Source of the DNA: a virus
IMG/VR virus record: IMGVR_UViG_3300045988_116708
Span: 1-64,000 of that record
Direction: 5' to 3' (one strand)
Length of the DNA: 64,000 nucleotides
The position numbers and the translations under genes were made by a program. Shown here one piece after another: positions 1 to 64,000 of this stretch; within the stretch, counting starts at the first letter, position 1; each line of letters begins with the position of its first letter. The notes below the pieces were generated by a model. The model saw nothing but the letters and a program-made list of their open reading frames with translations, was not told the origin of the DNA and made no database searches.

Positions 1-43
1 GAGCCGCTAGCCAGACTTGAACTGGCGACCTACGCGTTACGAA
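1..43 (-). tRNA. Partial tRNA 3' half (anticodon-loop remnant, variable loop, T-arm, acceptor 3' strand); probable att core
   Basis: The reverse complement reads TTCGTAA-CGCGT-AGGTC-GCCAG-TTCAAGT-CTGGC-TAGCGGC-T. This gives a 5-bp T-stem with a canonical T-loop. Loop TTCGTAA would give anticodon CGT (Thr). No complementary 5' anticodon-stem strand, D-arm or 5' acceptor strand is present at 44-110. Confidence 0.6.
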
Positions 44-128
44 TGTTTATCCAATTTACGGTCTAACTGATTGTTTAATAGTGTATTGGTGCGTGACTAA
101 CTGAGGTCGTAGATAAGTTTTTGCACAT

Positions 129-398
129 TTATCCATTCCAGTTGGGGTCAAACATAGGTCCTTTACCAAGTACTATCCATTCAACAGAGACTCCGTAATC
201 ATTATGTATATAGACTATCCATTCAGGCTTTAACACGCAACGATTGGGGGAGAACTTAACTTGGTTTACGTTCCATCGATTTAGGTTATGTTCTCTTGTG
301 AAAGTTTGCAGTCCTCTAATCTTCTTTTGAGCTTTTAACATTGCTATTGCTTCAAAAAAACGATTACTTATAGCTATTCCTTCTTCTGATATCTTCAT
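129..398 (-). CDS. Small putative DNA-binding protein
   Basis: 89-aa ORF. The C-terminal VSVEWIVLGKGPMF resembles the WLLTGxGxMF tail of Bacteroidota phage HTH regulators. It lies in an operon with the repressor. Confidence 0.5.
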   Translation of the reverse strand: MKISEEGIAISNRFFEAIAMLKAQKKIRGLQTFTREHNLNRWNVNQVKFSPNRCVLKPEWIVYIHNDYGVSVEWIVLGKGPMFDPNWNG

Positions 399-407
399 TT
401 TATTATT

Positions 408-926
408 TTATTTAATATTTGTGCTCTTTATGTCGCTCGTTGAAATATCCGACCCACTTGCATGAGCACATCTGGCAACATTTTCCTGACGGGCAAGAGT
501 TTTTTTATTTTGTTCTTGCATTGATTCTATGGTTCTCTGCTGAGATAATACGGTTTCTGTTAATCTTGATAATTGCTCAAAGACTTCCCGGCTCATAGAG
601 ACTGAGCTACTCTGTAGTTCTAATCTTTGTTCTACAAGTTCATCTAAGATTTGTTCTCTTAATTTTTCTTTATTACTTCTAGGGACACTTTTTTCAATAA
701 TGCCAGCTATAGTATCTCCTTTTATAAACATTGGCACATCGGCTCCATCTAGCCATCCTGGGGTTAAGTGATACTTGCTTTCTAATAAATATTTGTTTTT
801 ATCTGTTAGGGATACATTCCCGATTTCTATCTGTGAATAACTATTTTGCTTCATGCATAGAACTTCTGCAAGTTGCGATTGAGTCATTCTTAGATATTTT
901 CTCAGATGTTTTAATCTATTATCCAT
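408..926 (-). CDS. XRE/cI-type HTH repressor
   Basis: The N-terminal LRKYLRMTQSQLAEVLCMKQNSYSQIEIG is an HTH_3 motif. The gene is divergent from a Cro-like gene across a 93-bp promoter region. Confidence 0.8.
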   Translation of the reverse strand: MDNRLKHLRKYLRMTQSQLAEVLCMKQNSYSQIEIGNVSLTDKNKYLLESKYHLTPGWLDGADVPMFIKGDTIAGIIEKSVPRSNKEKLREQILDELVEQRLELQSSSVSMSREVFEQLSRLTETVLSQQRTIESMQEQNKKTLARQENVARCAHASGSDISTSDIKSTNIK

Positions 927-979
927 ATAAAAATAAGTTAAATATATCTGTTTTATAGTGTATTTATATCTATAATTGA

Positions 980-987
980 TATATTTG
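980..987 (+). promoter_or_regulatory. Bacteroidota-type -7 promoter box (TATATTTG) for the rightward early operon
   Basis: Matches the TAnnTTTG consensus, 33 nt upstream of the ATG at 1020. Confidence 0.55.
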
Positions 988-1019
988 CAAAGACATTAAT
1001 ATATAACACTACAAAGATA

Positions 1020-1274
1020 ATGAAAGATGCATTAAAAACAAGTAAAATGCTTGCTGAAGGTCGTAAAATGACCTTAAAAGGCTATTATCAAAGTCTGCCT
1101 AGCTCAACCCATCCCAAAACTGAGTTTATCAACGAAATAACAAAAAGGACCGGAGTATCATTTACTGCTGCGAGAAACTGGGTTATATACGGAATGAAGC
1201 CTAATAATCCTAAACATGTTTCTGCCCTTTCGGAAATAACCGGAATTTCTCCTGAAGATTTATGGTCTGAATAA
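1020..1274 (+). CDS. Cro-like small HTH protein
   Basis: 84 aa, divergent from the repressor. The segments ITKRTGVSFTAARNWVIYG and ALSEITGISPEDLW are HTH-like. Confidence 0.55.
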   Translation: MKDALKTSKMLAEGRKMTLKGYYQSLPSSTHPKTEFINEITKRTGVSFTAARNWVIYGMKPNNPKHVSALSEITGISPEDLWSE

Positions 1275-1286
1275 AACTATTGAGCA

Positions 1287-1841
1287 ATGAAAGATTTAGA
1301 ATTTTACATCTTTGAAGATCAGCTTTGGTGTATGTTTTCTGATGGCACTAACAAACCTGTTACGGACAAAGATACGTCATTGGTAAAAAATATACTTGAT
1401 CGTATACGGGAATGTTATCCGGATGCTTATAAAGCACTGATGGAATGTTATCAAAAAAGTTCTCAAAATATACCATACTTCCAGTACCTTATGGCTAATC
1501 GGTTTTGTAAATGCAATTTTGGAGAACTGGATAATACGACCCGTGATATTGACAAAGGAGGAAAATTTAACTTTGAACGTGTCAGTTGCCCAATGCGTGG
1601 AGAGTGTAAATATGAAGGAGTCATTTGTGATCCTCAATTTGATAGTCGTATATCAGATGCGGAAATGAGAGTTATGCGCTTAGTATACGAGGGCCTTAGT
1701 AATGAAGATATTGCAGATAAACTTTATTTATCTCCACATACAGTTAAAAATCACATCAAGTCAGTTTATCTGAAGCTTGGTATCCATGAAAAGTCTGAGT
1801 TTATTCAATACGTACATAAAAATAACCTTTTCAAAGATTAA
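1287..1841 (+). CDS. LuxR/GerE-family transcription regulator with a Cys-rich N-terminal domain
   Basis: The C-terminal ISDAEMRVMRLVYEGLSNEDIADKLYLSPHTVKNHIKSVYLKLGI is a LuxR_C HTH. The N-terminal part carries CKC...SCPMRGECKYEGVIC. Confidence 0.8.
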   Translation: MKDLEFYIFEDQLWCMFSDGTNKPVTDKDTSLVKNILDRIRECYPDAYKALMECYQKSSQNIPYFQYLMANRFCKCNFGELDNTTRDIDKGGKFNFERVSCPMRGECKYEGVICDPQFDSRISDAEMRVMRLVYEGLSNEDIADKLYLSPHTVKNHIKSVYLKLGIHEKSEFIQYVHKNNLFKD

Positions 1842-1846
1842 ATGGT

Positions 1847-2053
1847 ATGATTAGTGAAGAAGTTTTGAAAATTGTACTTAACAATAAGACGTTTGGGCAA
1901 CGTGAAGCTGCTGATATAGTTGGTGGTAGAGGACGATTATTCAGATTAGTTGGATCTGGAGTTATACGTGCTGAAAAGAAACCAGCTGATCGTCAAAACG
2001 GAAGATGGTATTGTAATGCTTATGATGTAATTAAAAATGCTACATTAAAGTAA
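1847..2053 (+). CDS. Small protein, possibly an excisionase/MerR-like HTH
   Basis: 68 aa. The pattern QREAADIVGGRGRLFRLVGSGVIRAEK is weakly Xis/HTH_17-like. Confidence 0.4.
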   Translation: MISEEVLKIVLNNKTFGQREAADIVGGRGRLFRLVGSGVIRAEKKPADRQNGRWYCNAYDVIKNATLK

Positions 2054-2168
2054 TTGATATTCAAATAGTTATACTAAGTTAATGACGCAAAAAATACAAG
2101 TTTAACGTTTGGATAAAAGTCAAAAACTATATAGTTTTACATCATAAATAATAGATAATCAATAAGTT

Positions 2169-2333
2169 ATGAAAAGAACACCGCTTTTGACTATTTGGGT
2201 TTTATCATTTGTTGTAATGATATTACTTGCTAATCCTGAAAAAGTTTTATTCTGGATTGCGTTTGTGATATTTTCTTGGTCTTCACTATATATTGAGAAA
2301 CACAAAAAAAGACTTAAGGAAGAAGATGAATAG
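2169..2333 (+). CDS. Small two-TM membrane protein (54 aa, below the ORF-track cutoff)
   Basis: My translation is MKRTPLLTIWVLSFVVMILLANPEKVLFWIAFVIFSWSSLYIEKHKKRLKEEDE. It has two hydrophobic stretches. Its stop overlaps the next ATG. Confidence 0.55.
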   Translation: MKRTPLLTIWVLSFVVMILLANPEKVLFWIAFVIFSWSSLYIEKHKKRLKEEDE

Positions 2334-2520
2334 TAAACGTCCATATATTGTCCAAGATGTAACATTGGTAACATACAGTGGACGTCGGATTTCCCTCTCT
2401 TTAGTAGAGTATAAGATTATAGATGTCCCTGTTAGACTTGTTAAAGAAAAAATACTTGATTCTTTTTCTGCAATGGTTGATAAACCTGTAGATGTAGAAT
2501 TAAAAGTAAGATACATATAA
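2326..2520 (+). CDS. Hypothetical protein
   Basis: In-frame ATG of track ORF 2293..2520 (MNSKRPYIVQDV...), overlapping the stop of the preceding small ORF by 8 nt. Confidence 0.5.
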   Translation: MNSKRPYIVQDVTLVTYSGRRISLSLVEYKIIDVPVRLVKEKILDSFSAMVDKPVDVELKVRYI

Positions 2521-2540
2521 ATAAAGCGTACATAAGAGCA

Positions 2541-2720
2541 ATGAAAACGAAAGAAGAATTACTGGCAATGAAGCATGAAGACTTGGCTTTATTCGCATAC
2601 AAAATCATGTATGAACAATGCCTTCTTGAAGACAAAGAAAAAGAGAATAAAAAATTAAAAGAAATACTTAATATGATTGGGGTTACATATGAAACTTACA
2701 AATCAGAATTTAGTGAATGA
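2541..2720 (+). CDS. Hypothetical 59-aa protein
   Basis: Hand-translated ORF that starts inside the conserved ACATAAGAGCAATGAAAA junction motif. Confidence 0.45.
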   Translation: MKTKEELLAMKHEDLALFAYKIMYEQCLLEDKEKENKKLKEILNMIGVTYETYKSEFSE

Positions 2721-2970
2721 ATTATTGCAATTGGAGGTTGAATTGAAAAAGGTAGAGTCCAGTAATCTTGAATATCTACCTGAATATGGATATTCACCCA
2801 AAGAAGAAATAATCCAACTTATCAAAGAAGATATATCTGATGTTAAAAAAGAAATAGACATAAATCTACAATTAGAAACTTCTGGTATTTCATCAGAATA
2901 TACGGAAAAAAACTTAGAAGAAGAAAGAACTAACCTTTGCTTAATACAGGGGTTATCGAGATATTGTTAA
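2689..2970 (+). CDS. Hypothetical protein
   Basis: ATG-started part of track ORF 2677..2970, with coiled-coil-like composition. Confidence 0.5.
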   Translation: MKLTNQNLVNELLQLEVELKKVESSNLEYLPEYGYSPKEEIIQLIKEDISDVKKEIDINLQLETSGISSEYTEKNLEEERTNLCLIQGLSRYC

Positions 2971-2989
2971 ACTTTAAAATATTTGATCG

Positions 2990-3832
2990 ATGGAGGAAAA
3001 TAATCAAGTTACAGAATTACAGATTATTCAGGCCAAACAAGCGGCTGAGTTTGCAATGACACCAGTAGGACAAACCGTGAAACAGTTTGAGGTCATGCAG
3101 CGCATGGCTAAGATGTACACTGAAAGTACAATTGTTCCTGAAGCTTATAAAGGGAATACAGGAAATTGTGTGATTGCGCTTGATATGGCAATGAGAATGA
3201 ATGCTAATCCGTTAATGATAATGCAGAATCTCTACGTTGTCAAGGGAAACCCGTCATGGTCAAGCAAGTTCCTTATCGCTACCATTAATATGAGTGGCAG
3301 ATATACTTCACTCAGATATCGGAAAAGAACGCTGGGGAAGGTTGGTAAAGTAAAATACAATGAAACAGTGTGGGATGCCACAAACAGACGCAATACAATC
3401 GTTGTAAAAGAGTTTGACGGTACTGATGTGGATAATATTGAATGTATTGCTTATGCCACTGAACTTTCTACTAAAGAAGTTCTTGAATCAGATCCGATAA
3501 CTATTGAAATGGCAATAAAAGAAGGGTGGTATACAAAGTCTGGGAGCAAATGGGTTACAATGCCAAATCTGATGCTTACTTATCGTGCGGCTGCTTTCTG
3601 GCAACGCGCCTATTGTCCTGAAATATCAATGGGATTCTTAACCAAGGAAGAAGTTGAAGATATTCAGGATACAGAATATGATGAAATTATTGATAAATCA
3701 GCAAAAGCTAATAAACTTGCCGAAATCGCAGCAAAAGCCGCAGGAGTTGAAGAACAACCAAAAGCAGAACAGCCGGTAAATCAGCCCCAAACTAAAGCAA
3801 ATGATAAACCTATTCAAAAAACGTTGTTATGA
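2990..3832 (+). CDS. recT: RecT-family single-strand annealing protein
   Basis: NCVIALDMAMRMNANPLMIMQNLYVVKGNPSWSSKF matches the RecT core pattern. It is followed by a YqaJ exonuclease. Confidence 0.8.
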   Translation: MEENNQVTELQIIQAKQAAEFAMTPVGQTVKQFEVMQRMAKMYTESTIVPEAYKGNTGNCVIALDMAMRMNANPLMIMQNLYVVKGNPSWSSKFLIATINMSGRYTSLRYRKRTLGKVGKVKYNETVWDATNRRNTIVVKEFDGTDVDNIECIAYATELSTKEVLESDPITIEMAIKEGWYTKSGSKWVTMPNLMLTYRAAAFWQRAYCPEISMGFLTKEEVEDIQDTEYDEIIDKSAKANKLAEIAAKAAGVEEQPKAEQPVNQPQTKANDKPIQKTLL

Positions 3833-4761
3833 TGGAAAATGATGGTGAAATATGGAAAGATATAGTTGGATATGAGGGTAGATACCAAGTGTCCAACTAT
3901 GGAAGAATTAAATCTCTTGATATTAACTTGCATAAACGTGATGGAAAGATAGAGTTTAGGAAAGGTAAAATTCTTAAAGCCAGTTTAAGCGCGTTTGGCT
4001 ATCCTCAGTACTGCTTTAGTTCCAGTTTTGGTAAACGAAAGCTCATGAGGATACATAGAGTTGTAGCAGAAACTTTTATTCCTAATCCTGATAAAAAGCC
4101 ATTTATTGATCATATAAATCGTATAAAGACAGATAATAATGTTAATAATTTGCGATGGTGCACAGGCAAGGAGAATATGAATAACCCATTAACAAGGGAA
4201 TGGTTGAAAAACTGTAGGCCAAGTTTCCACCATTCAGAAGAAGTTAAGAAAAAGATAGGGTTATTAAACAAAGGACGCATATTTAAAGAATCTACAAGAG
4301 AAAAACTCCGTATTAGAGGATTTCCAGTAATGCAGTTTACTATAAGTGGTGATTTTATCATGGAGTATAAAAGTCCTTATTATGCTCAAAGTGAGACAGG
4401 GGCATTACGAACCCATATTGTAGCTTGTTGTAATGGAAAAAGGAAAACAGCTGGTGGGTATAGATGGGTCTATAAAAAAAATTATAAAGGGAAGGATCTA
4501 CCTAATTTGGCAAATAAAAAGCGCATATACAAAACAGGTTATAAGCAAACAAAACAGGCTATAATAAATATGCGTAAATCTAAAGAAAAATACCGTAAAG
4601 CGGTATTAGTCTTTTCATTAGACGGTTCGTTTCTGTCTGAATATCCTTCAATTATTGAAGCAGGCAATGCAACAGGCACAAATTTCGGCTCAATATGTAA
4701 TTGTTGTAGGGGTAGAATTGGACAATCAAATGGTTACAGATTTAAATATAAAGATATATGA
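3829..4761 (+). CDS. HNH homing endonuclease (NUMOD4 + HNH_3 + C-terminal NUMOD/IENR-like DNA-binding repeats)
   Basis: WKDIVGYEGRYQVSNYGRIKS is a NUMOD4 motif. HRVVAETFIPNPDKKPFIDHINRIKTDNNVNNLRW is an HNH motif. GGYRWVYK and NGYRFKYK are repeated DNA-binding modules. Confidence 0.85.
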   Translation: MMENDGEIWKDIVGYEGRYQVSNYGRIKSLDINLHKRDGKIEFRKGKILKASLSAFGYPQYCFSSSFGKRKLMRIHRVVAETFIPNPDKKPFIDHINRIKTDNNVNNLRWCTGKENMNNPLTREWLKNCRPSFHHSEEVKKKIGLLNKGRIFKESTREKLRIRGFPVMQFTISGDFIMEYKSPYYAQSETGALRTHIVACCNGKRKTAGGYRWVYKKNYKGKDLPNLANKKRIYKTGYKQTKQAIINMRKSKEKYRKAVLVFSLDGSFLSEYPSIIEAGNATGTNFGSICNCCRGRIGQSNGYRFKYKDI

Positions 4762-5441
4762 TGAATTACAATTTTAAACAAAGGACCATAGGATGGATGC
4801 GTGAGCGTCTCGGAAACATTACTGGTAGCAATGTCGGCTTGCTTATGAAAAGCGGAAGAAACGACATGTTCAGCGATACTGCCAAAAATTATATTTTCCA
4901 AGTTGCGGCAGAACGGGCTATGAATCCAGAAATAGTTAATGATGATGTTGCGTTCGCCGAATATTTGTCTACTGTCAATGTAGAAAGCAAAGCAATGAGA
5001 TTCGGAACAGAGCAGGAAGCAAGTGCACGTGATTTGTATTCAAGACTGACAGGAAGGCATATTGTAGAAGTGGGGGCGTGTAAGCACCCCACTATCCCAA
5101 ACTTTGCAAGTAGTCCTGATGGTTTCTTCTACGATGAAGAGTTGAGGGAACGTGGATGTATTGAGATAAAATGTCCGTCTCAAAACACATTTATGAAATA
5201 TAAGAGTGAAGTTTATGATAATGATTCACTTCTCCAAGTTAAATATGAATATTTCTATCAGTGTATGGCACATGCAATGTGTTGTGATGCAGACTGGGTT
5301 GATTTTGTAGTTTACAACCCTTTCCAAATAGACCCTATTCACATTGTTCGTATACTACCAGACGAAAAGGTCTTTGCGGAAATGGAGAAACGCATTAAAA
5401 TGGCGGACGATATTATTAACCAAATAGCAGACATTGAATGA
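4758..5441 (+). CDS. YqaJ/lambda-Exo-like recombination exonuclease (PD-(D/E)XK)
   Basis: Contains RTIGWMRERLGNITGSNVG, GTEQEASARDLY, SSPDG and IEIKCP motifs. Confidence 0.8.
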   Translation: MMNYNFKQRTIGWMRERLGNITGSNVGLLMKSGRNDMFSDTAKNYIFQVAAERAMNPEIVNDDVAFAEYLSTVNVESKAMRFGTEQEASARDLYSRLTGRHIVEVGACKHPTIPNFASSPDGFFYDEELRERGCIEIKCPSQNTFMKYKSEVYDNDSLLQVKYEYFYQCMAHAMCCDADWVDFVVYNPFQIDPIHIVRILPDEKVFAEMEKRIKMADDIINQIADIE

Positions 5442-5668
5442 TGAAATCGGACATTATAATTAAACAATTAGATAATGGATGTTTTGATGTCCATGTAGAT
5501 GATAAAAGCACAGAACAGCTATCATTTGATGAAATGCTTGGAGTGGTTGCACAATTGACTGTCCCAGAAAATAAAAGATGTCTTCAATGGCTCAAGACAA
5601 AAGAGCAACATGAGTCTTTCAGGAACAGAAACAACTTTAAAAACAGTAATAATGGAGAAAACATATAA
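5438..5668 (+). CDS. Hypothetical protein
   Basis: 76-aa ORF; its start overlaps the upstream stop (ATGA). Confidence 0.5.
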   Translation: MMKSDIIIKQLDNGCFDVHVDDKSTEQLSFDEMLGVVAQLTVPENKRCLQWLKTKEQHESFRNRNNFKNSNNGENI

Positions 5669-5900
5669 TGCTCAGCAAGCAATAATTGCTCAAAAAGAAT
5701 ACTTGAAAGAATTAGCCAAAAACAACCAAGCTGATTGGATGGCTGATAATTTTTCAAAAGGGATAGGGTTTGCCCCGTCTAATGGTATATGCTACCGTTG
5801 CAAAAAGCAAATTTATTCCGAAGGTGGAATATCAGTTGAGAGAGCGAGTACAGAACTTACTACCGGTTGTCCATTTTGCCACACTTCATATGTTGATTAA
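5652..5900 (+). CDS. Small zinc-ribbon protein
   Basis: Internal ATG of track ORF 5610..5900. Contains CYRC...CPFC cysteine pairs. Confidence 0.5.
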   Translation: MEKTYNAQQAIIAQKEYLKELAKNNQADWMADNFSKGIGFAPSNGICYRCKKQIYSEGGISVERASTELTTGCPFCHTSYVD

Positions 5901-5915
5901 AAAAACGATAGAGTA

Positions 5916-6836
5916 ATGAATACACAATTAGCAATCCAAGAAACCGACCTAGAACTGGTCGTAAGCGAAAAGACGTTAGGCAGTCTTACTACCAACGCAA
6001 AGCAAATCAGAGATATTGTAATGGCAAACCTGCCTAAGTACGATATATCCAACTACACGGATGATAACATTGACCAAGCAAAGAAAGACAAGGCAGCTTT
6101 AAACAAGGCGGCGAAAGCCCTCAATGCCAAACGTCTTGAAATTGAGAAAGAGTTTATGAAACCTTTCGGGGAGTTCAAGGACGTTGTAACCGAAACCGTA
6201 AAACTTATTGGTGAGTGCTCCGCTAGGATTGACACGGTAGTCAAGCAGAACGAGCAGCAATACAAGGACAAGAAGAAAGCCACTATCAAGACCTACTTTG
6301 ATGGAATGAACGTAAATCTTGTAGACTTTAACAAGGTGTTCAAACTGGAATGGCTCAACAAATCCGCAAGCATGAGGTCTGTATGCAACGAAATTGATTC
6401 CATATTCTCCAAAGTCGAGAACGAACTTTCCACGCTGAATGGGTTTGGTGAGGATTTCGATGTCCTCCGTACTTATTATATGGATACGCTCAACATCACA
6501 TCCACCATTCAGTATGCCAACCGTCTGAAAGAGCAACGTGAGCGTGCCAAAGCAGCAGAAGAGGCGCGCATCAAGGCAGAGCAGGAAAGAAAGGCTTCCG
6601 AAGAAGCCCGTAAAGCTGCTGAAGCAGAACAAGCCAAATCCCGTCCGATCAATCCGTTTGCCATGGCAGGACAAAAATCCAACGAACAACCTCCTTTTAT
6701 TAATCATCCCGAAGTACAACAGCCTGAGCTGTTAACGAGAGCTTTCAAGGTTACTACTACCCGTGAGAATATCATTGCTTTGGGTGACTTCATGAATGAA
6801 AAAGGTATTGATTTTGATAAAATAGAATTGCCATGA
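5916..6836 (+). CDS. DUF1351-like phage protein of the recombination module
   Basis: The N-terminal pattern AKKDKAALNKAAKALNAKRLEIEKEFMKPF is typical of DUF1351 as I recall it. There is an acidic/basic coiled-coil tail. Confidence 0.5.
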   Translation: MNTQLAIQETDLELVVSEKTLGSLTTNAKQIRDIVMANLPKYDISNYTDDNIDQAKKDKAALNKAAKALNAKRLEIEKEFMKPFGEFKDVVTETVKLIGECSARIDTVVKQNEQQYKDKKKATIKTYFDGMNVNLVDFNKVFKLEWLNKSASMRSVCNEIDSIFSKVENELSTLNGFGEDFDVLRTYYMDTLNITSTIQYANRLKEQRERAKAAEEARIKAEQERKASEEARKAAEAEQAKSRPINPFAMAGQKSNEQPPFINHPEVQQPELLTRAFKVTTTRENIIALGDFMNEKGIDFDKIELP

Positions 6837-7150
6837 GTGAAGCTGGAAAAGAATACAGACAATTTGTAAAACAGCGAAGAGAAGAACGCTATAGTCAATT
6901 TGTAAACTCAACCCTTCCTGCCATCAAATCTTTAGGCTATGAAGTTATTCAACGAAATGATTATGGATTCGAATTCATTGTTCCTAAAAAAGGATTTGGC
7001 TGGGTTATATTCTACCCCAAGGGTGATAGGATATTATTGTGCAAACAAAATAAATGGATATATGGTGGTTTCTCTTGGATTCGCAAACATATACTTAAAG
7101 GCAATGGAAGTATGCAAAACAGATGTACAGACTATTATTCGGCTTCTTGA
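6833..7150 (+). CDS. Hypothetical protein
   Basis: 105-aa ORF with its start coupled to the upstream stop. Confidence 0.5.
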   Translation: MSEAGKEYRQFVKQRREERYSQFVNSTLPAIKSLGYEVIQRNDYGFEFIVPKKGFGWVIFYPKGDRILLCKQNKWIYGGFSWIRKHILKGNGSMQNRCTDYYSAS

Positions 7151-7254
7151 TAAGAGTGCAGAGCTAATTGATAAATATTGTAAGAAGCCTTGTGAGTGTG
7201 ATAAAGCAAGACAATGCAGGAAAATTAGTAAGAAACTTAAAAATAAAATTGACA

Positions 7255-7731
7255 ATGAAAACTTTGCAAATCAGTGAACAAAAAGCTAGAGAACTCTACA
7301 AAAGTGGTTCCAGCGAGTTAAAATCTATTTTGGAAGAGTCTTTTGGAAAAGATTTTTTCTCTCAAAAGATAACAGATAGAGTTAAAACCTATGAAGATGC
7401 ATGTCGCGAATTAAGTACCAGTCCTCTTGATGAAAATAAGTTGATGAAACTCGGTCTTACTAAACATGATATTGCTTATCAAAAGTTGGTAACCATTATC
7501 AAGGCCCTTAACGAAGGTTGGGTACCGGATGTATGTGATAGTAGTGTATATAGATGGTACCCGTGGTTCAAGACTAATGGTTCTCCTTCCTCTTTCGCTT
7601 TCGACGGTTCGGATTGCGGTAGTGCGTTTGCGATTGCGGGTAGCGGGTCTCGCCTTTGCTTGAAAAGTAAAGAATTGTCAGAGTATTGTGGTAAACAATT
7701 CATTGACCTTTGGAAACAGTTCATTATTTAA
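7255..7731 (+). CDS. DGR variable protein 1 (target gene carrying VR1)
   Basis: ATG at 7255 of track ORF 7168..7731. Paralogous to 7747..8127 (ALNEGWxPD, YPWF, SSFAF, AIAGSGSRL, QFIDxWK). VR1 lies near the C-terminus. Confidence 0.85.
   Translation: MKTLQISEQKARELYKSGSSELKSILEESFGKDFFSQKITDRVKTYEDACRELSTSPLDENKLMKLGLTKHDIAYQKLVTIIKALNEGWVPDVCDSSVYRWYPWFKTNGSPSSFAFDGSDCGSAFAIAGSGSRLCLKSKELSEYCGKQFIDLWKQFII
7582..7655 (+). repeat. DGR variable repeat VR1
   Basis: 74 bp. It differs from the TR at 13 positions, all of them TR adenines. Confidence 0.9.
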
Positions 7732-7746
7732 CTAAATATTATCATC

Positions 7747-8127
7747 ATGAAAAAAGAAAATAAAAAGATTACAGAGTTAGTCAAAACGTTTGAGGATGCC
7801 CGTAAGCTGACCGGCAGACCGGATGTTCCTGACTTTTCCAATCTTCCCACTGACATGCGCAAACATTTTGAGGCACAGTATAAGATGATTGTAATTGCAG
7901 AAGCCCTTAACGAGGGATGGATTCCTGATTGGGATAATTATAATGAATATAAGTATTATCCTTGGTTTGAAATGTCTCCTTCCTCTTTCGCTTTCCTCGG
8001 TTCGGCTTGCGATGGTGCGATTGCGATTGCGGGTAGCGGGTCTCGCCTTAAATTTCGGACACGCGAGCTTGCAAATTATGCAGCAGAGCAATTTATTGAT
8101 ATTTGGAAAGATATCCAGATAGGATAG
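7747..8127 (+). CDS. DGR variable protein 2 (target gene carrying VR2)
   Basis: 126-aa paralogue of the upstream target; VR2 lies near the C-terminus. Confidence 0.85.
   Translation: MKKENKKITELVKTFEDARKLTGRPDVPDFSNLPTDMRKHFEAQYKMIVIAEALNEGWIPDWDNYNEYKYYPWFEMSPSSFAFLGSACDGAIAIAGSGSRLKFRTRELANYAAEQFIDIWKDIQIG
7975..8048 (+). repeat. DGR variable repeat VR2
   Basis: 74 bp. It differs from the TR at 14 positions, all of them TR adenines. Confidence 0.9.
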
Positions 8128-8150
8128 GATATAAAGGTTGCCTGTCCTTG

Positions 8151-8224
8151 TCTCCTTCCTCTTTCGCTTTCAACGATTCGAATTACGATAATGCAAATGC
8201 GAATGCAGGTAGCAGGTCTCACCT
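8151..8224 (+). repeat. DGR template repeat (TR)
   Basis: 74-bp non-coding copy with 18 adenines, giving the AAY-rich frame SSFAFNDSNYDNANANAGSRSHL. It lies directly upstream of the RT. Confidence 0.9.
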
Positions 8225-8331
8225 ATGTTACAATAATCCAATGGGCAGGGGCCTCACCTCTTGGTGGAAAATAACAATTCAAACGGTGTCGGTAGGGCTT
8301 ATCCGAAGACTCTTATTAGAAACAAAGGCTT

Positions 8332-9318
8332 ATGAAACGATTTGGAAATTTATACTATCGTATTTGTGACATTGATAACCTTTACCTTGCATATACCAAA
8401 GCAAGAAAAGGCAAGGGAAATACTTATGGGGTCATTCAATTTGAGAAAGAATTGGATGACAACATAAATACCCTTCATAAGGAACTGTCAGAAGGTAAAT
8501 ACGTTACTTCTGAATATCAAACTTTTATCATACATGATCCTAAGGAACGTGAAATATACCGGCTCCCTTTCCGTGATCGTGTTGTTCATCATGCGATAAT
8601 GAATATCCTCGAAGATATATGGACTCCGATATTCATTTCACATACTTATTCATGTATTAAGGGCAGAGGTATCCATGGAGTAATGAAACATCTAAAGAAA
8701 GATTTGAAAGATATCCAAAATACAAAATATTGCCTGAAAATGGATATTCGTAAATACTATCCGTCAATAGATCATTTGATACTTAAGAATATTGTCCGAA
8801 AGAAGGTTAAGGACAAACGTCTTCTTAAGTTACTCGACGGTATTATTGATTCTGCTCCAGGAATACCTATCGGTAATTATCTTTCTCAGTTCTTTGCAAA
8901 CTTGTATCTATCTTACTTTGACCACTGGCTTAAAGAGGAAAGACGTATAAAGTATTATTATAGATATGCTGATGATATGGTAATACTTTCATCAAACAAA
9001 GAAGAGCTTCACTCTCTGCTTGGAGATATAAAATCATATCTGCATAATAAGCTTCATTTAAATTTAAAAGACAATTATCAAATATTCCCGGTTGATAATA
9101 GAGGAATTGACTTTGTTGGCTATGTTTTCTTTCACACTCATATTTTAATGCGGAAAAGTATCAAGAAAAACTTCTGTAGAAAAGTAGCAGTGTTGAACAA
9201 AAAGAAAACTACATCCTGCAACTGCAAGATAGCACTTTGTTCATGGATGGGATGGGCAAAACATTGTAATTCAAAGCACTTAATTAAAACTGTAATCAAA
9301 AATGAAAAGGTTTTCTGA
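8332..9318 (+). CDS. DGR reverse transcriptase
   Basis: Contains PKEREIYRLPFRDRVVHHAI, LKMDIRKYYPSIDH, GIPIGNYLSQFFANLYL and YYRYADDMVIL. These RT motifs 1-5 include the DGR-typical GxxxSQ. Confidence 0.9.
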   Translation: MKRFGNLYYRICDIDNLYLAYTKARKGKGNTYGVIQFEKELDDNINTLHKELSEGKYVTSEYQTFIIHDPKEREIYRLPFRDRVVHHAIMNILEDIWTPIFISHTYSCIKGRGIHGVMKHLKKDLKDIQNTKYCLKMDIRKYYPSIDHLILKNIVRKKVKDKRLLKLLDGIIDSAPGIPIGNYLSQFFANLYLSYFDHWLKEERRIKYYYRYADDMVILSSNKEELHSLLGDIKSYLHNKLHLNLKDNYQIFPVDNRGIDFVGYVFFHTHILMRKSIKKNFCRKVAVLNKKKTTSCNCKIALCSWMGWAKHCNSKHLIKTVIKNEKVF

Positions 9319-9619
9319 TTTTGGAATTGATATTGACGCGGGACGTAATATTTTCCCTGTACAGCAAATATCAATAACCGATATACTCAACTGTGAGATA
9401 GAGGTACTTGACTATGAATCTGGAGTTAAAACTCAACATGGAGATAATCGTTGCGTAGTCAAGATTAGGCATGAAGGAGCTGAATATAAATTCTTTACTA
9501 ACTCTTCTCCGATAAAAGAGGCACTTAGTAAAATTTCCAAAGAAGATTTTCCATTTATAGCTACAGTACGTATCAAGAAAATAGGTACTGGTAATAATAA
9601 AATGTATTATTTCACTTAA
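9302..9619 (+). CDS. Hypothetical beta-rich protein coupled to the RT
   Basis: 105 aa; its start overlaps the RT 3' end by 17 nt. Confidence 0.6.
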   Translation: MKRFSDFGIDIDAGRNIFPVQQISITDILNCEIEVLDYESGVKTQHGDNRCVVKIRHEGAEYKFFTNSSPIKEALSKISKEDFPFIATVRIKKIGTGNNKMYYFT

Positions 9620-9625
9620 AAGATA

Positions 9626-10117
9626 TTGTATATGAAAATTACAATCAATAAACCAACTGAATTTGAGGCTGTCTACCTGAAAGTAGATGCAGGTGTTCGC
9701 TATTGGGAGGATGCAATAGTAAACGGAATAAGAGACATTGATTTATACGAGAGTAATGGTATAGGCAGCCCTCTTATTCCTTGCGCTGTACAAATAAAAG
9801 AAGAACCTGACTATAATATATATTCAGACCATTATCGTTGGAGACCTATTATAACGATTGAAACTGGTCGAATAGTCAACTGGATGCAGGGAACAACTGC
9901 TAATGTTCACTACAAAGTGTGTGATGATTTTATATGTGATATTGTTGATGAAGATGATAGTGCTATTGTTTCTTATGACGGCTATGTGCCTAAGATCATG
10001 TGTCCGGCAGATAAAGGATATGGTGACTATATCATTATGAATATTGACGAAAACGGATTTATTCAAGGATGGAATAAGGAACTAATTAAAGAACTTGTAA
10101 AACAAGAGGAGGATTAA
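9626..10117 (+). CDS. Hypothetical protein
   Basis: 163-aa acidic ORF. Confidence 0.6.
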   Translation: MYMKITINKPTEFEAVYLKVDAGVRYWEDAIVNGIRDIDLYESNGIGSPLIPCAVQIKEEPDYNIYSDHYRWRPIITIETGRIVNWMQGTTANVHYKVCDDFICDIVDEDDSAIVSYDGYVPKIMCPADKGYGDYIIMNIDENGFIQGWNKELIKELVKQEED

Positions 10118-10119
10118 TT

Positions 10120-10737
10120 ATGGCAATGCATACATGGTTTGAGTGCAAGATCCGTTACGAAAAGGTGATGGATAACGGAATGCAGAAGAAAGTGACGGAA
10201 CCTTATTTGGTAGATGCACTTAGTTTTACAGAAGCAGAAGCACGTATTATCGAGGAGATGACTCCATTTATAACAGGAGAATTTACCGTTTCCGACATCA
10301 AACGAGCTAACTATAGTGAACTTTTCCCCAGTGACGAGGAAAGTGCTGACCGCTGGTTTAAGTGCAAACTGATCTTTATCACCCTTGACGAGAAAAGCGG
10401 TGCCGAGAAAAAGACTTCTACCCAAGTGATGGTTCAGGCTGCCGACTTGCGCGACGCAGTGAAGAAACTGGACGAGGGCATGAAAGGAACAATGGCTGAT
10501 TATCAGATCGGTATGGTATCTGAAACTTCTATTGTAGACGTATTCCCTTATGAAACTAAAGAAGGAAGTAATACTACAGAAGATAAAGAGGTAGTTCGCT
10601 TTATTGATAAGTTCCCTGAAGGGCAATGTACCGAAACTACAGTAGGTGGAAAACCGGTTATCGTTGATAAGACTGGAGGTAAAACAAAAGTAATCCCTAA
10701 CAATAAATCAGATACTAATGAAGGAGATCAACAGTGA
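10120..10737 (+). CDS. DUF4494-like protein
   Basis: MHTWFECKIRYEKVMDNGMQKKVTEPYLVDALSFTEAEARIIEEM matches my recollection of the Bacteroidota DUF4494 family. Confidence 0.6.
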   Translation: MAMHTWFECKIRYEKVMDNGMQKKVTEPYLVDALSFTEAEARIIEEMTPFITGEFTVSDIKRANYSELFPSDEESADRWFKCKLIFITLDEKSGAEKKTSTQVMVQAADLRDAVKKLDEGMKGTMADYQIGMVSETSIVDVFPYETKEGSNTTEDKEVVRFIDKFPEGQCTETTVGGKPVIVDKTGGKTKVIPNNKSDTNEGDQQ

Positions 10738-10868
10738 AGAATATTTGCCAGATTGGGCGATAATTGAAGACTAGTTTAAAAGCGAGGAACGATGAGTGTT
10801 ATTTGTTCCTCTCTATGTGATAAGCTATCTACTACGAATTTACTATAAAGAATAAATAAGTTATAATT

Positions 10869-11669
10869 ATGGCAGAATTTTATAATATGGGAGAACTTAT
10901 TCCTATCAGAGAAAATAACGGTCAAAGAGCCGTTAACGCACGTGATTTACATGCTTTCCTAGAAAGTAAGCAACAATTTGCTGACTGGATCAAGAATCGT
11001 ATTGACAAGTATGATTTCATTGAAAATCAGGATTATGTAGTTTTTCATAATTCTATGAATAACCCATCTGGCGGTCGCCCCCAAAAAGAATACGCCTTAT
11101 CCATAAACATGGCGAAAGAACTTTCCATGATTGAGAATAACGTACGTGGGAAGCAAGCAAGAAAGTATTTCATCAATTGTGAAGAATTTGCCACTCAAAA
11201 AATTGTAGAAGAAAAGAAAAGTACTAAACGTGAACCATCACTAACAACTAAAGTCCGTGTTGGTCTTGAATGGGTAAAAGGCGTAAGTGAAGTGCTTAAT
11301 CTAAATGATTCTTCTAAATTATCTTTAATTAGTAAAGTAGCTGCACCTCTTGGACTTCCGACACCTGATTATACTCCGTCACATGGGATACTTAAATCCG
11401 CTACTGAATTGCTCAAAGAAGCGGGTTTGTCTATCAGCGCACAGGCGTTTAATCAAAGAGCGATTCGGAAAGGTATCTTATGTGATATTAAAAGGAAATC
11501 ATCAAAAGGTAAAGATAAGCATTTCAAATCAATAACCGAATCCGGGCTTCTATATGGTGAGAACCAAGTCAACCCTAATAATCCTAAAGAAACGCAGCCG
11601 CTTTGGTATAAAGATAAATTCAATGAATTATTGATGTTACTTGATTTTAAACTTGTTGAAGCGTTATGA
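10869..11669 (+). CDS. AntA-domain phage antirepressor
   Basis: NNGQRAVNARDLHAFLESKQQFADWIKNRIDKYDFIENQDYVVF is an AntA/AntB N-terminal motif. Confidence 0.75.
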   Translation: MAEFYNMGELIPIRENNGQRAVNARDLHAFLESKQQFADWIKNRIDKYDFIENQDYVVFHNSMNNPSGGRPQKEYALSINMAKELSMIENNVRGKQARKYFINCEEFATQKIVEEKKSTKREPSLTTKVRVGLEWVKGVSEVLNLNDSSKLSLISKVAAPLGLPTPDYTPSHGILKSATELLKEAGLSISAQAFNQRAIRKGILCDIKRKSSKGKDKHFKSITESGLLYGENQVNPNNPKETQPLWYKDKFNELLMLLDFKLVEAL

Positions 11670-12073
11670 CATACGAAGAAATGAAATCTAAATATTGTGG
11701 AACCAATATTCGCAGGAAGCCAAAAAGTGAAGAACATAAGATACAGGCGTCTTGTATCCGTTGGTTCCGTCTCCAATACCCCCAACTAAGGAATATACTG
11801 TTTGCCGTTCCTAACGCAGCAAGAAGAAGTGCTAGAAACGGGGCATACATGAAAGAAGAAGGGATGCTTTCGGGAGTTGCAGATCTGATACTTCTTAAAA
11901 GTAATCGTTTCTACGGTGCTTTGTGTATAGAAATGAAAAAGCCTGGTAAATACCAAAGGGTAGTACAAAAAGAATGGCAAAAGGAATGTGAAGCGGCTGG
12001 AAATAAATATGTCGTTGTCCGTTCCCTTGACGAATTTATCAAAGTGGTAACCGATTATTTGAATAACATGTAG
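11666..12073 (+). CDS. VRR-NUC domain nuclease
   Basis: EEHKIQASCIRWF...GVADLILL...ALCIEMKKPG...Q..W is a PD-(D/E)XK VRR-NUC pattern. Confidence 0.75.
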   Translation: MTYEEMKSKYCGTNIRRKPKSEEHKIQASCIRWFRLQYPQLRNILFAVPNAARRSARNGAYMKEEGMLSGVADLILLKSNRFYGALCIEMKKPGKYQRVVQKEWQKECEAAGNKYVVVRSLDEFIKVVTDYLNNM

Positions 12074-12075
12074 TT

Positions 12076-12489
12076 ATGGCTGTTTCGCAAATTATAAAAG
12101 ATATTCGTTGCCTAAAGAAACTGATAAAAAATGCTACTGGATTGAAAGTCTATGAGCAAGAAGCTATTTATCATCATGATTCCTATTGGAGCATTTCTAA
12201 TGAATATAAAGACAAAAACAGTCCTCATATCACAGTTACTAGAGGTAGCTATTGGACCTTGGATGATGGGGCAGAATACAAAATATCTATTTATGCTTCC
12301 TCTTTATCGATTGGCATACGTAGAAATTTCAACGCTCCATTATTTCAATCTTATATTGACAGAATAGTTCAGGCATTAGATAGCTGTTTTGGAGAAAAGC
12401 AGTGGAATTACTGTAATGAAGAATGCATTACTTGGCGTCCAATGTCTCGATTTAGTTTTTATGTGCAGATTCCAAATTTTAAAGATTGA
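12076..12489 (+). CDS. Hypothetical protein
   Basis: 137-aa ORF. Confidence 0.55.
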   Translation: MAVSQIIKDIRCLKKLIKNATGLKVYEQEAIYHHDSYWSISNEYKDKNSPHITVTRGSYWTLDDGAEYKISIYASSLSIGIRRNFNAPLFQSYIDRIVQALDSCFGEKQWNYCNEECITWRPMSRFSFYVQIPNFKD

Positions 12490-12494
12490 GACTT

Positions 12495-12647
12495 ATGAAA
12501 CCGAATGAATTAGAAGAATGGCATAAGCTATCAAAGAGCCTTCTTGCATTTACTAATGATTGCAGTGAGGACATAAAGCCTTATATTCTTGGACAGCTGG
12601 AAGCTTTATGCGAGATACTGTCTGGACAAATTGATTTTGAGAAATAA
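12495..12647 (+). CDS. Hypothetical 50-aa protein
   Basis: Hand-translated ORF MKPNELEEWHKLSKSLLAFTNDCSED..., the last gene before the terminator. Confidence 0.4.
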   Translation: MKPNELEEWHKLSKSLLAFTNDCSEDIKPYILGQLEALCEILSGQIDFEK

Positions 12648-12745
12648 AACTTGTGTCGATTGGTTCAACTCCTATTATCGGCAAATCGTTCTTTGACATT
12701 TTGTTTTCAGCTTTTAATCTGCCTTATTACTGCATTGGAATAAAT

Positions 12746-12770
12746 AAAGCCAGATATAATGTCTGGCTTT
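12746..12770. terminator. Bidirectional intrinsic terminator between convergent units
   Basis: AAAGCCAGA-tataatg-TCTGGCTTT forms a 9-bp stem. It is flanked by an A-run and a T-run. Confidence 0.7.
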
Positions 12771-13188
12771 ATTTATCAATTAGTCCGAACCTTTTTAATT
12801 CGGCTTTATTGATTCGAGAGTTACTCTTTATCTTATCACAAACAAGGCTAATATCTTCCTCATCCAATGTGCCTAAACTAGTACTTTTAAGAAGTTTGTT
12901 CTTCTTTACTATTTTAATTGAAGAGCAATCTATGTAGCTATCATATGAAAGGAAATCATAACTTTCCCCTTTTATAAGATGTTGCATTGCTCGTACATTA
13001 AGTGGCAGATTCATATTAATAAAGGAGTTAAAGATGACACCACCATAAACGTTTCCATCGTTATCAAAGCCAAGTACTACAAAAAATTTATCACGACTGG
13101 TATCTCCGGGTTTGGGTACTACTCCATTGGCTTTGTTCATCGTAACAAAAAATACATCCCCTATCTTAATTTCCGAAGGTTTCATCAA
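12769..13188 (-). CDS. Putative toxin partner of the Panacea antitoxin (possibly a PemK/MazF-like SH3 barrel)
   Basis: 139 aa; overlaps the upstream gene. GDVFFV...DKFFVVLG is weakly PemK-like. Confidence 0.45.
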   Translation of the reverse strand: MMKPSEIKIGDVFFVTMNKANGVVPKPGDTSRDKFFVVLGFDNDGNVYGGVIFNSFINMNLPLNVRAMQHLIKGESYDFLSYDSYIDCSSIKIVKKNKLLKSTSLGTLDEEDISLVCDKIKSNSRINKAELKRFGLIDK

Positions 13189-13693
13189 ATGCTATTGAAT
13201 CATTAATATATTTTACAAGTTCATCATTAGCTCCTCCATCAAGGGCAATATCCCCCGGATCAATAACATGATTCCCCTTTTTGTCTCTCGCTTTTTGCCA
13301 ACAAGTTGTATGAGAAGTTTTTTCCAACTCCTTAAAACTCATTTTCCCGTATTTGGAAATACATAAATCTAAAGTGTCTTTATCATATTGTGAAAGATAA
13401 TCCATATTCGGTTCACGTTTAGATAATAGATAGTAATCTACAACATGAACATCATCTGTCATTTTTGAAAGAACGCTTTTTTGCCCCCGTATTGTACTAT
13501 ACAAAATTGTTGGTACTGGTCCATGGGGAAGAGCACAAAACTTATCTGCTATCATCAGTTGTCCCCAGTCAACCAAGCTGCGTTGATTGGCAAAATATAA
13601 TATCTTGAACAAATGATAATAGTCCATACCCCCAGTTTTATTAAGGATATAAAGTACTATTTCTATGATTTTTTGTTGTTCAAATTTTGTCAT
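13166..13693 (-). CDS. Panacea (DUF4065/SocA-like) domain antitoxin
   Basis: YYHLFKILYFANQRSLVDWGQLMIADKFCALPHGPVPTILY matches the DUF4065 core (KLLYFA...GPV). An alternative GTG start lies at 13714. Confidence 0.7.
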   Translation of the reverse strand: MTKFEQQKIIEIVLYILNKTGGMDYYHLFKILYFANQRSLVDWGQLMIADKFCALPHGPVPTILYSTIRGQKSVLSKMTDDVHVVDYYLLSKREPNMDYLSQYDKDTLDLCISKYGKMSFKELEKTSHTTCWQKARDKKGNHVIDPGDIALDGGANDELVKYINDSIAFDETFGN

Positions 13694-13726
13694 TTTTTTA
13701 GGGTTCTTGGTCACTAATTATATAAC

Positions 13727-13746
13727 TGCATATTCAAATATATGCA
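13727..13746 (-). promoter_or_regulatory. Promoter/operator of the TA module
   Basis: The inverted repeat TGCATAT-tcaaat-ATATGCA overlaps a minus-strand -7 box (CAAATATA on + at 13735-13742). Confidence 0.5.
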
Positions 13747-13888
13747 TTTTAATGCAAAGAAACAAACAATAATTCAATAAGCAAACGATTAACGGCTTAA
13801 TTAACACGTTAATTAACATGTTTATAGCTAAAATATCGGTTTATTAGGGAGCTATATAAATAAAGAGATGCATTTCATCCCTTATTTG

Positions 13889-14155
13889 TTAGCCTTTCTC
13901 GATTGTTGTTTTGACTACTATCGGTTGTCCGCAGTGGGGGCAGATGTCAGACTTGGTTTGTTGGGCGACTTCTTCCGGGGACGCGAATAGCTGCCACATG
14001 GGGACGTTGAGGGCGGTGGCGATTTTTTCAAGTGTAGCAGTTGTCAATGATTCAGCAGCAACCATTTGTCTAACAGCAGATAGGCTTACATTCATTTTAT
14101 CTGCCAATTCTTGTTGTGTGTAATGTTTCTCTTTTAAAAGTTCCTTTATTCTCAT
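13889..14155 (-). CDS. XRE-family HTH regulator with a C-terminal zinc ribbon
   Basis: HYTQQELADKMNVSLSAVRQMVAAE is an HTH motif. CPHCGQP lies at the C-terminus. Confidence 0.75.
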   Translation of the reverse strand: MRIKELLKEKHYTQQELADKMNVSLSAVRQMVAAESLTTATLEKIATALNVPMWQLFASPEEVAQQTKSDICPHCGQPIVVKTTIEKG

Positions 14156-14172
14156 AATTATCTTTTTGATTT

Positions 14173-14286
14173 CAAAAATACAGATTATTTATGAAGAATA
14201 CAGTATATACTATATTAATTTATGCAAAAGAAATAGTATATTATAGTTGTTTTGTTTGGCGATATACAGTAAATACTGTATCTTTA
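14173..14286. promoter_or_regulatory. Divergent promoter region with three ATACAG-type operators
   Basis: Perfect palindrome ATACAGTAaaTACTGTAT at 14264-14281 overlaps the + strand box TATCTTTA (14279-14286). A near copy lies at 14198-14215. A half-site at 14178-14183 overlaps the minus-strand box (14173-14180). Confidence 0.6.
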
Positions 14287-14326
14287 CATCAAATAAAAGA
14301 ACTAATAACAATTAACTCCTAAATAT

Positions 14327-14638
14327 ATGAAACGCTACAATTTATCAGAGATAATGAAAAACGCTCACAGATCGTATAAGTATTCAGGCAAGCAGCAAGG
14401 TAAGACTTTCGGTGAGGTGCTTAAAGCAACTTGGAAGCTTGCAAAACTTCAAGCTATCTTCACGCAGGAAGCAGTAAAAGCACGAACTGATAAATTCTTG
14501 ACAGAAAGTAACGAAGCTATAAGAAGAGCGGCTAAGTCTACTCCTAGCAAAGCATACAATGATTTATCAATTCCTTCGTCGGCATATTACAATCCGAATA
14601 GCACCGGTAGATATGGGGCCCATTATGTAGGAGATTAA
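14327..14638 (+). CDS. Hypothetical protein (MKRYxLSxIM family, paralogue of 32382..32774)
   Basis: The shared N-terminus is MKRYNLSEIMKNAH here versus MKRYDLSKIMRRAH. The shared C-terminus is Y.GD. Confidence 0.6.
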   Translation: MKRYNLSEIMKNAHRSYKYSGKQQGKTFGEVLKATWKLAKLQAIFTQEAVKARTDKFLTESNEAIRRAAKSTPSKAYNDLSIPSSAYYNPNSTGRYGAHYVGD

Positions 14639-14661
14639 CTAACACTTTAAAATATAAAACA

Positions 14662-14814
14662 ATGAAATACGAAGTTTCTAAGAAAGGTTCAAGCGTAACA
14701 TTTAAGTTCGAAACATACGAACAGGCGGCTGATTTCTGCTATATGTATGTCATGTCAATGCACGTGAAAGGTGATAGATTCCCTGAACTTTCAATTAGAG
14801 AGATAAGCGAGTAA
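14662..14814 (+). CDS. Hypothetical 50-aa protein
   Basis: Hand-translated ORF MKYEVSKKGSSVTFKFETYEQAADF... Confidence 0.4.
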   Translation: MKYEVSKKGSSVTFKFETYEQAADFCYMYVMSMHVKGDRFPELSIREISE

Positions 14815-14837
14815 TCAGAACATTAAAATTTAGAGCA

Positions 14838-15242
14838 ATGGACAATATTTTGAACTCAACAGTTGAAATGAGCCAAGCAGAACTTATTCTTCAGTTGGCC
14901 AAGACGAATGTGGAACAAGAGAAAAGGCTTAAAACTACAGAGCTAAGATTAAGCGCACTCGAAGAGGAAATAAAAAAGTTGTCTTCAAAGTGCATTGGTA
15001 ACTATGGGTGCTCCACCATGTCATCATATATCCAGAGGTACAAATTACCGATTTATGTGAGTGACATTTCGAAGCTTAGTAATGATGCTGCACGATTATG
15101 CAGAAAAAGGGGGTATCCGGTCAATAAGGTAAATATTGAACGTTTCGGTGCAATCAATGTTTATCCGGACTTCATTCTTCATGAACTACTGGATGACTAT
15201 ATAAGGACCACACAGCGTCTTAATGGAAGTATAATAAGATAA
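14838..15242 (+). CDS. Hypothetical protein
   Basis: 134-aa ORF. Confidence 0.55.
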   Translation: MDNILNSTVEMSQAELILQLAKTNVEQEKRLKTTELRLSALEEEIKKLSSKCIGNYGCSTMSSYIQRYKLPIYVSDISKLSNDAARLCRKRGYPVNKVNIERFGAINVYPDFILHELLDDYIRTTQRLNGSIIR

Positions 15243-15261
15243 TAATACAAACTATAAAGCA

Positions 15262-15462
15262 ATGATTAAGGTAGAAATAAGCCAATACTTAGCAATGTTA
15301 AAGTCATTCACTGAATGCGCTCAATACAGAGCGGAGTGTTACCGGTTAAAAGCTGAAAACGAAAAGCTAAGATCTGAACTGTCGGATAGTTTAAAAGATT
15401 CTCGGTCTCCCCGTAACAAAATCGAATACTTCGATTACGGTAGCCGGATAGGAACTAACTAA
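15262..15462 (+). CDS. Hypothetical coiled-coil protein
   Basis: 66-aa ORF. Confidence 0.5.
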   Translation: MIKVEISQYLAMLKSFTECAQYRAECYRLKAENEKLRSELSDSLKDSRSPRNKIEYFDYGSRIGTN

Positions 15463-15472
15463 GATGAAAGTT

Positions 15473-15551
15473 GTGTTGGGGCTTCGGTCTGACACTTTAA
15501 GTTGATGCCAATCGACACAGTGACAATCTGAAAAATGGTTGTCACTGTTTT
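15473..15551 (+). ncRNA. Conserved structured element plus intrinsic terminator (copy A)
   Basis: About 45 nt are roughly 88% identical to 33456-33500. It includes a C(UUCG)G tetraloop hairpin, then stem CAGTGACAA/TTGTCACTG followed by TTTT. Confidence 0.45.
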
Positions 15552-15595
15552 ACCGGTTTTAAGTGGTTCTAAGAGAATCATGTGATTTAAAATAA

Positions 15596-15683
15596 GGCAC
15601 TTATATACGACCCTGCACTAAGTGTTTGGGTTATAACTAAAAGTTATTGCGACGGGCTGAGTGTTGAGTCGTATATAACTGCC
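15596..15683 (+). ncRNA. 88-nt extended hairpin in a 314-bp ORF-free region
   Basis: GGCACTTATATACGAC pairs with GTCGTATATAACTGCC (16 bp, 1 mismatch). There is an internal ATAAC-taaaa-GTTAT hairpin. Confidence 0.4.
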
Positions 15684-15778
15684 TAAAATAATAACTATCA
15701 TCTTTGATTATTCAAAGTAATATAGAGTTGAAAATAGTACATAAAACAATTTTATTAACAACATAAATAATTAGTATT

Positions 15779-15991
15779 ATGGAACAAGAATCAAGCGCAA
15801 TCAATCCGTATAACGGAATATTTGGGCAACAAGGTTGGATTTGTCCGAAGTGTGGAAGGGTATATTCACCATATACTCAAATGTGTTTGTATTGCAAACC
15901 TGATGATATAACTACTATTTCTAATCTTAGCGACCTTTCTAACAAGAATGTCAGCGAAGAAGAACTAAGAGAAAATCGTAAAACCAAATAA
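15779..15991 (+). CDS. Small zinc-ribbon protein
   Basis: CPKCGRVYSPYTQMCLYC. Confidence 0.55.
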   Translation: MEQESSAINPYNGIFGQQGWICPKCGRVYSPYTQMCLYCKPDDITTISNLSDLSNKNVSEEELRENRKTK

Positions 15992-15994
15992 GAT

Positions 15995-16339
15995 ATGAAA
16001 CAGACATTAGAAGAAGCAGCAAAAGAAAATATCTTATTTAACCATAGAACGGTTGATCGTACTTTGTCAGGTGGCAACTTGGCGCAATTTGGGATAACGA
16101 ATTTTATTCAAGGCGCCGAATGGCAAGCAAAGCAATTATCTTGCGTAAGTGCATATGAAAAATTGCTGGAATCTAACAAAGATGATTTTTTAAGCCATCA
16201 TATAGATAAGGTCAAAATGGAAATTATTCGCATTGTAGCTAATGATGCGCAAGCAGTGACTTTTCAAACACTTGGACAGTATAGAAGTTGGCTAATGAAA
16301 ACTATTAACGAGTTAAGTTACCCAATACCTGAATTATGA
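15995..16339 (+). CDS. Hypothetical protein
   Basis: 114-aa ORF. Confidence 0.55.
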   Translation: MKQTLEEAAKENILFNHRTVDRTLSGGNLAQFGITNFIQGAEWQAKQLSCVSAYEKLLESNKDDFLSHHIDKVKMEIIRIVANDAQAVTFQTLGQYRSWLMKTINELSYPIPEL

Positions 16340-16770
16340 GTAGAACACCTAAAATAAATAGAGTTTGGAATAAACAGGAGAAACGGATAGTCCGGCTTCT
16401 CTATCGCAAAGGATTTGAGATAGATTTATCAACCTTGTATTGGGCCTCCTATAAAGAGACAGGAAAGAAGTACAGACATAAAGGCTCTCCGTATAACTAT
16501 CCGGGTTATCGTGATGAAGTCTATTTTTGTACTTGGGACTATTGGGGAGAATGTGATGAACATCCTTTAGTTGACCGTTTTATAGAAAAAACGACATGGG
16601 AAAATATTCCTGATGACGTACTAAAGAACTGTGGTGATATGTGTGAAGTATATTCACGATCAAATTTCCAATATAAAGGTAGAAAGTGGCTGATTAAATA
16701 TTTGTCAGCCCTTCCCACCGTTAGATGCGATTCGAAGATAAATAAAATTCTGAGAATCAAACATTATTAA
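16336..16770 (+). CDS. Hypothetical protein
   Basis: 144-aa ORF with a coupled start. Confidence 0.55.
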   Translation: MSRTPKINRVWNKQEKRIVRLLYRKGFEIDLSTLYWASYKETGKKYRHKGSPYNYPGYRDEVYFCTWDYWGECDEHPLVDRFIEKTTWENIPDDVLKNCGDMCEVYSRSNFQYKGRKWLIKYLSALPTVRCDSKINKILRIKHY

Positions 16771-16790
16771 AAACTATACAGAAATGAATT

Positions 16791-17042
16791 ATGGAAGAGA
16801 TAGATTTGAATGATACTGTTACTGTGGAACTGACAGAATGGGGAGCAGTATATCTTAATGCGATAAATATGTTTAAGAGACTAACCACTCTAAAAAACTG
16901 TTCTTATAATCACCATTATAAAACGGACTATAAAGAAGGTGATATTTATAGAAACCAACTTTATCAGTTAATAGCAGAGTTTAAAGACGGGATTAGGTTT
17001 GATAAACCGAAACCTTTTAATAAGTTGAAGAAAGCATGTTAA
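16791..17042 (+). CDS. Hypothetical protein
   Basis: 83-aa ORF. Confidence 0.5.
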   Translation: MEEIDLNDTVTVELTEWGAVYLNAINMFKRLTTLKNCSYNHHYKTDYKEGDIYRNQLYQLIAEFKDGIRFDKPKPFNKLKKAC

Positions 17043-17060
17043 ACCAAATAATAAAAAGTT

Positions 17061-17519
17061 ATGGGATTTACAACGTCTTGTTTTATTAGAAAAAATACGG
17101 AGGAACTTCGTAAAAAATTGGAAGAGCTGGGATATAACCTACTTAATTCCGGTGATACGACTTTAGATGCACATAATTATGACGGTAAGGGAAGTCATAA
17201 AAATATCGAAGAAGGGAGAGCTATCATTACGTCTTATGGGAATCTCTATGGGGTGATATATAATGTAGATGCTGTCACCAAGAAAGGAAGGAGTGATTGC
17301 GGAACCAATGAGGAACTTTTCCTGGCTATAGCTGCATTAAGGGATGATAGTAACTACATGCAGTGGTTTATTTGTACTGAGGATTACATAGAATCCCCTG
17401 CTAAAGAATGGAAAGTCGGAGATTGGGATTTAAATACCTGTCCGGATGTTACGTATGAACAGCAATTACCACATTGGCGTAAGGCTACGGTAGAAGAACT
17501 TATTAATCATTTCAAATAA
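17061..17519 (+). CDS. Hypothetical protein
   Basis: 152-aa ORF. Confidence 0.55.
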   Translation: MGFTTSCFIRKNTEELRKKLEELGYNLLNSGDTTLDAHNYDGKGSHKNIEEGRAIITSYGNLYGVIYNVDAVTKKGRSDCGTNEELFLAIAALRDDSNYMQWFICTEDYIESPAKEWKVGDWDLNTCPDVTYEQQLPHWRKATVEELINHFK

Positions 17520-17534
17520 AAGCATAGTACTTGT

Positions 17535-17978
17535 ATGGAAATAAACTGTAAATACTGCCCTAAAAATGACGGTGCAGGGACGTGCAAAATAGATGACTGT
17601 CCTCTTCTTCCTATTATACAGGAAATAGAAAAAATGCAGTCATTCCTTGAAACAACCGCTAGTGATAACCCAAAAGAACTGATAGAACGTCTTACTGACA
17701 TAAATGTCTACTTGGCCCGTTCAGGGAAACTCTTAGCTGATGCAAAAGCATATCAGGATCAAGTGACTGCAAATATATATTCGCAGCACATGGAGTTTAT
17801 ATCGCGGGTTCCGGCTACTGTTGCAATAAAGTTTGTTGCAGCCCAAAGTGTGACTGCTAATCAGTTGGTTGTATGGCTAGATCGCATAAATCGAACACTT
17901 GTTCATGCTGGAGATAATATACGTACGCAGATATCCTTTGCAAAGCAGGACATGGCATTGCAAAGAAAGGGATATTGA
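17535..17978 (+). CDS. Hypothetical protein
   Basis: 147-aa ORF with an N-terminal CKYC...C..DDC cluster. Confidence 0.55.
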   Translation: MEINCKYCPKNDGAGTCKIDDCPLLPIIQEIEKMQSFLETTASDNPKELIERLTDINVYLARSGKLLADAKAYQDQVTANIYSQHMEFISRVPATVAIKFVAAQSVTANQLVVWLDRINRTLVHAGDNIRTQISFAKQDMALQRKGY

Positions 17979-18010
17979 AAAAACGTTAATCACGGAAAAA
18001 TAACTGATTT

Positions 18011-18047
18011 AAAGTGATTGTTTTTACGTCACTTTTGTTTAGCTTTA
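18011..18047 (+). promoter_or_regulatory. Promoter with AAGTG-N13-CACTT operator (site a)
   Basis: AAAGTGA-N11-TCACTTT at 18011-18035, followed by box TAGCTTTA at 18040-18047. Confidence 0.55.
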
Positions 18048-18238
18048 CACCGTGAAAATAATGAATCATCTTAGTGGTGTTTGATGACAAAAGGATATTA
18101 AATAGGCTTTCTTGGAGTATATACCCTAAACACCACATCAAGGGTATAGAAACTCGAAAGCCTTCGCTTTTTATAGATGAATACAATAGGCATACATGGC
18201 AAATCCATTGGTTAATTTCTAAAATACTAGATTTAATT

Positions 18239-19222
18239 ATGTCGAGACCTAATAAGACAGGTTTGAGTTATTTCCCAATGGATGTTGATTTATTCCAAGA
18301 CATACGAATAAGGAAACTAATCAAGTATCAGAGTGGCAAGGCTATAACAGTATATGCTCTCCTGCTATGTCTTATCTACCAGCGTGGGTACTACATGAGG
18401 TGGGATGAAGAGTTGCCCTTCATTATATCGGAACAAACCGGGTTTGAAGAGGCGTATATACTGGAGGTCATCAGAAGCTGCATGACACTAGGGTTATTCT
18501 CCAAGAAACTGTATGATGACGAACAAATCATTACGTCAAAAGGGATTCAAGAGCGATACCTGTATATATGTAAACTGCTCAAAAGAAGAGTGAGCATTAC
18601 TGAATATTTGCTTATTGATGAAGAAAAGGAGCTTGTTACTTCTCAAGAAACCGGGGTTATTTCCGGAAAAACCCCGGTTATTTCCGAAGAAACTGCTTTA
18701 AATTCGGTGAAAATGCAACAAAAGAAAAGAAAGGAAAAGGAAATAAAAGAAATCTCTCTATTGAGAGATAAAGAAAAGTTTCCCCCTCCCGAGGTTGTAG
18801 ACAAAACATTAAGCGAATGCTATGATGAACTATCATGTGACAGAAGTTGGATTGAAATCGTAACGATGAATACACGTAATTCCGGTCATAAGGATTTTAC
18901 GATAGACATGTTCGGAATGTATTTAAAACGTTTTTTCGAGAAGCTCCAAAACGAGGGAGAGGTAAGAAAGTCTCCCAAGGATGCAAAATCGCATTTCTCC
19001 CGTTGGTTGAATATTGAACTGAAAAAGAAAGGCAATTATGAACCAAAACCAATTACCAACAACATCTACGAGCAGAAGCGAATTGATTCTGAGCGGAGAA
19101 AATCTAAACTCATGGCTGAGTTCGCAGAAGCGGACGCAAAATTCCTTGCAGAACAAGAAGCTAAACGAAAAGCAGTTGGCTTTATTGGAGAAATATCCGA
19201 CACCTTCCCGGATGGCGGTTGA
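18239..19222 (+). CDS. Replisome organiser (DUF4373 / Lin1244-like, DnaD-related N-terminal domain)
   Basis: GLSYFPMDVDLFQDIRIRKLIKYQSGKAITVYALLLCLIYQRGYY matches the N-terminal DUF4373 pattern. ATG at 18239 of track ORF 18074..19222. Confidence 0.7.
   Translation: MSRPNKTGLSYFPMDVDLFQDIRIRKLIKYQSGKAITVYALLLCLIYQRGYYMRWDEELPFIISEQTGFEEAYILEVIRSCMTLGLFSKKLYDDEQIITSKGIQERYLYICKLLKRRVSITEYLLIDEEKELVTSQETGVISGKTPVISEETALNSVKMQQKKRKEKEIKEISLLRDKEKFPPPEVVDKTLSECYDELSCDRSWIEIVTMNTRNSGHKDFTIDMFGMYLKRFFEKLQNEGEVRKSPKDAKSHFSRWLNIELKKKGNYEPKPITNNIYEQKRIDSERRKSKLMAEFAEADAKFLAEQEAKRKAVGFIGEISDTFPDGG
18647..18695 (+). repeat. Intragenic direct/inverted repeats (GGTTATTTCCGrA x2)
   Basis: CCGGGGTTATTTCCGGA and CCCCGGTTATTTCCGAAGAAAC. 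The same core occurs inverted at 33555-33575 and 47321-47360. Confidence 0.6.
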
Positions 19223-19778
19223 TTACAATCCTGACCTGCAAGGGAAACTTGCGAAGTCGAATCTTACACTTGCGGATATTGCAATGAATGACAACATACC
19301 TTCGTTGTCCATCATCCGCTCCGTGTACGGTGAAGACAATGCACTCAGGTGGCTGAAAGTACAGTTTGACAGCCTAAACGATTATGCGGAGCAAGGGAAG
19401 GGTATAGCAGACTCACAACTGGATGAACTTTGTATTCTTGTCCTGGGTGAGTATTATTGGATGAATTTAGCTGAAATATGCAACTTCATATCCAGGCTCA
19501 AGTTGGGAAAATATGGGCAGTTTTATGGAGCCATTGGTCCGATGAAGATTACTTGTTCGCTCCTGGAGTATATTAAAGAGCGACGTATTGACATCGAACG
19601 TTATGAACGAGAGCAATACCGCATTCAACGCCAGAAGGAGATAGAAGAACGTGGGAACAACATGATTCCTTATGCTGAATATCTTGATCGAGAACGGAAA
19701 CTTGTAGAAAGTGGGGATAAGGATGCTATTGAAAGAGCTTCGAAGCGTATTGGAAGCACTTGTTTGTCAACAGGTTAA
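19212..19778 (+). CDS. Hypothetical replication-module protein
   Basis: ATG at 19212 of track ORF 19038..19778; overlaps the organiser stop. Confidence 0.55.
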   Translation: MAVDYNPDLQGKLAKSNLTLADIAMNDNIPSLSIIRSVYGEDNALRWLKVQFDSLNDYAEQGKGIADSQLDELCILVLGEYYWMNLAEICNFISRLKLGKYGQFYGAIGPMKITCSLLEYIKERRIDIERYEREQYRIQRQKEIEERGNNMIPYAEYLDRERKLVESGDKDAIERASKRIGSTCLSTG

Positions 19779-19881
19779 TTAAAGATAAAGCCTTGTGAAT
19801 AAAACAGGTAACGTTTGTTTACAAGTGGAAAAATAAGTAACTTTATACCTGTAAATCAGAAATATATAAAATATAAGAGCA

Positions 19882-20028
19882 ATGAAAACAATTAGAAAAT
19901 TAACTGAAAGGGAAGTGGTACTCAACAGGCTCATACAACCTATTCTTATGCCTGTTATTTACTCACTAAATTACAAAGTTAGTAACCAAACAGATGATAA
20001 TTCAAGGTTATCCAGTAATTTGTAACGG
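19882..20028 (+). CDS. Hypothetical 48-aa protein
   Basis: Hand-translated ORF that begins in the AAGAGCAATGAAAA junction motif. Confidence 0.35.
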
Positions 20029-20189
20029 CATTCATAATGTCGGAAGGCATCTTAAGCCTATGTGCAAACAATGCCCGTTGTATACCAAAGGAAAGCAGCC
20101 ATTTAGAAGTTCATGGCGTATAAGTGGAATTGAAAAATGTATTATAAATCATGTTAGTAGGAACAACAAATCTTAATACGACGCTCAAT

Positions 20190-20543
20190 ATGGCATACGT
20201 CCTGACCGACGTCGTGGAAACGCTTCTCTACGATTTGAGAAGTGAAATGGGAAAACAAGGTTATGAATTGCGTCATGATGCAAAACGCAACTTCAACACT
20301 GCGATTTCCTCCATCCGTAAATTGAAGCTTGACGTTGACAAAACGCAGCTCTCTACACAGGAAAACTTCGGGAATGACTCCGATTGTCTTCTTGCCTTCA
20401 TCCGGCTATTGGTAGATCGCTGCGGTGATGATGACAAGAAGATGTTTGAGTTCTATAATTATATCAAGCGGTATCCGTCTCAACTCGGCTTGAAACTGTC
20501 TGATGAAAAGTGTGTGTTTGCGCATGTTTTTGAGAATAAATAA
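20190..20543 (+). CDS. Hypothetical protein
   Basis: ATG at 20190 of track ORF 20151..20543. Confidence 0.55.
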   Translation: MAYVLTDVVETLLYDLRSEMGKQGYELRHDAKRNFNTAISSIRKLKLDVDKTQLSTQENFGNDSDCLLAFIRLLVDRCGDDDKKMFEFYNYIKRYPSQLGLKLSDEKCVFAHVFENK

Positions 20544-20572
20544 CTATCAAGACAAATAAGAAAGGAACTAAT

Positions 20573-20941
20573 ATGAAATTAACAAAAGAAGAAGATAAAG
20601 TAATCTGCAAGTTTTTAAAAAATGTATCGGACGAAGGAGGTAAAAGCCTGGTTAGATTAATGCAGTTTGTTCTTATAAAACTATCAGAAGATGCTATTCT
20701 GATGAACGCTGCCGAAGTAGTTTTAAGTCAAATTATGGCTTTCGAAGGCGAGAAATACAATACACGCATGGCCATCCAATACTCTAAAGTCGGTGAAAAA
20801 ACTTTGGAAGAACGTGCATACGAAATAGCTGACTGGATGCTTTCGTTAGGATCTGAAAACTGCGATCTTCGGGAAGAGTTGAAAAAGGCTATTTTAGCCG
20901 GATATAATTTGCATCATGAAGATTTCGATGACGAAGAATAA
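20573..20941 (+). CDS. Hypothetical protein
   Basis: 122-aa ORF. Confidence 0.55.
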   Translation: MKLTKEEDKVICKFLKNVSDEGGKSLVRLMQFVLIKLSEDAILMNAAEVVLSQIMAFEGEKYNTRMAIQYSKVGEKTLEERAYEIADWMLSLGSENCDLREELKKAILAGYNLHHEDFDDEE

Positions 20942-20958
20942 TTCAAATTAAGATAAAA

Positions 20959-21180
20959 ATGAAAGCAGAATTATATAAAGAACTACGCCAGTCTGAGCAA
21001 TACATGGAAATGCTGGAAGCTGGTATAAAAGCTCTTTCTGAGCTTTTGGAAACATTTGATATAGTGAATAAAATAAGAGAAAATACTATAGTAGAAGCTC
21101 ACGGACACTTAACCATTGAGCTGAATGATGAAAAAGAATATTATAAACGATTGATTAAACAATTAGATAATAAAAATTAG
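20959..21180 (+). CDS. Hypothetical coiled-coil protein
   Basis: 73-aa ORF. Confidence 0.5.
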   Translation: MKAELYKELRQSEQYMEMLEAGIKALSELLETFDIVNKIRENTIVEAHGHLTIELNDEKEYYKRLIKQLDNKN

Positions 21181-21193
21181 AAAGGAATAAATT

Positions 21194-21511
21194 ATGAAAA
21201 GTGGAATCGAAATTATAGCAGAAGAACGCAAGAGACAAATTGAAGTTGAAGGATGGACACCGGAACATGATGATGAACATCGTTGTGGGGAATTGTCCGA
21301 TGCAGCAGCTTGTTATGCCACCAGAGGTTACTGGCGTAATTATCAACGTAATCCAGCTTATTCCATGATATGGCCTTTTAGCGTAGATTGGTGGAAACCA
21401 ATGGCAGATGATTTATTAGGGGAGGAATACATTGATGGTCGTATAAAAGAGCTTGCAAAAGCTGGTGCACTCATTGCTGCCGAAATTGATAGATTGCAAA
21501 GATTGAAATAG
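21194..21511 (+). CDS. Hypothetical protein
   Basis: 105-aa ORF (EERKRQIEVEGWTPEHDDEH...). Confidence 0.55.
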   Translation: MKSGIEIIAEERKRQIEVEGWTPEHDDEHRCGELSDAAACYATRGYWRNYQRNPAYSMIWPFSVDWWKPMADDLLGEEYIDGRIKELAKAGALIAAEIDRLQRLK

Positions 21512-21687
21512 TCCTCAAAATAAAGATAGAAAGGAATATTTATGAAGAGTAAAAAAATAACCGTAATCATGCTCGCTTATCTGCCAAATAGAGTTTCAAG
21601 AGATATTAGACCGACAGGTAGAACGAGTTTTGAAAGGAGAAATTAGTATTAACGATGTAGCCTGAAAAGGCTCAAAACAATTTAGAA

Positions 21688-21930
21688 ATGAATAGTGATG
21701 GTAATAAAATTCTGGATGCTATTAAGAGAATGGCAGCAGATGACAATAAAGGTTTGATAATGACCACTACGATAGTCGATGTTAAAGATGATCCGCGCGG
21801 CTCAATCGTTGGCTTTGGGACTGAAAAAGTTTGCGGAGATGATGCATTCGCCCAGACAATGGGTTTACCAGGCAAGTATATGGCATGTGCCTTTTTTATA
21901 GATCGAGAAGAACTAAAGAAATACCTCTAA
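21688..21930 (+). CDS. Hypothetical protein
   Basis: 80-aa ORF. Confidence 0.5.
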   Translation: MNSDGNKILDAIKRMAADDNKGLIMTTTIVDVKDDPRGSIVGFGTEKVCGDDAFAQTMGLPGKYMACAFFIDREELKKYL

Positions 21931-21941
21931 ACGATACAGTA

Positions 21942-22103
21942 ATGAAGAAAATACTAATAATTCTCGCAGTCACCTCGCTGATAGGCTGCACTACCCCCAA
22001 AGCCTCACATACGACATTTAAGAGAGAATATAAAGAGAACCGCTTTACAAAACAGTTTCAAGAAGCGGATTCAATGTTTAATCAAAAATATTTATTAAAA
22101 TGA
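21942..22103 (+). CDS. Small lipoprotein
   Basis: MKKILIILAVTSLIGC is a signal peptide with a lipobox Cys. Internal ATG of track ORF 21885..22103. Confidence 0.6.
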   Translation: MKKILIILAVTSLIGCTTPKASHTTFKREYKENRFTKQFQEADSMFNQKYLLK

Positions 22104-22582
22104 AAACATTAGATGAAAAGGCTGCTGAATATGCAGCGAGTGTAGTATCGTGTAATAAAGAAGCAAAAGAGTGTGAGGGACTTATTCAAACAGCTTACAT
22201 TCTTGGAGCAACAACGGAAGGAGAATTGTTGAGAGAAGAAACAGGAACCTTCGGGCAAGCACTTGAATCCCTCAAACGGGGGCATCTTGTTACTCGTAAA
22301 GGATGGAATGGCAAAGGTATGTTTATATTCATGCGTCCTGCTGATGAACTTCATATTGGCTTTGTAGCCAAAGATATTAAGTCTTTACCTCAAAAAGTGA
22401 AAGATTACTATTATCAGGATTGTGTTGACGAAAACGGTAATCCTATCGAACTGGAAAAGGATGACACAGTAAAATTCACAGCATACATTTGCATGAAAGC
22501 CGCTGATGGCTCTATCGTAAACGGTTGGCTTGCTTCCCAAACGGATATGCTTGCTAACGACTGGATGATATTTGAGTTTTAA
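22100..22582 (+). CDS. DUF2829 (Tad2-like) domain protein
   Basis: TFGQALESLKRGHLVTRKGWNGKGMFIF...ASQTDMLANDWMIFE matches the DUF2829 pattern. Confidence 0.7.
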   Translation: MKTLDEKAAEYAASVVSCNKEAKECEGLIQTAYILGATTEGELLREETGTFGQALESLKRGHLVTRKGWNGKGMFIFMRPADELHIGFVAKDIKSLPQKVKDYYYQDCVDENGNPIELEKDDTVKFTAYICMKAADGSIVNGWLASQTDMLANDWMIFEF

Positions 22583-22615
22583 CATACTGCCATACGGTGG
22601 CTGAACGTCCGCCGT

Positions 22616-22945
22616 ATGGCTCAAAACAGAATAGTAATGAACAAAAATATAATCATAAAGAAAGAGAAGCCTATCTGTCAGTTAGATGGGCTTCCGGGAG
22701 TAAAAAGACGTAAGGTTGATGCGTATAGTATCAATAATACAAGTGACATTGAATCAACCATCGAACTGGGATATGCGTGTACTTCTGCCGGAGATAATGG
22801 AGCTATAAATGTTTGGAAGGATGATGCAGGAATTATTCGCGGTGAATTAATGCGGTACTGTGTAACTGTTGAAAAAAGAACGTTTACCAGCTATGCAGAA
22901 GTGGAAAAATGCGTTAGTGATTGGCTTGAAAGGATTAACCCATAA
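22616..22945 (+). CDS. Hypothetical protein
   Basis: 109-aa ORF. Confidence 0.5.
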   Translation: MAQNRIVMNKNIIIKKEKPICQLDGLPGVKRRKVDAYSINNTSDIESTIELGYACTSAGDNGAINVWKDDAGIIRGELMRYCVTVEKRTFTSYAEVEKCVSDWLERINP

Positions 22946-22955
22946 CAGTACAGAA

Positions 22956-23189
22956 ATGAAAGATTCAGAAAAATATATTGCAAGTATAATAGATAAATTC
23001 CCCATCAATAGTTTGCCAAAGTTTACGATACATGAGTTATCTCACATTATCAATTTGGTTCGCAATGAAGAACGTCAGAAAGCGACTGAAGCATTTCGTA
23101 TTATGGGAGAAGAAACACGCTTTGATATTCCTATAGACGTTTTAGGGAAAGCGAGAGAAATTTTTGAACGAGAGTTAAATTCAGATTAG
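22956..23189 (+). CDS. Hypothetical protein
   Basis: ATG at 22956 of track ORF 22869..23189. Confidence 0.5.
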   Translation: MKDSEKYIASIIDKFPINSLPKFTIHELSHIINLVRNEERQKATEAFRIMGEETRFDIPIDVLGKAREIFERELNSD

Positions 23190-23196
23190 TTTAGAA

Positions 23197-23679
23197 ATGA
23201 ACACAAGTTTTGAAAGAACGGCTGCTGCTACCGATGAATGGTACACACCGAAAGAAATAATAGACAGTTTAGGCAGATTTGACCTCGACCCGTGCGCTCC
23301 CATAAATCCACTTTGGCAGACAGCTAAGATAATGTACAATAAGAGCGATGACGGGTTATCTAAGAAGTGGAGGGGTCGTGTTTGGCTTAATCCTCCTTAT
23401 TCCCGTCCTCTTATCGAGCAATTTGTTCGCAAGTTAGCGGAGCATGGTAACGGTATAGCATTGCTTTTTAATCGTTGTGATAGTAAGATGTTTCAAGATA
23501 TCATCTTTGAGAAAGCTACGGCTATGAAGTTCCTCCGAAATCGTATTAGGTTCTATCTCCCAGACGGTACTCGTGGAGATTCGCCCGGTTGTGGTAGCAT
23601 TTTAATCGCTTTCGGCGAAGAGAATGCAGAAGTATTAAGGACATGCGACATCGCAGGTAAATATGTACGAATCAATTAG
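23197..23679 (+). CDS. Phage-type DNA N6-adenine methyltransferase (Dam, PF05869-like)
   Basis: DEWYTPKEIIDSLGRFDLDPCA and WLNPPYS motifs. Confidence 0.8.
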   Translation: MNTSFERTAAATDEWYTPKEIIDSLGRFDLDPCAPINPLWQTAKIMYNKSDDGLSKKWRGRVWLNPPYSRPLIEQFVRKLAEHGNGIALLFNRCDSKMFQDIIFEKATAMKFLRNRIRFYLPDGTRGDSPGCGSILIAFGEENAEVLRTCDIAGKYVRIN

Positions 23680-23696
23680 AGTAAAACAAAGAAGAT

Positions 23697-23897
23697 ATGA
23701 AAGAATCACATACAGGCATTGGGATATGCCATTGTTACCAATGTCGAATGGATAAAAAACATTGCAGTTCTAAAAAAAGAAAGTTTGAGAAACGGGCTAT
23801 AAATAAGTTCCGTCGGAAACAATTGAAATTAGATGAAATAATAAAATGCAATCGTTTTGGAAATATTGGGCTTGATCCCAATATTTTCCGATTTTAA
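23697..23897 (+). CDS. Small basic Cys-rich protein
   Basis: 66-aa ORF with CHCYQCRMDKKHC. Confidence 0.45.
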   Translation: MKESHTGIGICHCYQCRMDKKHCSSKKRKFEKRAINKFRRKQLKLDEIIKCNRFGNIGLDPNIFRF

Positions 23898-23915
23898 AAA
23901 AGAAAGGATCTAATT

Positions 23916-24293
23916 ATGAAACAGACAGTAGAAAAAGCAGCAATATCATTTGCAAATAAATGCCGTGTTGCAAATATTAAAGGAGGTCTTGACTATCCTT
24001 ATGATGAACTTGATATGAGAAATGCTTTTGAGGAAGGAGTAAATTGGCAGTCAAAGCAATCTCCTTGGATAAGCGTGGAGGAACGGTTGCCTGAATATCC
24101 GTGTTGGGTGCTTGTGACAGGTAAGGAGTATAAATATCGAATTTTGTTTTACTGTGGAGGTAAGTTTTATACAGATAAAAGTTTAACATCATATGATGGG
24201 AGCATTCTTTTCTGGATGCCCATTCCCACCTTCGATGAAATCCTTGAAGCGAACAAAGATGTGTTGAAACGAATTAAAGAGAAAGGAGATTAA
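23916..24293 (+). CDS. DUF551-like protein
   Basis: WISVEERLPEYPCWVLV...FWMPIP. Confidence 0.5.
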   Translation: MKQTVEKAAISFANKCRVANIKGGLDYPYDELDMRNAFEEGVNWQSKQSPWISVEERLPEYPCWVLVTGKEYKYRILFYCGGKFYTDKSLTSYDGSILFWMPIPTFDEILEANKDVLKRIKEKGD

Positions 24294-24295
24294 AT

Positions 24296-24616
24296 ATGAA
24301 AGCAAGAGTAAAATCAACCGGAGTTCTGATAGATGTAATTCCGAAAATAAACACCAGTGCGCAACATAGCATAGATAATCTGTATGTATGCGATAATATG
24401 GTTTTCAGAGAGTGTGAACTTGACTTTTTAAATCTTGGAAATTCAGCTATTGATTGGGAACAGAGGCGTTATGAAATAGCGAAAGCCGCTATGCAAGGGA
24501 TTTTATGCGCTCCTATTGTTGAGGGAGTAGATCCTAATCCAACACCTTGGGAACTGGCAAGGATGGCAGTAAGAAACGCTGATGCTCTTATTAAAGAACT
24601 AAAGAAAGGGGAATAA
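24296..24616 (+). CDS. Hypothetical protein
   Basis: 106-aa ORF. Confidence 0.55.
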   Translation: MKARVKSTGVLIDVIPKINTSAQHSIDNLYVCDNMVFRECELDFLNLGNSAIDWEQRRYEIAKAAMQGILCAPIVEGVDPNPTPWELARMAVRNADALIKELKKGE

Positions 24617-24618
24617 CC

Positions 24619-25002
24619 ATGACCGAAGAGCTTGTAACGTTTGAAACAGCAAAGTTTTTAAAAGAAAAAGGTTTTGACATAGCTTGTGAAAATGTTGTTA
24701 GAGAAGATAAAACGCGCATGAATACTTTATTTAGAATAAATAAGAATCTACCTAAAACATGTTATTCTCTACCTACCCAAGCTATTGCGGCTAAATGGTT
24801 AAGAGAAAGACACGAAATAAATGTGTCTGTACTTAGAATGACAGAAAGATATGGTGGTGCGGTTGCTGAACATAATCTGCTGAAATACTTTTATCATATT
24901 CAAATCCCTAACAGACAATCTATAGTTGATGTAGGTATATATTATTTCACCTACGAAGAAGCACTTGAAGCAGGAATACAGGAAGCATTAAAACTTATGT
25001 GA
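24619..25002 (+). CDS. Hypothetical protein
   Basis: 127-aa ORF. Confidence 0.55.
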   Translation: MTEELVTFETAKFLKEKGFDIACENVVREDKTRMNTLFRINKNLPKTCYSLPTQAIAAKWLRERHEINVSVLRMTERYGGAVAEHNLLKYFYHIQIPNRQSIVDVGIYYFTYEEALEAGIQEALKLM

Positions 25003-25574
25003 TTATGGACAATATTAATTTGAATAAATGGCGCGACCGTGCTTATAAGACCGCTTGTGAGCACGGTTTCCATGATAAGGAGCTGAGTAAAGAACACTGC
25101 CTTTGCCTTGTCATTTCTGAGCTTATGGAAGCTGTGGAAGCGGACCGAAAAGGTAGATTAGGAAAAAATTGTAAACGTCGTTTTGAAATGGAATACAATC
25201 GTTACCCTGCATTGGTGAAAGAAGAGATGCGATTCAAATGCACGTTTGAAAAGCATATAAAAGATTCACTTTTTGATGAACTGAGCGATGCAGTTATACG
25301 CTTGCTTGACTTGTGCGGAATGTGTAAGATAGATTTAGAAAATGACTGCTTAGACAATGAAGTGCTTGAAGAATATTCGCGTATATTCATTGGCAAAACA
25401 TTCACAGAGTCTATTTTCAATATTACTAAAAATCTTATTGATGGAGATATATCCTACTCTCTAATTAAGATTTTCGGGCTTGCTAAGCATCTTGATATTG
25501 ATTTGCTCTGGCATATTGAACAGAAACAAAGATATAATGAATTAAGACCTATGTTGAACGGGAAAAGATATTAA
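24999..25574 (+). CDS. MazG-like nucleotide pyrophosphohydrolase
   Basis: LVISELMEAVEADRKGR and DELSDAVIRLLDLCG match the EexxE/ELADV-type all-alpha NTP-PPase pattern. Confidence 0.55.
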   Translation: MIMDNINLNKWRDRAYKTACEHGFHDKELSKEHCLCLVISELMEAVEADRKGRLGKNCKRRFEMEYNRYPALVKEEMRFKCTFEKHIKDSLFDELSDAVIRLLDLCGMCKIDLENDCLDNEVLEEYSRIFIGKTFTESIFNITKNLIDGDISYSLIKIFGLAKHLDIDLLWHIEQKQRYNELRPMLNGKRY

Positions 25575-25576
25575 TC

Positions 25577-26020
25577 ATGAATCATACAATAAAATTCAGA
25601 GGGAAAACGGTTAATGGCAATAAATGGGTATATGGAGATTTGCTTCATATTGCTGGAGGATATATTATATATCATGGCTCTCAAAAAGATTGTGAGATTA
25701 CTACCGGCAAGCATGTTGCCGTTGAGTTGCTTCATGATGAAATCTCTGTTGTTGTTCCAGAGACCGTCGGGCAATTTACTGGTTTATTCGACAAAAACGG
25801 AAAAGAAATATATGGAGGTGACATTGTACAACTTGACTATATTACAACGATTGGAAAACATCGCATAGGACTTTCATTTGAAGTTAAATGGTGTACCCAA
25901 GAAGGATGTTGGGTTGGATGGGATGGCTTTGTAGAAAATGCTCTTCAACAAACATGCAAAATGTTTGTAGTTAAAGGAAACATTTATGATAATCCGGAGT
26001 TGATGAAGGAGGAATTATGA
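25577..26020 (+). CDS. YopX-family protein
   Basis: KFRGKTVNGNKWVYGDL, VGQFTGLFDKNGKEIYGGDIV and GNIYDNPEL. Confidence 0.8.
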   Translation: MNHTIKFRGKTVNGNKWVYGDLLHIAGGYIIYHGSQKDCEITTGKHVAVELLHDEISVVVPETVGQFTGLFDKNGKEIYGGDIVQLDYITTIGKHRIGLSFEVKWCTQEGCWVGWDGFVENALQQTCKMFVVKGNIYDNPELMKEEL

Positions 26021-26631
26021 AAAAGATACTTTTTAATGATAAATATGAACTTGCACAGGCTGTTCTTGACGGTCGGAAGACGATGACGAGAAGGGCAATA
26101 ACTTGTCCGAGAACCTTTAGAGGTGAATGGGTTGCAGGATTCAATGTGCATATCCAGCAATCTGACAGGAAAATAGTTGATTATCCTTGTATGTACGATG
26201 CAGACGAAAGGGAATTTGATGGGGGCCAAATACTTCCAAAATACAAAGTAGGCGAAGTGGTTGCTATTGCGCAATGCTATAGGGATATTGACCAGCTTCA
26301 CCGAAATGGTAAAAATGCAGCTTATTTAGAACTGTTACCTGGACTGAAATTATATCCAGGATGGGGTAACAAAATGTTTGTTAGATCTGATCTAATGCTA
26401 CATCATATCCGTATTACTGATATCAAAGTCGAGCGCCTAAAGGGTATATCTGATACAGATTGCTTACGTGAGGGAATAGTGAAGGGGCAATGCGGCTCAA
26501 AAGAAACACATTTATCAAGTGTTGATACAAACATTTGTACTTGGGAAACAGAATATTCTGTTGACTATCTAAAAAACGGTAAGACATGGACGATGATTGG
26601 GGTTCCTGCAAGAGCGATAGATTTAGCATAA
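26017..26631 (+). CDS. ASCH-domain-like protein
   Basis: The N-terminal ILFNDKYELAQAVLDGRKTMTRR is an ASCH-type pattern. Confidence 0.5.
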   Translation: MKKILFNDKYELAQAVLDGRKTMTRRAITCPRTFRGEWVAGFNVHIQQSDRKIVDYPCMYDADEREFDGGQILPKYKVGEVVAIAQCYRDIDQLHRNGKNAAYLELLPGLKLYPGWGNKMFVRSDLMLHHIRITDIKVERLKGISDTDCLREGIVKGQCGSKETHLSSVDTNICTWETEYSVDYLKNGKTWTMIGVPARAIDLA

Positions 26632-26673
26632 GTTTAACCGCAGGGCGAAAGCCCTATATAACACATAAGAGCA

Positions 26674-27090
26674 ATGAACACATATTACAAATTTGCGCCA
26701 AACGTATTTTTGGCAAAGTGCGAAGAAAAGCACGAAAGAGGTGAGGAAATTCTAGTTACCACTAGGTATGGCAAAGAAAACGAAAGCATAGTTTTCAATC
26801 TAATTTTTGAGAAAGACGGTTTTTACTATTACTCCATCGTCCGTGCTGACGGTTTTAACGTTCAGGAATGGGCGAAGCAAAAGGCAGAACGCAGACGTGA
26901 ATGGGCTGTATCCGCAGAACGCAAGAGTACTGAATTTTATAACAAGTCGAATAAGGATGCTGATTTCCTTTCACTTGGAGAACCTATCAAGGTCGGACAT
27001 CATAGTGAAAGAAGACATAGAAAAGCAATAGATGATGCCTGGAACAATATGGGTAATTCAGTGACAAGGCTAATGAACATGAAAGAATAG
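26674..27090 (+). CDS. DUF3560-like protein
   Basis: GEPIKVGHHSERRHRKAID matches the DUF3560 signature as I recall it. Confidence 0.6.
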   Translation: MNTYYKFAPNVFLAKCEEKHERGEEILVTTRYGKENESIVFNLIFEKDGFYYYSIVRADGFNVQEWAKQKAERRREWAVSAERKSTEFYNKSNKDADFLSLGEPIKVGHHSERRHRKAIDDAWNNMGNSVTRLMNMKE

Positions 27091-27209
27091 ATAACTCGAT
27101 AATTCGTAACCTATTACTACAATAAATAGGTAATCACCATTCATTACCAATCACTTATACTTTTTTAGTAACATCAGTGGACAAATATAAAATAATAAAT
27201 TAAAATTAT

Positions 27210-27240
27210 TAACTTTGCATTACATGTCAAGTGGCATGTA
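27210..27240 (+). promoter_or_regulatory. Promoter (-7 box TAACTTTG) and leader hairpin upstream of the terminase genes
   Basis: Box at 27210-27217. Hairpin TACATG-tcaagtgg-CATGTA at 27221-27240. Confidence 0.5.
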
Positions 27241-27259
27241 GCTAATCGGACGAAAAGAC

Positions 27260-27826
27260 ATGAGGTTATCAATAAAACAGGAAAATTTTTGTAATTACTA
27301 CATTGAATGTGGGAACGCATCCGAATCTTATCGTCGTGCGTATTCTTGTAAGAATATGAAAGACAACACTGTTAATCGGAAAGCGATTGAACTGTTAAAT
27401 AACGGCATGATTACGGCAAGGGTCAAAGAATTGCAATTAGAACAAAAGGAGAAGTCAGATATAACTAAAGAGCGTATCTTACAGGAATTATCCGGTATTG
27501 CATTTTCTACCATCGCCGATATGCATAATACTTGGATTGAACGTAAGGAATTTGACCGGCTTTCTAAGAAAGAAAAATCATCAATAAAAAGTATTTCTAC
27601 AAAAGTGCTTAAAAAGAATATCGGCACAAGAGATGAGCCGGAAATAGTGGATGTTGAGTATGTGAAGATAGAGTTGTACGATAAAATAAAAGCTATTGAG
27701 CGTATCTGCAAGATGCTTGGTTTTGATTCACCAACAGAAGTGAATATCAACAAGGACAGTGAGGATATGTCCCGTGAAGATATGTTGGATGAATTAGAAC
27801 GTCTGGAAAAATTGCGTGAGGAATAA
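27260..27826 (+). CDS. terS: Terminase small subunit (Terminase_2 family)
   Basis: LSIKQENFCNYYIECGNASESYRRAY... is the typical N-terminal motif. The gene precedes TerL. Confidence 0.8.
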   Translation: MRLSIKQENFCNYYIECGNASESYRRAYSCKNMKDNTVNRKAIELLNNGMITARVKELQLEQKEKSDITKERILQELSGIAFSTIADMHNTWIERKEFDRLSKKEKSSIKSISTKVLKKNIGTRDEPEIVDVEYVKIELYDKIKAIERICKMLGFDSPTEVNINKDSEDMSREDMLDELERLEKLREE

Positions 27827-29292
27827 TGAGATTAACTGATGCACAGGTAAAAAGAAAGCTTGAGTTGGAGCGTCTGCTATTGAAAATGGATGCTCCCAAT
27901 ATGTTTTATAAATTTATTCCGTATATCAATGCGTCATATACCAGTATGTGGTTCCACAAGGTTATTGCTGATCATTGCCAAATGCTTTTTGATGGTAAAA
28001 TCAAGAATTTAATGGTATTCATGCCGCCACAAAATGGGAAATCTGAAATTGTATCTCGTAATTTCCCAGCGTTTGCTTTAGGCTGTAATCCTGATCTTAA
28101 AATTGTCGGTACATCGTATAGTGCTAATCTTGCAGAACAATTCTCGCGTTCTATTCAGCGTATTATAGATAGCAAGGAGTATCAAGCTATATTCCCCAAT
28201 ACTTATCTTAATGGAAGTAATGTCAGGACGTGTGTAAAAGGTTATTTGCGCAATGTGGATATATTTGAGACGGTGGGGCATAAAGGTTTTTATAAGGCGG
28301 TTGGTGTCGGTGGTTCTTTGACGGGAACGCCAGTGGATATAGCCATTATTGATGACCCGGTAAAGGATGCAATGGAAGCCTATTCTGTTACTTACAGAGA
28401 GCGCGTGTGGGATTGGTATACTTCAGTGTTGCTTACACGTCTTCATAATGAAAGCAAACAGCTTTTTATTATGACGAGATGGCATGACGATGACCTTGCC
28501 GGACGCATATTGAAGAAGGAACCTGACAAATGGACTGTATTGTCTGTTCCTGCTATACGCGAGACACTTGAGGATGGGAATGATTTTGACCCTCGCAAGG
28601 TAGGCGAGGCATTGTGGCCGCAACGTCATTCTTTGGAAAGGCTTCTTGACGCACAAAAACGTTCGCCAAGATTCTTTTCTGCGTTATACCAGCAGCATCC
28701 CACCGTTGAAGGAGGTAATATTATCAAGGAAGCGTGGTTTGGTCATATTTCTGCTTTTGACTTTAAGAAAAAGCTTAAATATGAGCCTATAATCTTTTTT
28801 GTCGATACGGCTTATACGGAAAAAACGAGCAACGATCCGACTGGCATACTCGGTTCCTGCATGATTGGTAATGATATATATATTGTGTGTGGAAAGAAGG
28901 TGAATATGAAGTTCCCTGAATTGTGCCGTTTTCTTCCTTCCTATGTACGTGACAATGGATATGGAAGTGATAGTACGGTAAGGATTGAACCGAAAGCAAA
29001 TGGTCTTTCCGTAATAGACCAATTACGCGAAACAACCAACCTGAGTGTTGTTGCCACTTCTTCACCAAAAGACAGCAAAGAAACAAGGTTAAACGCTGCC
29101 TCTCCTTTTGTTGAGAGTGGACGTGTGTATCTTGTGGATGGAGATTGGAATGAAATGTTTATTGATGAGGTGTGCGGTTTTCCTGCAAAACCTCATGATG
29201 AGTTTGTGGATTTGCTTTGCTACTCGATAGATTATCATCACAGAAGCTTTAATGAATTGAGTGACGAGGAGATTCTAAGGGATTTTCTTTGA
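27826..29292 (+). CDS. terL: Terminase large subunit
   Basis: 488 aa with a Walker A-like PPQNGKS, a Walker B-like IAIIDDP and a C-terminal nuclease region. Confidence 0.85.
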   Translation: MRLTDAQVKRKLELERLLLKMDAPNMFYKFIPYINASYTSMWFHKVIADHCQMLFDGKIKNLMVFMPPQNGKSEIVSRNFPAFALGCNPDLKIVGTSYSANLAEQFSRSIQRIIDSKEYQAIFPNTYLNGSNVRTCVKGYLRNVDIFETVGHKGFYKAVGVGGSLTGTPVDIAIIDDPVKDAMEAYSVTYRERVWDWYTSVLLTRLHNESKQLFIMTRWHDDDLAGRILKKEPDKWTVLSVPAIRETLEDGNDFDPRKVGEALWPQRHSLERLLDAQKRSPRFFSALYQQHPTVEGGNIIKEAWFGHISAFDFKKKLKYEPIIFFVDTAYTEKTSNDPTGILGSCMIGNDIYIVCGKKVNMKFPELCRFLPSYVRDNGYGSDSTVRIEPKANGLSVIDQLRETTNLSVVATSSPKDSKETRLNAASPFVESGRVYLVDGDWNEMFIDEVCGFPAKPHDEFVDLLCYSIDYHHRSFNELSDEEILRDFL

Positions 29293-29302
29293 TTATATGA
29301 AA

Positions 29303-29350
29303 GAAGTGACTCTAAATACGTCACTTCTTTAAATTAAATTCCTATATTTG
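29303..29350 (+). promoter_or_regulatory. Promoter with AAGTG-N13-CACTT operator (site b)
   Basis: GAAGTGAC-N9-GTCACTTC at 29303-29327; box TATATTTG at 29343-29350. Confidence 0.55.
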
Positions 29351-29761
29351 CATCGTGAAAACAATAAGACTGGTCGAGTGAAGCCCTCCGGAAACAAGAT
29401 ATTAATGTAAAGTGTCTATTTAATGCTACGGGGCTTCACAATATGCGTGGCAAAGGATAGGCACTTTATTTTTTATCTGCGTGAAGAGGCGCAGTACATT
29501 ATGAAAAATAATCATTCATATGCGAGTATTCGCAATTTACTGCCGAAAACATTTGCTGTTGTGAAAAGTATTAGTACCTTTGCGGTGCGACAACTTTATT
29601 TACATAACAGCTATGTGGATTTTTTATATCCATACGGCATACTTTTTAATAATATATTGGAGAAGTTACACTCGTGTCTTTATTCGCCGCATAGCAGTAA
29701 AGAGGTTGTCGCAGACTTAGGGTGTACTTCTCCTTTTTTTGTAAACAAATAATTTCATTTC

Positions 29762-30700
29762 ATGCGACAACCAAATGAAATCTATTTGAACGGGAATAAT
29801 AGTACCGTACAAATTGCGTCAGCTCACGAGACGAGCAAGACTTTCTCCTATAATGGGAACGATGTCCTTTTTGACATCAAAGATGATGTTATGGTTAACG
29901 CCACACAGCTTGCTAAAATCTATGGAAAGCGCCCTGCTGAATATTTGAGATTGCCAGATACGGTAAAATTGATTAATGCAATTACAAGAAAATATGGTAT
30001 TTCTGAAAATCAATTAGTTGTAACATCAAAAGGTGGGAATATTAGCGATATGGGAAAATCCCACATCGTTGATAATCAACAAGGTACTTGGATGCACAGA
30101 TTAATAGTAGTTGATTTCTGTCAATGGTTAGACATTGATTTGAAACTATGGTGTACCGAGAAGCTTGACGAGTTAATGAGATACGGTATGACCGCCACGC
30201 AGCCAACGCTTGAGCAGATGATTAACAACCCTGACCTTGTTATAAGTCTTGCCACACAACTAAAGAGCGAACGTGAGGAGAAGCAACGATTGGCATTGGA
30301 AGTGCAGAAAAAGGAACAGGAGAAGCTGTCTATCATAGAGGGAACAAAGCCAGCCGTAGTATTCACGGAATGTGTAACAAGCTCGTCTACCAATATTCTC
30401 ATAGGAGATCTTGCGAAACTTATCACTCAAAACGGATATAAGATTGGAGAAATAAGGCTTTATGAATGGATGGTAGAGAACAAGTACCTTATCAGAAAGC
30501 AGCGATACAGCAAGTCGAAGAATAAATACGTAAATGACTATATGCCCACACAGAGGACGTCAGAAATGGGATTGTTCTTTGTGAAAGAAAGACCGATAGT
30601 GTCGGGTGGAAGTCCCATTTTTATAAAACATACCTGTTACGTTACAGGTAAAGGCCAGGTGTATTTTCTGAATAAGTTTAAATCTTTAATGGCTGCATGA
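29762..30700 (+). CDS. KilA-N / KilAC (ANT) antirepressor
   Basis: N-terminal VNATQLAKIYGKRPAEYLRLPDT...GTWMHRLIVVDFCQWL is a KilA-N pattern. C-terminal ILIGDLAKLITQNGYKIGEIRLYEWM is a KilAC pattern. Confidence 0.75.
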   Translation: MRQPNEIYLNGNNSTVQIASAHETSKTFSYNGNDVLFDIKDDVMVNATQLAKIYGKRPAEYLRLPDTVKLINAITRKYGISENQLVVTSKGGNISDMGKSHIVDNQQGTWMHRLIVVDFCQWLDIDLKLWCTEKLDELMRYGMTATQPTLEQMINNPDLVISLATQLKSEREEKQRLALEVQKKEQEKLSIIEGTKPAVVFTECVTSSSTNILIGDLAKLITQNGYKIGEIRLYEWMVENKYLIRKQRYSKSKNKYVNDYMPTQRTSEMGLFFVKERPIVSGGSPIFIKHTCYVTGKGQVYFLNKFKSLMAA

Positions 30701-30950
30701 TCATGGAAATAAAAATGAATAATAGCTTAACATTTGATGAAGTAGCAGATAAGTTGGGATGTTCAGTGGAGGAACTTTAAAAATTGGCTTTAGAAAATGG
30801 CTTGATTGACGAGAATGGAAATCCTACCGAAATGGCCAATAAGAGAGGGACTTCTTCTGATGGAAGTTGGCGAAAATACAGTGAGTTGACATATAAATGC
30901 GTAAGACGCTGTGATAAACTAGCACAGCGTCTTTTGTATGTCACATTAAT

Positions 30951-31913
30951 TTATAATTGCTTATTTATCAATTGTTCGACTTTCTTAAGCCTCTCGGCGT
31001 ATTTTTTCTCTTTCGGGAATGTAGATATGGCTTTTTTAATAATACGCAGTTCGTTCACGTAATCCTTTTGTTTTCTATATAATATCATAAGTCTGTCATA
31101 AGAATGTGTTGCGTCACAATCTTCGTAAGAAATGTTTTGCTCATATGTTTTGATAGCCTCTTGAATTTCTCCACGTTTTTCAAGTTCAATGCCCTTGTTG
31201 TTTAGCATCGCTATACGATGTATGGAACGTTCTTGTTTCATGTATGCAGAACGTCTTTCTTCCATGGCATCCAACTTGGATTTCTTTATGTCTATATATT
31301 CGTCTATACCATTATACTCCCCAAATAAATCACCCATAACAGCCCCTTTGAAATATCGTTTATGTAGGTAGCTCCATTTCACACGTACATATCCATCCCC
31401 CAAGTCTATAATAGAGCCTTTCCCGTATTTGGATATAGTTTCCTCTTCTAACTCCTTAGCTTTTCGCTCCTTGTCTTTTATCTGTTGTATTGATGTATTT
31501 ATGGGTATGTTGAAATCGTACCCATTTACTGTTGATTTATATTCTCCTACAATATCTCCGTTATCATAAACATCTACGTCTATTCCTTTAACTGATACAT
31601 GCTGTGGTTCCAGTTTATTTGTACGCTTCATGGCTTCTTCATACTCATTACGAATGACAGAACGTGCTTGCTTAAGCGTCATATTATTCAGTATTATTGT
31701 ATCGGGAAGCTGATTTATGTAGCTTATTATTGCATTATAACTTTTAATGACATCATTTTTGTTTGATGCGTTATCCATGTCACGCAGGCATTGATTGATT
31801 AATCGAACTTTATATTCGTAAAGATCGGATTTTGTATTGCTGTCTTTGCTGCTAATTCGGCATAAGGCTATTATCAATACTATCGTGGAAGCAATGATGA
31901 TTATTATTGCCAT
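30951..31913 (-). CDS. Membrane-anchored protein with a C-terminal TPR-like repeat
   Basis: The N-terminal TM segment is MAIIIIIASTIVLIIALC. The C-terminal GEIQEAIKTYEQNI...YDRLMILYRKQKDYVNELRIIKKAI is TPR-like. Confidence 0.6.
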   Translation of the reverse strand: MAIIIIIASTIVLIIALCRISSKDSNTKSDLYEYKVRLINQCLRDMDNASNKNDVIKSYNAIISYINQLPDTIILNNMTLKQARSVIRNEYEEAMKRTNKLEPQHVSVKGIDVDVYDNGDIVGEYKSTVNGYDFNIPINTSIQQIKDKERKAKELEEETISKYGKGSIIDLGDGYVRVKWSYLHKRYFKGAVMGDLFGEYNGIDEYIDIKKSKLDAMEERRSAYMKQERSIHRIAMLNNKGIELEKRGEIQEAIKTYEQNISYEDCDATHSYDRLMILYRKQKDYVNELRIIKKAISTFPKEKKYAERLKKVEQLINKQL

Positions 31914-31920
31914 ATTAGGT

Positions 31921-32214
31921 TCACAATTTATCAGCTAACTTTTTAATATCTTCCTTACTCGTAACCTTGTGGATGGTTCCGTCTAATTCGATGTAGCCGT
32001 TTATACTGGTCGGTTCCTCGAATAACTCGGTTATTCTCACATTTAAGGCACTGGCGATTTTTTCCAATGTCTCAAGTGATGGATTTACCTTTCCATTAAT
32101 TATATTACTCGTGTTTGTCTGTGAAATACCTATCATTGTGGATAAATCCATAACTTTAACACCTTTCTCTTTACACACTTCTTTTATTCTCAATTCTGCC
32201 ATAATGTAGTGCAT
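31921..32214 (-). CDS. XRE-family HTH regulator
   Basis: VMDLSTMIGISQTNTSNIINGKVNPSLETLEKIASAL is an HTH_3 motif. The likely true start is the MAELRIK Met at 32202. Confidence 0.75.
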   Translation of the reverse strand: MHYIMAELRIKEVCKEKGVKVMDLSTMIGISQTNTSNIINGKVNPSLETLEKIASALNVRITELFEEPTSINGYIELDGTIHKVTSKEDIKKLADKL

Positions 32215-32342
32215 TAATTAGTTATGATGCAAAAGTACAATACTTATCCTTATATTTAATGTATTACATGATTAATTAATGTTAATATGATGTAGTATAT
32301 TATTGTTTTGTTTTGATATATTAATCTACTACATTATATTTG
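32204..32342. promoter_or_regulatory. Divergent promoter region with ATGTAGT operators
   Basis: Inverted repeat ATGTAGTATATTA (32290-32302) / TAATCTACTACAT (32322-32334) abuts the + box TATATTTG (32335-32342). There is an extra ATGTAGT at 32204-32210. The minus-strand box is at 32230-32237. Confidence 0.55.
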
Positions 32343-32381
32343 CATTGTGAAATTGATGTATCACGTTAAAATGTATAACAT

Positions 32382-32774
32382 ATGAAACGTTACGATTTAA
32401 GCAAGATAATGAGAAGAGCACACCAGTTATTCATTAACGCTCGTGCAAAGTACCCGACATTTTCTGATGCACTCCGTAAATCTTGGAACATGGTAAAGTT
32501 TGAGGTTAAGGTAGCTGAAACACGCCAAGCAATCGAAGCGGAAGAAAAAGCTCGTGAAGCGAAGGAATGCGAAGAAAGGGAACAGGCTGCTGTTAATTCA
32601 GTTCTTCTTCATGCACAACTGGAAGCCGACCGGATCAGACGTGAAGCGGAAGCCAAAGCACAACGTATGAGAGAAGAAATGGCAGCACGTAAAGAAGGTA
32701 TAGCTTATAACGAATATCAAGAATGTATCAGCCGTGCTATGGGTTACGGAATTGGTGCTTATTGTGGAGATTAA
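32382..32774 (+). CDS. Hypothetical protein (MKRYxLSxIM family, paralogue of 14327..14638)
   Basis: Shares its N- and C-termini with 14327..14638 and has a central charged coiled coil. Confidence 0.6.
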   Translation: MKRYDLSKIMRRAHQLFINARAKYPTFSDALRKSWNMVKFEVKVAETRQAIEAEEKAREAKECEEREQAAVNSVLLHAQLEADRIRREAEAKAQRMREEMAARKEGIAYNEYQECISRAMGYGIGAYCGD

Positions 32775-32930
32775 AATTATGATAGAAATAATAATCATAT
32801 TCGTTTGTCTCTTTTTAGGGTATTTTCTTTTTAAGAGAAAGGGAGACTCTCTTTTTTACAAAGACTAACTTAGGAGGATTATTAATCCGATGGATATAGA
32901 TAATTTGTCCATCATAAAAGATATTACATT

Positions 32931-33191
32931 ATGAAACAGTTTCAGTTAACTATTAATGAAGAACTTGCAGGCTTATTACGGTCTGCTACAGAGTTGAATA
33001 GCCTGCTTAACAGCTATGTACAAGAGCATTTCAAAGGCTTGGATTATCAGGACTGGCAAGAATATCCAGCAAAGCAGTTTGCAGAAATGCAGAATAGTAC
33101 TTTAGACATGATGTCGGACTTATCCGATATTATCGGCTACGATATTGCGCAACAGGTAAACGCAGAAGTTAAGAAGGAGGCGAAAGTATGA
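32931..33191 (+). CDS. Hypothetical protein
   Basis: 86-aa ORF. Confidence 0.5.
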   Translation: MKQFQLTINEELAGLLRSATELNSLLNSYVQEHFKGLDYQDWQEYPAKQFAEMQNSTLDMMSDLSDIIGYDIAQQVNAEVKKEAKV

Positions 33192-33421
33192 AGACAATCA
33201 GAGTAACAGACGCCGCCGCTCAGTTTATCAAACAGTTACGGGAAGAAGGAATAGAGGAAAGGAAAGTTTTCCTTTGTGATGCTTATTCAAAAGCAGTGGA
33301 ACATGCGTTGGCCAATGCTGAATACAGTGAAGCGGATTTTTACCCGTTGACGGTGATACATGATTATCATAAACTGATTGAAGAACTTGCAGATAACGAC
33401 GATACTAAAGGTAATGACTGA
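33188..33421 (+). CDS. Hypothetical protein
   Basis: 77-aa ORF with a coupled start. Confidence 0.5.
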   Translation: MKTIRVTDAAAQFIKQLREEGIEERKVFLCDAYSKAVEHALANAEYSEADFYPLTVIHDYHKLIEELADNDDTKGND

Positions 33422-33455
33422 AAGCGCACATAAGAGCAATGAAAATACATAGGTA

Positions 33456-33538
33456 GTGTTAGGGGCTACGGTCCGACACATTTAAAGTTGACGCCAATCA
33501 GCAAAGCCACCCCGGCAGCAATACGGTTGCCGGGTTTT
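33456..33538 (+). ncRNA. Conserved structured element plus intrinsic terminator (copy B)
   Basis: Homologous to 15473-15551. It has a C(UACG)G tetraloop hairpin, then stem CCGGCA/TGCCGG followed by TTTT. Confidence 0.45.
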
Positions 33539-33539
33539 G

Positions 33540-33630
33540 TGTATGCAATAACCTCAGTTTCTTCGGAAATAATACGGTATTATTCCGTGATTAATCACTG
33601 ATTATTCACTGATTGATCACTAAACGATAC
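33540..33630 (+). repeat. Repeat R1: 13-bp and 52-bp blocks identical to 47307-47393, then TCACTGATT iterons
   Basis: TGTATGCAATAAC and CAGTTTCTTCGGAAATAATACGGTATTATTCCGTGATTAATCACTGATTATT are both exact copies of the 47.3-kb locus. Confidence 0.75.
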
Positions 33631-33695
33631 GATAAGTACTCTGTGAATATTCTCAATTTATGCAGAAAAGAATATGTGGTGATTTGGAAGTTTGC

Positions 33696-33703
33696 TACCT
33701 TTG
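33696..33703 (+). promoter_or_regulatory. -7 promoter box TACCTTTG inside the IR-flanked segment
   Basis: Matches the TAnnTTTG consensus and faces the right IR and gene 33919. Confidence 0.45.
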
Positions 33704-33918
33704 TAACCGAAAACACTTCTTTTGTGTTTTCATTGCTCTTATGTGCACTGGCTTGTGAAAGTCGGTGCCATTTTTGTTCTATGTCAAAAGTTAAATCTTT
33801 GATTTAGAGAGGTTTGTTGTAAAAATAAAAGTGTAAATCTTTGGATAACTCGTTGATAATTATTATCTTTACAATACAAAAAGAAACCAATAATACTAAC
33901 AATTAAAAGACAAGAGCA

Positions 33919-34101
33919 ATGAAATCAACAACAATCCAACAGAGAATAATAGAAAAGTTCATCATGTCAGAGTTTGTACAAGGTAACTTAGATACAAAAG
34001 AACAAGTAAGCTGTATGCTTATCCTGATTCAAAAGAAGCTGAATATGTCAGTAGAGCAAGCAAGTGACTTTATGAGAAAATCAATTGGTATTAACGCTTA
34101 A
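33919..34101 (+). CDS. Hypothetical protein
   Basis: 60-aa ORF. Confidence 0.45.
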   Translation: MKSTTIQQRIIEKFIMSEFVQGNLDTKEQVSCMLILIQKKLNMSVEQASDFMRKSIGINA

Positions 34102-34112
34102 TACACACGATT

Positions 34113-34430
34113 ATGAAAGTATATGATATAAATGGCAATGTAGTAGCAGAAGGCTATTTAGTTCCCAATCCCAATTTCATTCCTAAAGGTGAATACAAAG
34201 AAACTGAACTGGATTATCAAAAGAAGCAAGCTGATATGTTGATAACTTCAATTGATGGCAGTTTCTATGAAATCAGTTTGCCTAAAAATGCTACACTTCG
34301 CCAGAAGATAAGCAAAGATATAAAAGGATATGGCAGAAACGTAAGAAGGTATAATGAAGATATAATTCATGTAACAGAAAAAGTCCTAAAGATTTTGCAA
34401 ACTAAATATACTATAATGTGTGACTTTTAA
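34113..34430 (+). CDS. Hypothetical protein
   Basis: 105-aa ORF. Confidence 0.5.
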   Translation: MKVYDINGNVVAEGYLVPNPNFIPKGEYKETELDYQKKQADMLITSIDGSFYEISLPKNATLRQKISKDIKGYGRNVRRYNEDIIHVTEKVLKILQTKYTIMCDF

Positions 34431-34438
34431 AAATAGAT

Positions 34439-34708
34439 ATGACACAAGATCGACTTGATATATTTGAAAAAGTACTCCTTCTTTATGGAGAATACGTCTT
34501 ACTCAATCTTTATTCTTCTGCTAAAGTTATGGAAAGGTACGAAGATTGTGCCATTATGCGAGATTTGATGAAAAGGCACAATATTGATGAACGTAATGAA
34601 ATCCAGGATTGGCAAGCTGAATTATGGCGTTGTGGATATTCTGGTGAAATTGCTGGCATTAACTTTCCATATTATATGCATGAAGCTGTAAAAATGGTAG
34701 GTTATTAG
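34439..34708 (+). CDS. Hypothetical protein
   Basis: 89-aa ORF. Confidence 0.5.
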   Translation: MTQDRLDIFEKVLLLYGEYVLLNLYSSAKVMERYEDCAIMRDLMKRHNIDERNEIQDWQAELWRCGYSGEIAGINFPYYMHEAVKMVGY

Positions 34709-34733
34709 ATAAATATTATTATTTTTTTTGTTT

Positions 34734-34770
34734 AAAAGTGGCATAGTGAATGTCACTTTTGTTATATTTG
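34734..34770 (+). promoter_or_regulatory. Promoter with AAGTG-N13-CACTT operator (site c, portal operon)
   Basis: AAAAGTG-N13-CACTTTT at 34734-34760; box TATATTTG at 34763-34770. Confidence 0.6.
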
Positions 34771-34893
34771 CACCATAGCATCTGATGCTAACGTATCCTT
34801 TCACGTTCTCGGGTATACGTATTGTTTTATCCGGTCCCTTTTGGAAGGTATTTATTGTTGTTCAACTAATTACCGTATGAAGATGTACGGAAC

Positions 34894-36300
34894 ATGCCCA
34901 TGGATGAAATAACCGCTATATTAGACAGTACCCGACCTTTTGATAATATTATCAACGACTTAAAAGAGAAATCAGTCTGTGTCCCCTCATGGGATAAACT
35001 TATCAAAGACTATGAACCAACGATGCACGACATAGTTACTGATACTGTTACTCGTCAAAACAAGGTAAGGTCTGATGGTACGGTAGAGCAAGCTTCACGT
35101 ATCTATGTTGGTCTTGAAAAGCTTCTAACGAAGCGAATAACAGAGTTCATGTATTCTATTCCGGTAAAACGTATATATCACAATATAGAGGGTAATCCTA
35201 CCAGACAACAAATAGCAAAAGCGATCGAAGCAATATACAAGTATGCTCGTATTGATAGTGAGAATATTAAGCGAGGTAATGCTTACTTTGCATCATGTGA
35301 AGTGTTCACTATTTGGTACACAGTTGAGAGCCCCAATACTCTATATGGTTTTACAAGTAGATATAAACTAAAATGTAAGACCTACTCACCAATGGACGGT
35401 GTTAAGCTATATCCTTTACTTGATGAACTTGGTGATATGATCGCAATGTCTTTTGAATACACAAAAAAGGTCAAAAATGAACAAATTACTTTTTTTGAGA
35501 CATATACAGCAAACATGCATTATAAGTGGAAACAGGAGGGTAGCGGATGGGAATTAGTCAAATCAGAACCGGTTGCTATTCTAAAAATACCAGGAGTCTA
35601 CGCCTATTGTTCGGTACCTATTTATCACGGGCTTTCCTATATCAGAAAAGAAATAGAATATACCCTTTCACGCAATAGCGATGTAATCGCGTATAATTCC
35701 GCTCCTATACTAAAAATAGCTGGTGGGATAAAGGGTAGTGAGAATAAAGGAGAAAGTCGTAGAGTTTATCGCGTAGAACAAAATGGGGATGTAGCCTATG
35801 TTTCGTGGGCACAATCTATCGAGGCATTAAAATACCATGTTGACACTTTAGTCAAATTGTTTTGGTCACAATCACAAATGCCAGATATTTCTTTTGAAAA
35901 CATGAAATCTCTCGGTAATATCGGATTTGATGCAAGGCAGACTTTACTTACTGACGCTCATTTAAAGGTTGGAGACGAAAGCGGAGCGTGGATAGAAGCA
36001 TTTGAACGCGAATGTAGTGTAATTAAGGCCTTCTTGAAAATGATGAATGTTACGTGGAAAGGTGAAGTAGATAATGTTGAAGTTGAGCATGTTATTACTC
36101 CGTTTATCCAAAATGATGAAAAGTCAGAAATAGAGAAGTGGGTTACAGCCAGTGGGGGGAAAGCGGTTGTCAGTCAATTAGAGGCCATCAAGAACTTGGG
36201 CATTTCTACCGATCCGCAAGAGACTCTCTCTCAAATTCAAAAAGAAGATGAAACTGCTTCTAGAATCAGAGTGAGCAACATATTTGAACAATCAGAATAA
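34894..36300 (+). CDS. Portal protein
   Basis: 468 aa. It is the first gene of the head operon and is followed by MuF, scaffold and capsid genes. Called from size and synteny. Confidence 0.65.
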   Translation: MPMDEITAILDSTRPFDNIINDLKEKSVCVPSWDKLIKDYEPTMHDIVTDTVTRQNKVRSDGTVEQASRIYVGLEKLLTKRITEFMYSIPVKRIYHNIEGNPTRQQIAKAIEAIYKYARIDSENIKRGNAYFASCEVFTIWYTVESPNTLYGFTSRYKLKCKTYSPMDGVKLYPLLDELGDMIAMSFEYTKKVKNEQITFFETYTANMHYKWKQEGSGWELVKSEPVAILKIPGVYAYCSVPIYHGLSYIRKEIEYTLSRNSDVIAYNSAPILKIAGGIKGSENKGESRRVYRVEQNGDVAYVSWAQSIEALKYHVDTLVKLFWSQSQMPDISFENMKSLGNIGFDARQTLLTDAHLKVGDESGAWIEAFERECSVIKAFLKMMNVTWKGEVDNVEVEHVITPFIQNDEKSEIEKWVTASGGKAVVSQLEAIKNLGISTDPQETLSQIQKEDETASRIRVSNIFEQSE

Positions 36301-36320
36301 TAATCTAAAATATAAATATT

Positions 36321-36611
36321 ATGGCAAAAACGGATACTCTAGAATTTAATAAAGAAAAACAGGGATATTCCTGCGAATTTACCTCTGTTGGGAAATGTGT
36401 AATACAGATAGACAGAGAGAAAAGTGGCACACTTAGTATATACGCAAAGTTGGAAGGAATGGATTATGCGCTATTGCATCAATATCCTGCCGCTCAATTC
36501 AATGACAATATGATTTTTGAGCTTGACGTACAACAAGGGCTTTCTATCAAGATACTAAGTTCGGTGGGTGTCATGAGTGCAAAGATGACTTATGAAGATG
36601 AAGAGTTGTAG
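36321..36611 (+). CDS. Hypothetical virion-module protein (paralogue of the N-domain of 36709..37266)
   Basis: The shared segment is EFN..KxGY..[13 protein letters not shown]. Confidence 0.55.
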   Translation: MAKTDTLEFNKEKQGYSCEFTSVGKCVIQIDREKSGTLSIYAKLEGMDYALLHQYPAAQFNDNMIFELDVQQGLSIKILSSVGVMSAKMTYEDEEL

Positions 36612-36708
36612 TAGTGTTACCTTTGTATAAATGCTATCTCGTATATAAAAATTTTGTAAAAGAATTGATTAAAAATATATATGTAAAAATAATTAAACAT
36701 TTAATAGT

Positions 36709-37266
36709 GTGGAAAATATTGAATTTAATGAAAAAGAAGGTTTGTATGTAGCTGATTTTGAATCAAAAGGCAAGTGTGTGATTCAGATTGATAATAATAC
36801 GGCAGATAATCTTGTTTTTTATCGTTACATGCCAGATATGGAGCCAAGCTCATACGATAAGTTGGATTTTGATTGTAGAAAGAGGATATTTGATTTGGAT
36901 ATACCTATTGGAATGATGATACGTATTATTAGTAAGACGGAAGTAAAAGCCGCCAAAATGATTGTCATACAACAACCAAACGGTAGCAGTTCTTCTATTA
37001 CAGAAGTAGAAGCGACTATTGATAATAATACTGGTATTCCATCTGTGAACGTTTCTACAGAAGATGGTAAATTACAGTTTGACTTTAAAAATCTAAAAGG
37101 GACCAAGGGGGATAATGGGACAAATGGCAGTGATGGAGAAAAAGGTGCGACTGGCGCAAAAATTATGTCCATTGAATTGAGTATTACCGGAACGTCTATT
37201 TCAGGTACGGCGCATTTAGATGATGAAAGTACAGCGCCTATTTCTGGTACATATAATCCAGCATAA
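36709..37266 (+). CDS. Hypothetical protein with a short collagen-like G-X-Y segment
   Basis: GTG start. [21 protein letters not shown] gives 7 triplets (37099-37161). Confidence 0.55.
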
Positions 37267-37291
37267 ACATATAATTTTAAATAATATAAAG

Positions 37292-38008
37292 ATGAAAAAG
37301 TACATTGGAACAAAACAAATTGAAGCGGAACCTATAACAATGGGTGAAGCATTTGAAAAAGGTTTATTGCAAGTAGGCAGAGTACCCACCGAATCCGAAA
37401 AGGACAAAAATGGGTATCGTGTAAGGTACAAGGACGGTTACGAAAGCTGGTCTCCTGCCGAACCGTTTGAGGAAGCATATAAATGCGCTGACACTTTCCT
37501 TGACCGTTTGCAGATTGAGCATGATGATCTTGTAGAAAAGTATGACAAGTGCGAAAAGTTTGTAGATTCGGATAAGTTCCGTGAAATTGTACAAGAGGAT
37601 TATCCGGCATTTCTGTTATCATTGCAACGAAATGTGATGAATAGATATGGAAGTATTATTGAACAAAGAATGTCCATAGCTAAAGGAGAAACAAGCATTA
37701 CAACACTTCCAAGAATGTCCTTTGGAGATGCAATCGAAGCGTTGAAGTTCGGTTTTGCCATCCGTAGAAAAGGCTGGAACGGTAAAGGTCTGATGGTATT
37801 CAAACAAATACCAGCGCATATCGAAAGTGATATTATCCCCAAGATGCAATCACTTCCGCAATCAGCAAAAGACCTTATTCTGAAAGGCAAGGGCTTCATA
37901 GACTATACAAGCCAGTGTCTTATCTACAACGAAAATACTGGTCGTGCTGATTCATGGGTTCCGTCTATCAGTGATGTATTTGCCGAAGATTGGGAGATTG
38001 TACAATAA
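37292..38008 (+). CDS. DUF2829 (Tad2-like) domain protein with an N-terminal extension
   Basis: C-terminal MSFGDAIEALKFGFAIRRKGWNGKGLMVF...DVFAEDWEIV. ATG at 37292 of track ORF 37220..38008. Confidence 0.7.
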   Translation: MKKYIGTKQIEAEPITMGEAFEKGLLQVGRVPTESEKDKNGYRVRYKDGYESWSPAEPFEEAYKCADTFLDRLQIEHDDLVEKYDKCEKFVDSDKFREIVQEDYPAFLLSLQRNVMNRYGSIIEQRMSIAKGETSITTLPRMSFGDAIEALKFGFAIRRKGWNGKGLMVFKQIPAHIESDIIPKMQSLPQSAKDLILKGKGFIDYTSQCLIYNENTGRADSWVPSISDVFAEDWEIVQ

Positions 38009-38083
38009 CCTATCTGTCAAGTTGTAGAAAAGTTAAAGGCAGCGTAGGCATCTGTTTATGCTGCTGGCTTAAAACTTAAAATC

Positions 38084-38452
38084 ATGAAGAAAAAAATATC
38101 AAACTGGCTTATTAGATTAGCATCGAAGATCAACCCACAAGAAAGACTGAGTAGTATTGAACGAGTTGATAACTACGAAGCAAAGAAGCTAGGCATATGT
38201 CTTGCACGGACCAAGAAAGAAATCAAGGACTATCGCAAAAAGATGAAATTAGATGAAGGTTGGTCTAATCGCAAAGCCGATGAAATGCTTATCAGAGAAC
38301 TTAAGAACGAAGTGCGCCAGTCAATCAACAACTCTATCAACCAAAGAGGGTTGGTTGAATACTCCGTTGAAAAGGTTGGTGACGAACTTCATGTTACCGG
38401 TGAAATCAAAGTCTATATCAAAAAAGAATCACATGAAAGTTCCAATAGATGA
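38084..38452 (+). CDS. Hypothetical protein
   Basis: 122-aa ORF. Confidence 0.5.
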   Translation: MKKKISNWLIRLASKINPQERLSSIERVDNYEAKKLGICLARTKKEIKDYRKKMKLDEGWSNRKADEMLIRELKNEVRQSINNSINQRGLVEYSVEKVGDELHVTGEIKVYIKKESHESSNR

Positions 38453-38795
38453 AATGACGTTTGCCGAAAGCGAATATCATAGAGGTAACAAAATATGGAA
38501 TGCCCAAACGTTATACGATTTTGCTAAGGCAAAAGAGTATCCAGTTATGGATATGCAACTTTGGTGCATTGATTTGACTACTGAAGCATTTGAATGCAGC
38601 CAACTTCATAGTTTCATATTCCAATGCAAGCGGGTTCGTAACTGTTCGCTTGATTATCCTATCATATTAGATGAAGTTGGCCAAATTGCTGATGGCTATC
38701 ATCGTTTATGCAAAGCTATATTAGAGGGTAAGGAGACAATTAAAGCTATTCGGTTATTGGAAATGCCGGCACCTGATAGGATTGAGGAGGAATAA
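38433..38795 (+). CDS. ParB/sulfiredoxin-like nuclease-domain protein
   Basis: PIILDEVGQIADGYHRLCKAILEG has the DGxHR core. ATG at 38433 of track ORF 38253..38795. Confidence 0.6.
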   Translation: MKVPIDEMTFAESEYHRGNKIWNAQTLYDFAKAKEYPVMDMQLWCIDLTTEAFECSQLHSFIFQCKRVRNCSLDYPIILDEVGQIADGYHRLCKAILEGKETIKAIRLLEMPAPDRIEEE

Positions 38796-38796
38796 T

Positions 38797-38937
38797 ATGA
38801 AGAAGCATACAAGAATTATTACGGTAGAATATGTTGTACGAGATTGCCATATCTGCGGTAAAGTTATAGTGAAGCATCATTTGTATCCAGAAATTGATAA
38901 AAAGCAAGAAAAACTGCGTAGATGGCAAAGGAGGTAA
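38797..38937 (+). CDS. Hypothetical 46-aa protein
   Basis: Hand-translated ORF MKKHTRIITVEYVVRDCHICGK... Confidence 0.35.
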   Translation: MKKHTRIITVEYVVRDCHICGKVIVKHHLYPEIDKKQEKLRRWQRR

Positions 38938-39095
38938 TGATTCAGTCTAAATATCATTGTCGAGATTGTGTACATAGCTACGATTGGCATGAGAAAAATA
39001 GTAAAGGTGAATTGTTTATGTGTCGATGTCGGCTATCTAAATGGACTAAATTTTTGAATCGTAATATATGTGATAAGTTTAAGAAGAAAGAATAG
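38937..39095 (+). CDS. Hypothetical 52-aa Cys-rich protein
   Basis: Hand-translated ORF with CRDC...CRC. Confidence 0.35.
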   Translation: MIQSKYHCRDCVHSYDWHEKNSKGELFMCRCRLSKWTKFLNRNICDKFKKKE

Positions 39096-39179
39096 GATCT
39101 TAAAAATATGCCATAATTATTAGTCTAACCCCCGTGATTTTTCTGACAACTTATAGCGTAATATTAAAAATAGGACAAT

Positions 39180-40796
39180 ATGGCAAAACCTAAAATTCCA
39201 AATCAGAAAAAGAAGTATCAAGAACTTAACAGTCGGATAAATAGGTATGTCGTTCTTGTTGAGCAGATATACGACACACTGAATTTGGACGCCGCCAAAG
39301 CTGTTTCACGTACGGAATATTCCTCTGATAGCAATAAACCGTTTAAATGGTCCGATTACCCTCAAACTAAAAAACAAATTGACGACATACAAAGGCATTT
39401 CGTAGAAGATATAAACGCAATTATCTATCGTGGTACGACCGAAGAATGGAAAAATAGTAATGAAGCACAGGATTTGATAGCAAACAGAGTATTAAAAGCA
39501 TATAACGCACAAGTTGATAGAGAGAAATATAAAGTTTTGTATCAAGTAAATTCTGATGCTCTGAAAGCATTTCAAAACCGGAAGGATAAAGGATTCAATA
39601 TATCGGCAAAACTCTGGCAGCAATCTATGATCTACAAAGAGGAATTGGAGGCTGCGATCTCATGCGCTATTCAAAAAGGAACCAGCGCTGTTACGTTGAG
39701 TAAGCAAATATCTCAATACTTACTTGATTTTCCATCACTGCAAAAAGATTATAAAGACAGATACGGAAGTGCTGAACATATACAAGATTGTGAATACAGA
39801 TCTATCCGCCTAGCCCGTTCGGAGATAAACATGGCTTATCGAACATCCGAAAATGAACGTTGGAAGCAAATGGATTTCGTAGTAGGATATGAAATTAAAT
39901 TAAGTTCCTCTCATCACAACCGTATGCCACATGGAGATATTTGTGATACACTTGCCGGAAAATATCCTAAAGATTTCAGCTGGACAGGATGGCACCCGAA
40001 CGACTTATGCTATAAAGTCCCTATCCTCAAAACAGAAGAAGAATTCTGGGAATGGGATGGACTGAGCGATGTTTCTACAGAAAGTATTAATGAAGTAAAG
40101 GATGTTCCTGACGAATTTAAAAAATGGGTACTTGACAACCAACAAAAGATTGAGAAAGCGCGGGAAAGAAACACCTTACCTTATTTTTTGAGAGATAACA
40201 AATCAATTGTTCAGAATATAAATACTGAGAATTCAGCTAAAGAGCTTGTTAATCGTGCTTCTTTAGTTGGGAAGGAGGTACAAAGTTTAGCAGAATCCAT
40301 CGCTAAAAATAATAAAGGATTTGTAACTCCAATCAATTACAAAAGCATTTCATCAATAACAAGAAAAGCGACAACGGAGGGTATAACTCCATACGATATA
40401 AAAGACGCAGTTAGGACGACAATCATAGTTCCCAAATCACAAATAGATCAAGTCTTGAACGAACTATCTGAAAACGATTCGTTTGTGCGACTGAAAAGAC
40501 AAAAGCCGGAATCATTTATGGGATATAGTGGCAATATAGTTAATATTCAAACATCTAACGGATTAATTGCTGAGATTCAAGTTAATACAGACCGTATGAT
40601 TTATGCCAAAGAAAAACCGGAAGACGCAAAACGAATTCTTGGAGAAAAACGTTGGAAGAATATACAAAATCAAACAGGTATGAAGGGGGGGCTGGGGCAT
40701 AAATATTATGAAGAATGGCGAGTATTAGACAAAGCTGATAAAAAGGCGCAAAAAATAGTTGAAAAATCAATCGAATATTATAGTCATTTCCAATAA
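39180..40796 (+). CDS. MuF/SPP1-gp7 head-morphogenesis protein fused to a C-terminal RelA/SpoT-like (RSH/toxSAS-type) nucleotidyltransferase domain
   Basis: The MuF core is EYRSIRLARSEINMAYR and WHPNDLC. The C-terminal region (about 40287-40796) has YKSISSITRKA, IKDAVRTTIIV, GYSGNIVNIQTSNGLIAEIQVNT and GHKYYEEWR. These match the alarmone-synthetase motif order. Confidence 0.65.
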   Translation: MAKPKIPNQKKKYQELNSRINRYVVLVEQIYDTLNLDAAKAVSRTEYSSDSNKPFKWSDYPQTKKQIDDIQRHFVEDINAIIYRGTTEEWKNSNEAQDLIANRVLKAYNAQVDREKYKVLYQVNSDALKAFQNRKDKGFNISAKLWQQSMIYKEELEAAISCAIQKGTSAVTLSKQISQYLLDFPSLQKDYKDRYGSAEHIQDCEYRSIRLARSEINMAYRTSENERWKQMDFVVGYEIKLSSSHHNRMPHGDICDTLAGKYPKDFSWTGWHPNDLCYKVPILKTEEEFWEWDGLSDVSTESINEVKDVPDEFKKWVLDNQQKIEKARERNTLPYFLRDNKSIVQNINTENSAKELVNRASLVGKEVQSLAESIAKNNKGFVTPINYKSISSITRKATTEGITPYDIKDAVRTTIIVPKSQIDQVLNELSENDSFVRLKRQKPESFMGYSGNIVNIQTSNGLIAEIQVNTDRMIYAKEKPEDAKRILGEKRWKNIQNQTGMKGGLGHKYYEEWRVLDKADKKAQKIVEKSIEYYSHFQ

Positions 40797-40820
40797 AAAT
40801 CACTATCTTTACATATAAAA

Positions 40821-41048
40821 ATGAACCAGAAGGAATTATATAATAAATTACAGTCAGGCGAAACGGTTTATTTACTTGACGATTTTGAAGAAGCTGTTAT
40901 CCGTTTATATTTCGATAACGGCCAAACAAAATCATATATAAAACATCATGGACGTAATGAAATAGAAATTCCGCAATCCGATGATACAGTGTGTGATATA
41001 ATTCTTGGAGGAAAAGAGATTTCAAAATCAGAATATGACAAATACTAG
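40821..41048 (+). CDS. Hypothetical 75-aa protein between synthetase and hydrolase
   Basis: Acidic small ORF; its stop overlaps the next start. Confidence 0.5.
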   Translation: MNQKELYNKLQSGETVYLLDDFEEAVIRLYFDNGQTKSYIKHHGRNEIEIPQSDDTVCDIILGGKEISKSEYDKY

Positions 41049-41466
41049 TACTTTATTAGAAAAAGCTCTTCAAATAGCAACTGATGCGCATCTTTATCAA
41101 GTTGACAAAGCTGGGGTACCTTATATTTTCCATCCTATCCGTGTCTCAAACAGATGTTCTACTGATGACGAAAGGATTGTTGCTTTGCTGCACGATACAA
41201 TAGAAGATACCGAAGTTACCGCTGAATATTTACTTATGGAAGGGTTTCCTCGTAATATAGTAGATGCTATACTTTCTGTCACTCGCAACGAGGATGAAAA
41301 CTATGAAGATTTCATAAAACGCTCTAGGCTTAATCCTATAGGAAGACAAGTAAAACTACATGATTTAGAAGACAACATGGATATAACACGTTTGAATGAA
41401 CTTACAGAAAAGGATCTTTACAGATTGAACAAATACATAAAAGCATATAAATATCTTAAAGAATAA
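41035..41466 (+). CDS. HD-domain small alarmone hydrolase (SAH, RelA/SpoT hydrolase-type)
   Basis: AHLYQVDKAGVPYIFHPIRV and ALLHDTIEDT match the H...HD...ED motifs. ATG at 41035 of track ORF 41005..41466. Confidence 0.75.
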   Translation: MTNTSTLLEKALQIATDAHLYQVDKAGVPYIFHPIRVSNRCSTDDERIVALLHDTIEDTEVTAEYLLMEGFPRNIVDAILSVTRNEDENYEDFIKRSRLNPIGRQVKLHDLEDNMDITRLNELTEKDLYRLNKYIKAYKYLKE

Positions 41467-41553
41467 TCGCTGATGTACAATTACATTCAGTTTCACGGCA
41501 CGAAGTACAAGATTACTCTCGTGCCGTGCGTTTATTATGATAGTTTAACATTG

Positions 41554-41615
41554 AAAGTGGCGTTTAAAACGTCACTTTTGCTACCTTTGTGTCAGAAGCG
41601 TATGAAGATGTACGC
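41554..41615 (+). promoter_or_regulatory. Promoter with AAGTG-N13-CACTT operator (site d) and leader hairpin
   Basis: AAAGTG-N13-CACTTT at 41554-41578. Box TACCTTTG at 41582-41589. Hairpin GCGTA-TGAAGATG-TACGC at 41598-41615. Confidence 0.6.
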
Positions 41616-41758
41616 CACAGAACTTGTCGTGTTGTGATTTGCTTCAATTTAGCACGATTGAACGAAACTCATTGCTCTAATGTTTAGTAAAGTTCTAAGC
41701 GAATAGTCTGCTGGCATACGTGCTACGCAGACTATTTTTGTAATTAAAACATTATACA

Positions 41759-42478
41759 ATGGACAGAAAACAACAAGTATTGTTGAGATTGAAACCGAAA
41801 GTGAAGGCATTCGGGTTCAATTCAAGGGAATTAAAGGGTATTGCTGCCAAGATTGCCGATAACCTTACTTCCGCAGATGATGCCTCAGATGAAGACGTAA
41901 ATGCAGAAATTGACAAAGAGATTGACTCCGCATTACGTTACTTGCCTTTCGGCCAGTCACAAGCCAATCGCTTGCTTGATGAATGGAAGAAAAATCACCC
42001 TGAAACAGATGACGACGACAACGATGACGATGATGACGACGACGGAGCTTCGGATAATCAAAGACGTCAAGCTGGTTCAAACACCAAAAATCCCAAAAAC
42101 AAAGGAAAGAATGATGATGCTCCGGAATGGGCTAAAGGTTTGGTTCAGACAGTACAAACACTGAATGACGAAATCGCAGCATTGAAAGGTGAAAAAGTTA
42201 CCACTACACGTAGAGAGAAACTTGAAACCCTTTTAAAAGATGCTGGTACATTCGGAACTCGCACATTGAAATCCTTCAATAAAATGAAGTTTGAAAATGA
42301 TGAAGAGTTTGAAGAATTCTATTCCGAAGTTGAGGAAGATTTAAAATCTTACAACCAAGAACGTGCCGACGCAGGACTATCTAGTTTGGGGAATCCTCCA
42401 GGTGCAGGAAGTAAGAAACAAGAAAAAAATGAAGTATTAACCGATGAAGAGGTTATAGCAATTGCTAAAGGCCTTTAA
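41759..42478 (+). CDS. Scaffolding protein
   Basis: 239 aa, highly charged, with a poly-Asp tract (DDDDNDDDDDDD). It lies upstream of the capsid gene. Confidence 0.6.
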   Translation: MDRKQQVLLRLKPKVKAFGFNSRELKGIAAKIADNLTSADDASDEDVNAEIDKEIDSALRYLPFGQSQANRLLDEWKKNHPETDDDDNDDDDDDDGASDNQRRQAGSNTKNPKNKGKNDDAPEWAKGLVQTVQTLNDEIAALKGEKVTTTRREKLETLLKDAGTFGTRTLKSFNKMKFENDEEFEEFYSEVEEDLKSYNQERADAGLSSLGNPPGAGSKKQEKNEVLTDEEVIAIAKGL

Positions 42479-42495
42479 TCAAAAGTAAAATTAAA

Positions 42496-42897
42496 ATGGG
42501 CGCAAAAGCTGATTTAGTAAACGAACAGGAGACGATTTTAACCGGAATGGATTCGATTGTTATTCGTAACTATTTGGGCGGAATTATGAATGGGCGGACA
42601 TTAGACATGACTGGATTTAAGCAGTCTGTAATTAAAGCCGGTCATATTGTTATCCGCGATACAGAGAACGATACCTATAAGCCAATGCCTGTTAACTCAG
42701 CAGGCACAGCTTACGAATCATTGCCATCTAATCATGAATACGTTGGTGTTGTTGTTTGTTCAAAACCTGCCGACAAGCCATTCGTTGGTATTATGTATGC
42801 TGGTGAAGTAAATGATGTGGCGAGTCCTTATCCTATTGACAGCATTAAGGCTGCATTAAAAACGGCATTGCCGCAATTGGCTTTTTTACACGATTAA
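42496..42897 (+). CDS. Head decoration / accessory capsid protein
   Basis: 133 aa between scaffold and major capsid, a lambda D-E-like arrangement. Called from synteny only. Confidence 0.4.
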   Translation: MGAKADLVNEQETILTGMDSIVIRNYLGGIMNGRTLDMTGFKQSVIKAGHIVIRDTENDTYKPMPVNSAGTAYESLPSNHEYVGVVVCSKPADKPFVGIMYAGEVNDVASPYPIDSIKAALKTALPQLAFLHD

Positions 42898-42911
42898 AAA
42901 GGAGGTGAAAG

Positions 42912-44249
42912 ATGAATGAATCATTATTTATTGAATTTGTAAAAAAAATATGGCCCAAATTGAGCCTATATGTGAAAGAAAAGACCAATGGAACAAATAA
43001 GAATTTGACCTATCTTCACAAAACTATGCTTACCAGAGTATATTCTCCTGATCAAAAATGGGAAGGTACTTCTGCTAACACTACTTATGTAGCAGCGGAT
43101 ATGGTAGCTATGGATTCTCCTTTGTCTCCCAAGAAACGTGACTCTATTGCACGTTCTAGTGGTGAATTGCCTAAAGTTGGTATTAAAAAGATTCTGAGAG
43201 AAACTCAGATCAACGCTATTAATATCATGAAAGCACATTTGTCTAATGCCACTACAGAGGAAGCGCAAAAATCTCTCAAAAACAGAATCTTTTCTCGATT
43301 AACTGATGACGGAACCGCATGTTCTGTTGGTATTGATGAAAGGAATGAAGCTAATTTCCTTACTGGGCTGTCTGATGGGGTTATTATTGTTGAAGGTGAT
43401 GATGATAAAAATTCCGGTCTCGGACTTCGTGTAAATTATGGTTATTTGCCAGAACATAGTTTTGGTGTTGTTACTACCGGAGAAGTAACAGGTGATGATA
43501 TTGAAAGAGTTATAGGTAAAGCCAACGATGACGGGAATAGCATTTCTGTTATCATGTTAGCGTTGTCTACCTATAACAAAATGCGTCAATCTCAATGGGC
43601 TAAGGAATTGGTGGCAAGTTATCGAGGGCAAACCTTTGATAATGAAACAAAGTTGCCTGTTCCCACTTCTACGTTGTTTGATGAAGCATTTTCTGATCAA
43701 TATAATGGCATTTCATTCTTTAAGATTGATCGTTCTGTCACTTATGAAAAGAATGGTAAAAGAGTTTCTTATAAGCCGTGGAATGCAAATAAACTTATAT
43801 TCCTTCCTTCTGCTGACAATGTAGGTTCTTTTGTATGGGGAACTTTGGCTGAATCTACTAACCCTGTCAAGGGAGTAGAATATACCATTGTTGATGAATA
43901 TAAGCTGATTAGCCGTTACTCCAAAACAGACCCGTTGCAGGAATTTACGAATGGGCAGGCTCTTTGTTTGCCGGTTATTGAGAATGTAGACCAGATTTAT
44001 TCATTGGATATTCTGGAAGCTCAAACAGTAGATACAACGAAAGAATCTGAGGATTCTACTGATGTAAAGATTACGATTTGGGGAGTAACTTACAAGAAGC
44101 CAGAATTTGTGACAGAATACAATAAAATCGCTGGTAAAAACTTGACTTCCACCGTTTCCGATGATAAACTTATCGCGGCAGTCAACAGATTGAGTGATGC
44201 AGACGAAGCATCGTTGAAAAAAGCGGTTGAATCCCATAAAGCAACATAA
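42912..44249 (+). CDS. Major capsid protein
   Basis: 445 aa. Called from its position after scaffold/decoration and before the connector genes. Confidence 0.6.
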   Translation: MNESLFIEFVKKIWPKLSLYVKEKTNGTNKNLTYLHKTMLTRVYSPDQKWEGTSANTTYVAADMVAMDSPLSPKKRDSIARSSGELPKVGIKKILRETQINAINIMKAHLSNATTEEAQKSLKNRIFSRLTDDGTACSVGIDERNEANFLTGLSDGVIIVEGDDDKNSGLGLRVNYGYLPEHSFGVVTTGEVTGDDIERVIGKANDDGNSISVIMLALSTYNKMRQSQWAKELVASYRGQTFDNETKLPVPTSTLFDEAFSDQYNGISFFKIDRSVTYEKNGKRVSYKPWNANKLIFLPSADNVGSFVWGTLAESTNPVKGVEYTIVDEYKLISRYSKTDPLQEFTNGQALCLPVIENVDQIYSLDILEAQTVDTTKESEDSTDVKITIWGVTYKKPEFVTEYNKIAGKNLTSTVSDDKLIAAVNRLSDADEASLKKAVESHKAT

Positions 44250-44252
44250 TCC

Positions 44253-44591
44253 ATGAAGACAATTCAGCAAGCCCTTATAGACGAAATACATTACCCGATT
44301 CCAGCTGGTTTTGTAGAGAATGTTATGATTAAACGTAATCTCAAAGTTGATGAAGAGTTTGATTATGACGTTTCTCGTTCCAACGAATATCAGGGGGCAT
44401 TAGCTGATTGTCTTTGGTCTTTAGTTCAGTCTATCAATTTTTCTGAAGCAGATAAGTCTTTTGGATCTTTATCTGATAAAGACAAAGAGCGAATTTTGTT
44501 ACGTGTCAACTCTATCTACAATACTATTGGTGAGCCTTCGGTAGAACTGGAGGCAAAGCCGATGGTATATGTAGGTGATTGCTTGTTATAG
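44253..44591 (+). CDS. Head-tail connector protein
   Basis: Called from size and position. Confidence 0.45.
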   Translation: MKTIQQALIDEIHYPIPAGFVENVMIKRNLKVDEEFDYDVSRSNEYQGALADCLWSLVQSINFSEADKSFGSLSDKDKERILLRVNSIYNTIGEPSVELEAKPMVYVGDCLL

Positions 44592-44593
44592 TA

Positions 44594-44920
44594 ATGGCTG
44601 TATTGAATAGAAATCCACACCGTTTGCAATATCTTATATCCACACAAGGATACGAAGATGAAAACGGCGACTATCATCCCGGGCTCTCTGAGTGGAGTGG
44701 TTCGATTCCTTGCGATGCAGTACCATCCGGTAGAGCAGAAGAAAGAGAGTTTGAGGACGGTGTTATAAGGAGCTATTCATATACGGTTTATCTACCGAGT
44801 AATTGTCGTACATTTACTATTGGAGATAGAGTTAAAATAGGCCTGCTTGGAGGAATTGAAAGAGAATTTCAAGTCAAAGGTTTCCATCGTTATCAGCTTC
44901 AGTGTAAAATATGGGTTTAG
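44594..44920 (+). CDS. Head-closure / head-tail adaptor protein
   Basis: ATG at 44594 of track ORF 44579..44920; called from position. Confidence 0.45.
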   Translation: MAVLNRNPHRLQYLISTQGYEDENGDYHPGLSEWSGSIPCDAVPSGRAEEREFEDGVIRSYSYTVYLPSNCRTFTIGDRVKIGLLGGIEREFQVKGFHRYQLQCKIWV

Positions 44921-44923
44921 TAT

Positions 44924-45385
44924 ATGGGCATAAAGATGACTACTAAGCTGGATGAAGTTCATGACAAGCTTATGAAAGAGGCAGAGCGGGTTGAAAGATT
45001 GATAATACGGGCCTTATCGTATCTCGGTGAACAATGTGTCACTAGGGTACGTAATCGAGGCGGTGAGAAAAGCTGGTATGATCAATCTGGAAATTTACGT
45101 AGTTCAGTAGGGTATGTAATAGCACATAATGGCAGTATTGTCCAATACTCAGACTTTAACCAAGTAAAGCAAGGTTCAGAAGGCGTAAAAGTGGGAAAAG
45201 ATCTAGCTGAAGAAATCGTAAAAAGATATTTGAATGATTATGTGCTGGTAATAGTTGCTGGAATGAATTATGCAGAAAAAGTAGAAGCGATGGATAACAA
45301 GGATGTGCTTGCGTCAACAGAACTATGGGCTACCGAACAGGTTCCTAAGATGCTTGAAAAACTGAAAAAACAGATTGCTAGATGA
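44924..45385 (+). CDS. Tail-completion (HK97 gp10-like) protein
   Basis: Called from size and position only. Confidence 0.4.
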   Translation: MGIKMTTKLDEVHDKLMKEAERVERLIIRALSYLGEQCVTRVRNRGGEKSWYDQSGNLRSSVGYVIAHNGSIVQYSDFNQVKQGSEGVKVGKDLAEEIVKRYLNDYVLVIVAGMNYAEKVEAMDNKDVLASTELWATEQVPKMLEKLKKQIAR

Positions 45386-45804
45386 AATCGGACATTGAAA
45401 TACAGAAGTTTGTCTATCACAAGATTAAAGGTACAGCTCTTGAACAAAGTGTTACTGGAAAATTGAGTGATAGAGGTAGACCTAACAAATCAGACAAGGA
45501 AGATATTGTCATATCAGTACTTGCTAATGAGGGTTGCGGGCAAATCCAACGGGCTTATGTGAATATCAATGTTTACGTTAGTGACCAATGGAATGAAGAT
45601 ACGAAACAATGGGAACGAAATACGGTCCGTGTAGGTAAATTATGCGAATTGTGTAAGTTCCTTTTCTCCATACGAGAGGAAGAGTATCATACGGTACCTA
45701 AGCAATGTTCTCAAAAAACCATTCCAACAGGAGTGACCTTTGAAGATGGACATACTGAACATTTCATTAATAACAAACTGTATATTGAGATAAATAACGA
45801 ATAA
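45382..45804 (+). CDS. Tail terminator-like protein
   Basis: Called from size and position only. Confidence 0.4.
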   Translation: MKSDIEIQKFVYHKIKGTALEQSVTGKLSDRGRPNKSDKEDIVISVLANEGCGQIQRAYVNINVYVSDQWNEDTKQWERNTVRVGKLCELCKFLFSIREEEYHTVPKQCSQKTIPTGVTFEDGHTEHFINNKLYIEINNE

Positions 45805-45833
45805 TTATTAACTATATTAAGTGATATAGAGCT

Positions 45834-46382
45834 ATGGCAGTTATAGGGTGGGGGAAACCTCGTATATTTATTAAAGATTTGGATGCAAGTTCTCCAAAGT
45901 GGGAAGAGCTTCCGACTCCTGTAGAGGATTCTACACAATTGACAACAACCAAAGGAGATAAACAGGAAGCCAAGATTGAAGGTGGGGAAAACGAAGACGT
46001 AAAGTATGGCAAAAATACTTATGCTCTTGCTCTCAACATTCGTGCCGCAAAGGGACGCAAAAGACCTATTAGTGATAGTGATGGTGTAGTTGCTCACAAT
46101 TACGCTATTGCGTTACAGCCGGAGGATCCGGAAGTTCAAGGTTTCTGTATGGAAAAGACTACTGTTTCTGTTGAAGATACATTTACTACGGCAGATGGTG
46201 GTGTTTGGGCGTATATGTTTGATGCATTAAAACCTGGTTCCGACAAAAAGCAAATTCAATGGGGTAAAATTATTGTCACTCCGAACACTGGTACACCAAC
46301 TAAAATTGAATGTGATCCAGAAGATGAATCCGGAGATGGGGATAAGTTTGAAGTAGCTCCTAATCCGGGTGTAGGAGGTTAA
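45834..46382 (+). CDS. Major tail protein
   Basis: 182 aa, the last gene before the chaperone/tape-measure region, followed by a hairpin. Confidence 0.5.
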   Translation: MAVIGWGKPRIFIKDLDASSPKWEELPTPVEDSTQLTTTKGDKQEAKIEGGENEDVKYGKNTYALALNIRAAKGRKRPISDSDGVVAHNYAIALQPEDPEVQGFCMEKTTVSVEDTFTTADGGVWAYMFDALKPGSDKKQIQWGKIIVTPNTGTPTKIECDPEDESGDGDKFEVAPNPGVGG

Positions 46383-46403
46383 GTTTTGATAGGTAATGCC
46401 GAG

Positions 46404-46430
46404 CGTGGGGGCGTAATACCCACGTGTTTT
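46404..46430 (+). terminator. Hairpin plus short T-tract after the major tail gene
   Basis: CGTGGG-ggcgtaata-CCCACG followed by TGTTTT. Confidence 0.4.
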
Positions 46431-46501
46431 GCGGAGATGGTGTAATGGTTGCATATATATCATCCAGATATCAGGTTACGGTTCAAATCCGTATCTCCGC
46501 T
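46431..46501 (+). tRNA. Phage-encoded tRNA-like gene, best read as tRNA-Gly(UCC) with an atypical anticodon loop
   Basis: Acceptor GCGGAGA/TCTCCGC. D-arm GTGT-AATGGTT-GCAT. T-arm TACGG-TTCAAAT-CCGTA. Discriminator T. Anticodon arm TATAT-CATCCAG-ATATC, with A at position 33 and a T-C mismatch at the stem top. Confidence 0.55.
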
Positions 46502-46578
46502 CTGTTTTTTGAGAATCTGATTTGTTGTTCATAATTTAATGTCGGTTGTCTGTGAAGATAGCCGATAAAAAATAATTG

Positions 46579-47295
46579 ATGATGAAAGAAACTATAAAAG
46601 ATATAGACGCGGATATTGCTGATATAATAATGAGCGTTCCGAGAGGATTTAAAGTGGGTAAAAGAAAGTTCTATCTTTATCCTATTACTCTTGGTAAAAC
46701 ATATCTTATTTCACGCCTTATGTCTTCTTTGAATATAAATCTAAAAATAGTACACGCTAATCCATACATGGAGGCTTTAAGGCTATGCCAAGACAAGAAA
46801 AATATTGTATGCCGTATATTATCCTATCACACAATTAATAAGAAAAAAGATTTGTTTGATAATGATGTGATTCAGGAAAGATGTGATTTTTTTATTAAAG
46901 AACTTGATAATGAAAGTTTGGCACAACTGCTTGTGATGGTCCTTTCCGAAGGGGATATATCTCAATTTACTAAGCATTTAGGCATTGACAAAGAAAAAGA
47001 GTGGCAAGAAAAGGCGATGAAGGCTAAAAGAGACAATAATTCTTTCGTTTTCGGTGGAAAAAGTATATATGGTACACTAATAAGTTCTGCTTGTGAACGT
47101 TATGGCTGGACTTTTGAATATGTTGTATGGGGAATAAGCTATGCCAATCTGCAACTACTTCTTGCCGATTCTATAACGTCTATCTATTTGTCTGACGAAG
47201 AACGTAAGCGAGTTAATATACCTAAAGACCGCAACGTGATAAATGCTGATGATCCGGCAAATATGGCAAGGATTAAGGCAATGAAATGGGATTGA
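46579..47295 (+). CDS. Tail assembly chaperone-position protein
   Basis: 238 aa between the major tail and tape-measure regions. No frameshift signal was identified. Confidence 0.4.
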   Translation: MMKETIKDIDADIADIIMSVPRGFKVGKRKFYLYPITLGKTYLISRLMSSLNINLKIVHANPYMEALRLCQDKKNIVCRILSYHTINKKKDLFDNDVIQERCDFFIKELDNESLAQLLVMVLSEGDISQFTKHLGIDKEKEWQEKAMKAKRDNNSFVFGGKSIYGTLISSACERYGWTFEYVVWGISYANLQLLLADSITSIYLSDEERKRVNIPKDRNVINADDPANMARIKAMKWD

Positions 47296-47306
47296 TTCAA
47301 CATAAA

Positions 47307-47393
47307 TGTATGCAATAACTGGGTTTCTTCGGAAATAACCCCAGTTTCTTCGGAAATAATACGGTATTATTCCGTGATTAATCACTGATTATT
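47307..47393 (+). repeat. Repeat R2: copy of R1 with a duplicated 20-bp GTTTCTTCGGAAATAA unit
   Basis: 13-bp and 52-bp blocks are identical to 33540-33606. The tandem pair is GGGTTTCTTCGGAAATAACC / CCAGTTTCTTCGGAAATAAT. Palindrome TGATTAATCA at 47376-47385. Confidence 0.75.
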
Positions 47394-47400
47394 CCGTGAT

Positions 47401-47444
47401 CACTACGTGAACACTACGTAATCACTACGTCAACACTACGTGAT
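47401..47444 (+). repeat. Four tandem 11-bp iterons CACTACGTnAn
   Basis: The copies are cactacgtgaa, cactacgtaat, cactacgtcaa and cactacgtgat. Confidence 0.8.
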
Positions 47445-47498
47445 TTTTAAAATATATTAATTCTTATCTGTTTTATATTGAATACAGATAAAAATATC

Positions 47499-47506
47499 TA
47501 TATTTG
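47499..47506 (+). promoter_or_regulatory. -7 promoter box TATATTTG downstream of the iterons
   Basis: Matches the consensus. It is preceded by inverted repeat TTATCTGT/ACAGATAA (47464-47491). Confidence 0.5.
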
Positions 47507-47917
47507 CATCTGTAACAAGTACGAGATGTTACCAGACATTGATTCAGTATTCTCCTGTACGGAGTTTATATATGAATAGCCTCGTAGTAGCTCGTACCTA
47601 TTACGGGGCTTTCTATTTAAAGCCAGTTATACAATCGGTTCTATCAGTGCCAACCGTTCCGAACTTTGACAGCGGAGAGATAAAATGGCTCTTATGTTTT
47701 GCACTATATGTCTTTTATTGGAAAGTCCTGCTCTGTTCCTATCACCTAACAACAGGCGCCCAAGCGTTGTATTACGATAACCAATAAGGGATGAATCAAA
47801 GATATTGGAGAAGTATTGAGTGTTAAAGCAACAAAATGGATAATTGAAGTTTAATAAAGTCCATCCACCTCCTAATAATTATCTTGGGAGAAAGGGTGAG
47901 GTATAAAATTAGTCAAC

Positions 47918-48403
47918 ATGGAAGAGATATATTCGTTTGAAGAAATTGCAGATTATATCAATAAGCGTAATTTAGCCGTATCTCCTGAGTACGTTGTTAG
48001 TTATTGGACAAAGAAAAAATGGATAACTAAGAAAGGGACTCCTGTAAAAACATTAGCTGCTGTTGTTGATGTTGCTAATAGCATATTTCTCACTAAAAAG
48101 AGAAGAGAGAAAGGAGAGCCAACTTCTAATTTAAAATCTCTTCGGAAAATGAAGAGAGAAAAAGAAAAATTAGAATATACTAAATTTACCACTTATAATA
48201 ACCAACTTCAAGATGATAGATGGATAGCGTTTAGAAACTTTGTTCTTACAGCAAGAGGGAAACGTTGTGAAAAATGTGGGAGTGACAAACATATTCAAAT
48301 ACATCATCCATATTATATTAAAGGAAGAGCTGCATGGGAATACAACTGCTTAGATGTTATCGTATTATGTAGTTGTTGTCATGAAAAAGAGCATCACATT
48401 TAA
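47918..48403 (+). CDS. HNH endonuclease
   Basis: CEKCGSDKHIQIHHPYY...LCSCCHEKEHH. Confidence 0.8.
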   Translation: MEEIYSFEEIADYINKRNLAVSPEYVVSYWTKKKWITKKGTPVKTLAAVVDVANSIFLTKKRREKGEPTSNLKSLRKMKREKEKLEYTKFTTYNNQLQDDRWIAFRNFVLTARGKRCEKCGSDKHIQIHHPYYIKGRAAWEYNCLDVIVLCSCCHEKEHHI

Positions 48404-48432
48404 AAGAACAATATAACTTTAAATTATAGTTT

Positions 48433-48819
48433 ATGAATGAACTTGTTTTCAAAGGTCAGAATGACCAAGTTTTAACAAGCAGCCTTTTGGTGGCTGAGAA
48501 GTTCGGGAAAGAACATAGTAACGTATTAAAAGCTATTGATGCTTTAGCTTCTAAAATGCCTGAAAATCAATGTAAAGTATATTTTGACGATACATCAATA
48601 GAAATGCAGCAGCCTAATGGTGGTATACGTTATTCTCGAGTTGTTGTTATGAACAGGGATGGATTTAGTTTACTTGTAATGGGATTTACTGGCAAAAAGG
48701 CTTTTGATTTTAAATCTGATTTTTACGATGCTTTTGAAGCGATGGAAAAAGCGCTAAAAGAGCAAAGGAAGCCATTGTCTCAACTTGATTTTGGAATTTG
48801 TTTACGCAAGACCTTTTAG
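48433..48819 (+). CDS. Rha-family phage regulatory protein
   Basis: VLTSSLLVAEKFGKEHSNVLKAIDAL is the Phage_pRha N-terminal motif. Confidence 0.75.
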   Translation: MNELVFKGQNDQVLTSSLLVAEKFGKEHSNVLKAIDALASKMPENQCKVYFDDTSIEMQQPNGGIRYSRVVVMNRDGFSLLVMGFTGKKAFDFKSDFYDAFEAMEKALKEQRKPLSQLDFGICLRKTF

Positions 48820-48927
48820 AGAAATATTCAAGGTGTCAAATTTAGTTTTTACTGCTTTTTATCAGTTACTTAGATAATATGTAAAAAAGGCCAGGAGTAA
48901 TCCCAGCCTAAAAAAAGAAAAAGGATA

Positions 48928-50322
48928 TTAGTATTGTTTGTATTGCTTAGATACCTTATATTCTTTTCCTGCATAATTAAATGTCCAAATAAATATAGGC
49001 AAATAAACATATCTCATTTGACCGCCTAAATTTGTTGTTTGTCCGGCTGCTAAAGCGCCCAATTTTGATGCATCATCTGTATATAATACAATATTTTCAC
49101 TCAATCCATCTTTTACCTCAAACTTAGTAAGAGATATCTCTTTAGAACTTGTGTTGGTTATGTAACAATACACAGACCCTGTTATATAACCATTAATGGA
49201 TACAATAGATGAAGAGCTTATACCCAGATTCATAAAATCGGAAATCTCAGCTGATACAACTTCGCAAGTGGCAGTATGGGCACCATCTTCTGTAGTTATT
49301 GTTATTGTAGAAGTACCTTCCTTCAATGCTGTAACCTTTCCATTATTGTCTACAGAAACAGTGTTGGGTGCAGAACTGCTAAATTTTACATTTTTATTCT
49401 CTGCATTTTCAGGTAAAATAGAATATGTCAATGTATAGCTTTCTCCATTCAGAATCTTAACTGAAGATTCTGTAAACTGAACTCCTTTTACCGAAAAAGG
49501 CAAAACATTCACAGTACACTGCGCTTTAAAATTCCCATCATTAGTAGTGGCAATTATGTTACATGTACCTTTTGCCAATGCAGTCACCAATCCGTCTTCT
49601 ACCTTTGCAATATTAGGATCGCTGGAAGACCATTTGATACTTTTGTCCTTTGCATTTTCAGGAGATACAGTAGCTGTTAGAGTAAATGACTTGCCGGCTT
49701 CAATAGATTTAGTTGTTTCATTCAATGTAACTCCTGTAACCTTAATAGGATTCACTTTAACAACACATTTGGCGTAGGTATCACTTCCTTTGACTTTGAC
49801 TGTAATAGTACATTCACCATCGGAAACGGCTGTAACCTCGCCATCTGCATTAACCGTTGCTATAGTTTTATCCGAAGACTCCCACTCCACTTCTTTGTTG
49901 GTAGTATTTTCAGGTTCTATCGTATACTCCAAACGGAATGATTCACCGGTAGTCATCGTCTTCTCACTCTCAGATAGTTTGATATCAGTTGCTTCAATTG
50001 GAGTTACAGTGACCTTACATATATCTTTCAATTTTAGATTAAAAGAAGAAACTGATATAGTAACCTCTCCAACAGACTTTCCATAAACAATACCGTTTTC
50101 AACAGTTGCAATTGTTTCATCAGAAGAATTCCATTCATATTCGGGAGCGGGTAAATCTGCTGGCGAATGGCTGACAGTGAGAGTTATTTTCTCACCAACC
50201 TTTACTGAAGCTTCACTTTTAGAAATTTCGATAGATTGTACAACAGGTTTGTCATCATCGCCACAAGAAGATAATGATAGAATAGAAACAATAGATAGTA
50301 ACAATAAAATAGTTCGTTTCAT
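48928..50322 (-). CDS. Surface lipoprotein with five tandem Big_2 (bacterial Ig-like) domains and an unknown C-terminal domain
   Basis: Signal/lipobox LSLSSCG. There are five repeats of the pattern V.VG....L.....P.......W.SSD..IATV...G.VTA...G...I. Confidence 0.8.
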   Translation of the reverse strand: MKRTILLLLSIVSILSLSSCGDDDKPVVQSIEISKSEASVKVGEKITLTVSHSPADLPAPEYEWNSSDETIATVENGIVYGKSVGEVTISVSSFNLKLKDICKVTVTPIEATDIKLSESEKTMTTGESFRLEYTIEPENTTNKEVEWESSDKTIATVNADGEVTAVSDGECTITVKVKGSDTYAKCVVKVNPIKVTGVTLNETTKSIEAGKSFTLTATVSPENAKDKSIKWSSSDPNIAKVEDGLVTALAKGTCNIIATTNDGNFKAQCTVNVLPFSVKGVQFTESSVKILNGESYTLTYSILPENAENKNVKFSSSAPNTVSVDNNGKVTALKEGTSTITITTEDGAHTATCEVVSAEISDFMNLGISSSSIVSINGYITGSVYCYITNTSSKEISLTKFEVKDGLSENIVLYTDDASKLGALAAGQTTNLGGQMRYVYLPIFIWTFNYAGKEYKVSKQYKQY

Positions 50323-50354
50323 GAATATAACACTTTAATATTAAAAATATTTTG

Positions 50355-50362
50355 CAAATATA
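50355..50362 (-). promoter_or_regulatory. Minus-strand -7 box for the lipoprotein gene
   Basis: CAAATATA on + equals TATATTTG on the minus strand, 33 nt upstream of the start. Confidence 0.5.
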
Positions 50363-50447
50363 ATTTATATATACAATTCATCCTTTTCTTATATTATATT
50401 AAATAGTCCTACAAGGTTAATAAAATAAAATACTGTCTGCTAACTAC

Positions 50448-50476
50448 GTCACTTTTGCGATTATGCCATAATTTTG
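50448..50476 (+). promoter_or_regulatory. Half-operator GTCACTTTTG plus -7 box TAATTTTG (site f)
   Basis: Only the right half-site is present. The box lies at 50469-50476. Confidence 0.4.
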
Positions 50477-50512
50477 TAGATGATTTTTTAAGCGCAGATT
50501 AGATATAATTTG

Positions 50513-50709
50513 TATCTTTGTGGTGCTAACAACTTATAGGAGCGGCAAACTCCTATGGCTTCATCATTGGAGCTATTTTTTTGCCAGTACATATAACAAG
50601 TAGTATCATAATTTAAGATATTGCGCACGAACGGTGGGGTAACAGAAATGTCCCCAAACTAAATTCCTATGAGTTTGTTAGCAGCCGTGAACGTGCGCAT
50701 TTTTTTGTT
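50513..50709 (+). promoter_or_regulatory. Second -7 box (TATCTTTG) and about 190 nt of structured leader ending in a terminator-like hairpin
   Basis: Long-range pairing of 50524-50540 with 50666-50683. Hairpin ATAGGAG/CTCCTAT. Stem GCGCACG (50623-50629) / CGTGCGC (50692-50698) plus T7, ending 3 nt before the ATG. Confidence 0.45.
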
Positions 50710-51570
50710 ATGCTAACAAACTCGATTCAAGTTCTAAAACAAACAGAATTGTGTGGACGGCAATTCACAGTTTACGGAACGGCAGAAAATCCATTGTTCT
50801 TAGCCAAAGAAGTAGCAGAGTGTATTGAACACAGTAACATCACCGTAATGCTTCAAACAATAGATGAAGAAGAAAAGGTGAAAATCACCCCTAAACAATC
50901 CTTAGGGGACTTAGTTAACTACAAAGAATACAACTTCTTAACTGAAGATGGCTTATACGAAGTCCTCATGCAATCCCGCAAACCTATCGCAAAGCAATTC
51001 AAGAAGGGAGTTAAACAAATCCTTCACGAAGTACGAACTATTGGCGGTTACATCGCCACCAAGCAAGACGACACCCCCGAAGAAATCATGGCACGTGCGC
51101 TAACCATCGCACAAGCTACCCTTGCCAAAAGAGAGGAACGGTTAAAGCAGCTTGAAGCTCAAGCCGAACAACAGCAAGTCACCATCGAGATTCAGACAGA
51201 GGAAATCAAGAAAGCAGCACCGAAAGTCAGCTACTACGACAACCACTTGCAGAGTGTGAACACGCAGACAAGCACCCAAGTAGCCAAGCAGATTGGCTTG
51301 GATGCGGAGAAGCTTCACAAGAAACTGAAAGAAATCGGAATCATCTACAAGCAATCGGGGCAATGGCTCCTTCATGCTCCTTATTCCACTTGGGAGCTGC
51401 ATTCCACCCGTACACAGACGTACACACGTTCGGACGGTTCGACAGGAACAAGTGTATATACGGTATGGACTACCAAGGGCGTGCGTTTCATCATCGCATT
51501 GTACGAGAATGATTGGAATGTGAAGAAATCCATTAAGCAGATAAAGGGCGAGATGAATCCGGCCGCATAA
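50710..51570 (+). CDS. Bro-N / KilAC (ANT) antirepressor
   Basis: N-terminal FTVYGTAENPLFLAKEVAECIEHSN is a Bro-N pattern. C-terminal KVSYYDNHLQSVNTQTSTQVAKQIGL is a KilAC pattern. Confidence 0.7.
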   Translation: MLTNSIQVLKQTELCGRQFTVYGTAENPLFLAKEVAECIEHSNITVMLQTIDEEEKVKITPKQSLGDLVNYKEYNFLTEDGLYEVLMQSRKPIAKQFKKGVKQILHEVRTIGGYIATKQDDTPEEIMARALTIAQATLAKREERLKQLEAQAEQQQVTIEIQTEEIKKAAPKVSYYDNHLQSVNTQTSTQVAKQIGLDAEKLHKKLKEIGIIYKQSGQWLLHAPYSTWELHSTRTQTYTRSDGSTGTSVYTVWTTKGVRFIIALYENDWNVKKSIKQIKGEMNPAA

Positions 51571-51739
51571 CACTATTGCATAATTATCAGCGGTCCTTTT
51601 CAATGCAGGACAGCCTAAGTTGTACACAATAAAATATTACCTATGAAAGTTGAATTAGATGTTAATCAATATATGGAAATGCTCAAAGCATTTACGGAAT
51701 ATTCAGACAAATAGAACAATTTTAAAAAATAAACGTTTT

Positions 51740-52153
51740 TTATTCCCTTATTGCCATTTTAAGTGATTCTTCTAGTTTTCCTGCATATTTAAATATATCG
51801 TCTATACTGTCAATCTGAAGCCATTCGCAACTCTTGTAGTTATCTAATGGTATTCCTATCTGCTTCTTTCTTGCGCCAATAGAGATACGGCATATCCAAA
51901 ACCACTGGCTGTTATCAAGGTTTACGACGAAGTAGCTCTTGTAGTCTCTATAGGTTATACGTGCCACATCCACGCTTTTTCTTAAAATACTTCTTACGAT
52001 ATTGTAAGCATCCAATTCTTCTTGCGTCGTTACAACACCGGATTCTTTATCCATGTATACAACTCCGTCCGGGAGTTGCTCTTCTGTAGCTATACTATCC
52101 TTTTGCTTTTGGATACGTTCTGCAAGTTGTAAGATTTGATCTTTAAAGTCCAT
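51740..52153 (-). CDS. Hypothetical protein, possibly HsdR-N-terminal-like (PD-(D/E)XK-related) domain
   Basis: EELDAYNIVRSILRKSVDVARITYRDYKSYFVVNLD...WICRI resembles HSDR_N_2-type proteins as I recall them. The likely start is MDFKDQ (52153), with a -7 box at 52183-52190. Confidence 0.4.
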   Translation of the reverse strand: MDFKDQILQLAERIQKQKDSIATEEQLPDGVVYMDKESGVVTTQEELDAYNIVRSILRKSVDVARITYRDYKSYFVVNLDNSQWFWICRISIGARKKQIGIPLDNYKSCEWLQIDSIDDIFKYAGKLEESLKMAIRE

Positions 52154-52257
52154 GCTTTTATTGTTGTATAATAATATATGCACAAATATATTTTATATAA
52201 CAATATAAACAAAATTAAAGATAAAAAAATAATCTATTAAATATGTTTTTGCTATGT

Positions 52258-52315
52258 ATGTGGCATTTAATACGTCACTTTTATTATCTTTGCAATGCCG
52301 TGTGATGTTGCACGG
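52258..52315 (+). promoter_or_regulatory. Promoter with degenerate operator (site e) and leader hairpin, tape-measure operon
   Basis: ATGTG-N13-CACTT. Box TATCTTTG at 52285-52292. Hairpin CCGTG-TGATGTTG-CACGG at 52298-52315. Confidence 0.55.
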
Positions 52316-52338
52316 AACTATTTCTATCGAAAAGACTT

Positions 52339-55300
52339 ATGGCTGGATTACACTTCGACATAACCGGTGACAACTCCAACTTTATACGTAAACTTCATGA
52401 GTGTGAAAATGGAGTAAAAAACACATCCCGACAAATAGAACAAAGTGGGTTAGGTATAGAAGATTTATTTAACCGTATGACTAAAGCTGCTGCCGCATTC
52501 GGAGTTGGTTTCACTGCGAAAGAATTAATTTCAAATATAGCACATGTTCGCGGCGAGTTTCAACAATTGGAAGTTGCATTTAAGACAATGCTTGGTAGCG
52601 AAGATAAAGCTAATGCTCTTATGCAACAGTTGGTCAAAACAGCTGCTACTACACCATTTGATTTGCAAGGAGTTGCAAATGGAGCCAAACAGCTTCTTGC
52701 TTACGGAGAAAACGTTGAGAATGTCAATGATGATTTGATACGTCTTGGGAATATAGCAGCAGGTCTTTCTCAGCCGCTTGGTGATATTGTGTATTTGTAC
52801 GGTACTACCATGACGCAAGGACGGTTATACACGGCGGATTTAAACCAATTTACTGGCCGTGGTATCCCTATGATTCGCGAATTAGCAAAAGTATTTGGTG
52901 TCGCTGAAGGGAAAGTAAAAGGTTTGGTTGAAGCAGGGAAGGTTGGTTTTCCTGAAGTGCAGAAAGTTATCCAGAATCTTACAAATGAAGGTGGAATGTT
53001 TTTCAACTTGATGCAGGAACAATCTAAAACGATTGCTGGTCAGATTTCAAATATTGAAGATGCAATTGCTACTATGTTCAATGAAATTGGTAAAGCCAAT
53101 GAAGGTATTATCAATGATGCTTTGTCTGGGGTTTCTTATCTGGTTGAAAACTACGAAAAGGTAGGAGCTCTTTTATTAGAAATAGTAGGAACTTATGGAG
53201 TATACCGTACAGCCCTTATGGCTACGACTGCATTGCAGGCTTTGCAAGCTTCCGGTATAACTGCTTTAACGGCGAAAGAAGCTATTCATTATGGGTGGTT
53301 AGTGCTTACGAAGAAAGCTCAAGATGCCTTAAATTTATCCATGCTTAAAAATCCTTATATATTGGTTGCTGCATCTATTGCAGGATTGGTTTATGGTATA
53401 TATAAATTTGCTACAGCAGAAAGTGATACGGAACAAGCAATTCGTAAAACGAACGATGCACTTGAGGCACAAAATAATCATTATGAAGAGTTGAAAAATA
53501 AGGCAAGTCAACTCTCTAATATTTTAAGTGATGAATCTAAATCTATAGAAGAGCGTTTCATTGCATATCGTAAACTTCAGCGTTTAATGCCAGAAGTTTT
53601 TAAAGATATGGATTGGGAAGCAGCTAAACGGAAAACAAATGCTGAGCTTACAAAACTTGAGAATGATGAACTTTTAAGACAGCAACGTATTGGGCTAAAA
53701 ACAAAGGTTGTAATGTCTCAACAAAAAATACAGGGGCTAAGGAGTAGCTTAATAAAAACTCAAAATGCTGGTGGGTATACTGGGGCATTAAAGGAAGATT
53801 TAGCTGCTGCTGAAAAAGAATTGGAAATATATCAAGAGGCCCTTAAGGCTTTTGAGGAAGCCAAAGAAGAATCGAAAAAAGCTAAAAATGCTCCAACTGT
53901 ACAAGACAAAGAATATTGGGAGAATCAAAAAAAAGAAGCTGAAAATGCCTTAGAATCTATTGCATCTTCTCAAAAGAGATTGTTGGACGCTGGTAACTTT
54001 AAAGGTATAGATACTGCTGTTGTAAAGAGTTACAAGGATAATGTTAAAAAGCTAAAGGAGGCTGAAAAAGAACTGAAGGTTTATGACACCTCTTCCAAAC
54101 AGGAATCTGCTGCTGAAAAACTTCGCAAACAGCAAGAAGGCATTCGTTCCCAGAATGATAAGATCTCTGAAATAGAACGCAAACAGGCAATCCAGCGTAA
54201 AAGGCAGGCTGAAGATATGGAAATGGAAATCTCACAGTCTGAGATCAATGCCATGGCTGATGGATCTGAGAAAAAACGTATGCAGAGGGAATTGGATAAC
54301 CGGAAAGAGATCCAATCACTGGAAAGGCAAAAAGAAGATATGATCCAGGCTGTAATTCAAGCTGAGAAAGAGATTTTTGATGCTCAGGAAGAGTTGAAGG
54401 TTAAAGAGAATAACAAATATCAGAAAAAGACTTTTGATTCTTCTAAGGTGGATACAGAGAAGATTAGCTCTATCTGGGATACCATTATAGGGAACACGTC
54501 TAGAAAGCAACTTGATGATAAAATACGCGAACAAGAGGCGTCTTGGAACGAATATCTTATCAAGTTTGGCAACTATCAACAGAAAAGGCTGGCCATTATT
54601 GAGAAATATGATAGGGCCATAAAGGAGGCCGAAACGGCGGGTGATGTAGCTATCTTGATGAAAGAGAAAGCTAATGCGCTTGATGATTTTGACAACTCCG
54701 TAAAGAATAGTACAACCTTAATGGGGCAGCTCTTTGCTGATGCTTCCCAAAAGAGTGTGAACGAGATTCAGTCCATCATTGCAAAAGCCGAATTATTGAT
54801 GCAATACCTTGGTGCCGTTAAGGATGAACAGGGAAATGCTCAAATCGGTGGAAAGACAGTTTCAAAGAAGGATATTTTAGGTCTTGGGATAAGTGACAAT
54901 ACCCTTCAAAATTTAGAACTTTCAACCGAGCAAACAGAGGCACTAAGAAATGCTATTGGTCGTTTAAAAGAGGAATTGGGAGCAAAGAGTCCTTTTGCGC
55001 TTTTCAAAAAGCAAGTAAAAGAAGCGGCAGGTGAAATAGCGAAAGGAGGTCAGGAAAATATTGCTCGAGGGATTGCAGGGATCGGAAGTGCTATTGTTCA
55101 ATTTACTCCTGCTATATCTCAGTTTGGTCAGGATCTTGGTACAATATTTGGCAACGACGATCTTGGTAATAAAATAGCTGGTATTTCTGATGCGTTAGGT
55201 GGAGTTGGCCAAACAGCCATGGGAGTTGGCCAGATAATGTCTGGTGATATTGTAGGTGGTGCTATGAGTGCTGTTTCCGGTATTTCATCAGTTGTAAAGG

Positions 55301-56421
55301 CCTTGGATGGTTTGTTTGGTGCTGATTATTCCCGATACAATGAAATGAAGTCACAATATGAAGCTCTTAATTCTGTGTGGGATGAACTTATCAATAAGAA
55401 GAAAGAGTATATTGATATGTCTTATGGGGATGAAGCGTATAAAGTTGGGAAAGAGGCCGAAAGCCTGATAAAGCAACAAACCCAAAGATATTATGAACTT
55501 CTGAATGAATTAAGAAAAAGTGGGTCCAGTATCGGGTCAAGTTCTTTAGGCAAACGAATAGAAAAAAGACTTAATAAAGAAGATTGGGCCAGAATATCCA
55601 GTGCTGTTGGTGAATCTGTAACAAATGCAGAAACTTTATTAAATCTTTCAGCAGAACAGCTAGAAGAAGTGCTTGCCGACCCTAAGCTAGTCTCTGTCCT
55701 CAATACTGTCAACGAAGACTTTATAAAGTATATACAAGATATTGTGAATGGTTCCGAAAAATTAGAGGATATACAGAATCAAGTCAAAGAACAGCTTACT
55801 CAAGTATCGTTTGATAGCGTGTTTGACAGTTTTGTAGACACTTTGATGAATATGGATAGTTCGGCTAAGGATTTCGCTGATGATTTCACTTCTTATATGC
55901 AAAAAGCTATCCTTTCTACTATGTTAGGAAAGACATATGAAAAACGGTTGCAAGAATGGTATGATGCTTTTGCTTCGGCTAATGAAGATAAAGGCGGTAT
56001 CTCTAGTGATGAATATAAGAATCTGCAAGAACAGTGGAATAGCATTGTTAATGATGCCATTAAAGAACGTGATGAATTAAAGGATTTGCTTGGTTGGGGT
56101 TCCGATACTTCCGCTTCGCAAGATTCTACAAAACGAGGGTTTGAAGGAATGTCCCAGGATACAGCAGAAGAACTGAACGGACGTTTCACAGCTTTGCAAA
56201 TGGCAGGGGAAGAGATTAAGAATCAAATGATAAATGTTGTTGTTGGAGTTAACTCTTTAATTTCAATCTCAACAGAAGAGAATGTTACCTTGAGTAATAT
56301 CCTTAGCCAACATGTAATTACGAATGGCTATTTAGAAGATATTGTAAAACACACAAAGCTGATGCTTGGTTTTGGAGATAAATTTGATAGGATGATTACT
56401 GTTTTTAATGATAGACTATAA
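52339..56421 (+). CDS. Tail tape measure protein
   Basis: 1360 aa. The TMP core region is FKTMLGSEDKANALMQQLVKTAATTPF...LYTADLNQFTGRGIPM. It has long coiled coils and Gly-rich TM-like segments. Confidence 0.9.
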   Translation: MAGLHFDITGDNSNFIRKLHECENGVKNTSRQIEQSGLGIEDLFNRMTKAAAAFGVGFTAKELISNIAHVRGEFQQLEVAFKTMLGSEDKANALMQQLVKTAATTPFDLQGVANGAKQLLAYGENVENVNDDLIRLGNIAAGLSQPLGDIVYLYGTTMTQGRLYTADLNQFTGRGIPMIRELAKVFGVAEGKVKGLVEAGKVGFPEVQKVIQNLTNEGGMFFNLMQEQSKTIAGQISNIEDAIATMFNEIGKANEGIINDALSGVSYLVENYEKVGALLLEIVGTYGVYRTALMATTALQALQASGITALTAKEAIHYGWLVLTKKAQDALNLSMLKNPYILVAASIAGLVYGIYKFATAESDTEQAIRKTNDALEAQNNHYEELKNKASQLSNILSDESKSIEERFIAYRKLQRLMPEVFKDMDWEAAKRKTNAELTKLENDELLRQQRIGLKTKVVMSQQKIQGLRSSLIKTQNAGGYTGALKEDLAAAEKELEIYQEALKAFEEAKEESKKAKNAPTVQDKEYWENQKKEAENALESIASSQKRLLDAGNFKGIDTAVVKSYKDNVKKLKEAEKELKVYDTSSKQESAAEKLRKQQEGIRSQNDKISEIERKQAIQRKRQAEDMEMEISQSEINAMADGSEKKRMQRELDNRKEIQSLERQKEDMIQAVIQAEKEIFDAQEELKVKENNKYQKKTFDSSKVDTEKISSIWDTIIGNTSRKQLDDKIREQEASWNEYLIKFGNYQQKRLAIIEKYDRAIKEAETAGDVAILMKEKANALDDFDNSVKNSTTLMGQLFADASQKSVNEIQSIIAKAELLMQYLGAVKDEQGNAQIGGKTVSKKDILGLGISDNTLQNLELSTEQTEALRNAIGRLKEELGAKSPFALFKKQVKEAAGEIAKGGQENIARGIAGIGSAIVQFTPAISQFGQDLGTIFGNDDLGNKIAGISDALGGVGQTAMGVGQIMSGDIVGGAMSAVSGISSVVKALDGLFGADYSRYNEMKSQYEALNSVWDELINKKKEYIDMSYGDEAYKVGKEAESLIKQQTQRYYELLNELRKSGSSIGSSSLGKRIEKRLNKEDWARISSAVGESVTNAETLLNLSAEQLEEVLADPKLVSVLNTVNEDFIKYIQDIVNGSEKLEDIQNQVKEQLTQVSFDSVFDSFVDTLMNMDSSAKDFADDFTSYMQKAILSTMLGKTYEKRLQEWYDAFASANEDKGGISSDEYKNLQEQWNSIVNDAIKERDELKDLLGWGSDTSASQDSTKRGFEGMSQDTAEELNGRFTALQMAGEEIKNQMINVVVGVNSLISISTEENVTLSNILSQHVITNGYLEDIVKHTKLMLGFGDKFDRMITVFNDRL

Positions 56422-56422
56422 T

Positions 56423-56845
56423 ATGGCAGCGGGAGAATTTTATATAAATAATAAAGACACTTATACTACATGGGGTATAAGTATGGATACTTCTTCTTTA
56501 TCATCATTGATGACGCCACCTCCAATGAAAGATTTTATAGAAAACAAATCTCGTTTGGAGCACGGTAAGAGAGTCATAACATCAAATCCTAAGATTGATG
56601 AACGGAATATTACATTGACATTTAATCTTACAGCTAAAAATGAAGAGCAATTTTTTTCACGGTACAACTCTTTTTGTGAAGAATTGGCTACTGGGGTATT
56701 GCATATCAAAAGCAAATATCAACCCAGTATTGTATATAAAACTATTTATTTGTCATGTAATCAGTTCACACAGTTTATGAGAGGAATCGCTAAATTTTCG
56801 TTGAAATTAGTAGAACCTAATCCGACAGATAGGGCTATAACATAA
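56423..56845 (+). CDS. Distal tail protein-position gene
   Basis: 140 aa immediately after the TMP; called from position only. Confidence 0.4.
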   Translation: MAAGEFYINNKDTYTTWGISMDTSSLSSLMTPPPMKDFIENKSRLEHGKRVITSNPKIDERNITLTFNLTAKNEEQFFSRYNSFCEELATGVLHIKSKYQPSIVYKTIYLSCNQFTQFMRGIAKFSLKLVEPNPTDRAIT

Positions 56846-56855
56846 TTTTAATTAT

Positions 56856-56924
56856 AAAGTGATTGTTTCAATGTCACTTTTGTTATATTTGCATTCAATA
56901 AAAGCATTGTGTGAAGGCGCACAA
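56856..56924 (+). promoter_or_regulatory. Promoter with AAGTG-N13-CACTT operator (site g) and leader hairpin, fibre gene
   Basis: AAAGTGA-N11-TCACTTT at 56856-56880. Box TATATTTG at 56884-56891. Hairpin TTGTG-TGAAGGCG-CACAA at 56907-56924. Confidence 0.6.
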
Positions 56925-56932
56925 AAACCAAT

Positions 56933-59900
56933 ATGATTAGCATTAAAGACATAACTGGCAAAATACGTTTCTCTTTCGTAGAGAATACCGGTTCTGTATA
57001 CCGTAAGACTTTGATGAAAGAAGATTATATCCTTCTTCATTTCAATGTCGACCAACCGGTTCTTTTTGAGAAGGGAGATTATTGTGAAACAGAATTCGGA
57101 CGATTTGAGATCGTTGATCTTGTATTTCCGAAGTATAACACTTCAACAGGCGGCTATGATTATGAACTCCGGCTTGACGCAGAATACTATAAGTGGAAGA
57201 ATAAGATATTGTTCTATGATCGTCAAGGTGGTAACCGCGAGGCTTCATGGAATCTTACCCGTACTCCGGATGCGCATCTATCGATAGTAGTCTCTAACTT
57301 AAAATCTTTAGGTTACACATACAACTCAGGAGTAGAATATACTTTCTCTATTGACAGCACAGTAGAGAAGTCTGCTAAGTTGATACAGTACGATAATACG
57401 AATATCATTGATGCGTTGACCAAAATAGCGGAAACATGGGACGCTGAATGGTGGATCGTTGATCATGTGATCCATCTGGGCAGATGTGAGTATAACACAG
57501 CGGTAGACTTTGAACTGAATGGGCTTGTTTCCGAAATGTCTCGTTCGGAAAGCAACGATAATTATGCTACCCGTGTTTACGCTTTCGGTTCTACCCGTAA
57601 CCTTCCTACTAATTATCGTCCGGATATAACCGGTGTTGTGGTCGACGGAGTAGTCCAAAGAAGATTGATGCTTCCCGAGGGTACTCCTTATGTTGACGCT
57701 TTTCCGGATATGTCTACGGAAGAAGCTGTTGAAGAAGTCGTTGTATTTGAGGACGTGTACCCCAAACGTATAGGTACCATGTCAGACGTGACCACTAAGG
57801 AATACACAGACAAGATTGAGAATGAAGATGGTACCACAACAGAAGTCAAATGGAATGCCTACCGTTTCAGGGATTCCGGCATAACTTTTTCAAAAGAGTA
57901 TATTATCCCCGGTCAGGAGTTAAGAATTGTATTTCAGTCAGGTCCTTTAAACGGTATGGACTTTGCTGTTACCTTTAATCCGGGTGCTGCGGATGAAAAG
58001 AACAGTGATGGATCATGGAACTCCGCTGCCCAGTTATGGGAGATCGTAAGGAATGAAGATTACGGCCGCGAGCTTCCGTCTGCCCCGTTAATCCCTGAGA
58101 ATGGGAACACTTATGTCTTGTATGGATATGATACAAAATTTGTTTCTGTGTCCATGATTCCTGATGCCGAAAAGGAATTGCTTGAAAAGACAAAAAGCTA
58201 CGTAGAGAAGAGTAAAATAGACCCGTCTGTCTATACATGCGTCATGGACCCGATAAAAGTGGGTGGATTCGATGGAGGACGCGTTATCGATTTGGAGATA
58301 GGGGATCGTGTCAATATTATCAATCCGGCTTATGCAATAAAGAGCCGGCAATCTCGTATATATGGCTTTGAAAAGGCACTGGATAAGAAGTATGAAGTGA
58401 CTTATACGGTGGGACAATCGACTAAATATTCTCGTATCGGAGAGATTGAAAGTAAAGTCGAAGCATTGACATATAAAGGAGAGGCTTTTACTGGTTCCAG
58501 TACCGGAAGTGTTTATATTGTCGGACGATACGATAAAACGAGGCTTACTGACCGTAATGCTTTATCTTCCCTTCGGTCTTTGGAAACATTTTTTAGGAAA
58601 GACCAAGAGGATGTTACCTTTTACAAACAGGCCTTTCGTAAAGGTATAGAAATCGGTTGGAATGAATCCGAAGGAAAGCCTACTGCTTCTCTCTCTGAGG
58701 ATGGTATATTAAACGCTGCCGCAGCTATATTGAAAGAATACATCTCTTCTCCGAAGTTTGTTCCGGGATTCACAGGCGAAGGCTTTAAAATATATAAAGA
58801 CGAGTATGGCAACTGGCATATAGAATGTGATATTCTAGATGTGAGGAAAGTTATGAATGTATTTGAGTTGCTTATACAGAAAGTACGTTCAATAAATGGT
58901 GCTCTTGTTATAAGCCAAGCGAACGGTAAAGTCAGTGCAGTTACTGAGACTTCTGATTTGCAATCTTGGATTCTTGAATTTGAGGATGAAGATGAAACAT
59001 TCCAGGCGCACGACTTAGTGAGGTGTCAAGTATTTGATAGAAGAATAATCCAGTCACCGGCTTTTGATTTCACAAAATTTACAGCCTATTTATATGATGG
59101 TTCAGCCATAGATGATAGCGTAAGGATAACGAACACGAGCATTGAGTTTAGCATGAATAATTCAGCAAATTCAGGCTTTCAACTTTACATGTATCCAGAG
59201 GGACATGTAGCAGATGCTCCTATAACGACTAAAGAATGCAAATTAGAAATATCTGGTTTGTATGATGGTGCTATGGCTGTATGGAGTGGTTTATCAAAGG
59301 ATGGAATCGGTTCTGATACTGTAGGAGGGCTTTTGACAAATGGCGAGAATGTAATTCGTGCCATCAATGTATCCGAAGAGATATACAACCTTGGTATAAT
59401 GATTGTATTAGATTCCGGACATGGTAACGGAAAGGTTACTGTTACTCAAAAAATGGAGGATACATCATCTAAAAAAGGTAAATACTATTGGTGCGAAGTT
59501 GCGAGTGTAAATGGTAATCTTGTAACTATTCCTAAGTCTGAATTTGAGGGTATTACGCCAACTGACGGTGATGAAGTTGTACAGATGGGTAATACTGAGA
59601 ATCCTCTTCGTCAGAGCTTGATATATATGTCGGCTGCCGAGGATGGCAAGCCTAAGATTGAGATATTAGGTGGAGTCAAGACTAAGTCATTTGCCGGAGC
59701 GTCTCGCTCTGTATTTGGGAATTTAGATCATATAACGGACCCGGATTTTCCGGATAATATGCAGCCGCACGATAATGGTGTATATACAAATAACGGTTAT
59801 TTCAAAGGCATCTTCATCCTTCGCAACGGAAAGACCATCGAACAGGAGTTTGAGTCAACCAACAAGGAAATAGACATCGCCAAAACCGATGCGAAAGCTG

Positions 59901-62900
59901 CTCAGGACAGATTAAACACTTGGGCTTCTGATGGCTTTATTTCTCCAACTGAAAAGACCGCGTTAAAGCAGGAAATGGAGGCATTAAAGGCAGAAAGAGA
60001 TTCTATCCTTGCTAACGCGTCCCGGTATGGCATTGATACCGTTGCTTATCGGAATGCTTTCAACGATTACTATCATGTGCTTGAGACCCATTCTGCAAGT
60101 GAGCCTGAAAATATACCGGTCAGTGCTTCATTCAAGACTCTTCAACAGGCTTATTATGATCAGCAGAGGGTAATTATAGACGCTATCAATTCTGCTTCAT
60201 ATTCGTATGTTGGGGAGAAGGTTAAGATTGAGACTGATACTATTATGGAGGCTTTGCCCGGACAGATTACGTTGGCTGTGAAGGGTGAGGTTAGTAAGGT
60301 GAAAGTTGCTGATGTCAATTTATTAAAGGGTGCCTATACAGAGAAAGCAAATACATCATACGGATTTGGAGAATATGGGTATGATGTTCCAGCAGTTAAT
60401 GGCAAGAAGTATACGTTGACATTATGCTATACACTGGGAAATGATAATAACGAAATTAGAGCTTATTCTAACAATGGCTATAATATAATTGCTTATTTTA
60501 CAACCAAAGGTGATAGAATTGTAGAAAGCAAAGAAATTACAATGAGCGGTTATACAGAAGGCTATGGAATGTCACTATATCAATTCCCTAATGGAATCTA
60601 CGGTTCAAAAGTGCATTGGGCTGTTCTTACTGATGGTAACATAGGGGTAACACAGTGGATTCCTGCTGCAAGCGAGCGAGTTGCAGGTATTAAGAACTTA
60701 TGCTCTTTTAAACGTATTGTTGATGCGGGATTTACATACGCTTCAAAATATACTAATGAAGGAGAGTTGTTAATACTACCATCTTTGTTGCATAAAGAAT
60801 CACTTGTAGCTAACAAGGACATGTTTGGCTTGACATATAACTCACAAAAAAGGTATTATGTGTTTATAGATCATTTTGTTCCATCGTCTACAATCCCGAG
60901 TAGTTCAAGAAGTGTCTTTTTTCGGATCGTTTACACTGATGGCGCGTATGAAGAAATAGCGGTAACTAATGATAGCATAGTAAACAACTTCGTTCTTACA
61001 TCAAAACCTATTAAGCATATATTAGGTTCTTATGGTACTTCTATATCTACTTATTTGCGTATTGGCGTATTTGAAACCAACACTCCTGTAACCTGGAGCC
61101 CAGCCCCCGAAGATCTTAACTACATTGCCAAGACCTACACCGACTCAGAGATAAAAGTAACGAAAGGGTTAATTGAAAGCAAAGTCTCCCAAACCGACTT
61201 TGACGCTCTCGGACAGGTTGTATCCAATCAGGGCACTGAGATCTCTCAGACCAAGACGGATATTAACCTTGTATCAACGGTATCGGGTAATGCACGTTTG
61301 ATAGCCCTTGCTATGAGTAAGGGGAAGATGCTTTATCGTGATCCGGAGTTTAGGAGCGGGATGAACCACATATCGGTTTACAATAATAGTGGTGGGGGAA
61401 CTGTGACAGTTGAAAGAACAACAGATGTTAATTTGCCTAATCAATCCGGATATAAAATTAAAATTACCACTGTACAAGGAAGTGTATCCCCCGGCTTAGG
61501 TGGGTTTACTTTTAACACTCAAACACGCGCTAATGCCGTATTTATAACTCGGTTTATTGCATGGATTCCCGCAGGACGTGCAATTGAGTGGGCTTCAAAT
61601 GCTACGGGTACTGGCAGTACAGCAAAATGGCTTACTAACAATGTCGGGACTGGCGATTGGGAGGAATATGCGTATTATGTCAAGTGCGGTACTGGCGGGA
61701 CATTTAATGGAACTAATTATTTCTATTTGGTTTCTGGTGGGGCTCCCGTCACCTGGTACCTTGCCTTTGCCACAGTCTACGATGCCGGTTCTATTGATGA
61801 CACTCCTACAAAGGATGAATTAAAAACGGGAATCACTATTAAGCCGGGTGCTATCAATATATTCGGGCAGGATATCAGTATTGCAGGCATGGTTACTTTT
61901 TCCGGCTTGTCGGCATCCGAGCAGCAAAATTTCAAGGGTAATACAGGACCACAAGGCCCGCAGGGGCCTAAAGGAGATACCGGCGCTACAGGTCCTCAGG
62001 GATTGCAAGGACCCGCCGGTGCTACTGGTGCTACCGGATCTATTGGTCCTATTGGTCCCCAGGGACCACGGGGATCTCAGGGGCCTAAAGGAGATACCGG
62101 TGCTAAAGGTCCGCAAGGAGATAGAGGTCCGCAAGGGCTTCCAGGGCCACAGGGTGCAACTGGTCCACAAGGACCTCAAGGACCGCAGGGATTCTTGGAC
62201 GCTACCGCTATGCGTAACTTGCAGAATGATTTCGCAACGAAACTCGGATACTCTTCGTATGACCAAATGGCTTCGTATGCTACTCAGGGTAAAACAATTA
62301 TCAATGGTGGATTGATTCGAACGAACTTGATAGATGCAACCGCAATCGTTACCAATGCCTTAGCGGCTGGTCGAATTACAACAGGAAACATTACGGTAAC
62401 GAATGGTGCTCAAATTGGGTATTTTACGATTCAAGATAACGGATTGTATTCAGATGGACTATCTACTGTGATTACAATGAAAAATTCTTCCGGTCAGGTT
62501 ATTATAATACCTCAGATGATTACTATAACTCGTAATGACGGTGGAGCATCTATATCTACATCAGGTAATAGTTATGTGGATTTGAACGGTACAAATATAA
62601 ATCTTGCAGGCACCGTAGCAGTCAATATCAATAGTAAGTTGATTACAAATGGTATCGTCAAGATGACTCAGGGGTTAATATTTAGAACTCGGGTTATATC
62701 ATCATCTATCGCTTTGGATAGTAGTGATTGCTTTGTTGTATGTACTAATTCTGGTAGTATAAATGTGACCCTTCCAGGATATCCAGAGGTTGGGCGATTT
62801 ATCTATGTTCGTAGAAGGAATGGAAATGTAACTATTTATGGTGGAACAAATAGTATTTACTCAAACAAAGTATTATCGTCAGCTACTTTAGGTAATAACT

Positions 62901-62962
62901 CAGACCTATTTATGTTTGTCTTTGATGGGACATACTGGATTTTAAATTATTGTGGAGTTTAA
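56933..62962 (+). CDS. Giant tail tip / fibre host-specificity protein with a collagen-like segment
   Basis: 2009 aa after the TMP/Dit genes, with an 85-residue G-X-Y run near the C-terminus. Confidence 0.8.
61937..62191 (+). repeat. Collagen-like G-X-Y triplet repeat (85 aa) inside the fibre gene
   Basis: [28 protein letters not shown]...[10 protein letters not shown]. Confidence 0.9.
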
Positions 62963-62978
62963 TATAAATATATAGAGT

Positions 62979-63317
62979 ATGAAAATAGATTTTAGAAAGA
63001 TCGTGGTTAACGATATCGAAGGCAACGTCTTGATGAAAGAGGTTGAGAAGAGAGACTCTGAGGGCAACATTGTCGGGACGGAGAGAGTGATTGATTACAA
63101 AGATGTAAGCAAGGACTTAGGTAATGCTATTTACTTTAATGTGAGTGACATCAAAGATCAGGAGATCGGCAGAAAGTTATATCTTGAAGGTGAGATTGAA
63201 GTCGATGGTCCCACTGCTGCTCTGATTAAGAAATTTGCAGATCAGATTTTCTATGCTTATGTAAAGTCCGCCCTCTTCAAATTGCTGGATTCAGCTTTGA
63301 ATCAAAACAAAGAATAA
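62979..63317 (+). CDS. Hypothetical protein
   Basis: 112-aa ORF after the fibre gene. Confidence 0.55.
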   Translation: MKIDFRKIVVNDIEGNVLMKEVEKRDSEGNIVGTERVIDYKDVSKDLGNAIYFNVSDIKDQEIGRKLYLEGEIEVDGPTAALIKKFADQIFYAYVKSALFKLLDSALNQNKE

Positions 63318-63346
63318 ACTTATTATAAACTTAAAATTAAAATGTT

Positions 63347-63697
63347 ATGAACGAAGAGATTAAAATTGTAGCTACTGGTACAACAGAAGTAAATAGCTTT
63401 GAAGGAACTTCTTTAAGTATTCCGACCGTTAAATATTCGATCAGATATACTTCAATCAATGGTAACAAACAGTCGATATTTGTCGGTGTAACCGATAATG
63501 CAACAGAAACGGTACCGAACGCCGACGGAGATGGCACACATGAAGAGATCAGAGAGATGAAGTTGGGAGAGGTCCGATTTGACCCTGTTCCAACTCCGCA
63601 GATAACTACTATTAGTTTTATCTACACGAATGACTTTGAATGTTATATGTCTGATATTCGTAAGATCATTGACCAGATCACTAGTGATAAGTCATAG
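63347..63697 (+). CDS. Hypothetical protein
   Basis: 116-aa ORF. Confidence 0.55.
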   Translation: MNEEIKIVATGTTEVNSFEGTSLSIPTVKYSIRYTSINGNKQSIFVGVTDNATETVPNADGDGTHEEIREMKLGEVRFDPVPTPQITTISFIYTNDFECYMSDIRKIIDQITSDKS

Positions 63698-63811
63698 CAT
63701 AAAAAAGCCCACCTCACCTTCACAGGCAAGATAGGCTCACGCATTTATCTAGTTTTAATTTAATTATGTAATCTGATTACAAATGTAGTATTATTATTTA
63801 AAAAGACAAAT

Positions 63812-64000
63812 ATGCAAGACAAATCAATACATCAATTCTCTTCTGGTCTGTTTGCTCCTGTAGCCGGAAGTTTCGTAATGGAAGCTATAGAGCACATGAT
63901 CCCATGGTTGATCACTATGTTCTTTGTAATACTGTGTGATTTGGCTACGGGATGCAGGAAGAGCTTGTTGATGGGTGAGCGCGTTAGGTTTAGTAGGGCT
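63812..64000 (+). CDS. Holin-like membrane protein (5' part, truncated by the window end)
   Basis: MQDKSIHQFSSGLFAPVAGSFVMEAIEHMIPWLITMFFVILCDLATGCRKS has TM segments and a D..TG pattern like phage_holin_4-type proteins. Confidence 0.5.
   Translation, partial: MQDKSIHQFSSGLFAPVAGSFVMEAIEHMIPWLITMFFVILCDLATGCRKSLLMGERVRFSRA

Follow-up and report, generated by a model that had tools for sequence, protein, structure and literature searches.

Diversity-generating retroelements (DGRs) have so far been pictured as diversifying surface or virion ligand-binding proteins of the C-type-lectin kind, with Avd as the partner of the reverse transcriptase (RT). Not every DGR encodes Avd; about 74% of them do. 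In the DGR of Bordetella phage BPP-1 (mtd-avd-TR-brt, where TR is the template repeat), the variable repeat (VR) lies in the tail-fibre tip. Lineage 3 DGRs are Avd-less (Wu et al. 2018, PMC5758913), and those of Bacteroides and crAss-like phages (PMC5758913, PMC7290462; Buchavirus cr52_1 and cr56_1) follow a target-TR-RT order, the adjacent target being a fibre protein, Mtd-like or of the tail-collar type, that contains a C-type-lectin domain. A second, non-structural DGR target has been reported for Quimbyvirus and LoVEphage (Benler et al. 2021, PMC8008677; PMC12629997). Architecture E, found in lineage 3a Bacteroides DGRs (Wu et al. 2018), is likewise Avd-less and has a small acidic ORF alongside; the corresponding accessory gene, CH1, encodes 160 to 169 aa with a pI of 4.7 and is restricted to DGRs without avd (PMC5758913).

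The cassette analyzed here (Table 1) lies in a 64,000-nt stretch of viral DNA, referred to as the window, whose source is a temperate siphovirus-like Bacteroides phage. DGRs are a well-known system, of which this is an unusual form: a short loop in two tandem small proteins, and not a tail fibre, is rewritten. We consider it very likely that it represents an active, Avd-less DGR in the early (recombination/replication) operon of this phage, working by the mechanism proposed below.

Table 1. Positions of the cassette features in the window
Feature	Position	Strand	Description
Target gene 1 (T1)	7255-7731	+	158 aa; phrog_11581, E 1.7e-36
VR1	7582-7655	+	codons 110-134 of T1
IMH-like GC-rich end of VR1	7636-7653	+	5-bp hairpin GCGGG/CTCGC (terminator-like scan)
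Target gene 2 (T2)	7747-8127	+	126 aa; phrog_11581, E 2.5e-24
VR2	7975-8048	+	codons 77-101 of T2
IMH-like hairpin, end of VR2	8029-8046	+	terminator-like scan; VR copies
TR-enclosing helix, 5' strand	8135-8147	+	AGGUU, bulged G, CCUGUCC
TR	8151-8224	+	74 bp, non-coding, 24 nt past T2 stop codon
TR section 1	8151-8171	+	A-free homology block
TR section 2	8172-8203	+	mutagenic core, 14 adenines
TR section 3	8204-8229	+	IMH*-like end, 3 to 4 fixed A differences
TR-enclosing helix, 3' strand	8243-8254	+	GGGCAGG plus GGCCU
RT-17-like spacer RNA	8250-8325	+	between TR and RT gene; helices P1-P3
Spacer RNA P1	8254-8258 with 8263-8267	+	
Spacer RNA P2	8284-8290 with 8308-8314	+	
Spacer RNA P3	8295-8296 with 8303-8304	+	
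DGR reverse transcriptase	8332-9318	+	328 aa; phrog_1423, E 3e-131; RVT_1
Candidate accessory ORF, OB-like beta-barrel	9302-9619	+	105 aa; phrog_19665; overlaps RT stop by 17 nt
Acidic ORF	9632-10117	+	161 aa, pI 4.4 computed; two genes past RT

Class of the reverse transcriptase

The original prediction described the 328-aa ORF as an RT with DGR-type motifs, and both PIGNYLSQFFANLYL and YADD were found in it. Its signature, IGNYLSQ, can be set against the motif given for DGR RTs, [I/V/L]GxxxSQ (PMC7826257), and together with an end-to-end alignment to the BPP-1 enzyme (bRT) it argues at the sequence level for the predicted DGR-type assignment. The two enzymes share their length of 328 aa, IGxxxSQ and YADD, and are 35% identical and colinear over the full length (E 3e-61), with R73 of the window RT aligned to R74 of bRT. 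The best matches were the DGR RTs of crAss-like phages, with up to 58.5% identity, and RTs of the lineage 3/crAss-like group were 50 to 58% identical to the window RT.

A different class of enzyme (group II intron, retron or defence-associated DRT/Abi), with the repeats a coincidence, might be suspected from sub-threshold matches to the NCBIfam group II, Drt3a and retron models, but all group II, retron and DRT scores were far under their cut-offs (122 vs 300, 76 vs 200, 58 vs 235 and 49 vs 390). The motif is IGxxxSQ and not QGxxxSP, colinearity with bRT extends across the full length, and no intron RNA domains were found, the sole Rfam match being an RT-associated spacer motif. We regard this alternative as exceedingly improbable.

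The cassette differs from that of BPP-1 in being without Avd: none of the flanking ORFs scanned matched the 23S_rRNA_IVP/Avd profile, and tblastn with BPP-1 Avd gave nothing credible. The lack of avd and the target-TR-RT order agree with a possible placement in lineage 3; the RT is 50% identical to the LMMB RT, which has been assigned to that lineage (PMC7290462).

Repeat anatomy and natural variation

The coordinates originally proposed for the TR and its two matching VRs were reproduced both by base-by-base comparison and by a repeat finder. The TR carries 18 adenines; VR1 departs from it at 13 positions and VR2 at 14, every one of these differences (27/27) falls on a TR adenine, and the non-A positions are the same in all three copies (56/56), all as first counted. 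The chance of all differences landing on 18 A of 74 positions is 8e-11 for 13 differences and 7e-12 for 14. The VRs differ from each other at six A-templated sites, both lie in frame within their ORFs, and translating the TR in the VR frame gave SPSSFAFNDSNYDNANANAGS, as predicted. Exactly three copies of the 21-nt A-free 5' block are present in the window, where 0.02 would be expected by chance, and no further VR-like copies were found on either strand of the window. Homology continues one base beyond the 74 bp: position 75 is A in the TR and T in both VRs. As in BPP-1, the TR-to-VR differences are adenine-specific; unlike BPP-1, where the VR is 134 bp, the VR here spans 74 bp, has 14 mutable adenines and is separated from the stop by 25 codons (the two VRs end 25 to 26 codons ahead of the target stop codons).

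Variation at the A-templated sites was compared between metagenomic assemblies, for which related phage contigs in IMG/VR supplied 112 distinct VR copies. In agreement with what the original prediction anticipated, it fell near-exclusively on the TR-adenine positions between 22 and 53, where all four bases were found, while at non-A columns at most 4 of the 112 copies deviated. Across 74 TR/VR pairs, 841 of 1195 A sites differed, versus 48 of 4281 non-A sites. At the protein level, the hypervariable columns among 121 close homologues were confined to A-containing codons, which in T1 are codons 117, 118, 120-123, 125 and 127 (column entropy 1.4 to 3.6 bits). The same 158-aa protein forms more than 120 separate 90%-identity clusters, whose differences are essentially at eight codons. 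Since VR variation is nearly confined to TR-adenine positions across related phages, the DGR is evidently real and active in nature, as judged from these sequences. Together with the identity of the RT, this pattern supports the original reading of adenine-directed mutagenic retrohoming.

It is very improbable that the cassette is instead a decayed or inactive remnant with old TR/VR differences. Incomplete DGR cassettes are frequent in crAss-like phages (PMC7290462), and among the related contigs one has lost the RT by deletion (L063) and another has a deletion between VR1 and the TR (L080). In the window, however, the ORF of the RT is uninterrupted and retains the catalytic motifs, and VR1 and VR2 are distinguished within one genome by the six A sites noted above. 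Moreover, the A positions are near-randomized in proteins that are elsewhere 87 to 96% identical, while the non-A positions of the repeat are virtually invariant.

The GC-rich stretch at positions 54-79 holds the TR/VR differences at 57, 64, 71 and 75, which the aligned copies indicate are fixed, not mutagenic. At 57, 64 and 71 the TR has A and the VRs a fixed G; position 57 is a silent site, yet it is G in 110 of 112 VR copies. The differences at 57 and 71 create a hairpin whose stem the TR cannot form: the stem is intact in 107 of 111 VR copies, and only three to four of its five pairs are possible in 10 of 10 TR variants. Because these differences give a hairpin specific to the VRs, the 3' stretch of the VR looks like an IMH and the TR end like an IMH*, with a putative function to match. 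The folding energy of the 5-bp hairpin was not significantly better than that of shuffled sequence (z -1.0 and -1.6). BPP-1 shares a GC-rich IMH-like 3' boundary carrying TR/VR differences; besides the small IMH-like hairpin, no separate GC-rich inverted repeat as in BPP-1 was found downstream of the VRs.

Template RNA and neighbouring genes

Two RNA structures covary around the template. The helix that encloses the TR was examined in a hand-built alignment of eight DGRs, comprising the window lineage and crAss-like phages; 94.8% of cells were paired, 8 of 12 pairs were compensatory, and the covariation score was 0.78 versus at most 0.25 in slid controls. The spacer RNA, which includes a GGUA...GAA internal loop, gave 95.2% of cells paired, 9 of 13 pairs compensatory and a score of 0.70 versus at most 0.17 in slid controls in a nine-sequence alignment. 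It matched Rfam RT-17 (RF03020) at 33.4 bits, under the gathering threshold of 40.4 (E 7e-5 in a 301-nt search); the corresponding structured RNA in BPP-1 is Rfam RT-10 (PMC5737381). The lineage 3/crAss-like DGRs have the same spacer RNA and TR-enclosing helix, covarying. The minimum free energy of the whole TR RNA was no better than that of shuffles. Our structural claims rest on covariation, since energy z-scores for the TR RNA and for the DNA downstream of the VRs were not significant.

The conserved 105-aa ORF that overlaps the end of the RT gene is a candidate accessory protein with a predicted OB-like fold. Of 24 diverse loci with an RT, 12 have this ORF beside it, versus 1 of 19 loci lacking an RT (Fisher p 0.002; 0.009 with near-identical loci collapsed); in 11 of the 12 it is immediately 3' of the RT, and in one (L110) it lies in the target-RT interval. 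The AF2 model (pLDDT 89.6) has the order b1-b3, helix, b4-b5, and its OB-fold matches in the PDB were weak and non-significant. The crAss-like loci examined differ in having no such ORF after the RT. The 161-aa acidic ORF may be a CH1 gene, a tentative likeness in size and pI drawn from the published description of Architecture E; it differs from CH1 in that it was not conserved among diverse related loci.

Upstream of the cassette are a repressor/regulator pair, RecT, HNH and YqaJ genes, and downstream are Ant, a VRR-NUC-like gene and a replication initiator, with the structural genes beginning about 18 kb on. The type of cassette recurs: among 43 diverse loci encoding a member of the phrog_11581 family, 24 contained a related RT (52 to 70% identity), and two or three tandem targets usually preceded it by 0.2 to 1.4 kb. 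Megablast of the region against GenBank phages gave no matches; the GenBank relatives of the phage are distant, with a best TerL match of 58.6%. A sigma-70 promoter scan was uninformative for Bacteroides.

Target proteins and proposed mechanism

T2 is a paralogue of T1 (48% identity, E 1e-38) without the first approximately 35 residues. Their family, phrog_11581, is a large uncharacterized phage protein family with 2859 representatives at 50% identity. We found 2199 homologues of T1, the majority 158 aa long, and a second search using a seven-sequence profile returned mostly the same close homologues. T1 matched no Pfam family, searches of the target against the PDB by sequence and profile gave noise only, and no homology of the targets to any characterized protein was found in sequence, profile or structure searches. 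The AF2 model of T1 (pLDDT 91.9) comprises seven helices and a single beta-hairpin; Foldseek against the PDB gave a best E of 3.4 and TM of at most 0.23, with no C-type-lectin or Ig match. In this the window target differs from that of BPP-1.

Homologues of these targets are already known as the remote second DGR targets of LoVEphage and Quimbyvirus. The LoVEphage protein carries a VR and is about 30% identical to the window targets at 100% coverage, with methyltransferases and RtcB as gene neighbours. It differs in an insertion of roughly 25 residues and in its distance from the RT, and one TR serves both this target and a tail-fibre VR of about 110 nt. Its published description gives it a C-type lectin domain, a fold not supported by the model of the window protein. 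Likewise, in lineage 3/crAss-like phages the small family member, if present, is a remote second target, whereas small proteins in tandem, adjoining the TR, are the window's only targets.

T1 and T2 are probably small non-structural proteins. Neither has a hydrophobic N-terminus as read from sequence, and based on genomic context we infer that they are cytoplasmic binding proteins produced early in infection, a contrast with the tail-fibre tip diversified in BPP-1. Their role is probably in phage-host conflict, for example in counter-defence or in recognition of a variable host factor. Alternatively, they could be virion-associated receptor-binding accessories such as tail-fibre adaptors, with host-range switching as in BPP-1, and the cassette would then be an ordinary phage DGR. 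Tail proteins are the classic targets of phage DGRs, the homologue in Versailles phage is annotated as a 'tail protein', and in LoVEphage and the crAss-like cr52_1 and cr56_1 one TR templates both the VR of the small homologue and a tail-fibre VR. However, the annotation is an automatic HHpred/PHROGs label, and the window gene lies in the early/recombination region, away from the tail module. The homologues in Versailles, LoVEphage and crAss-like phages lie in early, recombination, methyltransferase or small-ORF regions, also outside the tail module. Whole-domain homology of the target family to the lectin domain of the LoVEphage tail-collar fibre was considered and rejected, since hhalign aligned only the 25-residue VR segment, with a probability of 4%, and fibre resemblance is limited to that segment. 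We therefore judge virion-associated targets to be unlikely.

For the preferred reading, of early cytoplasmic targets, we propose a mechanism in which the cDNA and retrohoming steps follow the Bordetella phage paradigm. A transcript from about 8135 to about 8325 would fold into a structure in which the TR forms a loop held by the long-range helix, followed by the structured spacer RNA. The RT would copy the TR into cDNA, placing random bases opposite adenines, and the cDNA would replace the homologous 74-bp segment in either tandem target gene. At the 3' end, the GC-rich IMH-like element would bound transfer; its hairpin, formed only in the VRs by the fixed G residues that are A in the TR, would distinguish recipient VRs from the donor TR. 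The 5' limit would be the 21-nt adenine-free block, where perfect homology is kept. Mutagenesis would be limited to the 14 adenines at TR positions 22-53, recoding eight codons that are predicted to lie on the second strand of the beta-hairpin and the loop after it, with a potential diversity of about 5e7 protein variants per target.

A common gut-phage DGR with only small early targets on another predicted scaffold would widen the uses of DGRs, possibly to intracellular ones, perhaps counter-defence. The target would also be a compact (126 to 158 aa) natural scaffold for engineered diversification, and the TR-enclosing helix, the spacer RNA and the OB-like ORF offer testable starting points for understanding the workings of Avd-less (lineage 3) DGRs. 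More tentatively, and as a possibility that we hold with some doubt, the cassette may belong to a widespread, undescribed DGR class. The targets of this class would be tandem small cytoplasmic early proteins whose helical scaffold is neither lectin nor Ig; the part of Avd would be taken by an OB-fold protein with translation coupled to that of the RT, and the TR would be helix-closed. Its products would be intracellular binders, a pre-formed repertoire directed at host factors that vary, defence proteins among them.

Repeats, their boundaries and natural variation

The element is a diversity-generating retroelement (DGR), a known kind, with one template repeat (TR) and a variable repeat (VR) in each of two target genes, T1 and T2. 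Base-by-base comparison and a repeat finder reproduced the repeat coordinates of the original prediction and placed all VR1 and VR2 differences on TR adenines, with 56/56 non-adenine positions the same in the three copies. The probability of such adenine-only placement by chance is approximately 1e-10 per VR. The 21-nt adenine-free block at the 5' end of the repeat is present in three copies where 0.02 would be expected by chance, and a scan of both strands of the window found no additional VR-like copy.

Coordinates of the retroelement features in the window
Feature	Position	Strand	Remarks
T1	7255-7731	+	158-aa ORF
VR1	7582-7655	+	in T1, in frame; 13 differences from TR
T2	7747-8127	+	126-aa ORF
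VR2	7975-8048	+	in T2, in frame; 14 differences from TR
TR	8151-8224	+	18 adenines; non-coding, 3' of T2
Spacer RNA	8250-8325		between TR and reverse transcriptase gene
Reverse transcriptase	8332-9318		328-aa ORF
105-aa ORF	9302-9619	+	phrog_19665; overlaps reverse transcriptase stop
Acidic ORF	9632-10117	+	161 aa, pI 4.4

Population variation was expected to fall on adenine-templated sites, and it does so, between assemblies rather than in one population over time. Searching IMG/VR for exact matches to the adenine-free block retrieved 93 stretches from related phage contigs. For pairwise comparison, 43 loci holding a TR and VRs gave 74 distinct TR/VR pairs, in which 841/1195 adenine sites differed as against 48/4281 non-adenine sites; most of the 48 stem from TR variants carrying a 6-nt deletion that shifts the register. 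Variation among 112 distinct in-register VR copies was nearly confined to TR-adenine positions. The best 120 T1 homologues, which are 79-96% identical and belong to separate 90% clusters, are hypervariable only at codons 117, 118, 120-123, 125 and 127; AAY codons show 12-14 residue types while the interleaved non-adenine codons are invariant.

Counting from the TR start, repeat positions 1-21 hold no adenine, so that perfect homology is kept after mutagenic copying. Positions 22-53 contain 14 adenines at which all four bases are seen in nature, and the coding capacity of this mutable core, approximately 5e7 protein variants, is small for a DGR. Essentially all VRs carry G at positions 57, 64 and 71 and T at position 75, each of them an A in the TR. 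Position 57 is a silent third-codon site, yet it is G in 110/112 VR copies. The four sites are therefore fixed donor/recipient differences rather than products of mutagenesis, in agreement with the definition of the 3' boundary element IMH and its TR counterpart IMH* (PMC5758913). With G57 and G71 in place, positions 55-59 pair with 68-72 in a GC-rich hairpin of 5 bp that is intact in 107/111 VR copies and fully formed in 0/10 TR variants. We infer that this VR-only hairpin marks the VRs as recipients; it is short and, in an energy test, its folding energy was not exceptional. In one related locus, L080 (IMGVR_UViG_3300045988_137400), the upstream flank of VR1 (…TGGTATCCGTGGTTCAAG…) precedes the TR, a layout that would be expected from VR1/TR homologous recombination that removed T2 entirely, along with the 3' part of T1.

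By analogy, the best-supported mechanism is mutagenic retrohoming as in Bordetella phage BPP-1, in which sequence copied from the TR would enter VR1 and VR2, here with the variant features of this cassette.

Reverse transcriptase, template RNA and accessory genes

The predicted downstream reverse transcriptase (RT) proved to be of DGR type. The ORF, 3' of the TR, contains PIGNYLSQFFANLYL and YADD, matches PHROG 1423 'reverse transcriptase' (E 3e-131), shares 50-58% identity with crAss-like phage DGR RTs, and aligns over its whole length with the BPP-1 enzyme bRT (both 328 aa, 35% identity, E 3e-61). IGNYLSQ aligns with IGSLTSQ of bRT, the DGR signature [I/V/L]GxxxSQ, and R73 with R74; the bRT residues at both places favour adenine mutagenesis (PMC7826257). 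Group II, retron and DRT identities were rejected, their models scoring far below cut-offs.

The spacer matches Rfam RT-17 below the gathering score (33.4 against 40.4 bits). Rfam motifs of the RT-17 type are found beside RT genes, and RT-10 lies between TR and brt in BPP-1 (PMC5737381). The spacer was aligned for the window, a second haplotype and seven crAss-like phage DGRs. Three helices were obtained, with 95% of cells paired, compensatory changes in 9/13 pairs and a covariation score of 0.70, against at most 0.17 with partners slid. In 8/8 DGRs, a box AGGUU(G) with 6-7 variable bases immediately 5' of the TR pairs with its complement plus GACCU immediately 3' of it. Covariation of the variable part is complete (94.8% paired, 8/12 pairs compensatory, covariation 0.78) in an alignment that was assembled by hand and hence leans towards structure, the pattern being plain in the raw sequences. 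On this covariation, a long-range helix encloses the TR and presents it as a loop.

No gene for the DGR accessory protein Avd was found in flanking ORFs by profile scan or by tblastn with BPP-1 Avd, in keeping with lineage 3, whose DGRs (in Bacteroides and crAss-like phages) are without avd (PMC5758913, PMC7290462). We surveyed 43 diverse loci encoding a target-family member (24 RT-bearing, 19 RT-less). The 105-aa ORF adjoins the RT in 12/24 RT-bearing loci (11 times directly downstream of it and once, in L110, between target and RT) and occurs in 1/19 RT-less loci (p 0.002, or 0.009 with near-identical loci collapsed). Its model (pLDDT 89.6) shows three strands, a helix and two further strands, the order of an OB fold, with weak PDB matches only, mostly to nucleic-acid-binding OB domains; it is a candidate accessory factor, no more. 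The acidic ORF agrees with the CH1 accessory gene as described in the literature and may correspond to it. A natural RT-deletion derivative, L063 (IMGVR_UViG_7000000646_000245), keeps both targets and the TR; the RT gene is gone (approximately window 8268-9385) and the spacer is joined directly into the 105-aa ORF.

Target proteins, relatives and genomic context

T1 and T2 are paralogues (48% identity) of PHROG 11581, and neither matched a Pfam family. The target family comprises 2859 representatives at 50% identity, mostly of 150-165 aa with some tandem fusions. Homologues such as P0121, P0122 and P0131-P0136 (275-305 aa) match the 158-aa query twice each; thus the tandem pair is fused in one ORF in other phages.

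[quoted passage not shown] Foldseek returned nothing from the PDB (best E 3.4), and its BFVD hits were all uncharacterised phage proteins belonging to this family; when a lectin-type tail fibre was compared by profile, the 25-residue VR segment alone aligned. The lectin fold was thus not found by either approach, and a more sensitive structural comparison might find a remnant. The VRs end 25-26 codons ahead of the target stop, which is unusual for DGRs (PMC5758913).

Distant homologues (approximately 30% identity) occur in LoVEphage, phage Versailles and several crAss-like phages. The LoVEphage homologue sits among methyltransferases and RtcB, and its VR matches that of the tail-collar fibre: a segment of approximately 110 nt is common to both genes (MW660583.1, L095:6001-6585 and L100:9660-9849), so one TR serves two unrelated scaffolds that have only the VR cassette in common. 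It is what PMC8008677 described in Quimbyvirus as a non-structural second target, with an echo in PMC12629997. Likewise, a small homologue in cr52_1 and cr56_1 carries a remote VR matching a TR beside an Mtd-like tail protein; that of cr52_1 (L101:995-2236) has two in-frame stops under table 11, which would fit a recoding of stop codons in this crAss-like phage. The window differs in that the small T1 and T2 are its sole targets, in tandem and directly upstream of the TR; 23/43 diverse loci show this arrangement, with RTs 52-70% identical. In many RT-less loci (the L128-L141 group), approximately 2.9 kb separates two family members, and a VRR-NUC-like gene lies approximately 7 kb downstream.

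No signal peptide or hydrophobic segment was apparent on reading the T1 and T2 sequences. Together with the consistently early or non-structural location in four unrelated phage groups and the counter-defence neighbours in LoVEphage, this leads us to infer that T1 and T2 are cytoplasmic binders in phage-host conflict rather than small virion-associated receptor-binding accessories, the main rival reading, which we consider unlikely.

The target family had been noticed earlier as a remote second DGR target. We found no earlier description of an early-operon cassette dedicated to tandem targets, the apparent absence of the lectin fold in a confident model, a VR-only hairpin from fixed A-to-G differences, a TR-enclosing helix or an RT-coupled OB-like ORF; Architecture E of Wu et al. 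may overlap with the window cassette.

The window is a siphovirus-like temperate phage, and Bacteroides contigs as long as 1 Mb carry target homologues. Its early genes are a divergent repressor/regulator pair, RecT, HNH, YqaJ, DUF1351, the DGR, DUF4494, Ant, a VRR-NUC-like gene and a replication initiator, followed later by TerL, portal, capsid, tape measure and a 2009-aa fibre. The HNH homing-endonuclease-like gene (3829-4761, +) is an insertion whose ends overlap RecT (2990-3832) on one side and the YqaJ exonuclease (4758-5441) on the other. A 538-aa head-morphogenesis protein (39180-40796, +) also matches phrog_16625 (Bxa ADP-ribosyltransferase, E 5e-68) and may combine a toxin-like domain with a minor head protein in one fusion. 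The otherwise plus-strand structural module includes a 464-aa Ig-like-domain protein of major-tail/structural type (48928-50322, -) and a lone tRNA-Gly (TCC; 46431-46502, +).

Follow-up and report, generated by a model that had tools for sequence, protein, structure and literature searches.

We favor, with reasonable though not strong confidence, the interpretation that two small tandem genes in the early region of a Bacteroides-type gut phage encode genuine DGR variable proteins, that these belong to a large and unnamed family of small, non-secreted, non-structural Bacteroidota-phage proteins, and that they probably act as variable binders within the cell. DGR biology rests on surface-exposed lectin-fold binders, including tail fibers, pili, and lipoproteins. 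The presence of such tiny early-region targets in a large Bacteroidota-phage family argues that the DGR probably diversifies something other than host attachment.

The window, by which we mean the whole 64-kb stretch of DNA analyzed, has 37% GC and derives from a siphovirus-like phage. Its early arm includes a repressor-like gene (positions 408-926, minus strand) and the genes for RecT (2990-3832), a 310-aa HNH endonuclease (3829-4761, plus strand), an exonuclease (4758-5441), and a DUF1351 protein (5916-6836), all upstream of the two variable genes; downstream of these are genes for the DGR reverse transcriptase (RT), DUF4494, Ant, and a replication initiator (18074-19222). The HNH endonuclease gene, which sits in the recombination module between the RecT and exonuclease genes, has the look of a mobile insertion. 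The structural module starts with TerL at 27826 and continues through the tape-measure protein to a tail fiber of 2009 aa (56933-62962). The original prediction, made from the sequence alone, placed the variable genes between the recombination module and the RT, about 50 kb from the fiber, and they do lie within the recombination/replication region, 49 kb from the tail fiber gene. We note that the structural region also contains a single tRNA-Gly gene (anticodon TCC; 46431-46502, plus strand) and, on the opposite strand in the tail module, a gene (48928-50322, minus strand) whose 464-aa product has four Big_2 Ig-like domains and is perhaps a moron or a decoration protein. A megablast search of positions 5000-12000 against phage records gave no useful match, and a sigma-70 promoter scan was uninformative, with 25 sites found and 22.6 expected.

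Variable protein 1 (the long paralogue, 158 aa; 7255-7731, plus strand) and variable protein 2 (the short paralogue, 126 aa; 7747-8127, plus strand) have the predicted sizes, and both match PHROG 11581, a PHROG of unknown function (E 1.7e-36 and 2.5e-24, respectively). The two proteins share 48% identity across 124 residues (E 1e-38), with variable protein 2 missing the first ~35 residues of the long form, and the motifs proposed to be common to them (ALNEGWxPD, YPWF, SSFAF, AIAGSGSRL, and QFIDxWK) are present in both. Neither protein has a signal peptide or membrane segment as judged by hydropathy and N-terminal charge, because both N termini are charged and the maximal Kyte-Doolittle hydropathies over 19 residues are low (0.66 and 1.18); this too is as originally proposed. 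There is no missed upstream exon or fusion that would make either one part of a structural protein, and most public family members are likewise ~150-165 aa long, with some of 250-305 aa that carry two copies of the domain. The scaffold of variable protein 1 (i.e., outside the VR) is under purifying selection, with a median dN/dS of 0.25, and the VR core has a pN of 0.35 versus a pS of 0.03.

Each gene carries one VR of 75 nt (VR1, 7582-7656, codons 110-134 of variable protein 1; VR2, 7975-8049, codons 77-101 of variable protein 2), and a 75-nt intergenic TR is located just upstream of the RT (8151-8225), all on the plus strand. The TR differs from VR1 at 14 positions and from VR2 at 14, and all 28 mismatches are at TR adenines. 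The same is true of 998 of the 1026 mismatches counted over related IMG/VR contigs, which supplied 82 unique VR/TR pairs; these contigs hold 61 unique VR1 and 62 unique VR2 sequences but only 13 unique TRs. Nine positions have amino acid entropies as high as 3.5 bits, compared with values near zero in the rest of the VR; the hypervariable residues of variable protein 1 are 117, 118, 120-123, 125, and 127, with residue 130 varying less. These patterns show that the DGR rewrites approximately nine codons per gene through adenine-specific mutagenic retrohoming. The degenerate A-to-N pattern occurs in exactly three copies in the 64 kb and in none of 100 shuffles, and no VR beyond VR1 and VR2 was found in the window. 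When all of the IMG/VR contigs were scanned with an exact degenerate pattern, only two or three clustered copies were recovered per contig, in contigs as long as 76 kb, and this phage lineage therefore lacks a remote tail-protein target. The two small genes, and not a tail fiber, are thus the only DGR targets in this lineage, in keeping with the original prediction.

The RT (328 aa; 8332-9318, plus strand; RVT_1, E 4e-17; PHROG 1423, E 3e-131) is of the Avd-less 'lineage 3' type, and is 50-58% identical to the DGR RTs of crAss-like phages and 34% identical to BPP-1 Brt. Most DGRs have an Avd, yet those of lineage 3 do without it. No Avd-type (four-helix-bundle) match was found in Pfam or NCBIfam among the neighboring ORFs, which agrees with the lack of avd in lineage 3 (PMC5758913). 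Overlapping the RT stop codon there is a conserved and mostly basic ORF of ~100 aa (9302-9619, plus strand; PHROG 19665) that has no Pfam or NCBIfam match. Across Bacteroidota loci its inheritance follows that of the RT almost perfectly: 67 loci have both, 72 have neither, three have the RT only (each of them cut by a contig end), and one has the ORF only. A homologue adjoins the LoVEphage RT as well. We regard this ORF as a candidate accessory factor for Avd-less DGRs, and it could perhaps reveal how such DGRs operate. Two possible counterparts of CH1, the acidic accessory protein of 160-169 aa described by Wu et al., were also considered and dropped: the small variable family, which has a pI of 6.0 ± 1.2 versus 4.7 for CH1, and the ORF at 9626-10117, which is present in only five of 70 RT-positive loci and is not co-inherited. 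Between the TR and the RT, at the site expected for a DGR spacer RNA, a motif on the plus strand (8250-8325) resembles Rfam RT-17 (RF03020) with a sub-threshold score (33.4 bits versus a gathering score of 40.4; E 6.7e-4), and folding predictions give the RNA of the TR-spacer region no greater stability than shuffled sequence (z 0.88).

The tandem pair is kept in nearly all of 80 related IMG/VR loci. In ~30 of these (for example, L015, L016, and L019) both VR genes are intact and the TR and RT are gone, both from the flanking 6 kb and from the remainder of the contig; a further relative, L047, has lost the RT and retained the TR and the ~100-aa ORF. Because the VR genes remain intact in relatives without a TR and RT, the TR-RT cassette evidently comes and goes and its targets persist. 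Profile searches, which had been proposed at the outset, show that the family is large, with 2199 clusters at 90% identity and ~3900 representatives at 50% identity (E<=1e-3), and that it has no match in Pfam, NCBIfam, PADLOC, or PDB sequences, whether its members are searched singly or as a 121-member profile. A broader survey with one genome per species yielded 62 loci with relatives, from Dysgonomonas, Pedobacter, Chryseobacterium, Flavobacterium, Elizabethkingia, Apibacter, Emticicia, Sphingobacterium, Prevotella, Muribaculaceae, and Ignavibacteria. About half of these loci have two or three tandem family genes followed directly by a TR and RT, with the form of ~150-162 aa first and that of ~124-137 aa last, and here too the mismatches concentrate at adenines (13/14 and 15/15 in L178; 18/18, 14/14, and 17/19 in L183; 15/15 and 16/16 in L216).

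The surroundings of the cassette are also conserved. The array-TR-RT arrangement is near replication/recombination genes in prophages of Dysgonomonas, Pedobacter, Elizabethkingia, Vicingus, and Emticicia, and its neighbors include genes for exonuclease, SSB, RecT, beta-clamp, helicase, primase, methyltransferase, and PAPS reductase. In two Sphingobacterium loci (L221:3812-4672 and L229:3737-4585) the paralogues are fused to give proteins of 282-286 aa with two VRs, one of them internal, and a single TR, with adenine mismatches of 16/16 and 15/15 in one case and 17/18 and 12/12 in the other. Throughout the phylum one long and one short gene are kept together as a pair, at times joined into a single protein, and the conserved order together with the fusions suggests that the paralogues work as a pair.

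Among phages that have been cultured or completely sequenced, family members are also present in Bacteroides phage Versailles, in LoVEphage and its relatives, and in several crAss-like Suoliviridae. The small VR-bearing proteins of LoVEphage, Versailles, and cr56_1 are recovered by tblastn (E 1e-11 to 5e-15) and by the family profile, with E values across the three of 3.8e-33 (LoVEphage gene 33613-34197), 1.6e-29, and 1.8e-19. In these phages the family gene is single and is in an early or counter-defense neighborhood, 15-54 kb from a DGR with the canonical tail-protein-TR-RT layout; the LoVEphage gene is near genes for methyltransferases, PAPS reductase, and RtcB. Mismatches between the TR and the small-gene VR are again at adenines (15/16 in Versailles, 16/16 in cr56_1, and 19/19 in LoVEphage). 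We note that for cr56_1 the VR matched by the tail-protein TR is in a small gene of the early region 54 kb away (L083:5070-5477, NC_055890 gp09; L084:4780-4872), a remote second target that is not mentioned in the cited crAss-like DGR literature. The small and tail proteins of Versailles have in common the VR-encoded segment GALLSA..GASAGFG.L.AN.RSS.A.A.GFRLC, and there is no similarity outside the VR between the small and tail proteins of Versailles, LoVEphage, or cr56_1. In these three phages one TR serves both the family member and a tail protein, which points to kinship between the VR segment of the small protein and that of the lectin-type fiber targets, and comparison of the sequences suggests that the family carries, on a different and mainly helical scaffold, the VR element with which lineage-3 tail targets end.

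The structure of variable protein 1 was predicted with AlphaFold2 using a 121-sequence alignment (pLDDT 91.9, pTM 0.85), and this model supersedes an earlier one from a six-sequence alignment, for which pLDDT was <50 over residues 91-134. The predicted layout is an N-terminal helical domain (helices within residues 8-85), a beta-hairpin bearing the VR (strands at 100-106 and 115-122), a variable loop of lower confidence after the second strand, and two C-terminal helices (within residues 139-157). The VR is therefore not at the extreme C terminus: 24 residues follow VR1 and 25 follow VR2, close to the ~25 originally noted, and these are predicted to form the two helices. Foldseek searches of the model against the PDB, a comparison suggested by the original prediction, gave no match (best E 1.3, TM 0.24), with no lectin-fold protein listed and no match to Mtd, TvpA, or TaqVP; a viral library returned uncharacterized gut-phage proteins only, including some from crAss-like phages, and Mtd was not among them. 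The proposal that the scaffold is compact and possibly new is therefore sustained in part, in that no Pfam, NCBIfam, PDB, or Foldseek match was found, but is tempered by its apparent kinship, in the VR segment, with lectin-type tail targets.

That shared segment raises the question as to whether the proteins are ordinary, strongly reduced C-type-lectin-fold DGR variable domains, a minimal version offering structurally nothing new, and we give this a modest chance. The RT belongs to lineage 3, for which the VRs are classed as CLec3 (PMC5758913, PMC7290462), and the tail targets of the relatives that share TR and VR are annotated as Mtd/sulfatase-like. Moreover, according to Roux et al. (PMC8144416), VR domains that have an annotation are systematically of the lectin fold, most viral targets are tail proteins, and variants of the lectin fold are to be expected among the uncharacterized VR domains too; Benler et al. 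(2021; PMC8008677) assigned a C-type lectin domain by HHpred to the second DGR target of Quimbyvirus, a call that disagrees with our negative Foldseek result. The absence of any solved lectin fold among the Foldseek matches of so confident a model, and of Mtd among those from the viral library, argues against it, as does the failure of all 121 family members to match the FGE-sulfatase, DUF1566, or Mtd Pfam families at E<=0.01. Furthermore, the hhalign match between family residues 86-137 and the last ~60 residues of the tail targets is weak (36% probability, E 3.9e-4) and spans just 50 columns, the conserved motifs in the first ~150 residues of the tail-target domain are absent, and two helices follow the VR, whereas the tail-protein targets that were compared end at or soon after it. 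The canonical tail targets of the relatives were negative in Pfam and PDB searches as well, and therefore cannot serve as a positive control for the lectin fold. Going by the model, the fold is either an extremely reduced lectin fold or a new one, and Foldseek may fail to recognize a lectin-like core that is so strongly reduced.

The VRs of lectin-type tail proteins normally bind extracellular ligands, and because family members in three phages share a TR and VR segment with tail proteins regarded as being of this type, a role in the virion has to be weighed. This is the main rival reading: the small proteins would be adhesins, accessory receptor-binding modules that are associated with the virion and dock on the tail or fiber by the helical domain, and the DGR would still serve adsorption. 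The homology of the VR segment to that of tail targets and the use of the same TR in Versailles, LoVEphage, and cr56_1 speak for it, as does the weak profile match to the ends of the tail proteins, and the Versailles homologue bears the GenBank label 'tail protein', although this reflects VR similarity alone. However, in >140 loci examined across the phylum, the family gene is among recombination, replication, or methyltransferase genes and never beside structural ones, in LoVEphage it is on the strand opposite to the tail genes, and there is no likeness to tail proteins outside the VR; we consider an adsorption role rather unlikely. It could also be argued that the genes are functionless by-products, VR remnants that were spread by duplication or retrohoming and are tolerated by the phage, since ~30 of the 80 related phages have no TR and RT. 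The low dN/dS of the scaffold, the integrity of the ORFs in all relatives including those without an RT, and the fact that the family has been conserved, along with the long-plus-short gene order and the fusions, all the way from Bacteroides to Flavobacterium, Sphingobacterium, and Ignavibacteria make this very improbable.

An intracellular binding role is consistent with all of the evidence, and we infer it from the gene context and the absence of export signals. The pair would be made together with the early recombination/replication genes, or from the prophage, and both proteins would stay in the cytoplasm and act as a pair. They would present two hypervariable binding sites, each on a predicted beta-hairpin and loop supported by helices. 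Their partners would be variable intracellular ones, most plausibly defense proteins or nucleases of the host, or else factors encoded by competing mobile elements, and diversification would let the phage track variation in these partners rather than in a receptor. A more ambitious form of this proposal, which we offer tentatively, is that these loci constitute a phylum-wide class of DGRs for intracellular proteins, in which a pair of minimal non-lectin binders, sometimes fused, neutralizes or senses defense, nuclease, or rival-element factors as a form of adaptive counter-immunity, with its own accessory protein replacing Avd. If the family does act inside the cell, then targeted hypermutation also serves an intracellular arms race, and this would explain the 'second VR near counter-defense genes' that has been noted repeatedly in abundant human-gut phages. 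The family links dedicated small-target cassettes across the Bacteroidota, remote second targets of the LoVEphage and Versailles type, and the previously unreported remote target of cr56_1, all of which had been treated separately. Because these proteins are only 126-160 aa, look soluble, and tolerate ~nine randomized positions, the minimal scaffold is of possible interest for engineered binders.

Every element of the original observation holds up, and its interpretation is largely right; besides the apparent VR kinship with tail targets, it is qualified by the fact that non-structural phage DGR targets are already known as a phenomenon (PMC8008677, PMC12629997). The Quimbyvirus second target is distal, on the opposite strand, and near genes for a nuclease, methyltransferases, and a tRNA ligase, and was linked to phage-host conflict (Benler et al. 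2021, PMC8008677), a description that the LoVEphage locus fits; similarly, four Bacteroidota prophage species have a second distal VR near counter-defense genes (Dahlman et al. 2025, PMC12629997). The Quimbyvirus and LoVEphage distal targets are like those described here in belonging to the same family, in being non-structural, and, for LoVEphage, in having every TR/VR mismatch at an adenine. They differ in that the small gene is single, has a VR of 113 nt, encodes ~190-200 aa including an insertion of ~30 residues, is 15-54 kb from the RT, and has its TR in common with a tail protein, whereas here two compact paralogues abut the TR and RT and are the sole targets, with no tail-protein VR. Lineage 3 was defined as an Avd-less group in Bacteroides and relatives (Wu et al. 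2018, PMC5758913), and the crAss-like DGRs were later assigned to it (Morozova et al. 2020, PMC7290462). These DGRs resemble ours in RT sequence (50-58% identity), in target-TR-RT order, and in having no Avd; their published targets, in contrast, are tail-collar fiber proteins or proteins of ~2000 aa (PMC5758913, PMC7290462), and neither the small family nor the ~100-aa ORF after the RT is described in the cited lineage-3 literature. More generally, the DGR literature cited here identifies neither the family nor how widespread it is, and it gives no account of the predicted structure, of a cassette dedicated to tandem targets, or of the remote target in a crAss-like phage.

Two further systems share some of these features. 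The DGR of Toutatisvirus, which infects Faecalibacterium, has one TR and two targets, one of them remote, and some Toutatisvirus phages keep the target genes without the DGR, as seen here (Egorov et al. 2024, bioRxiv 10.1101/2024.10.15.618418); unlike here, those targets are DUF6273 lectin-like putative receptor-binding proteins of Firmicutes phages, and the cassette includes an Avd. BovT and BfiT are fairly small variable proteins with N-terminal helices and are beside prophage genes (Macadangdang et al. 2024, bioRxiv 10.1101/2024.11.15.621889), but they are periplasmic and are predicted to look like the head of a pilus-tip adhesin with a lectin-fold VR, whereas the proteins described here have neither an export signal nor such a structural match. 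With the classical variable proteins Mtd (of BPP-1), TvpA, and TaqVP, the proteins have in common the adenine-specific change of a short segment near the C terminus and an IMH/IMH* asymmetry; they differ from these in being 126-158 aa long and mostly helical, in having no Foldseek or HMM similarity to them, in being encoded outside the tail module, and in the lack of an Avd.

The asymmetry is seen at the 3' ends of the repeats. The GC-rich end of VR1 (GCGGGTAGCGGGTCTCGCCTT; 7636-7656, plus strand) and the end of VR2 (8029-8049, plus strand) are IMH-like, and the TR end (GCAGGTAGCAGGTCTCACCTA; 8205-8225, plus strand) is IMH*-like, with A where the VRs carry G or T. The four adenines at the 3' end of the TR are G or T in nearly all of the VRs examined, unlike the adenines of the variable core, and the IMH-like ends fall within coding sequence (residues AGSGSRL). 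No long inverted repeat was found downstream of the VRs. We note that the IMH-like ends (7636-7653 and 8029-8046) could fold into a GC-rich hairpin that has a 5-bp stem and an 8-nt loop, with T-rich sequence after it, and that in the TR copy (8205-8222) adenines disrupt two of the five pairs; to judge from the base pairing, the hairpin may mark the VRs as acceptors. Finally, in two IMG/VR relatives (L069 and L077) VR1 and VR2 are identical to each other within the locus, which suggests either gene conversion between the paralogues or a single cDNA serving both.

Follow-up and report, generated by a model that had tools for sequence, protein, structure and literature searches.

Seven intergenic sites on the plus strand of a temperate, Bacteroides-type gut siphophage each combine a palindromic element, complete, degenerate or reduced to its right half, with a Bacteroidetes-type −7 promoter box, and they form a single conserved, promoter-linked class. 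We favour, with a little under even confidence, a reading of the seven as composite cassettes of a terminator-like hairpin and a sigma-A promoter, similar to the PeSL (promoter-early stem-loop) elements of other phages. The window, i.e. the whole stretch of 64,000 nucleotides that was analysed, comprises positions 1-64,000 of IMG/VR record IMGVR_UViG_3300045988_116708; its cassettes and the features next to them are as follows.

Cassette a: 18009-18047, plus strand; palindrome 18012-18034, 5-nt gap, −7-like box TAGCTTTA at 18040-18047; 33 nt 3′ of the stop of 17535-17978, with the replication initiator 18074-19222 (phrog_2562) downstream.
Cassette b (far class): 29300-29350, plus strand; hairpin GAAGTGAC-N7-GTCACTTC, palindrome 29304-29326, 16-nt gap, box TATATTTG at 29343-29350; 11 nt 3′ of the TerL stop, with a 109-aa ORF and Ant 29762-30700 downstream.
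Cassette c: 34733-34770, plus strand; palindrome 34736-34758, 4-nt gap, box TATATTTG at 34763-34770; 27 nt 3′ of the stop of 34439-34708, with the portal gene 34894-36300 downstream.
Cassette d: 41552-41589, plus strand; palindrome 41555-41577, 4-nt gap, box TACCTTTG at 41582-41589; 88 nt 3′ of the stop of 41005-41466, with 41759-42478 and the major head protein 42912-44249 downstream.
Cassette f (far class, half site): 50446-50476, plus strand; ACGTCACTTTTG at 50446-50457 without a left arm, box TAATTTTG at 50469-50476 (gap 14 nt from CACTT, 11 nt from the 12-mer); in a divergent region adjoining the start of the minus-strand gene 48928-50322, with a c4-2 RNA and Ant 50710-51570 downstream.
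Second box near f: 50513-50520, TATCTTTG.
c4-2 RNA: 50619-50704, 5′ of Ant; Rfam RF02944, 53.9 bits against a gathering score of 41.
Cassette e: 52255-52292, plus strand; degenerate ATGTG-N13-CACTT at 52258-52280, 4-nt gap, box TATCTTTG at 52285-52292; in a divergent region, with the tape measure gene 52339-56421 downstream.
Gene beside e: starts at 52153, minus strand; endonuclease-like, served by a separate −7 box at 52183-52190 (reverse complement), and kept in 49/49 relatives.
Cassette g: 56854-56891, plus strand; palindrome 56857-56879, 4-nt gap, box TATATTTG at 56884-56891; 11 nt 3′ of the stop of the tail protein 56408-56845, with the tail fibre gene 56933-62962 downstream.

The first-pass annotation of this DNA had proposed a comparison of its motif with shuffled sequence, and the motif frequency is indeed far above expectation: exact AAGTG-N13-CACTT has five matches, starting at 18012 (a), 29304 (b), 34736 (c), 41555 (d) and 56857 (g), against 0.09 expected (0/100 shuffles). 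Allowing one mismatch gives eight matches against 2.1 expected (0/100 shuffles) and adds e at 52258; the other two, at 5209 (within a gene) and 15580 (intergenic, without a box), are probably chance matches. The searches reproduced the earlier description of a left half in six sites, as ATGTG in e, and of its absence from f. The same annotation had reported GTCACTT(T/C) seven times, always before TAnnTTTG: GTCACTTY occurs 10 times (3.4 expected), seven of these being its plus-strand sites, but the box is TAnnTTTG at six of them only (starts 29343, 34763, 41582, 50469, 52285 and 56884), that of a being TAnnTTTA. CACTT-N4-TAnnTTTG is found four times against 0.09 expected. The CAC-to-TA distances measure as previously given, 10 nt in a, 9 nt in c, d, e and g, 21 nt in b and 19 nt in f, so that the far class is displaced by roughly a helical turn (10-12 bp). 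All seven −7 boxes match the consensus or come near it; the TTTG at −33 (usual distance 19-21 nt) is missing at most sites, and the palindrome sits over the −33/spacer region. PHROGs agree with the labels assigned to the replication initiator (18074), portal (34894), tape measure (52339), tail fibre (56933) and Ant (29762, 50710), whereas for the scaffold label of 41759 only the location ahead of the major head protein 42912 speaks, making it plausible.

The cassette is conserved across about 200 uncultured relatives. Window and relatives together contain 41 unique exact palindromes (136 instances), and as a −7 box follows every one, the cassette behaves as a single unit. Palindrome and box are 4 nt apart in 37/41 of these and in 56/68 unique sites, and the spacer is 13 nt in 61/62 promoter-linked unique sites. 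Arm sequence is conserved among paralogues, whose arms are near-identical though their spacers have fully diverged, and this conservation reaches relatives with a 70% identical head protein; at d, for which, as for e, the orthologue set is unbiased, 25/30 unique sequences have at most one arm mismatch, and background boxes have a median of six. Orthologues of b keep the gap at 14-16 nt. Those of c vary in their 5′ context and are conserved 3′ of the cassette, which identifies the cassette as a mosaic junction. At e, orthologues show 1-5 arm mismatches, spacer indels or loss of the palindrome while the −7 box and leader are conserved, implying that the promoter does not need the palindrome.

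Evidence for a stop-and-restart role comes from the placement and folding of the sites. In cassettes a, b, c, d and g the palindrome is perfect, and a co-directional gene has its stop codon 11-88 nt upstream; each folds as a hairpin of 8-12 bp, in A-tract/stem/U-tract order and with a T-run behind it, at energies from −6.7 to −13.8 kcal/mol and z from −1.9 to −6.0 (a, −10.4, z −3.1; b, −13.8, z −6.0; c, −12.2; d, −13.4; g, −6.7); c, with 12 pairs, a loop of 5 and a T-rich tail, has the form sought by the terminator scan. In contrast, e and f, in divergent regions without upstream plus-strand transcription, are degenerate, and RNA folding gives no hairpin at f and does not give the cassette hairpin at e. 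Inner spacer positions vary in identity but keep complementarity (0.77 vs 0.46, 0.56 vs 0.34, 0.59 vs 0.39 and 0.66 vs 0.49 in column-shuffled expectation). Among 61 unique sites, paired cells amount to 83.7% vs 74.4 ± 1.1 in shuffles, and compensatory cells to 81 vs 47 ± 5.7 (0/500 shuffles). Together with the A-/T-tract flanks and the five hairpins, these complementary inner changes point to selection for a stem-loop. The arms also carry more G.T than A.C mismatches (49 vs 22), and the plus-strand RNA folds better than the minus strand (in 56 cases against 31; mean −8.9 vs −7.3 kcal/mol). In relatives without the b island, the b position, directly 3′ of TerL, is occupied by a canonical GC-rich terminator. 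Distant TerL relatives have, where the early genes end with a VRR-NUC homologue and the packaging genes follow, a perfect hairpin of 9-10 bp with a T-run and then a −7 box. The box coupling, the mosaic junction at c and the PeSL precedent favour the same reading. Against it stand the A/U-rich stems, loops often of 9 nt and modest predicted stability (median −8.9 kcal/mol over 87 unique sites, one quarter being weaker than −5.9), and the use of canonical GC-rich terminators elsewhere in the window, at 33511, 47578, 48909 (minus strand) and 63738 (minus strand). Also against it, A.C mismatches are tolerated, as is exact inversion at d, where one group of relatives (L007) has the reverse complement of the palindrome, and e stays closer to consensus than background at a place where the RNA should not contain the palindrome.

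As we envisage it, the first part of the cassette, the quasi-palindrome (A)AAAGTGRC-N9-GYCACTTT(T), would be transcribed from the upstream co-directional operon and form an A-tract/stem-loop/U-tract hairpin, whose effect would be that of an insulator or of an intrinsic terminator, weak to moderate in strength. A −7 box of the host's sigma-A type (TAnnTTTG), 4 nt 3′, makes up the second part; its T-rich sequence would lengthen the U-tract, and it would restart transcription of the following module. Such a cassette would be inherited, and has probably spread, as a unit, and would mark the boundaries of the replication, Ant island, portal, head, tape measure and fibre modules; at e and f, divergent promoter regions with no incoming transcription, the promoter half would suffice and the hairpin would decay. 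The earlier view that the sites lie at operon starts and at points of re-initiation past accessory islands is supported, for one conserved promoter-linked class.

The four virion operons (c, d, e and g), and only these, carry in addition a covarying 5′-leader hairpin with a UGAAG loop, for which a search gave four matches, all on the plus strand, against 0.33 expected over both strands. The stems covary in relatives, in which the e leader is near-invariant, and the distance from the promoter ranges from 5 to about 100 nt.

Leader hairpin c: 34873-34890, plus strand; CCGTA-TGAAGATG-TACGG, ending 3 nt before the portal ATG.
Leader hairpin d: 41598-41615, plus strand; GCGTA-TGAAGATG-TACGC, beginning 8 nt past the −7 box of d.
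Leader hairpin e: 52298-52315, plus strand; CCGTG-TGATGTTG-CACGG, beginning 5 nt past the −7 box of e.
Leader hairpin g: 56907-56924, plus strand; TTGTG-TGAAGGCG-CACAA, beginning 15 nt past the −7 box of g and ending 8 nt before the fibre ATG.

Near-identical arms at a fixed spacer and gap are tighter than a plain terminator needs and fit a protein-recognised site; a phage factor may additionally recognise the arm sequence, which the cassette model does not require. The first-pass annotation had interpreted the palindrome as an operator for one dimeric regulator or alternative promoter-recognition factor. The palindrome, centred about 16 bp 5′ of the −7 box, would then substitute for the missing −33 element, and a phage-encoded dimeric transcription factor would activate middle and late promoters from it, with precedents in P1 Lpa (PMC10695390) and Mu C (PMC4461284). 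The constant coupling to the box, the 4-nt gap, the N13 spacer, arm conservation down to the group with a 70% identical head protein, the helical-turn shift kept in b orthologues and the lack of TTTG at −33 agree with this proposal. Moreover, a different motif is common to two other promoters, the early one at 980 and that at 47499, and this sets the palindromes apart from an immunity operator. The best candidate factor is a conserved early protein.

Candidate regulator: 1287-1841, plus strand; 184 aa, its N-terminal domain Cys-rich and its C-terminal part an HTH of the LuxR/GerE type.

Its gene stands second in the early rightward operon; the protein matches PF00196 at 7e-16, phrog_10300 over its full length and NarL/FixJ-type HTH structures; it is present on head-gene contigs, those of the 70% group included, and its recognition helix is invariant in relatives down to 62% identity. 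It is the sole plausible candidate and no more than possibly the regulator, and the half-site centres are 18 bp apart, an unusual spacing for NarL/GerE-type dimers. The other proposed regulator, Rha, is excluded by its presence in just 3/49 relatives that keep the sites, as are the Ant proteins, Ant 50710 being absent from most relatives; no factor was identified. We regard an operator as somewhat unlikely: the palindrome has decayed or been lost at e in several lineages, f is a half site, inner positions covary with no sequence preference within one genome, the arms of c and d are conserved more tightly than is common for regulon sites, and the regulon would mix replication genes, antirepressor islands and virion genes.

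Recognition might instead occur on RNA, a phage protein binding the hairpin in the upstream-operon transcript and setting termination versus read-through, by N/nut or RAT/LicT logic, with the UGAAG-loop leader hairpins perhaps serving this circuit for loading or recognition. This proposal joins the conservation of sequence and geometry with the G.U bias of the variation and the dependence on transcription from upstream, and would give the second covarying hairpin, with its conserved loop, a place; but it leaves the strict coupling to the −7 box unexplained, no antiterminator-like protein was recognised among the genes scanned, there is no boxA-like element, and it is wholly inferential; we hold it to be improbable. 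Lower still, and in our view quite improbable, is a maintenance repressor like P1 C1 that silences strong constitutive −7 promoters prophage-wide from the palindromes. The near-consensus boxes, the overlap of the palindrome with the −33/spacer region and the c4-type RNA/ant module would suit such a repressor, as would antirepressor and replication genes among the sites, which P1 C1 operators likewise include. Yet the early promoter beside the cI-like gene has no palindrome and a different motif, operator loss at e, which occurred in several lineages, would derepress tail genes, and no second repressor was recognised.

P1 Lpa acts at 11 late promoters and binds an inverted repeat (PMC10695390); both there and here, dispersed promoters with a good −10-type box have a conserved inverted repeat replacing the −35 element. 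The present repeat differs in being longer (23-25 bp against 9-bp arms), in serving replication and antirepressor genes as well and in being dispensable at one promoter in several lineages, and no Lpa-like protein was recognised in this phage. In Mu, four late promoters have a site for the dimeric activator C at their −35 region, overlapping or abutting it (PMC4461284). The present palindrome likewise lies beside the promoter, but the evidence here favours hairpin selection, and no C/Mor homologue was found in this phage. The leader hairpins resemble lambda nut boxB in their 5-bp covarying stem, purine-rich GAAG loop and location in the operon 5′ region. Whereas the boxB loop is a GNRA-like pentaloop, the leader loop is 8 nt long and its position relative to the promoter varies; neither boxA nor an N-like protein was found with these hairpins. 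The Bacteroidetes sigma-A promoter consensus, −33 TTTG / −7 TAnnTTTG, was reportedly defined by Bayley et al. in 2000. From this motif (cited in PMC6847099) the cassettes match or approach the −7 box at 7/7 sites, the −33 region being occupied by the palindrome instead. The closest parallel to the reading that we favour is PeSL, the composite terminator/promoter cassettes of T4-type phages (PMC4122927, PMC2839356). Unlike these, the present elements belong to a temperate siphophage of a Bacteroidetes-type host, use a sigma-A −7 box and number seven rather than dozens; their loop sequences have diverged, giving no sign of recent homogenisation, and cassette-mediated recombination is here only putative. 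Both are nevertheless short stem-loop/promoter composites in many copies per phage genome, and both are placed where variable gene blocks begin or end and therefore coincide with mosaic junctions.

The window has a G+C content of 37% and represents most of a temperate siphophage or prophage with Bacteroidetes-type promoters. The presence of seven linked sites, each a quasi-palindrome followed by a -7 box, is confirmed. The exact form AAGTG-N13-CACTT, which the first-pass annotation claimed to be recurrent, occurs five times (0.09 copies expected in the window), site e is recovered once one mismatch is allowed, and site f consists of the right half only, with the 12-nt ACGTCACTTTTG present and the left arm missing. 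All seven sites are intergenic, lie on the plus strand and precede a -7 box; their coordinates, and the claimed distances from CAC to the TA of the box (9-10 nt for five of them, 19-21 nt for the far class, b and f), proved correct.

Cassette sites, leader hairpins and genes of the window
408-926, minus strand, cI-like HTH gene, facing the rightward early operon
1020, rightward, cro-like ORF, start of the early operon
1287-1841, rightward, LuxR/GerE-type gene, second gene of the early operon
Further early-operon genes: RecT/exonuclease module, reverse transcriptase (8332-9318), DUF4494 (10120), Ant-like (10869), VRR-NUC (11666)
18009-18047, plus strand, site a (replication)
18074, replication initiator, then TerS/TerL (27260-29292)
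29300-29350, plus strand, site b (Ant island)
29762, Ant, with a minus-strand XRE pair (first island)
34733-34770, plus strand, site c (portal)
34873-34890, plus strand, leader hairpin of the portal operon (c)
34894, portal, and 39180, head morphogenesis (virion genes)
41552-41589, plus strand, site d (head)
41598-41615, plus strand, leader hairpin of the head operon (d)
42912, major head protein, and tRNA-Gly (virion genes)
48433, Rha, with a minus-strand Big_2 protein (second island)
50446-50476, plus strand, site f (c4-2 RNA/Ant)
50710, Ant, with a c4-2 RNA (second island)
52255-52292, plus strand, site e (tape measure), in the last block with a minus-strand endonuclease-like gene
52298-52315, plus strand, leader hairpin of the tape-measure operon (e)
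52339, tape measure, and 56408, tail protein
56854-56891, plus strand, site g (fibre)
56907-56924, plus strand, leader hairpin of the fibre operon (g)
56933, fibre

The -7 box reads TAnnTTTG at six sites, with the variant TAGCTTTA at site a, and the combination CACTT-N4-TAnnTTTG gives four matches (0.09 expected). The -33 TTTG of Bacteroidetes sigma-A promoters (19-21 nt 5' of the -7 box) is missing at b, c, d and e; sites a and g have ATTG in this position at 18-19 nt spacing. Other intergenic consensus -7 boxes, at 980, 27210, 32335 and 47499, lack the palindrome, and those at 32335 and 47499 do carry TTTG or TTG at the -33 position. The right half AYGTCACTTTT is identical in form at all seven sites; as a general feature of the cassette this asymmetry fails across relatives. 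A further ATGTG-N13-CACTT (one mismatch) at 15580-15602, in a 316-nt intergenic region (15463-15778), has no -7 box after it; it would be a fortuitous match or else the remnant of an eighth copy. A separate motif, ATCTGTTTTATA(G/T)TG, is common to 946-957 and 47466-47477, some 20-35 nt 5' of the -7 boxes at 980 (the rightward promoter of the early operon, next to the cI-like gene) and 47499 (the Rha island). At 47499 it lies within an inverted repeat, TTATCTGT-N12-ACAGATAA. It may represent a class of immunity-repressor operator, with weak statistics because there are just two exact copies.

No characterised or cultured phage in the annotated collection is a close relative of this one: DNA matches, to Bacteroides salyersiae phages, are short, and head proteins match at no more than 32-53% identity. 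In IMG/VR, searches with the head, tail and terminase genes yielded 200-325 stretches apiece, and the related contigs number in the hundreds, mainly from human-gut metagenomes. One isolate genome in IMG, 2576861549, contains a 100% identical copy. Among 219 loci from relatives, the palindrome (two or fewer mismatches) is found at 348 of 2928 plus-strand boxes versus 34 of 4654 minus-strand boxes; the minus-strand cases examined proved to be genuine c sites read in reverse complement, beside a spurious box. The 68 unique sites give the extended consensus AAAAGTGRC...GYCACTTTT, with a gap of 4 nt between CACTT and the TA of the box in 56, and the arms are 13 nt apart in 61 of the 62 unique sites that are linked to a promoter. 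A -7 box lies downstream of every exact palindrome (41 unique, 136 instances, none standalone), with the 4-nt gap in 37 of the 41. In the orthologous c, d and e regions the palindrome is retained and the sequence of its 13-nt spacer is variable, b orthologues keep their long gap (14-16 nt), and a group with a 70% identical head protein has four to five paralogous sites of the form AAGT(G/A)-(T/C)ATGAA-W-TTCATA-(C/T)ACTT. Stem-loop and promoter are therefore conserved and inherited as one repeated unit, as in a composite cassette. The sequence 5' of site c is unalignable between groups of relatives and its 3' side is conserved, and the islands between b and c and between f and e are found in few relatives. 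No recombination breakpoint was located within any cassette, although the half-site at f hints at one there.

Three groups of relatives show individual variations. In L007 and about 12 related loci (e.g. L007 at ~8680-8705) the d palindrome is the exact reverse complement of the 25-nt quasi-palindrome of the window, loop included; the hairpin has been inverted, the outcome expected of template switching in quasi-palindromes. In the 70% group, L124 (1387-1409), L125, L131 and five others have ATGTG-N13-CACTT plus 5 nt plus TATATTTG on the minus strand, within the cI/cro switch region and directed at a 252-aa repressor gene; the switch region of the window has no such site, which could be fortuitous in these relatives or a use of the cassette peculiar to their lineage. 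Distant TerL relatives (63-70% identity; L305-L316 at ~8734, L361 at 7642, L329 at 5042 and L326 at 7700) have a single hairpin with a T-run and a -7 box. This hairpin is perfect, with arms AAGAG/CTCTT or other sequences, and lies directly 3' of a VRR-NUC gene homologous to 11666-12073 of the window, ahead of the packaging genes, where a single late promoter is expected. The lineage of the window appears to have multiplied an arrangement present once in its distant relatives. Arms of TTAGT and TTGGT also occur in distant lineages. The AAGAG-N13-CTCTT palindromes were initially read as operator co-evolution; this reading was dropped, and they count for neither side because a compensatory stem change fits equally well and the search forced the geometry.

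Several features of the cassette point to selection on a stem-loop. At a, b, c, d and g a co-directional gene ends 11-88 nt before the site, and the sequence folds as a hairpin of 8-12 bp with a T-run after the stem. Folding energies at a, b, d and g are -6.7 to -13.8 kcal/mol, although the stems are A/U-rich and the loops of a, b and g measure 9 nt. CACTTTT followed by a T-rich -7 box provides a U-tract at six of the seven window sites, and T occupies positions 22-25 in 62-68 of the 68 unique sites. The inner positions 7-10 vary in identity, with complementarity well above the column-shuffled expectation: in 61 unique sites, whose sequences are related to one another, 83.7% of cells are paired (74.4 +/- 1.1 in shuffles) and 81 are compensatory (47 +/- 5.7, reached in 0 of 500 shuffles). 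Mismatches in the arms are transitions, G.T outnumbering A.C roughly two to one, and the plus-strand RNA folds better than the minus-strand RNA. Relatives without the b island have a canonical GC-rich terminator after TerL, and the perfect hairpin of the distant TerL relatives, with its T-run and -7 box, favours the same reading. An intrinsic terminator is expected to have a stable G+C-rich stem and a loop of 3-8 nt; a terminator scan passes site c alone (12 pairs, three G-C, loop of 5).

Sites e and f, the only degenerate copies in the window, do not fold. Both are in divergent promoter regions, adjoining minus-strand genes with their own -7 boxes, and the minus-strand gene 5' of e is present in 49/49 relatives. 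With orthologue sets defined by downstream homology alone, and background boxes (median of six mismatches) as the baseline, d has at most one arm mismatch in 25 of 30 unique orthologues, and e orthologues have one to five mismatches, spacer indels or outright loss (e.g. L030, L057 and L064). The -7 box and leader of e are nearly invariant in relatives, so this promoter has been kept even where the palindrome is no longer intact. The endonuclease-like gene itself (51740-52183, minus strand, phrog_4225) lies between the tail genes and the tape-measure promoter, and its presence in every relative is unusual for a homing-endonuclease-like insert; its true start is likely the ATG at 52153.

We rank first a terminator-like hairpin joined to a promoter, since this accounts for more of the observations than any other reading, with no need of an unknown factor, and hold it tentatively, at somewhat below an even chance. 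A DNA operator for a dimeric regulator, ranked second, is a real if rather unlikely alternative, favoured by arm sequences that are near-identical among paralogues with fully diverged spacers, by a spacer length and box gap that are almost invariant (indels do occur at the relaxed e site), and by the offset of the far class by roughly one helical turn. Tolerance of A.C mismatches and of the full inversion of the d palindrome points the same way, as does the modest predicted stability of the hairpins (median -8.9 kcal/mol) in a genome that uses GC-rich terminators elsewhere. Against it stand the covariation of the inner positions and the loss or degeneration of the e palindrome with the promoter kept, and part of the length constraint is explicable without a protein because the inner positions often pair and an indel in either half would give a bulge. 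The proposal that one regulator coordinates these operons is partly supported, as regards a shared, conserved repeat of fixed geometry, and weakened by the e promoter. As at activator-dependent phage late promoters of the P1 Lpa or Mu C type, an inverted repeat common to several promoters has a fixed position 5' of a -10-type box; dependence on the repeat is not seen at e, where it is degenerate or lost in several lineages with the promoter parts kept, and the sites are not restricted to late (morphogenesis/lysis) genes, also preceding the replication initiator and two Ant islands. That the palindrome acts as an RNA hairpin recognised by a factor, our third reading, seems distinctly improbable, and a repressor with multiple operators, the fourth, very improbable.

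Should a regulator exist, the LuxR/GerE-type protein encoded at 1287-1841 is the sole plausible candidate. It is a conserved 184-aa protein encoded by the second gene of the early operon, its gene co-occurs with the head gene on contigs, including those of the 70% group, and its GerE recognition helix is invariant down to 62% identity among the homologues retrieved. The helix is identical in all of these homologues, which leaves no room for covariation with the arm variants. A spacing of 18 bp between half-site centres is unusual for the LuxR/GerE family, and no GerE homologue was found within the 10 kb examined in the distant AAGAG-arm phages. The conserved Cys-rich N-terminal domain of the protein, which includes C-x5-C-x6-C at residues 101-114, has no recognised family or Pfam match and may bind a metal or cluster. 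The protein was also considered as an ECF-sigma with CGTC as its -10 element; this was rejected because the HTH is a strong GerE/NarL match, no -35-like AAC is correctly spaced and the promoters have a sigma-A -7 box. Rha (48433), the other regulator proposed in the first-pass annotation, is excluded by its presence in only 3/49 relatives that keep the sites, and Ant (50710) likewise (1/49). The ORFs scanned gave no further recognisable DNA-binding protein and none of the Lpa/C/Ogr/RinA type, and the small ORFs that precede terS or lie in the head region are devoid of DNA-binding domains. In 185,579 species genomes, AAGTG-N13-CACTTTT-NN-TAnnTTTG gave 67 scattered single matches in unrelated phyla and no multi-match locus, and the idea that the motif belongs to a widespread host regulon was rejected on this ground. 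The promoter class GTTAA-N4-7-GTTAA-N34-38-TAnnTTTG, reportedly described in phages by Whitaker et al. in 2017, is absent from the window.

The portal, head, tape-measure and fibre operons (c, d, e and g) share a second element, a leader hairpin of the form NNGTR-TGAWGNNN-YACNN (5-bp stem, 8-nt loop), which a, b and f lack; its four plus-strand matches compare with 0.33 expected on both strands of the window. It starts 5-15 nt 3' of the -7 box at d, e and g, and at c lies ~100 nt downstream of the box and stops 3 nt short of the portal start. The stem shows covariation among relatives (98.7% of cells paired, four of five pairs changing on both sides, 0/500 shuffles) and the loop keeps its opening UGAAG or UGAUG. 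Neither the palindrome nor the leader hairpin matched an Rfam family in gathering or E-value mode; c4-2 and a sub-threshold RT-17 were the only matches. The leader hairpin, confined to the virion operons, is a structured RNA with no earlier report. It may stabilise the 5' end, bind a protein or act in antitermination; it differs from a lambda-type nut site in having an 8-nt loop in place of the boxB pentaloop, with no conserved upstream box such as boxA and no N-like protein recognised.

The c4-2 RNA (RF02944, 50619-50704; 53.9 bits against a gathering score of 41, E 5e-9) lies directly 5' of the antirepressor gene Ant (50710-51570), forming a c4/ant module at f, and shows no complementarity to the leader-hairpin loops. 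The arrangement at 50619-51570 resembles P1/P7 immI, with a c4-type RNA before ant; the whole island is found in no more than 1-3 of 49 relatives. A sub-threshold match to the RT-17 RNA motif, which is RT-associated (8250-8325, 33.4 bits versus a gathering score of 40.4), lies 5' of the early-operon reverse transcriptase (phrog_1423, E 3e-131).

We also considered whether the palindrome and the UGAAG-loop leader hairpin both serve as recognition elements in a single transcription circuit specific to the phage, an unlikely possibility. The palindrome, as DNA or in nascent RNA, would then be recognised by a phage factor, e.g. the Cys-rich early protein of LuxR/GerE type, which would set termination versus read-through, or initiation, at every module boundary. 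A second step at the RNA level, be it antitermination, stabilisation or translational control, would apply to the four virion operons, singled out by their leader hairpin. Such a circuit would be a form of multi-promoter late control without a described counterpart in Bacteroidetes phages, in a lineage of abundant, uncultured Bacteroidales prophages; were the palindrome confirmed as the site of a regulator, it would reveal how these prophages switch on their late genes. Almost nothing is known of the transcription organisation of temperate Bacteroidales phages, for which the cassette offers a sequence-level map of operon starts. It also shows how accessory islands (Ant, Rha, c4 RNA and the surface Big_2 protein) can insert without severing downstream virion genes, and its putative insulator and promoter are compact parts for Bacteroides engineering.

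A literature search found no description of the cassette motif in Bacteroides phages. By anatomy and genomic behaviour, its nearest counterpart is found in T4-type phages, whose PeSL cassettes likewise combine a terminator with a promoter (PMC4122927, PMC2839356). For the operator reading, the closest analogues are the Lpa-dependent late promoters of P1, which have a common Lpa-binding inverted repeat (PMC10695390), and the C-dependent late promoters of Mu (PMC4461284). The window cassette is unlike all three in its host-specific -7 box, its U-tract overlapping the promoter, the mixed set of genes it serves and the leader hairpin that accompanies it.
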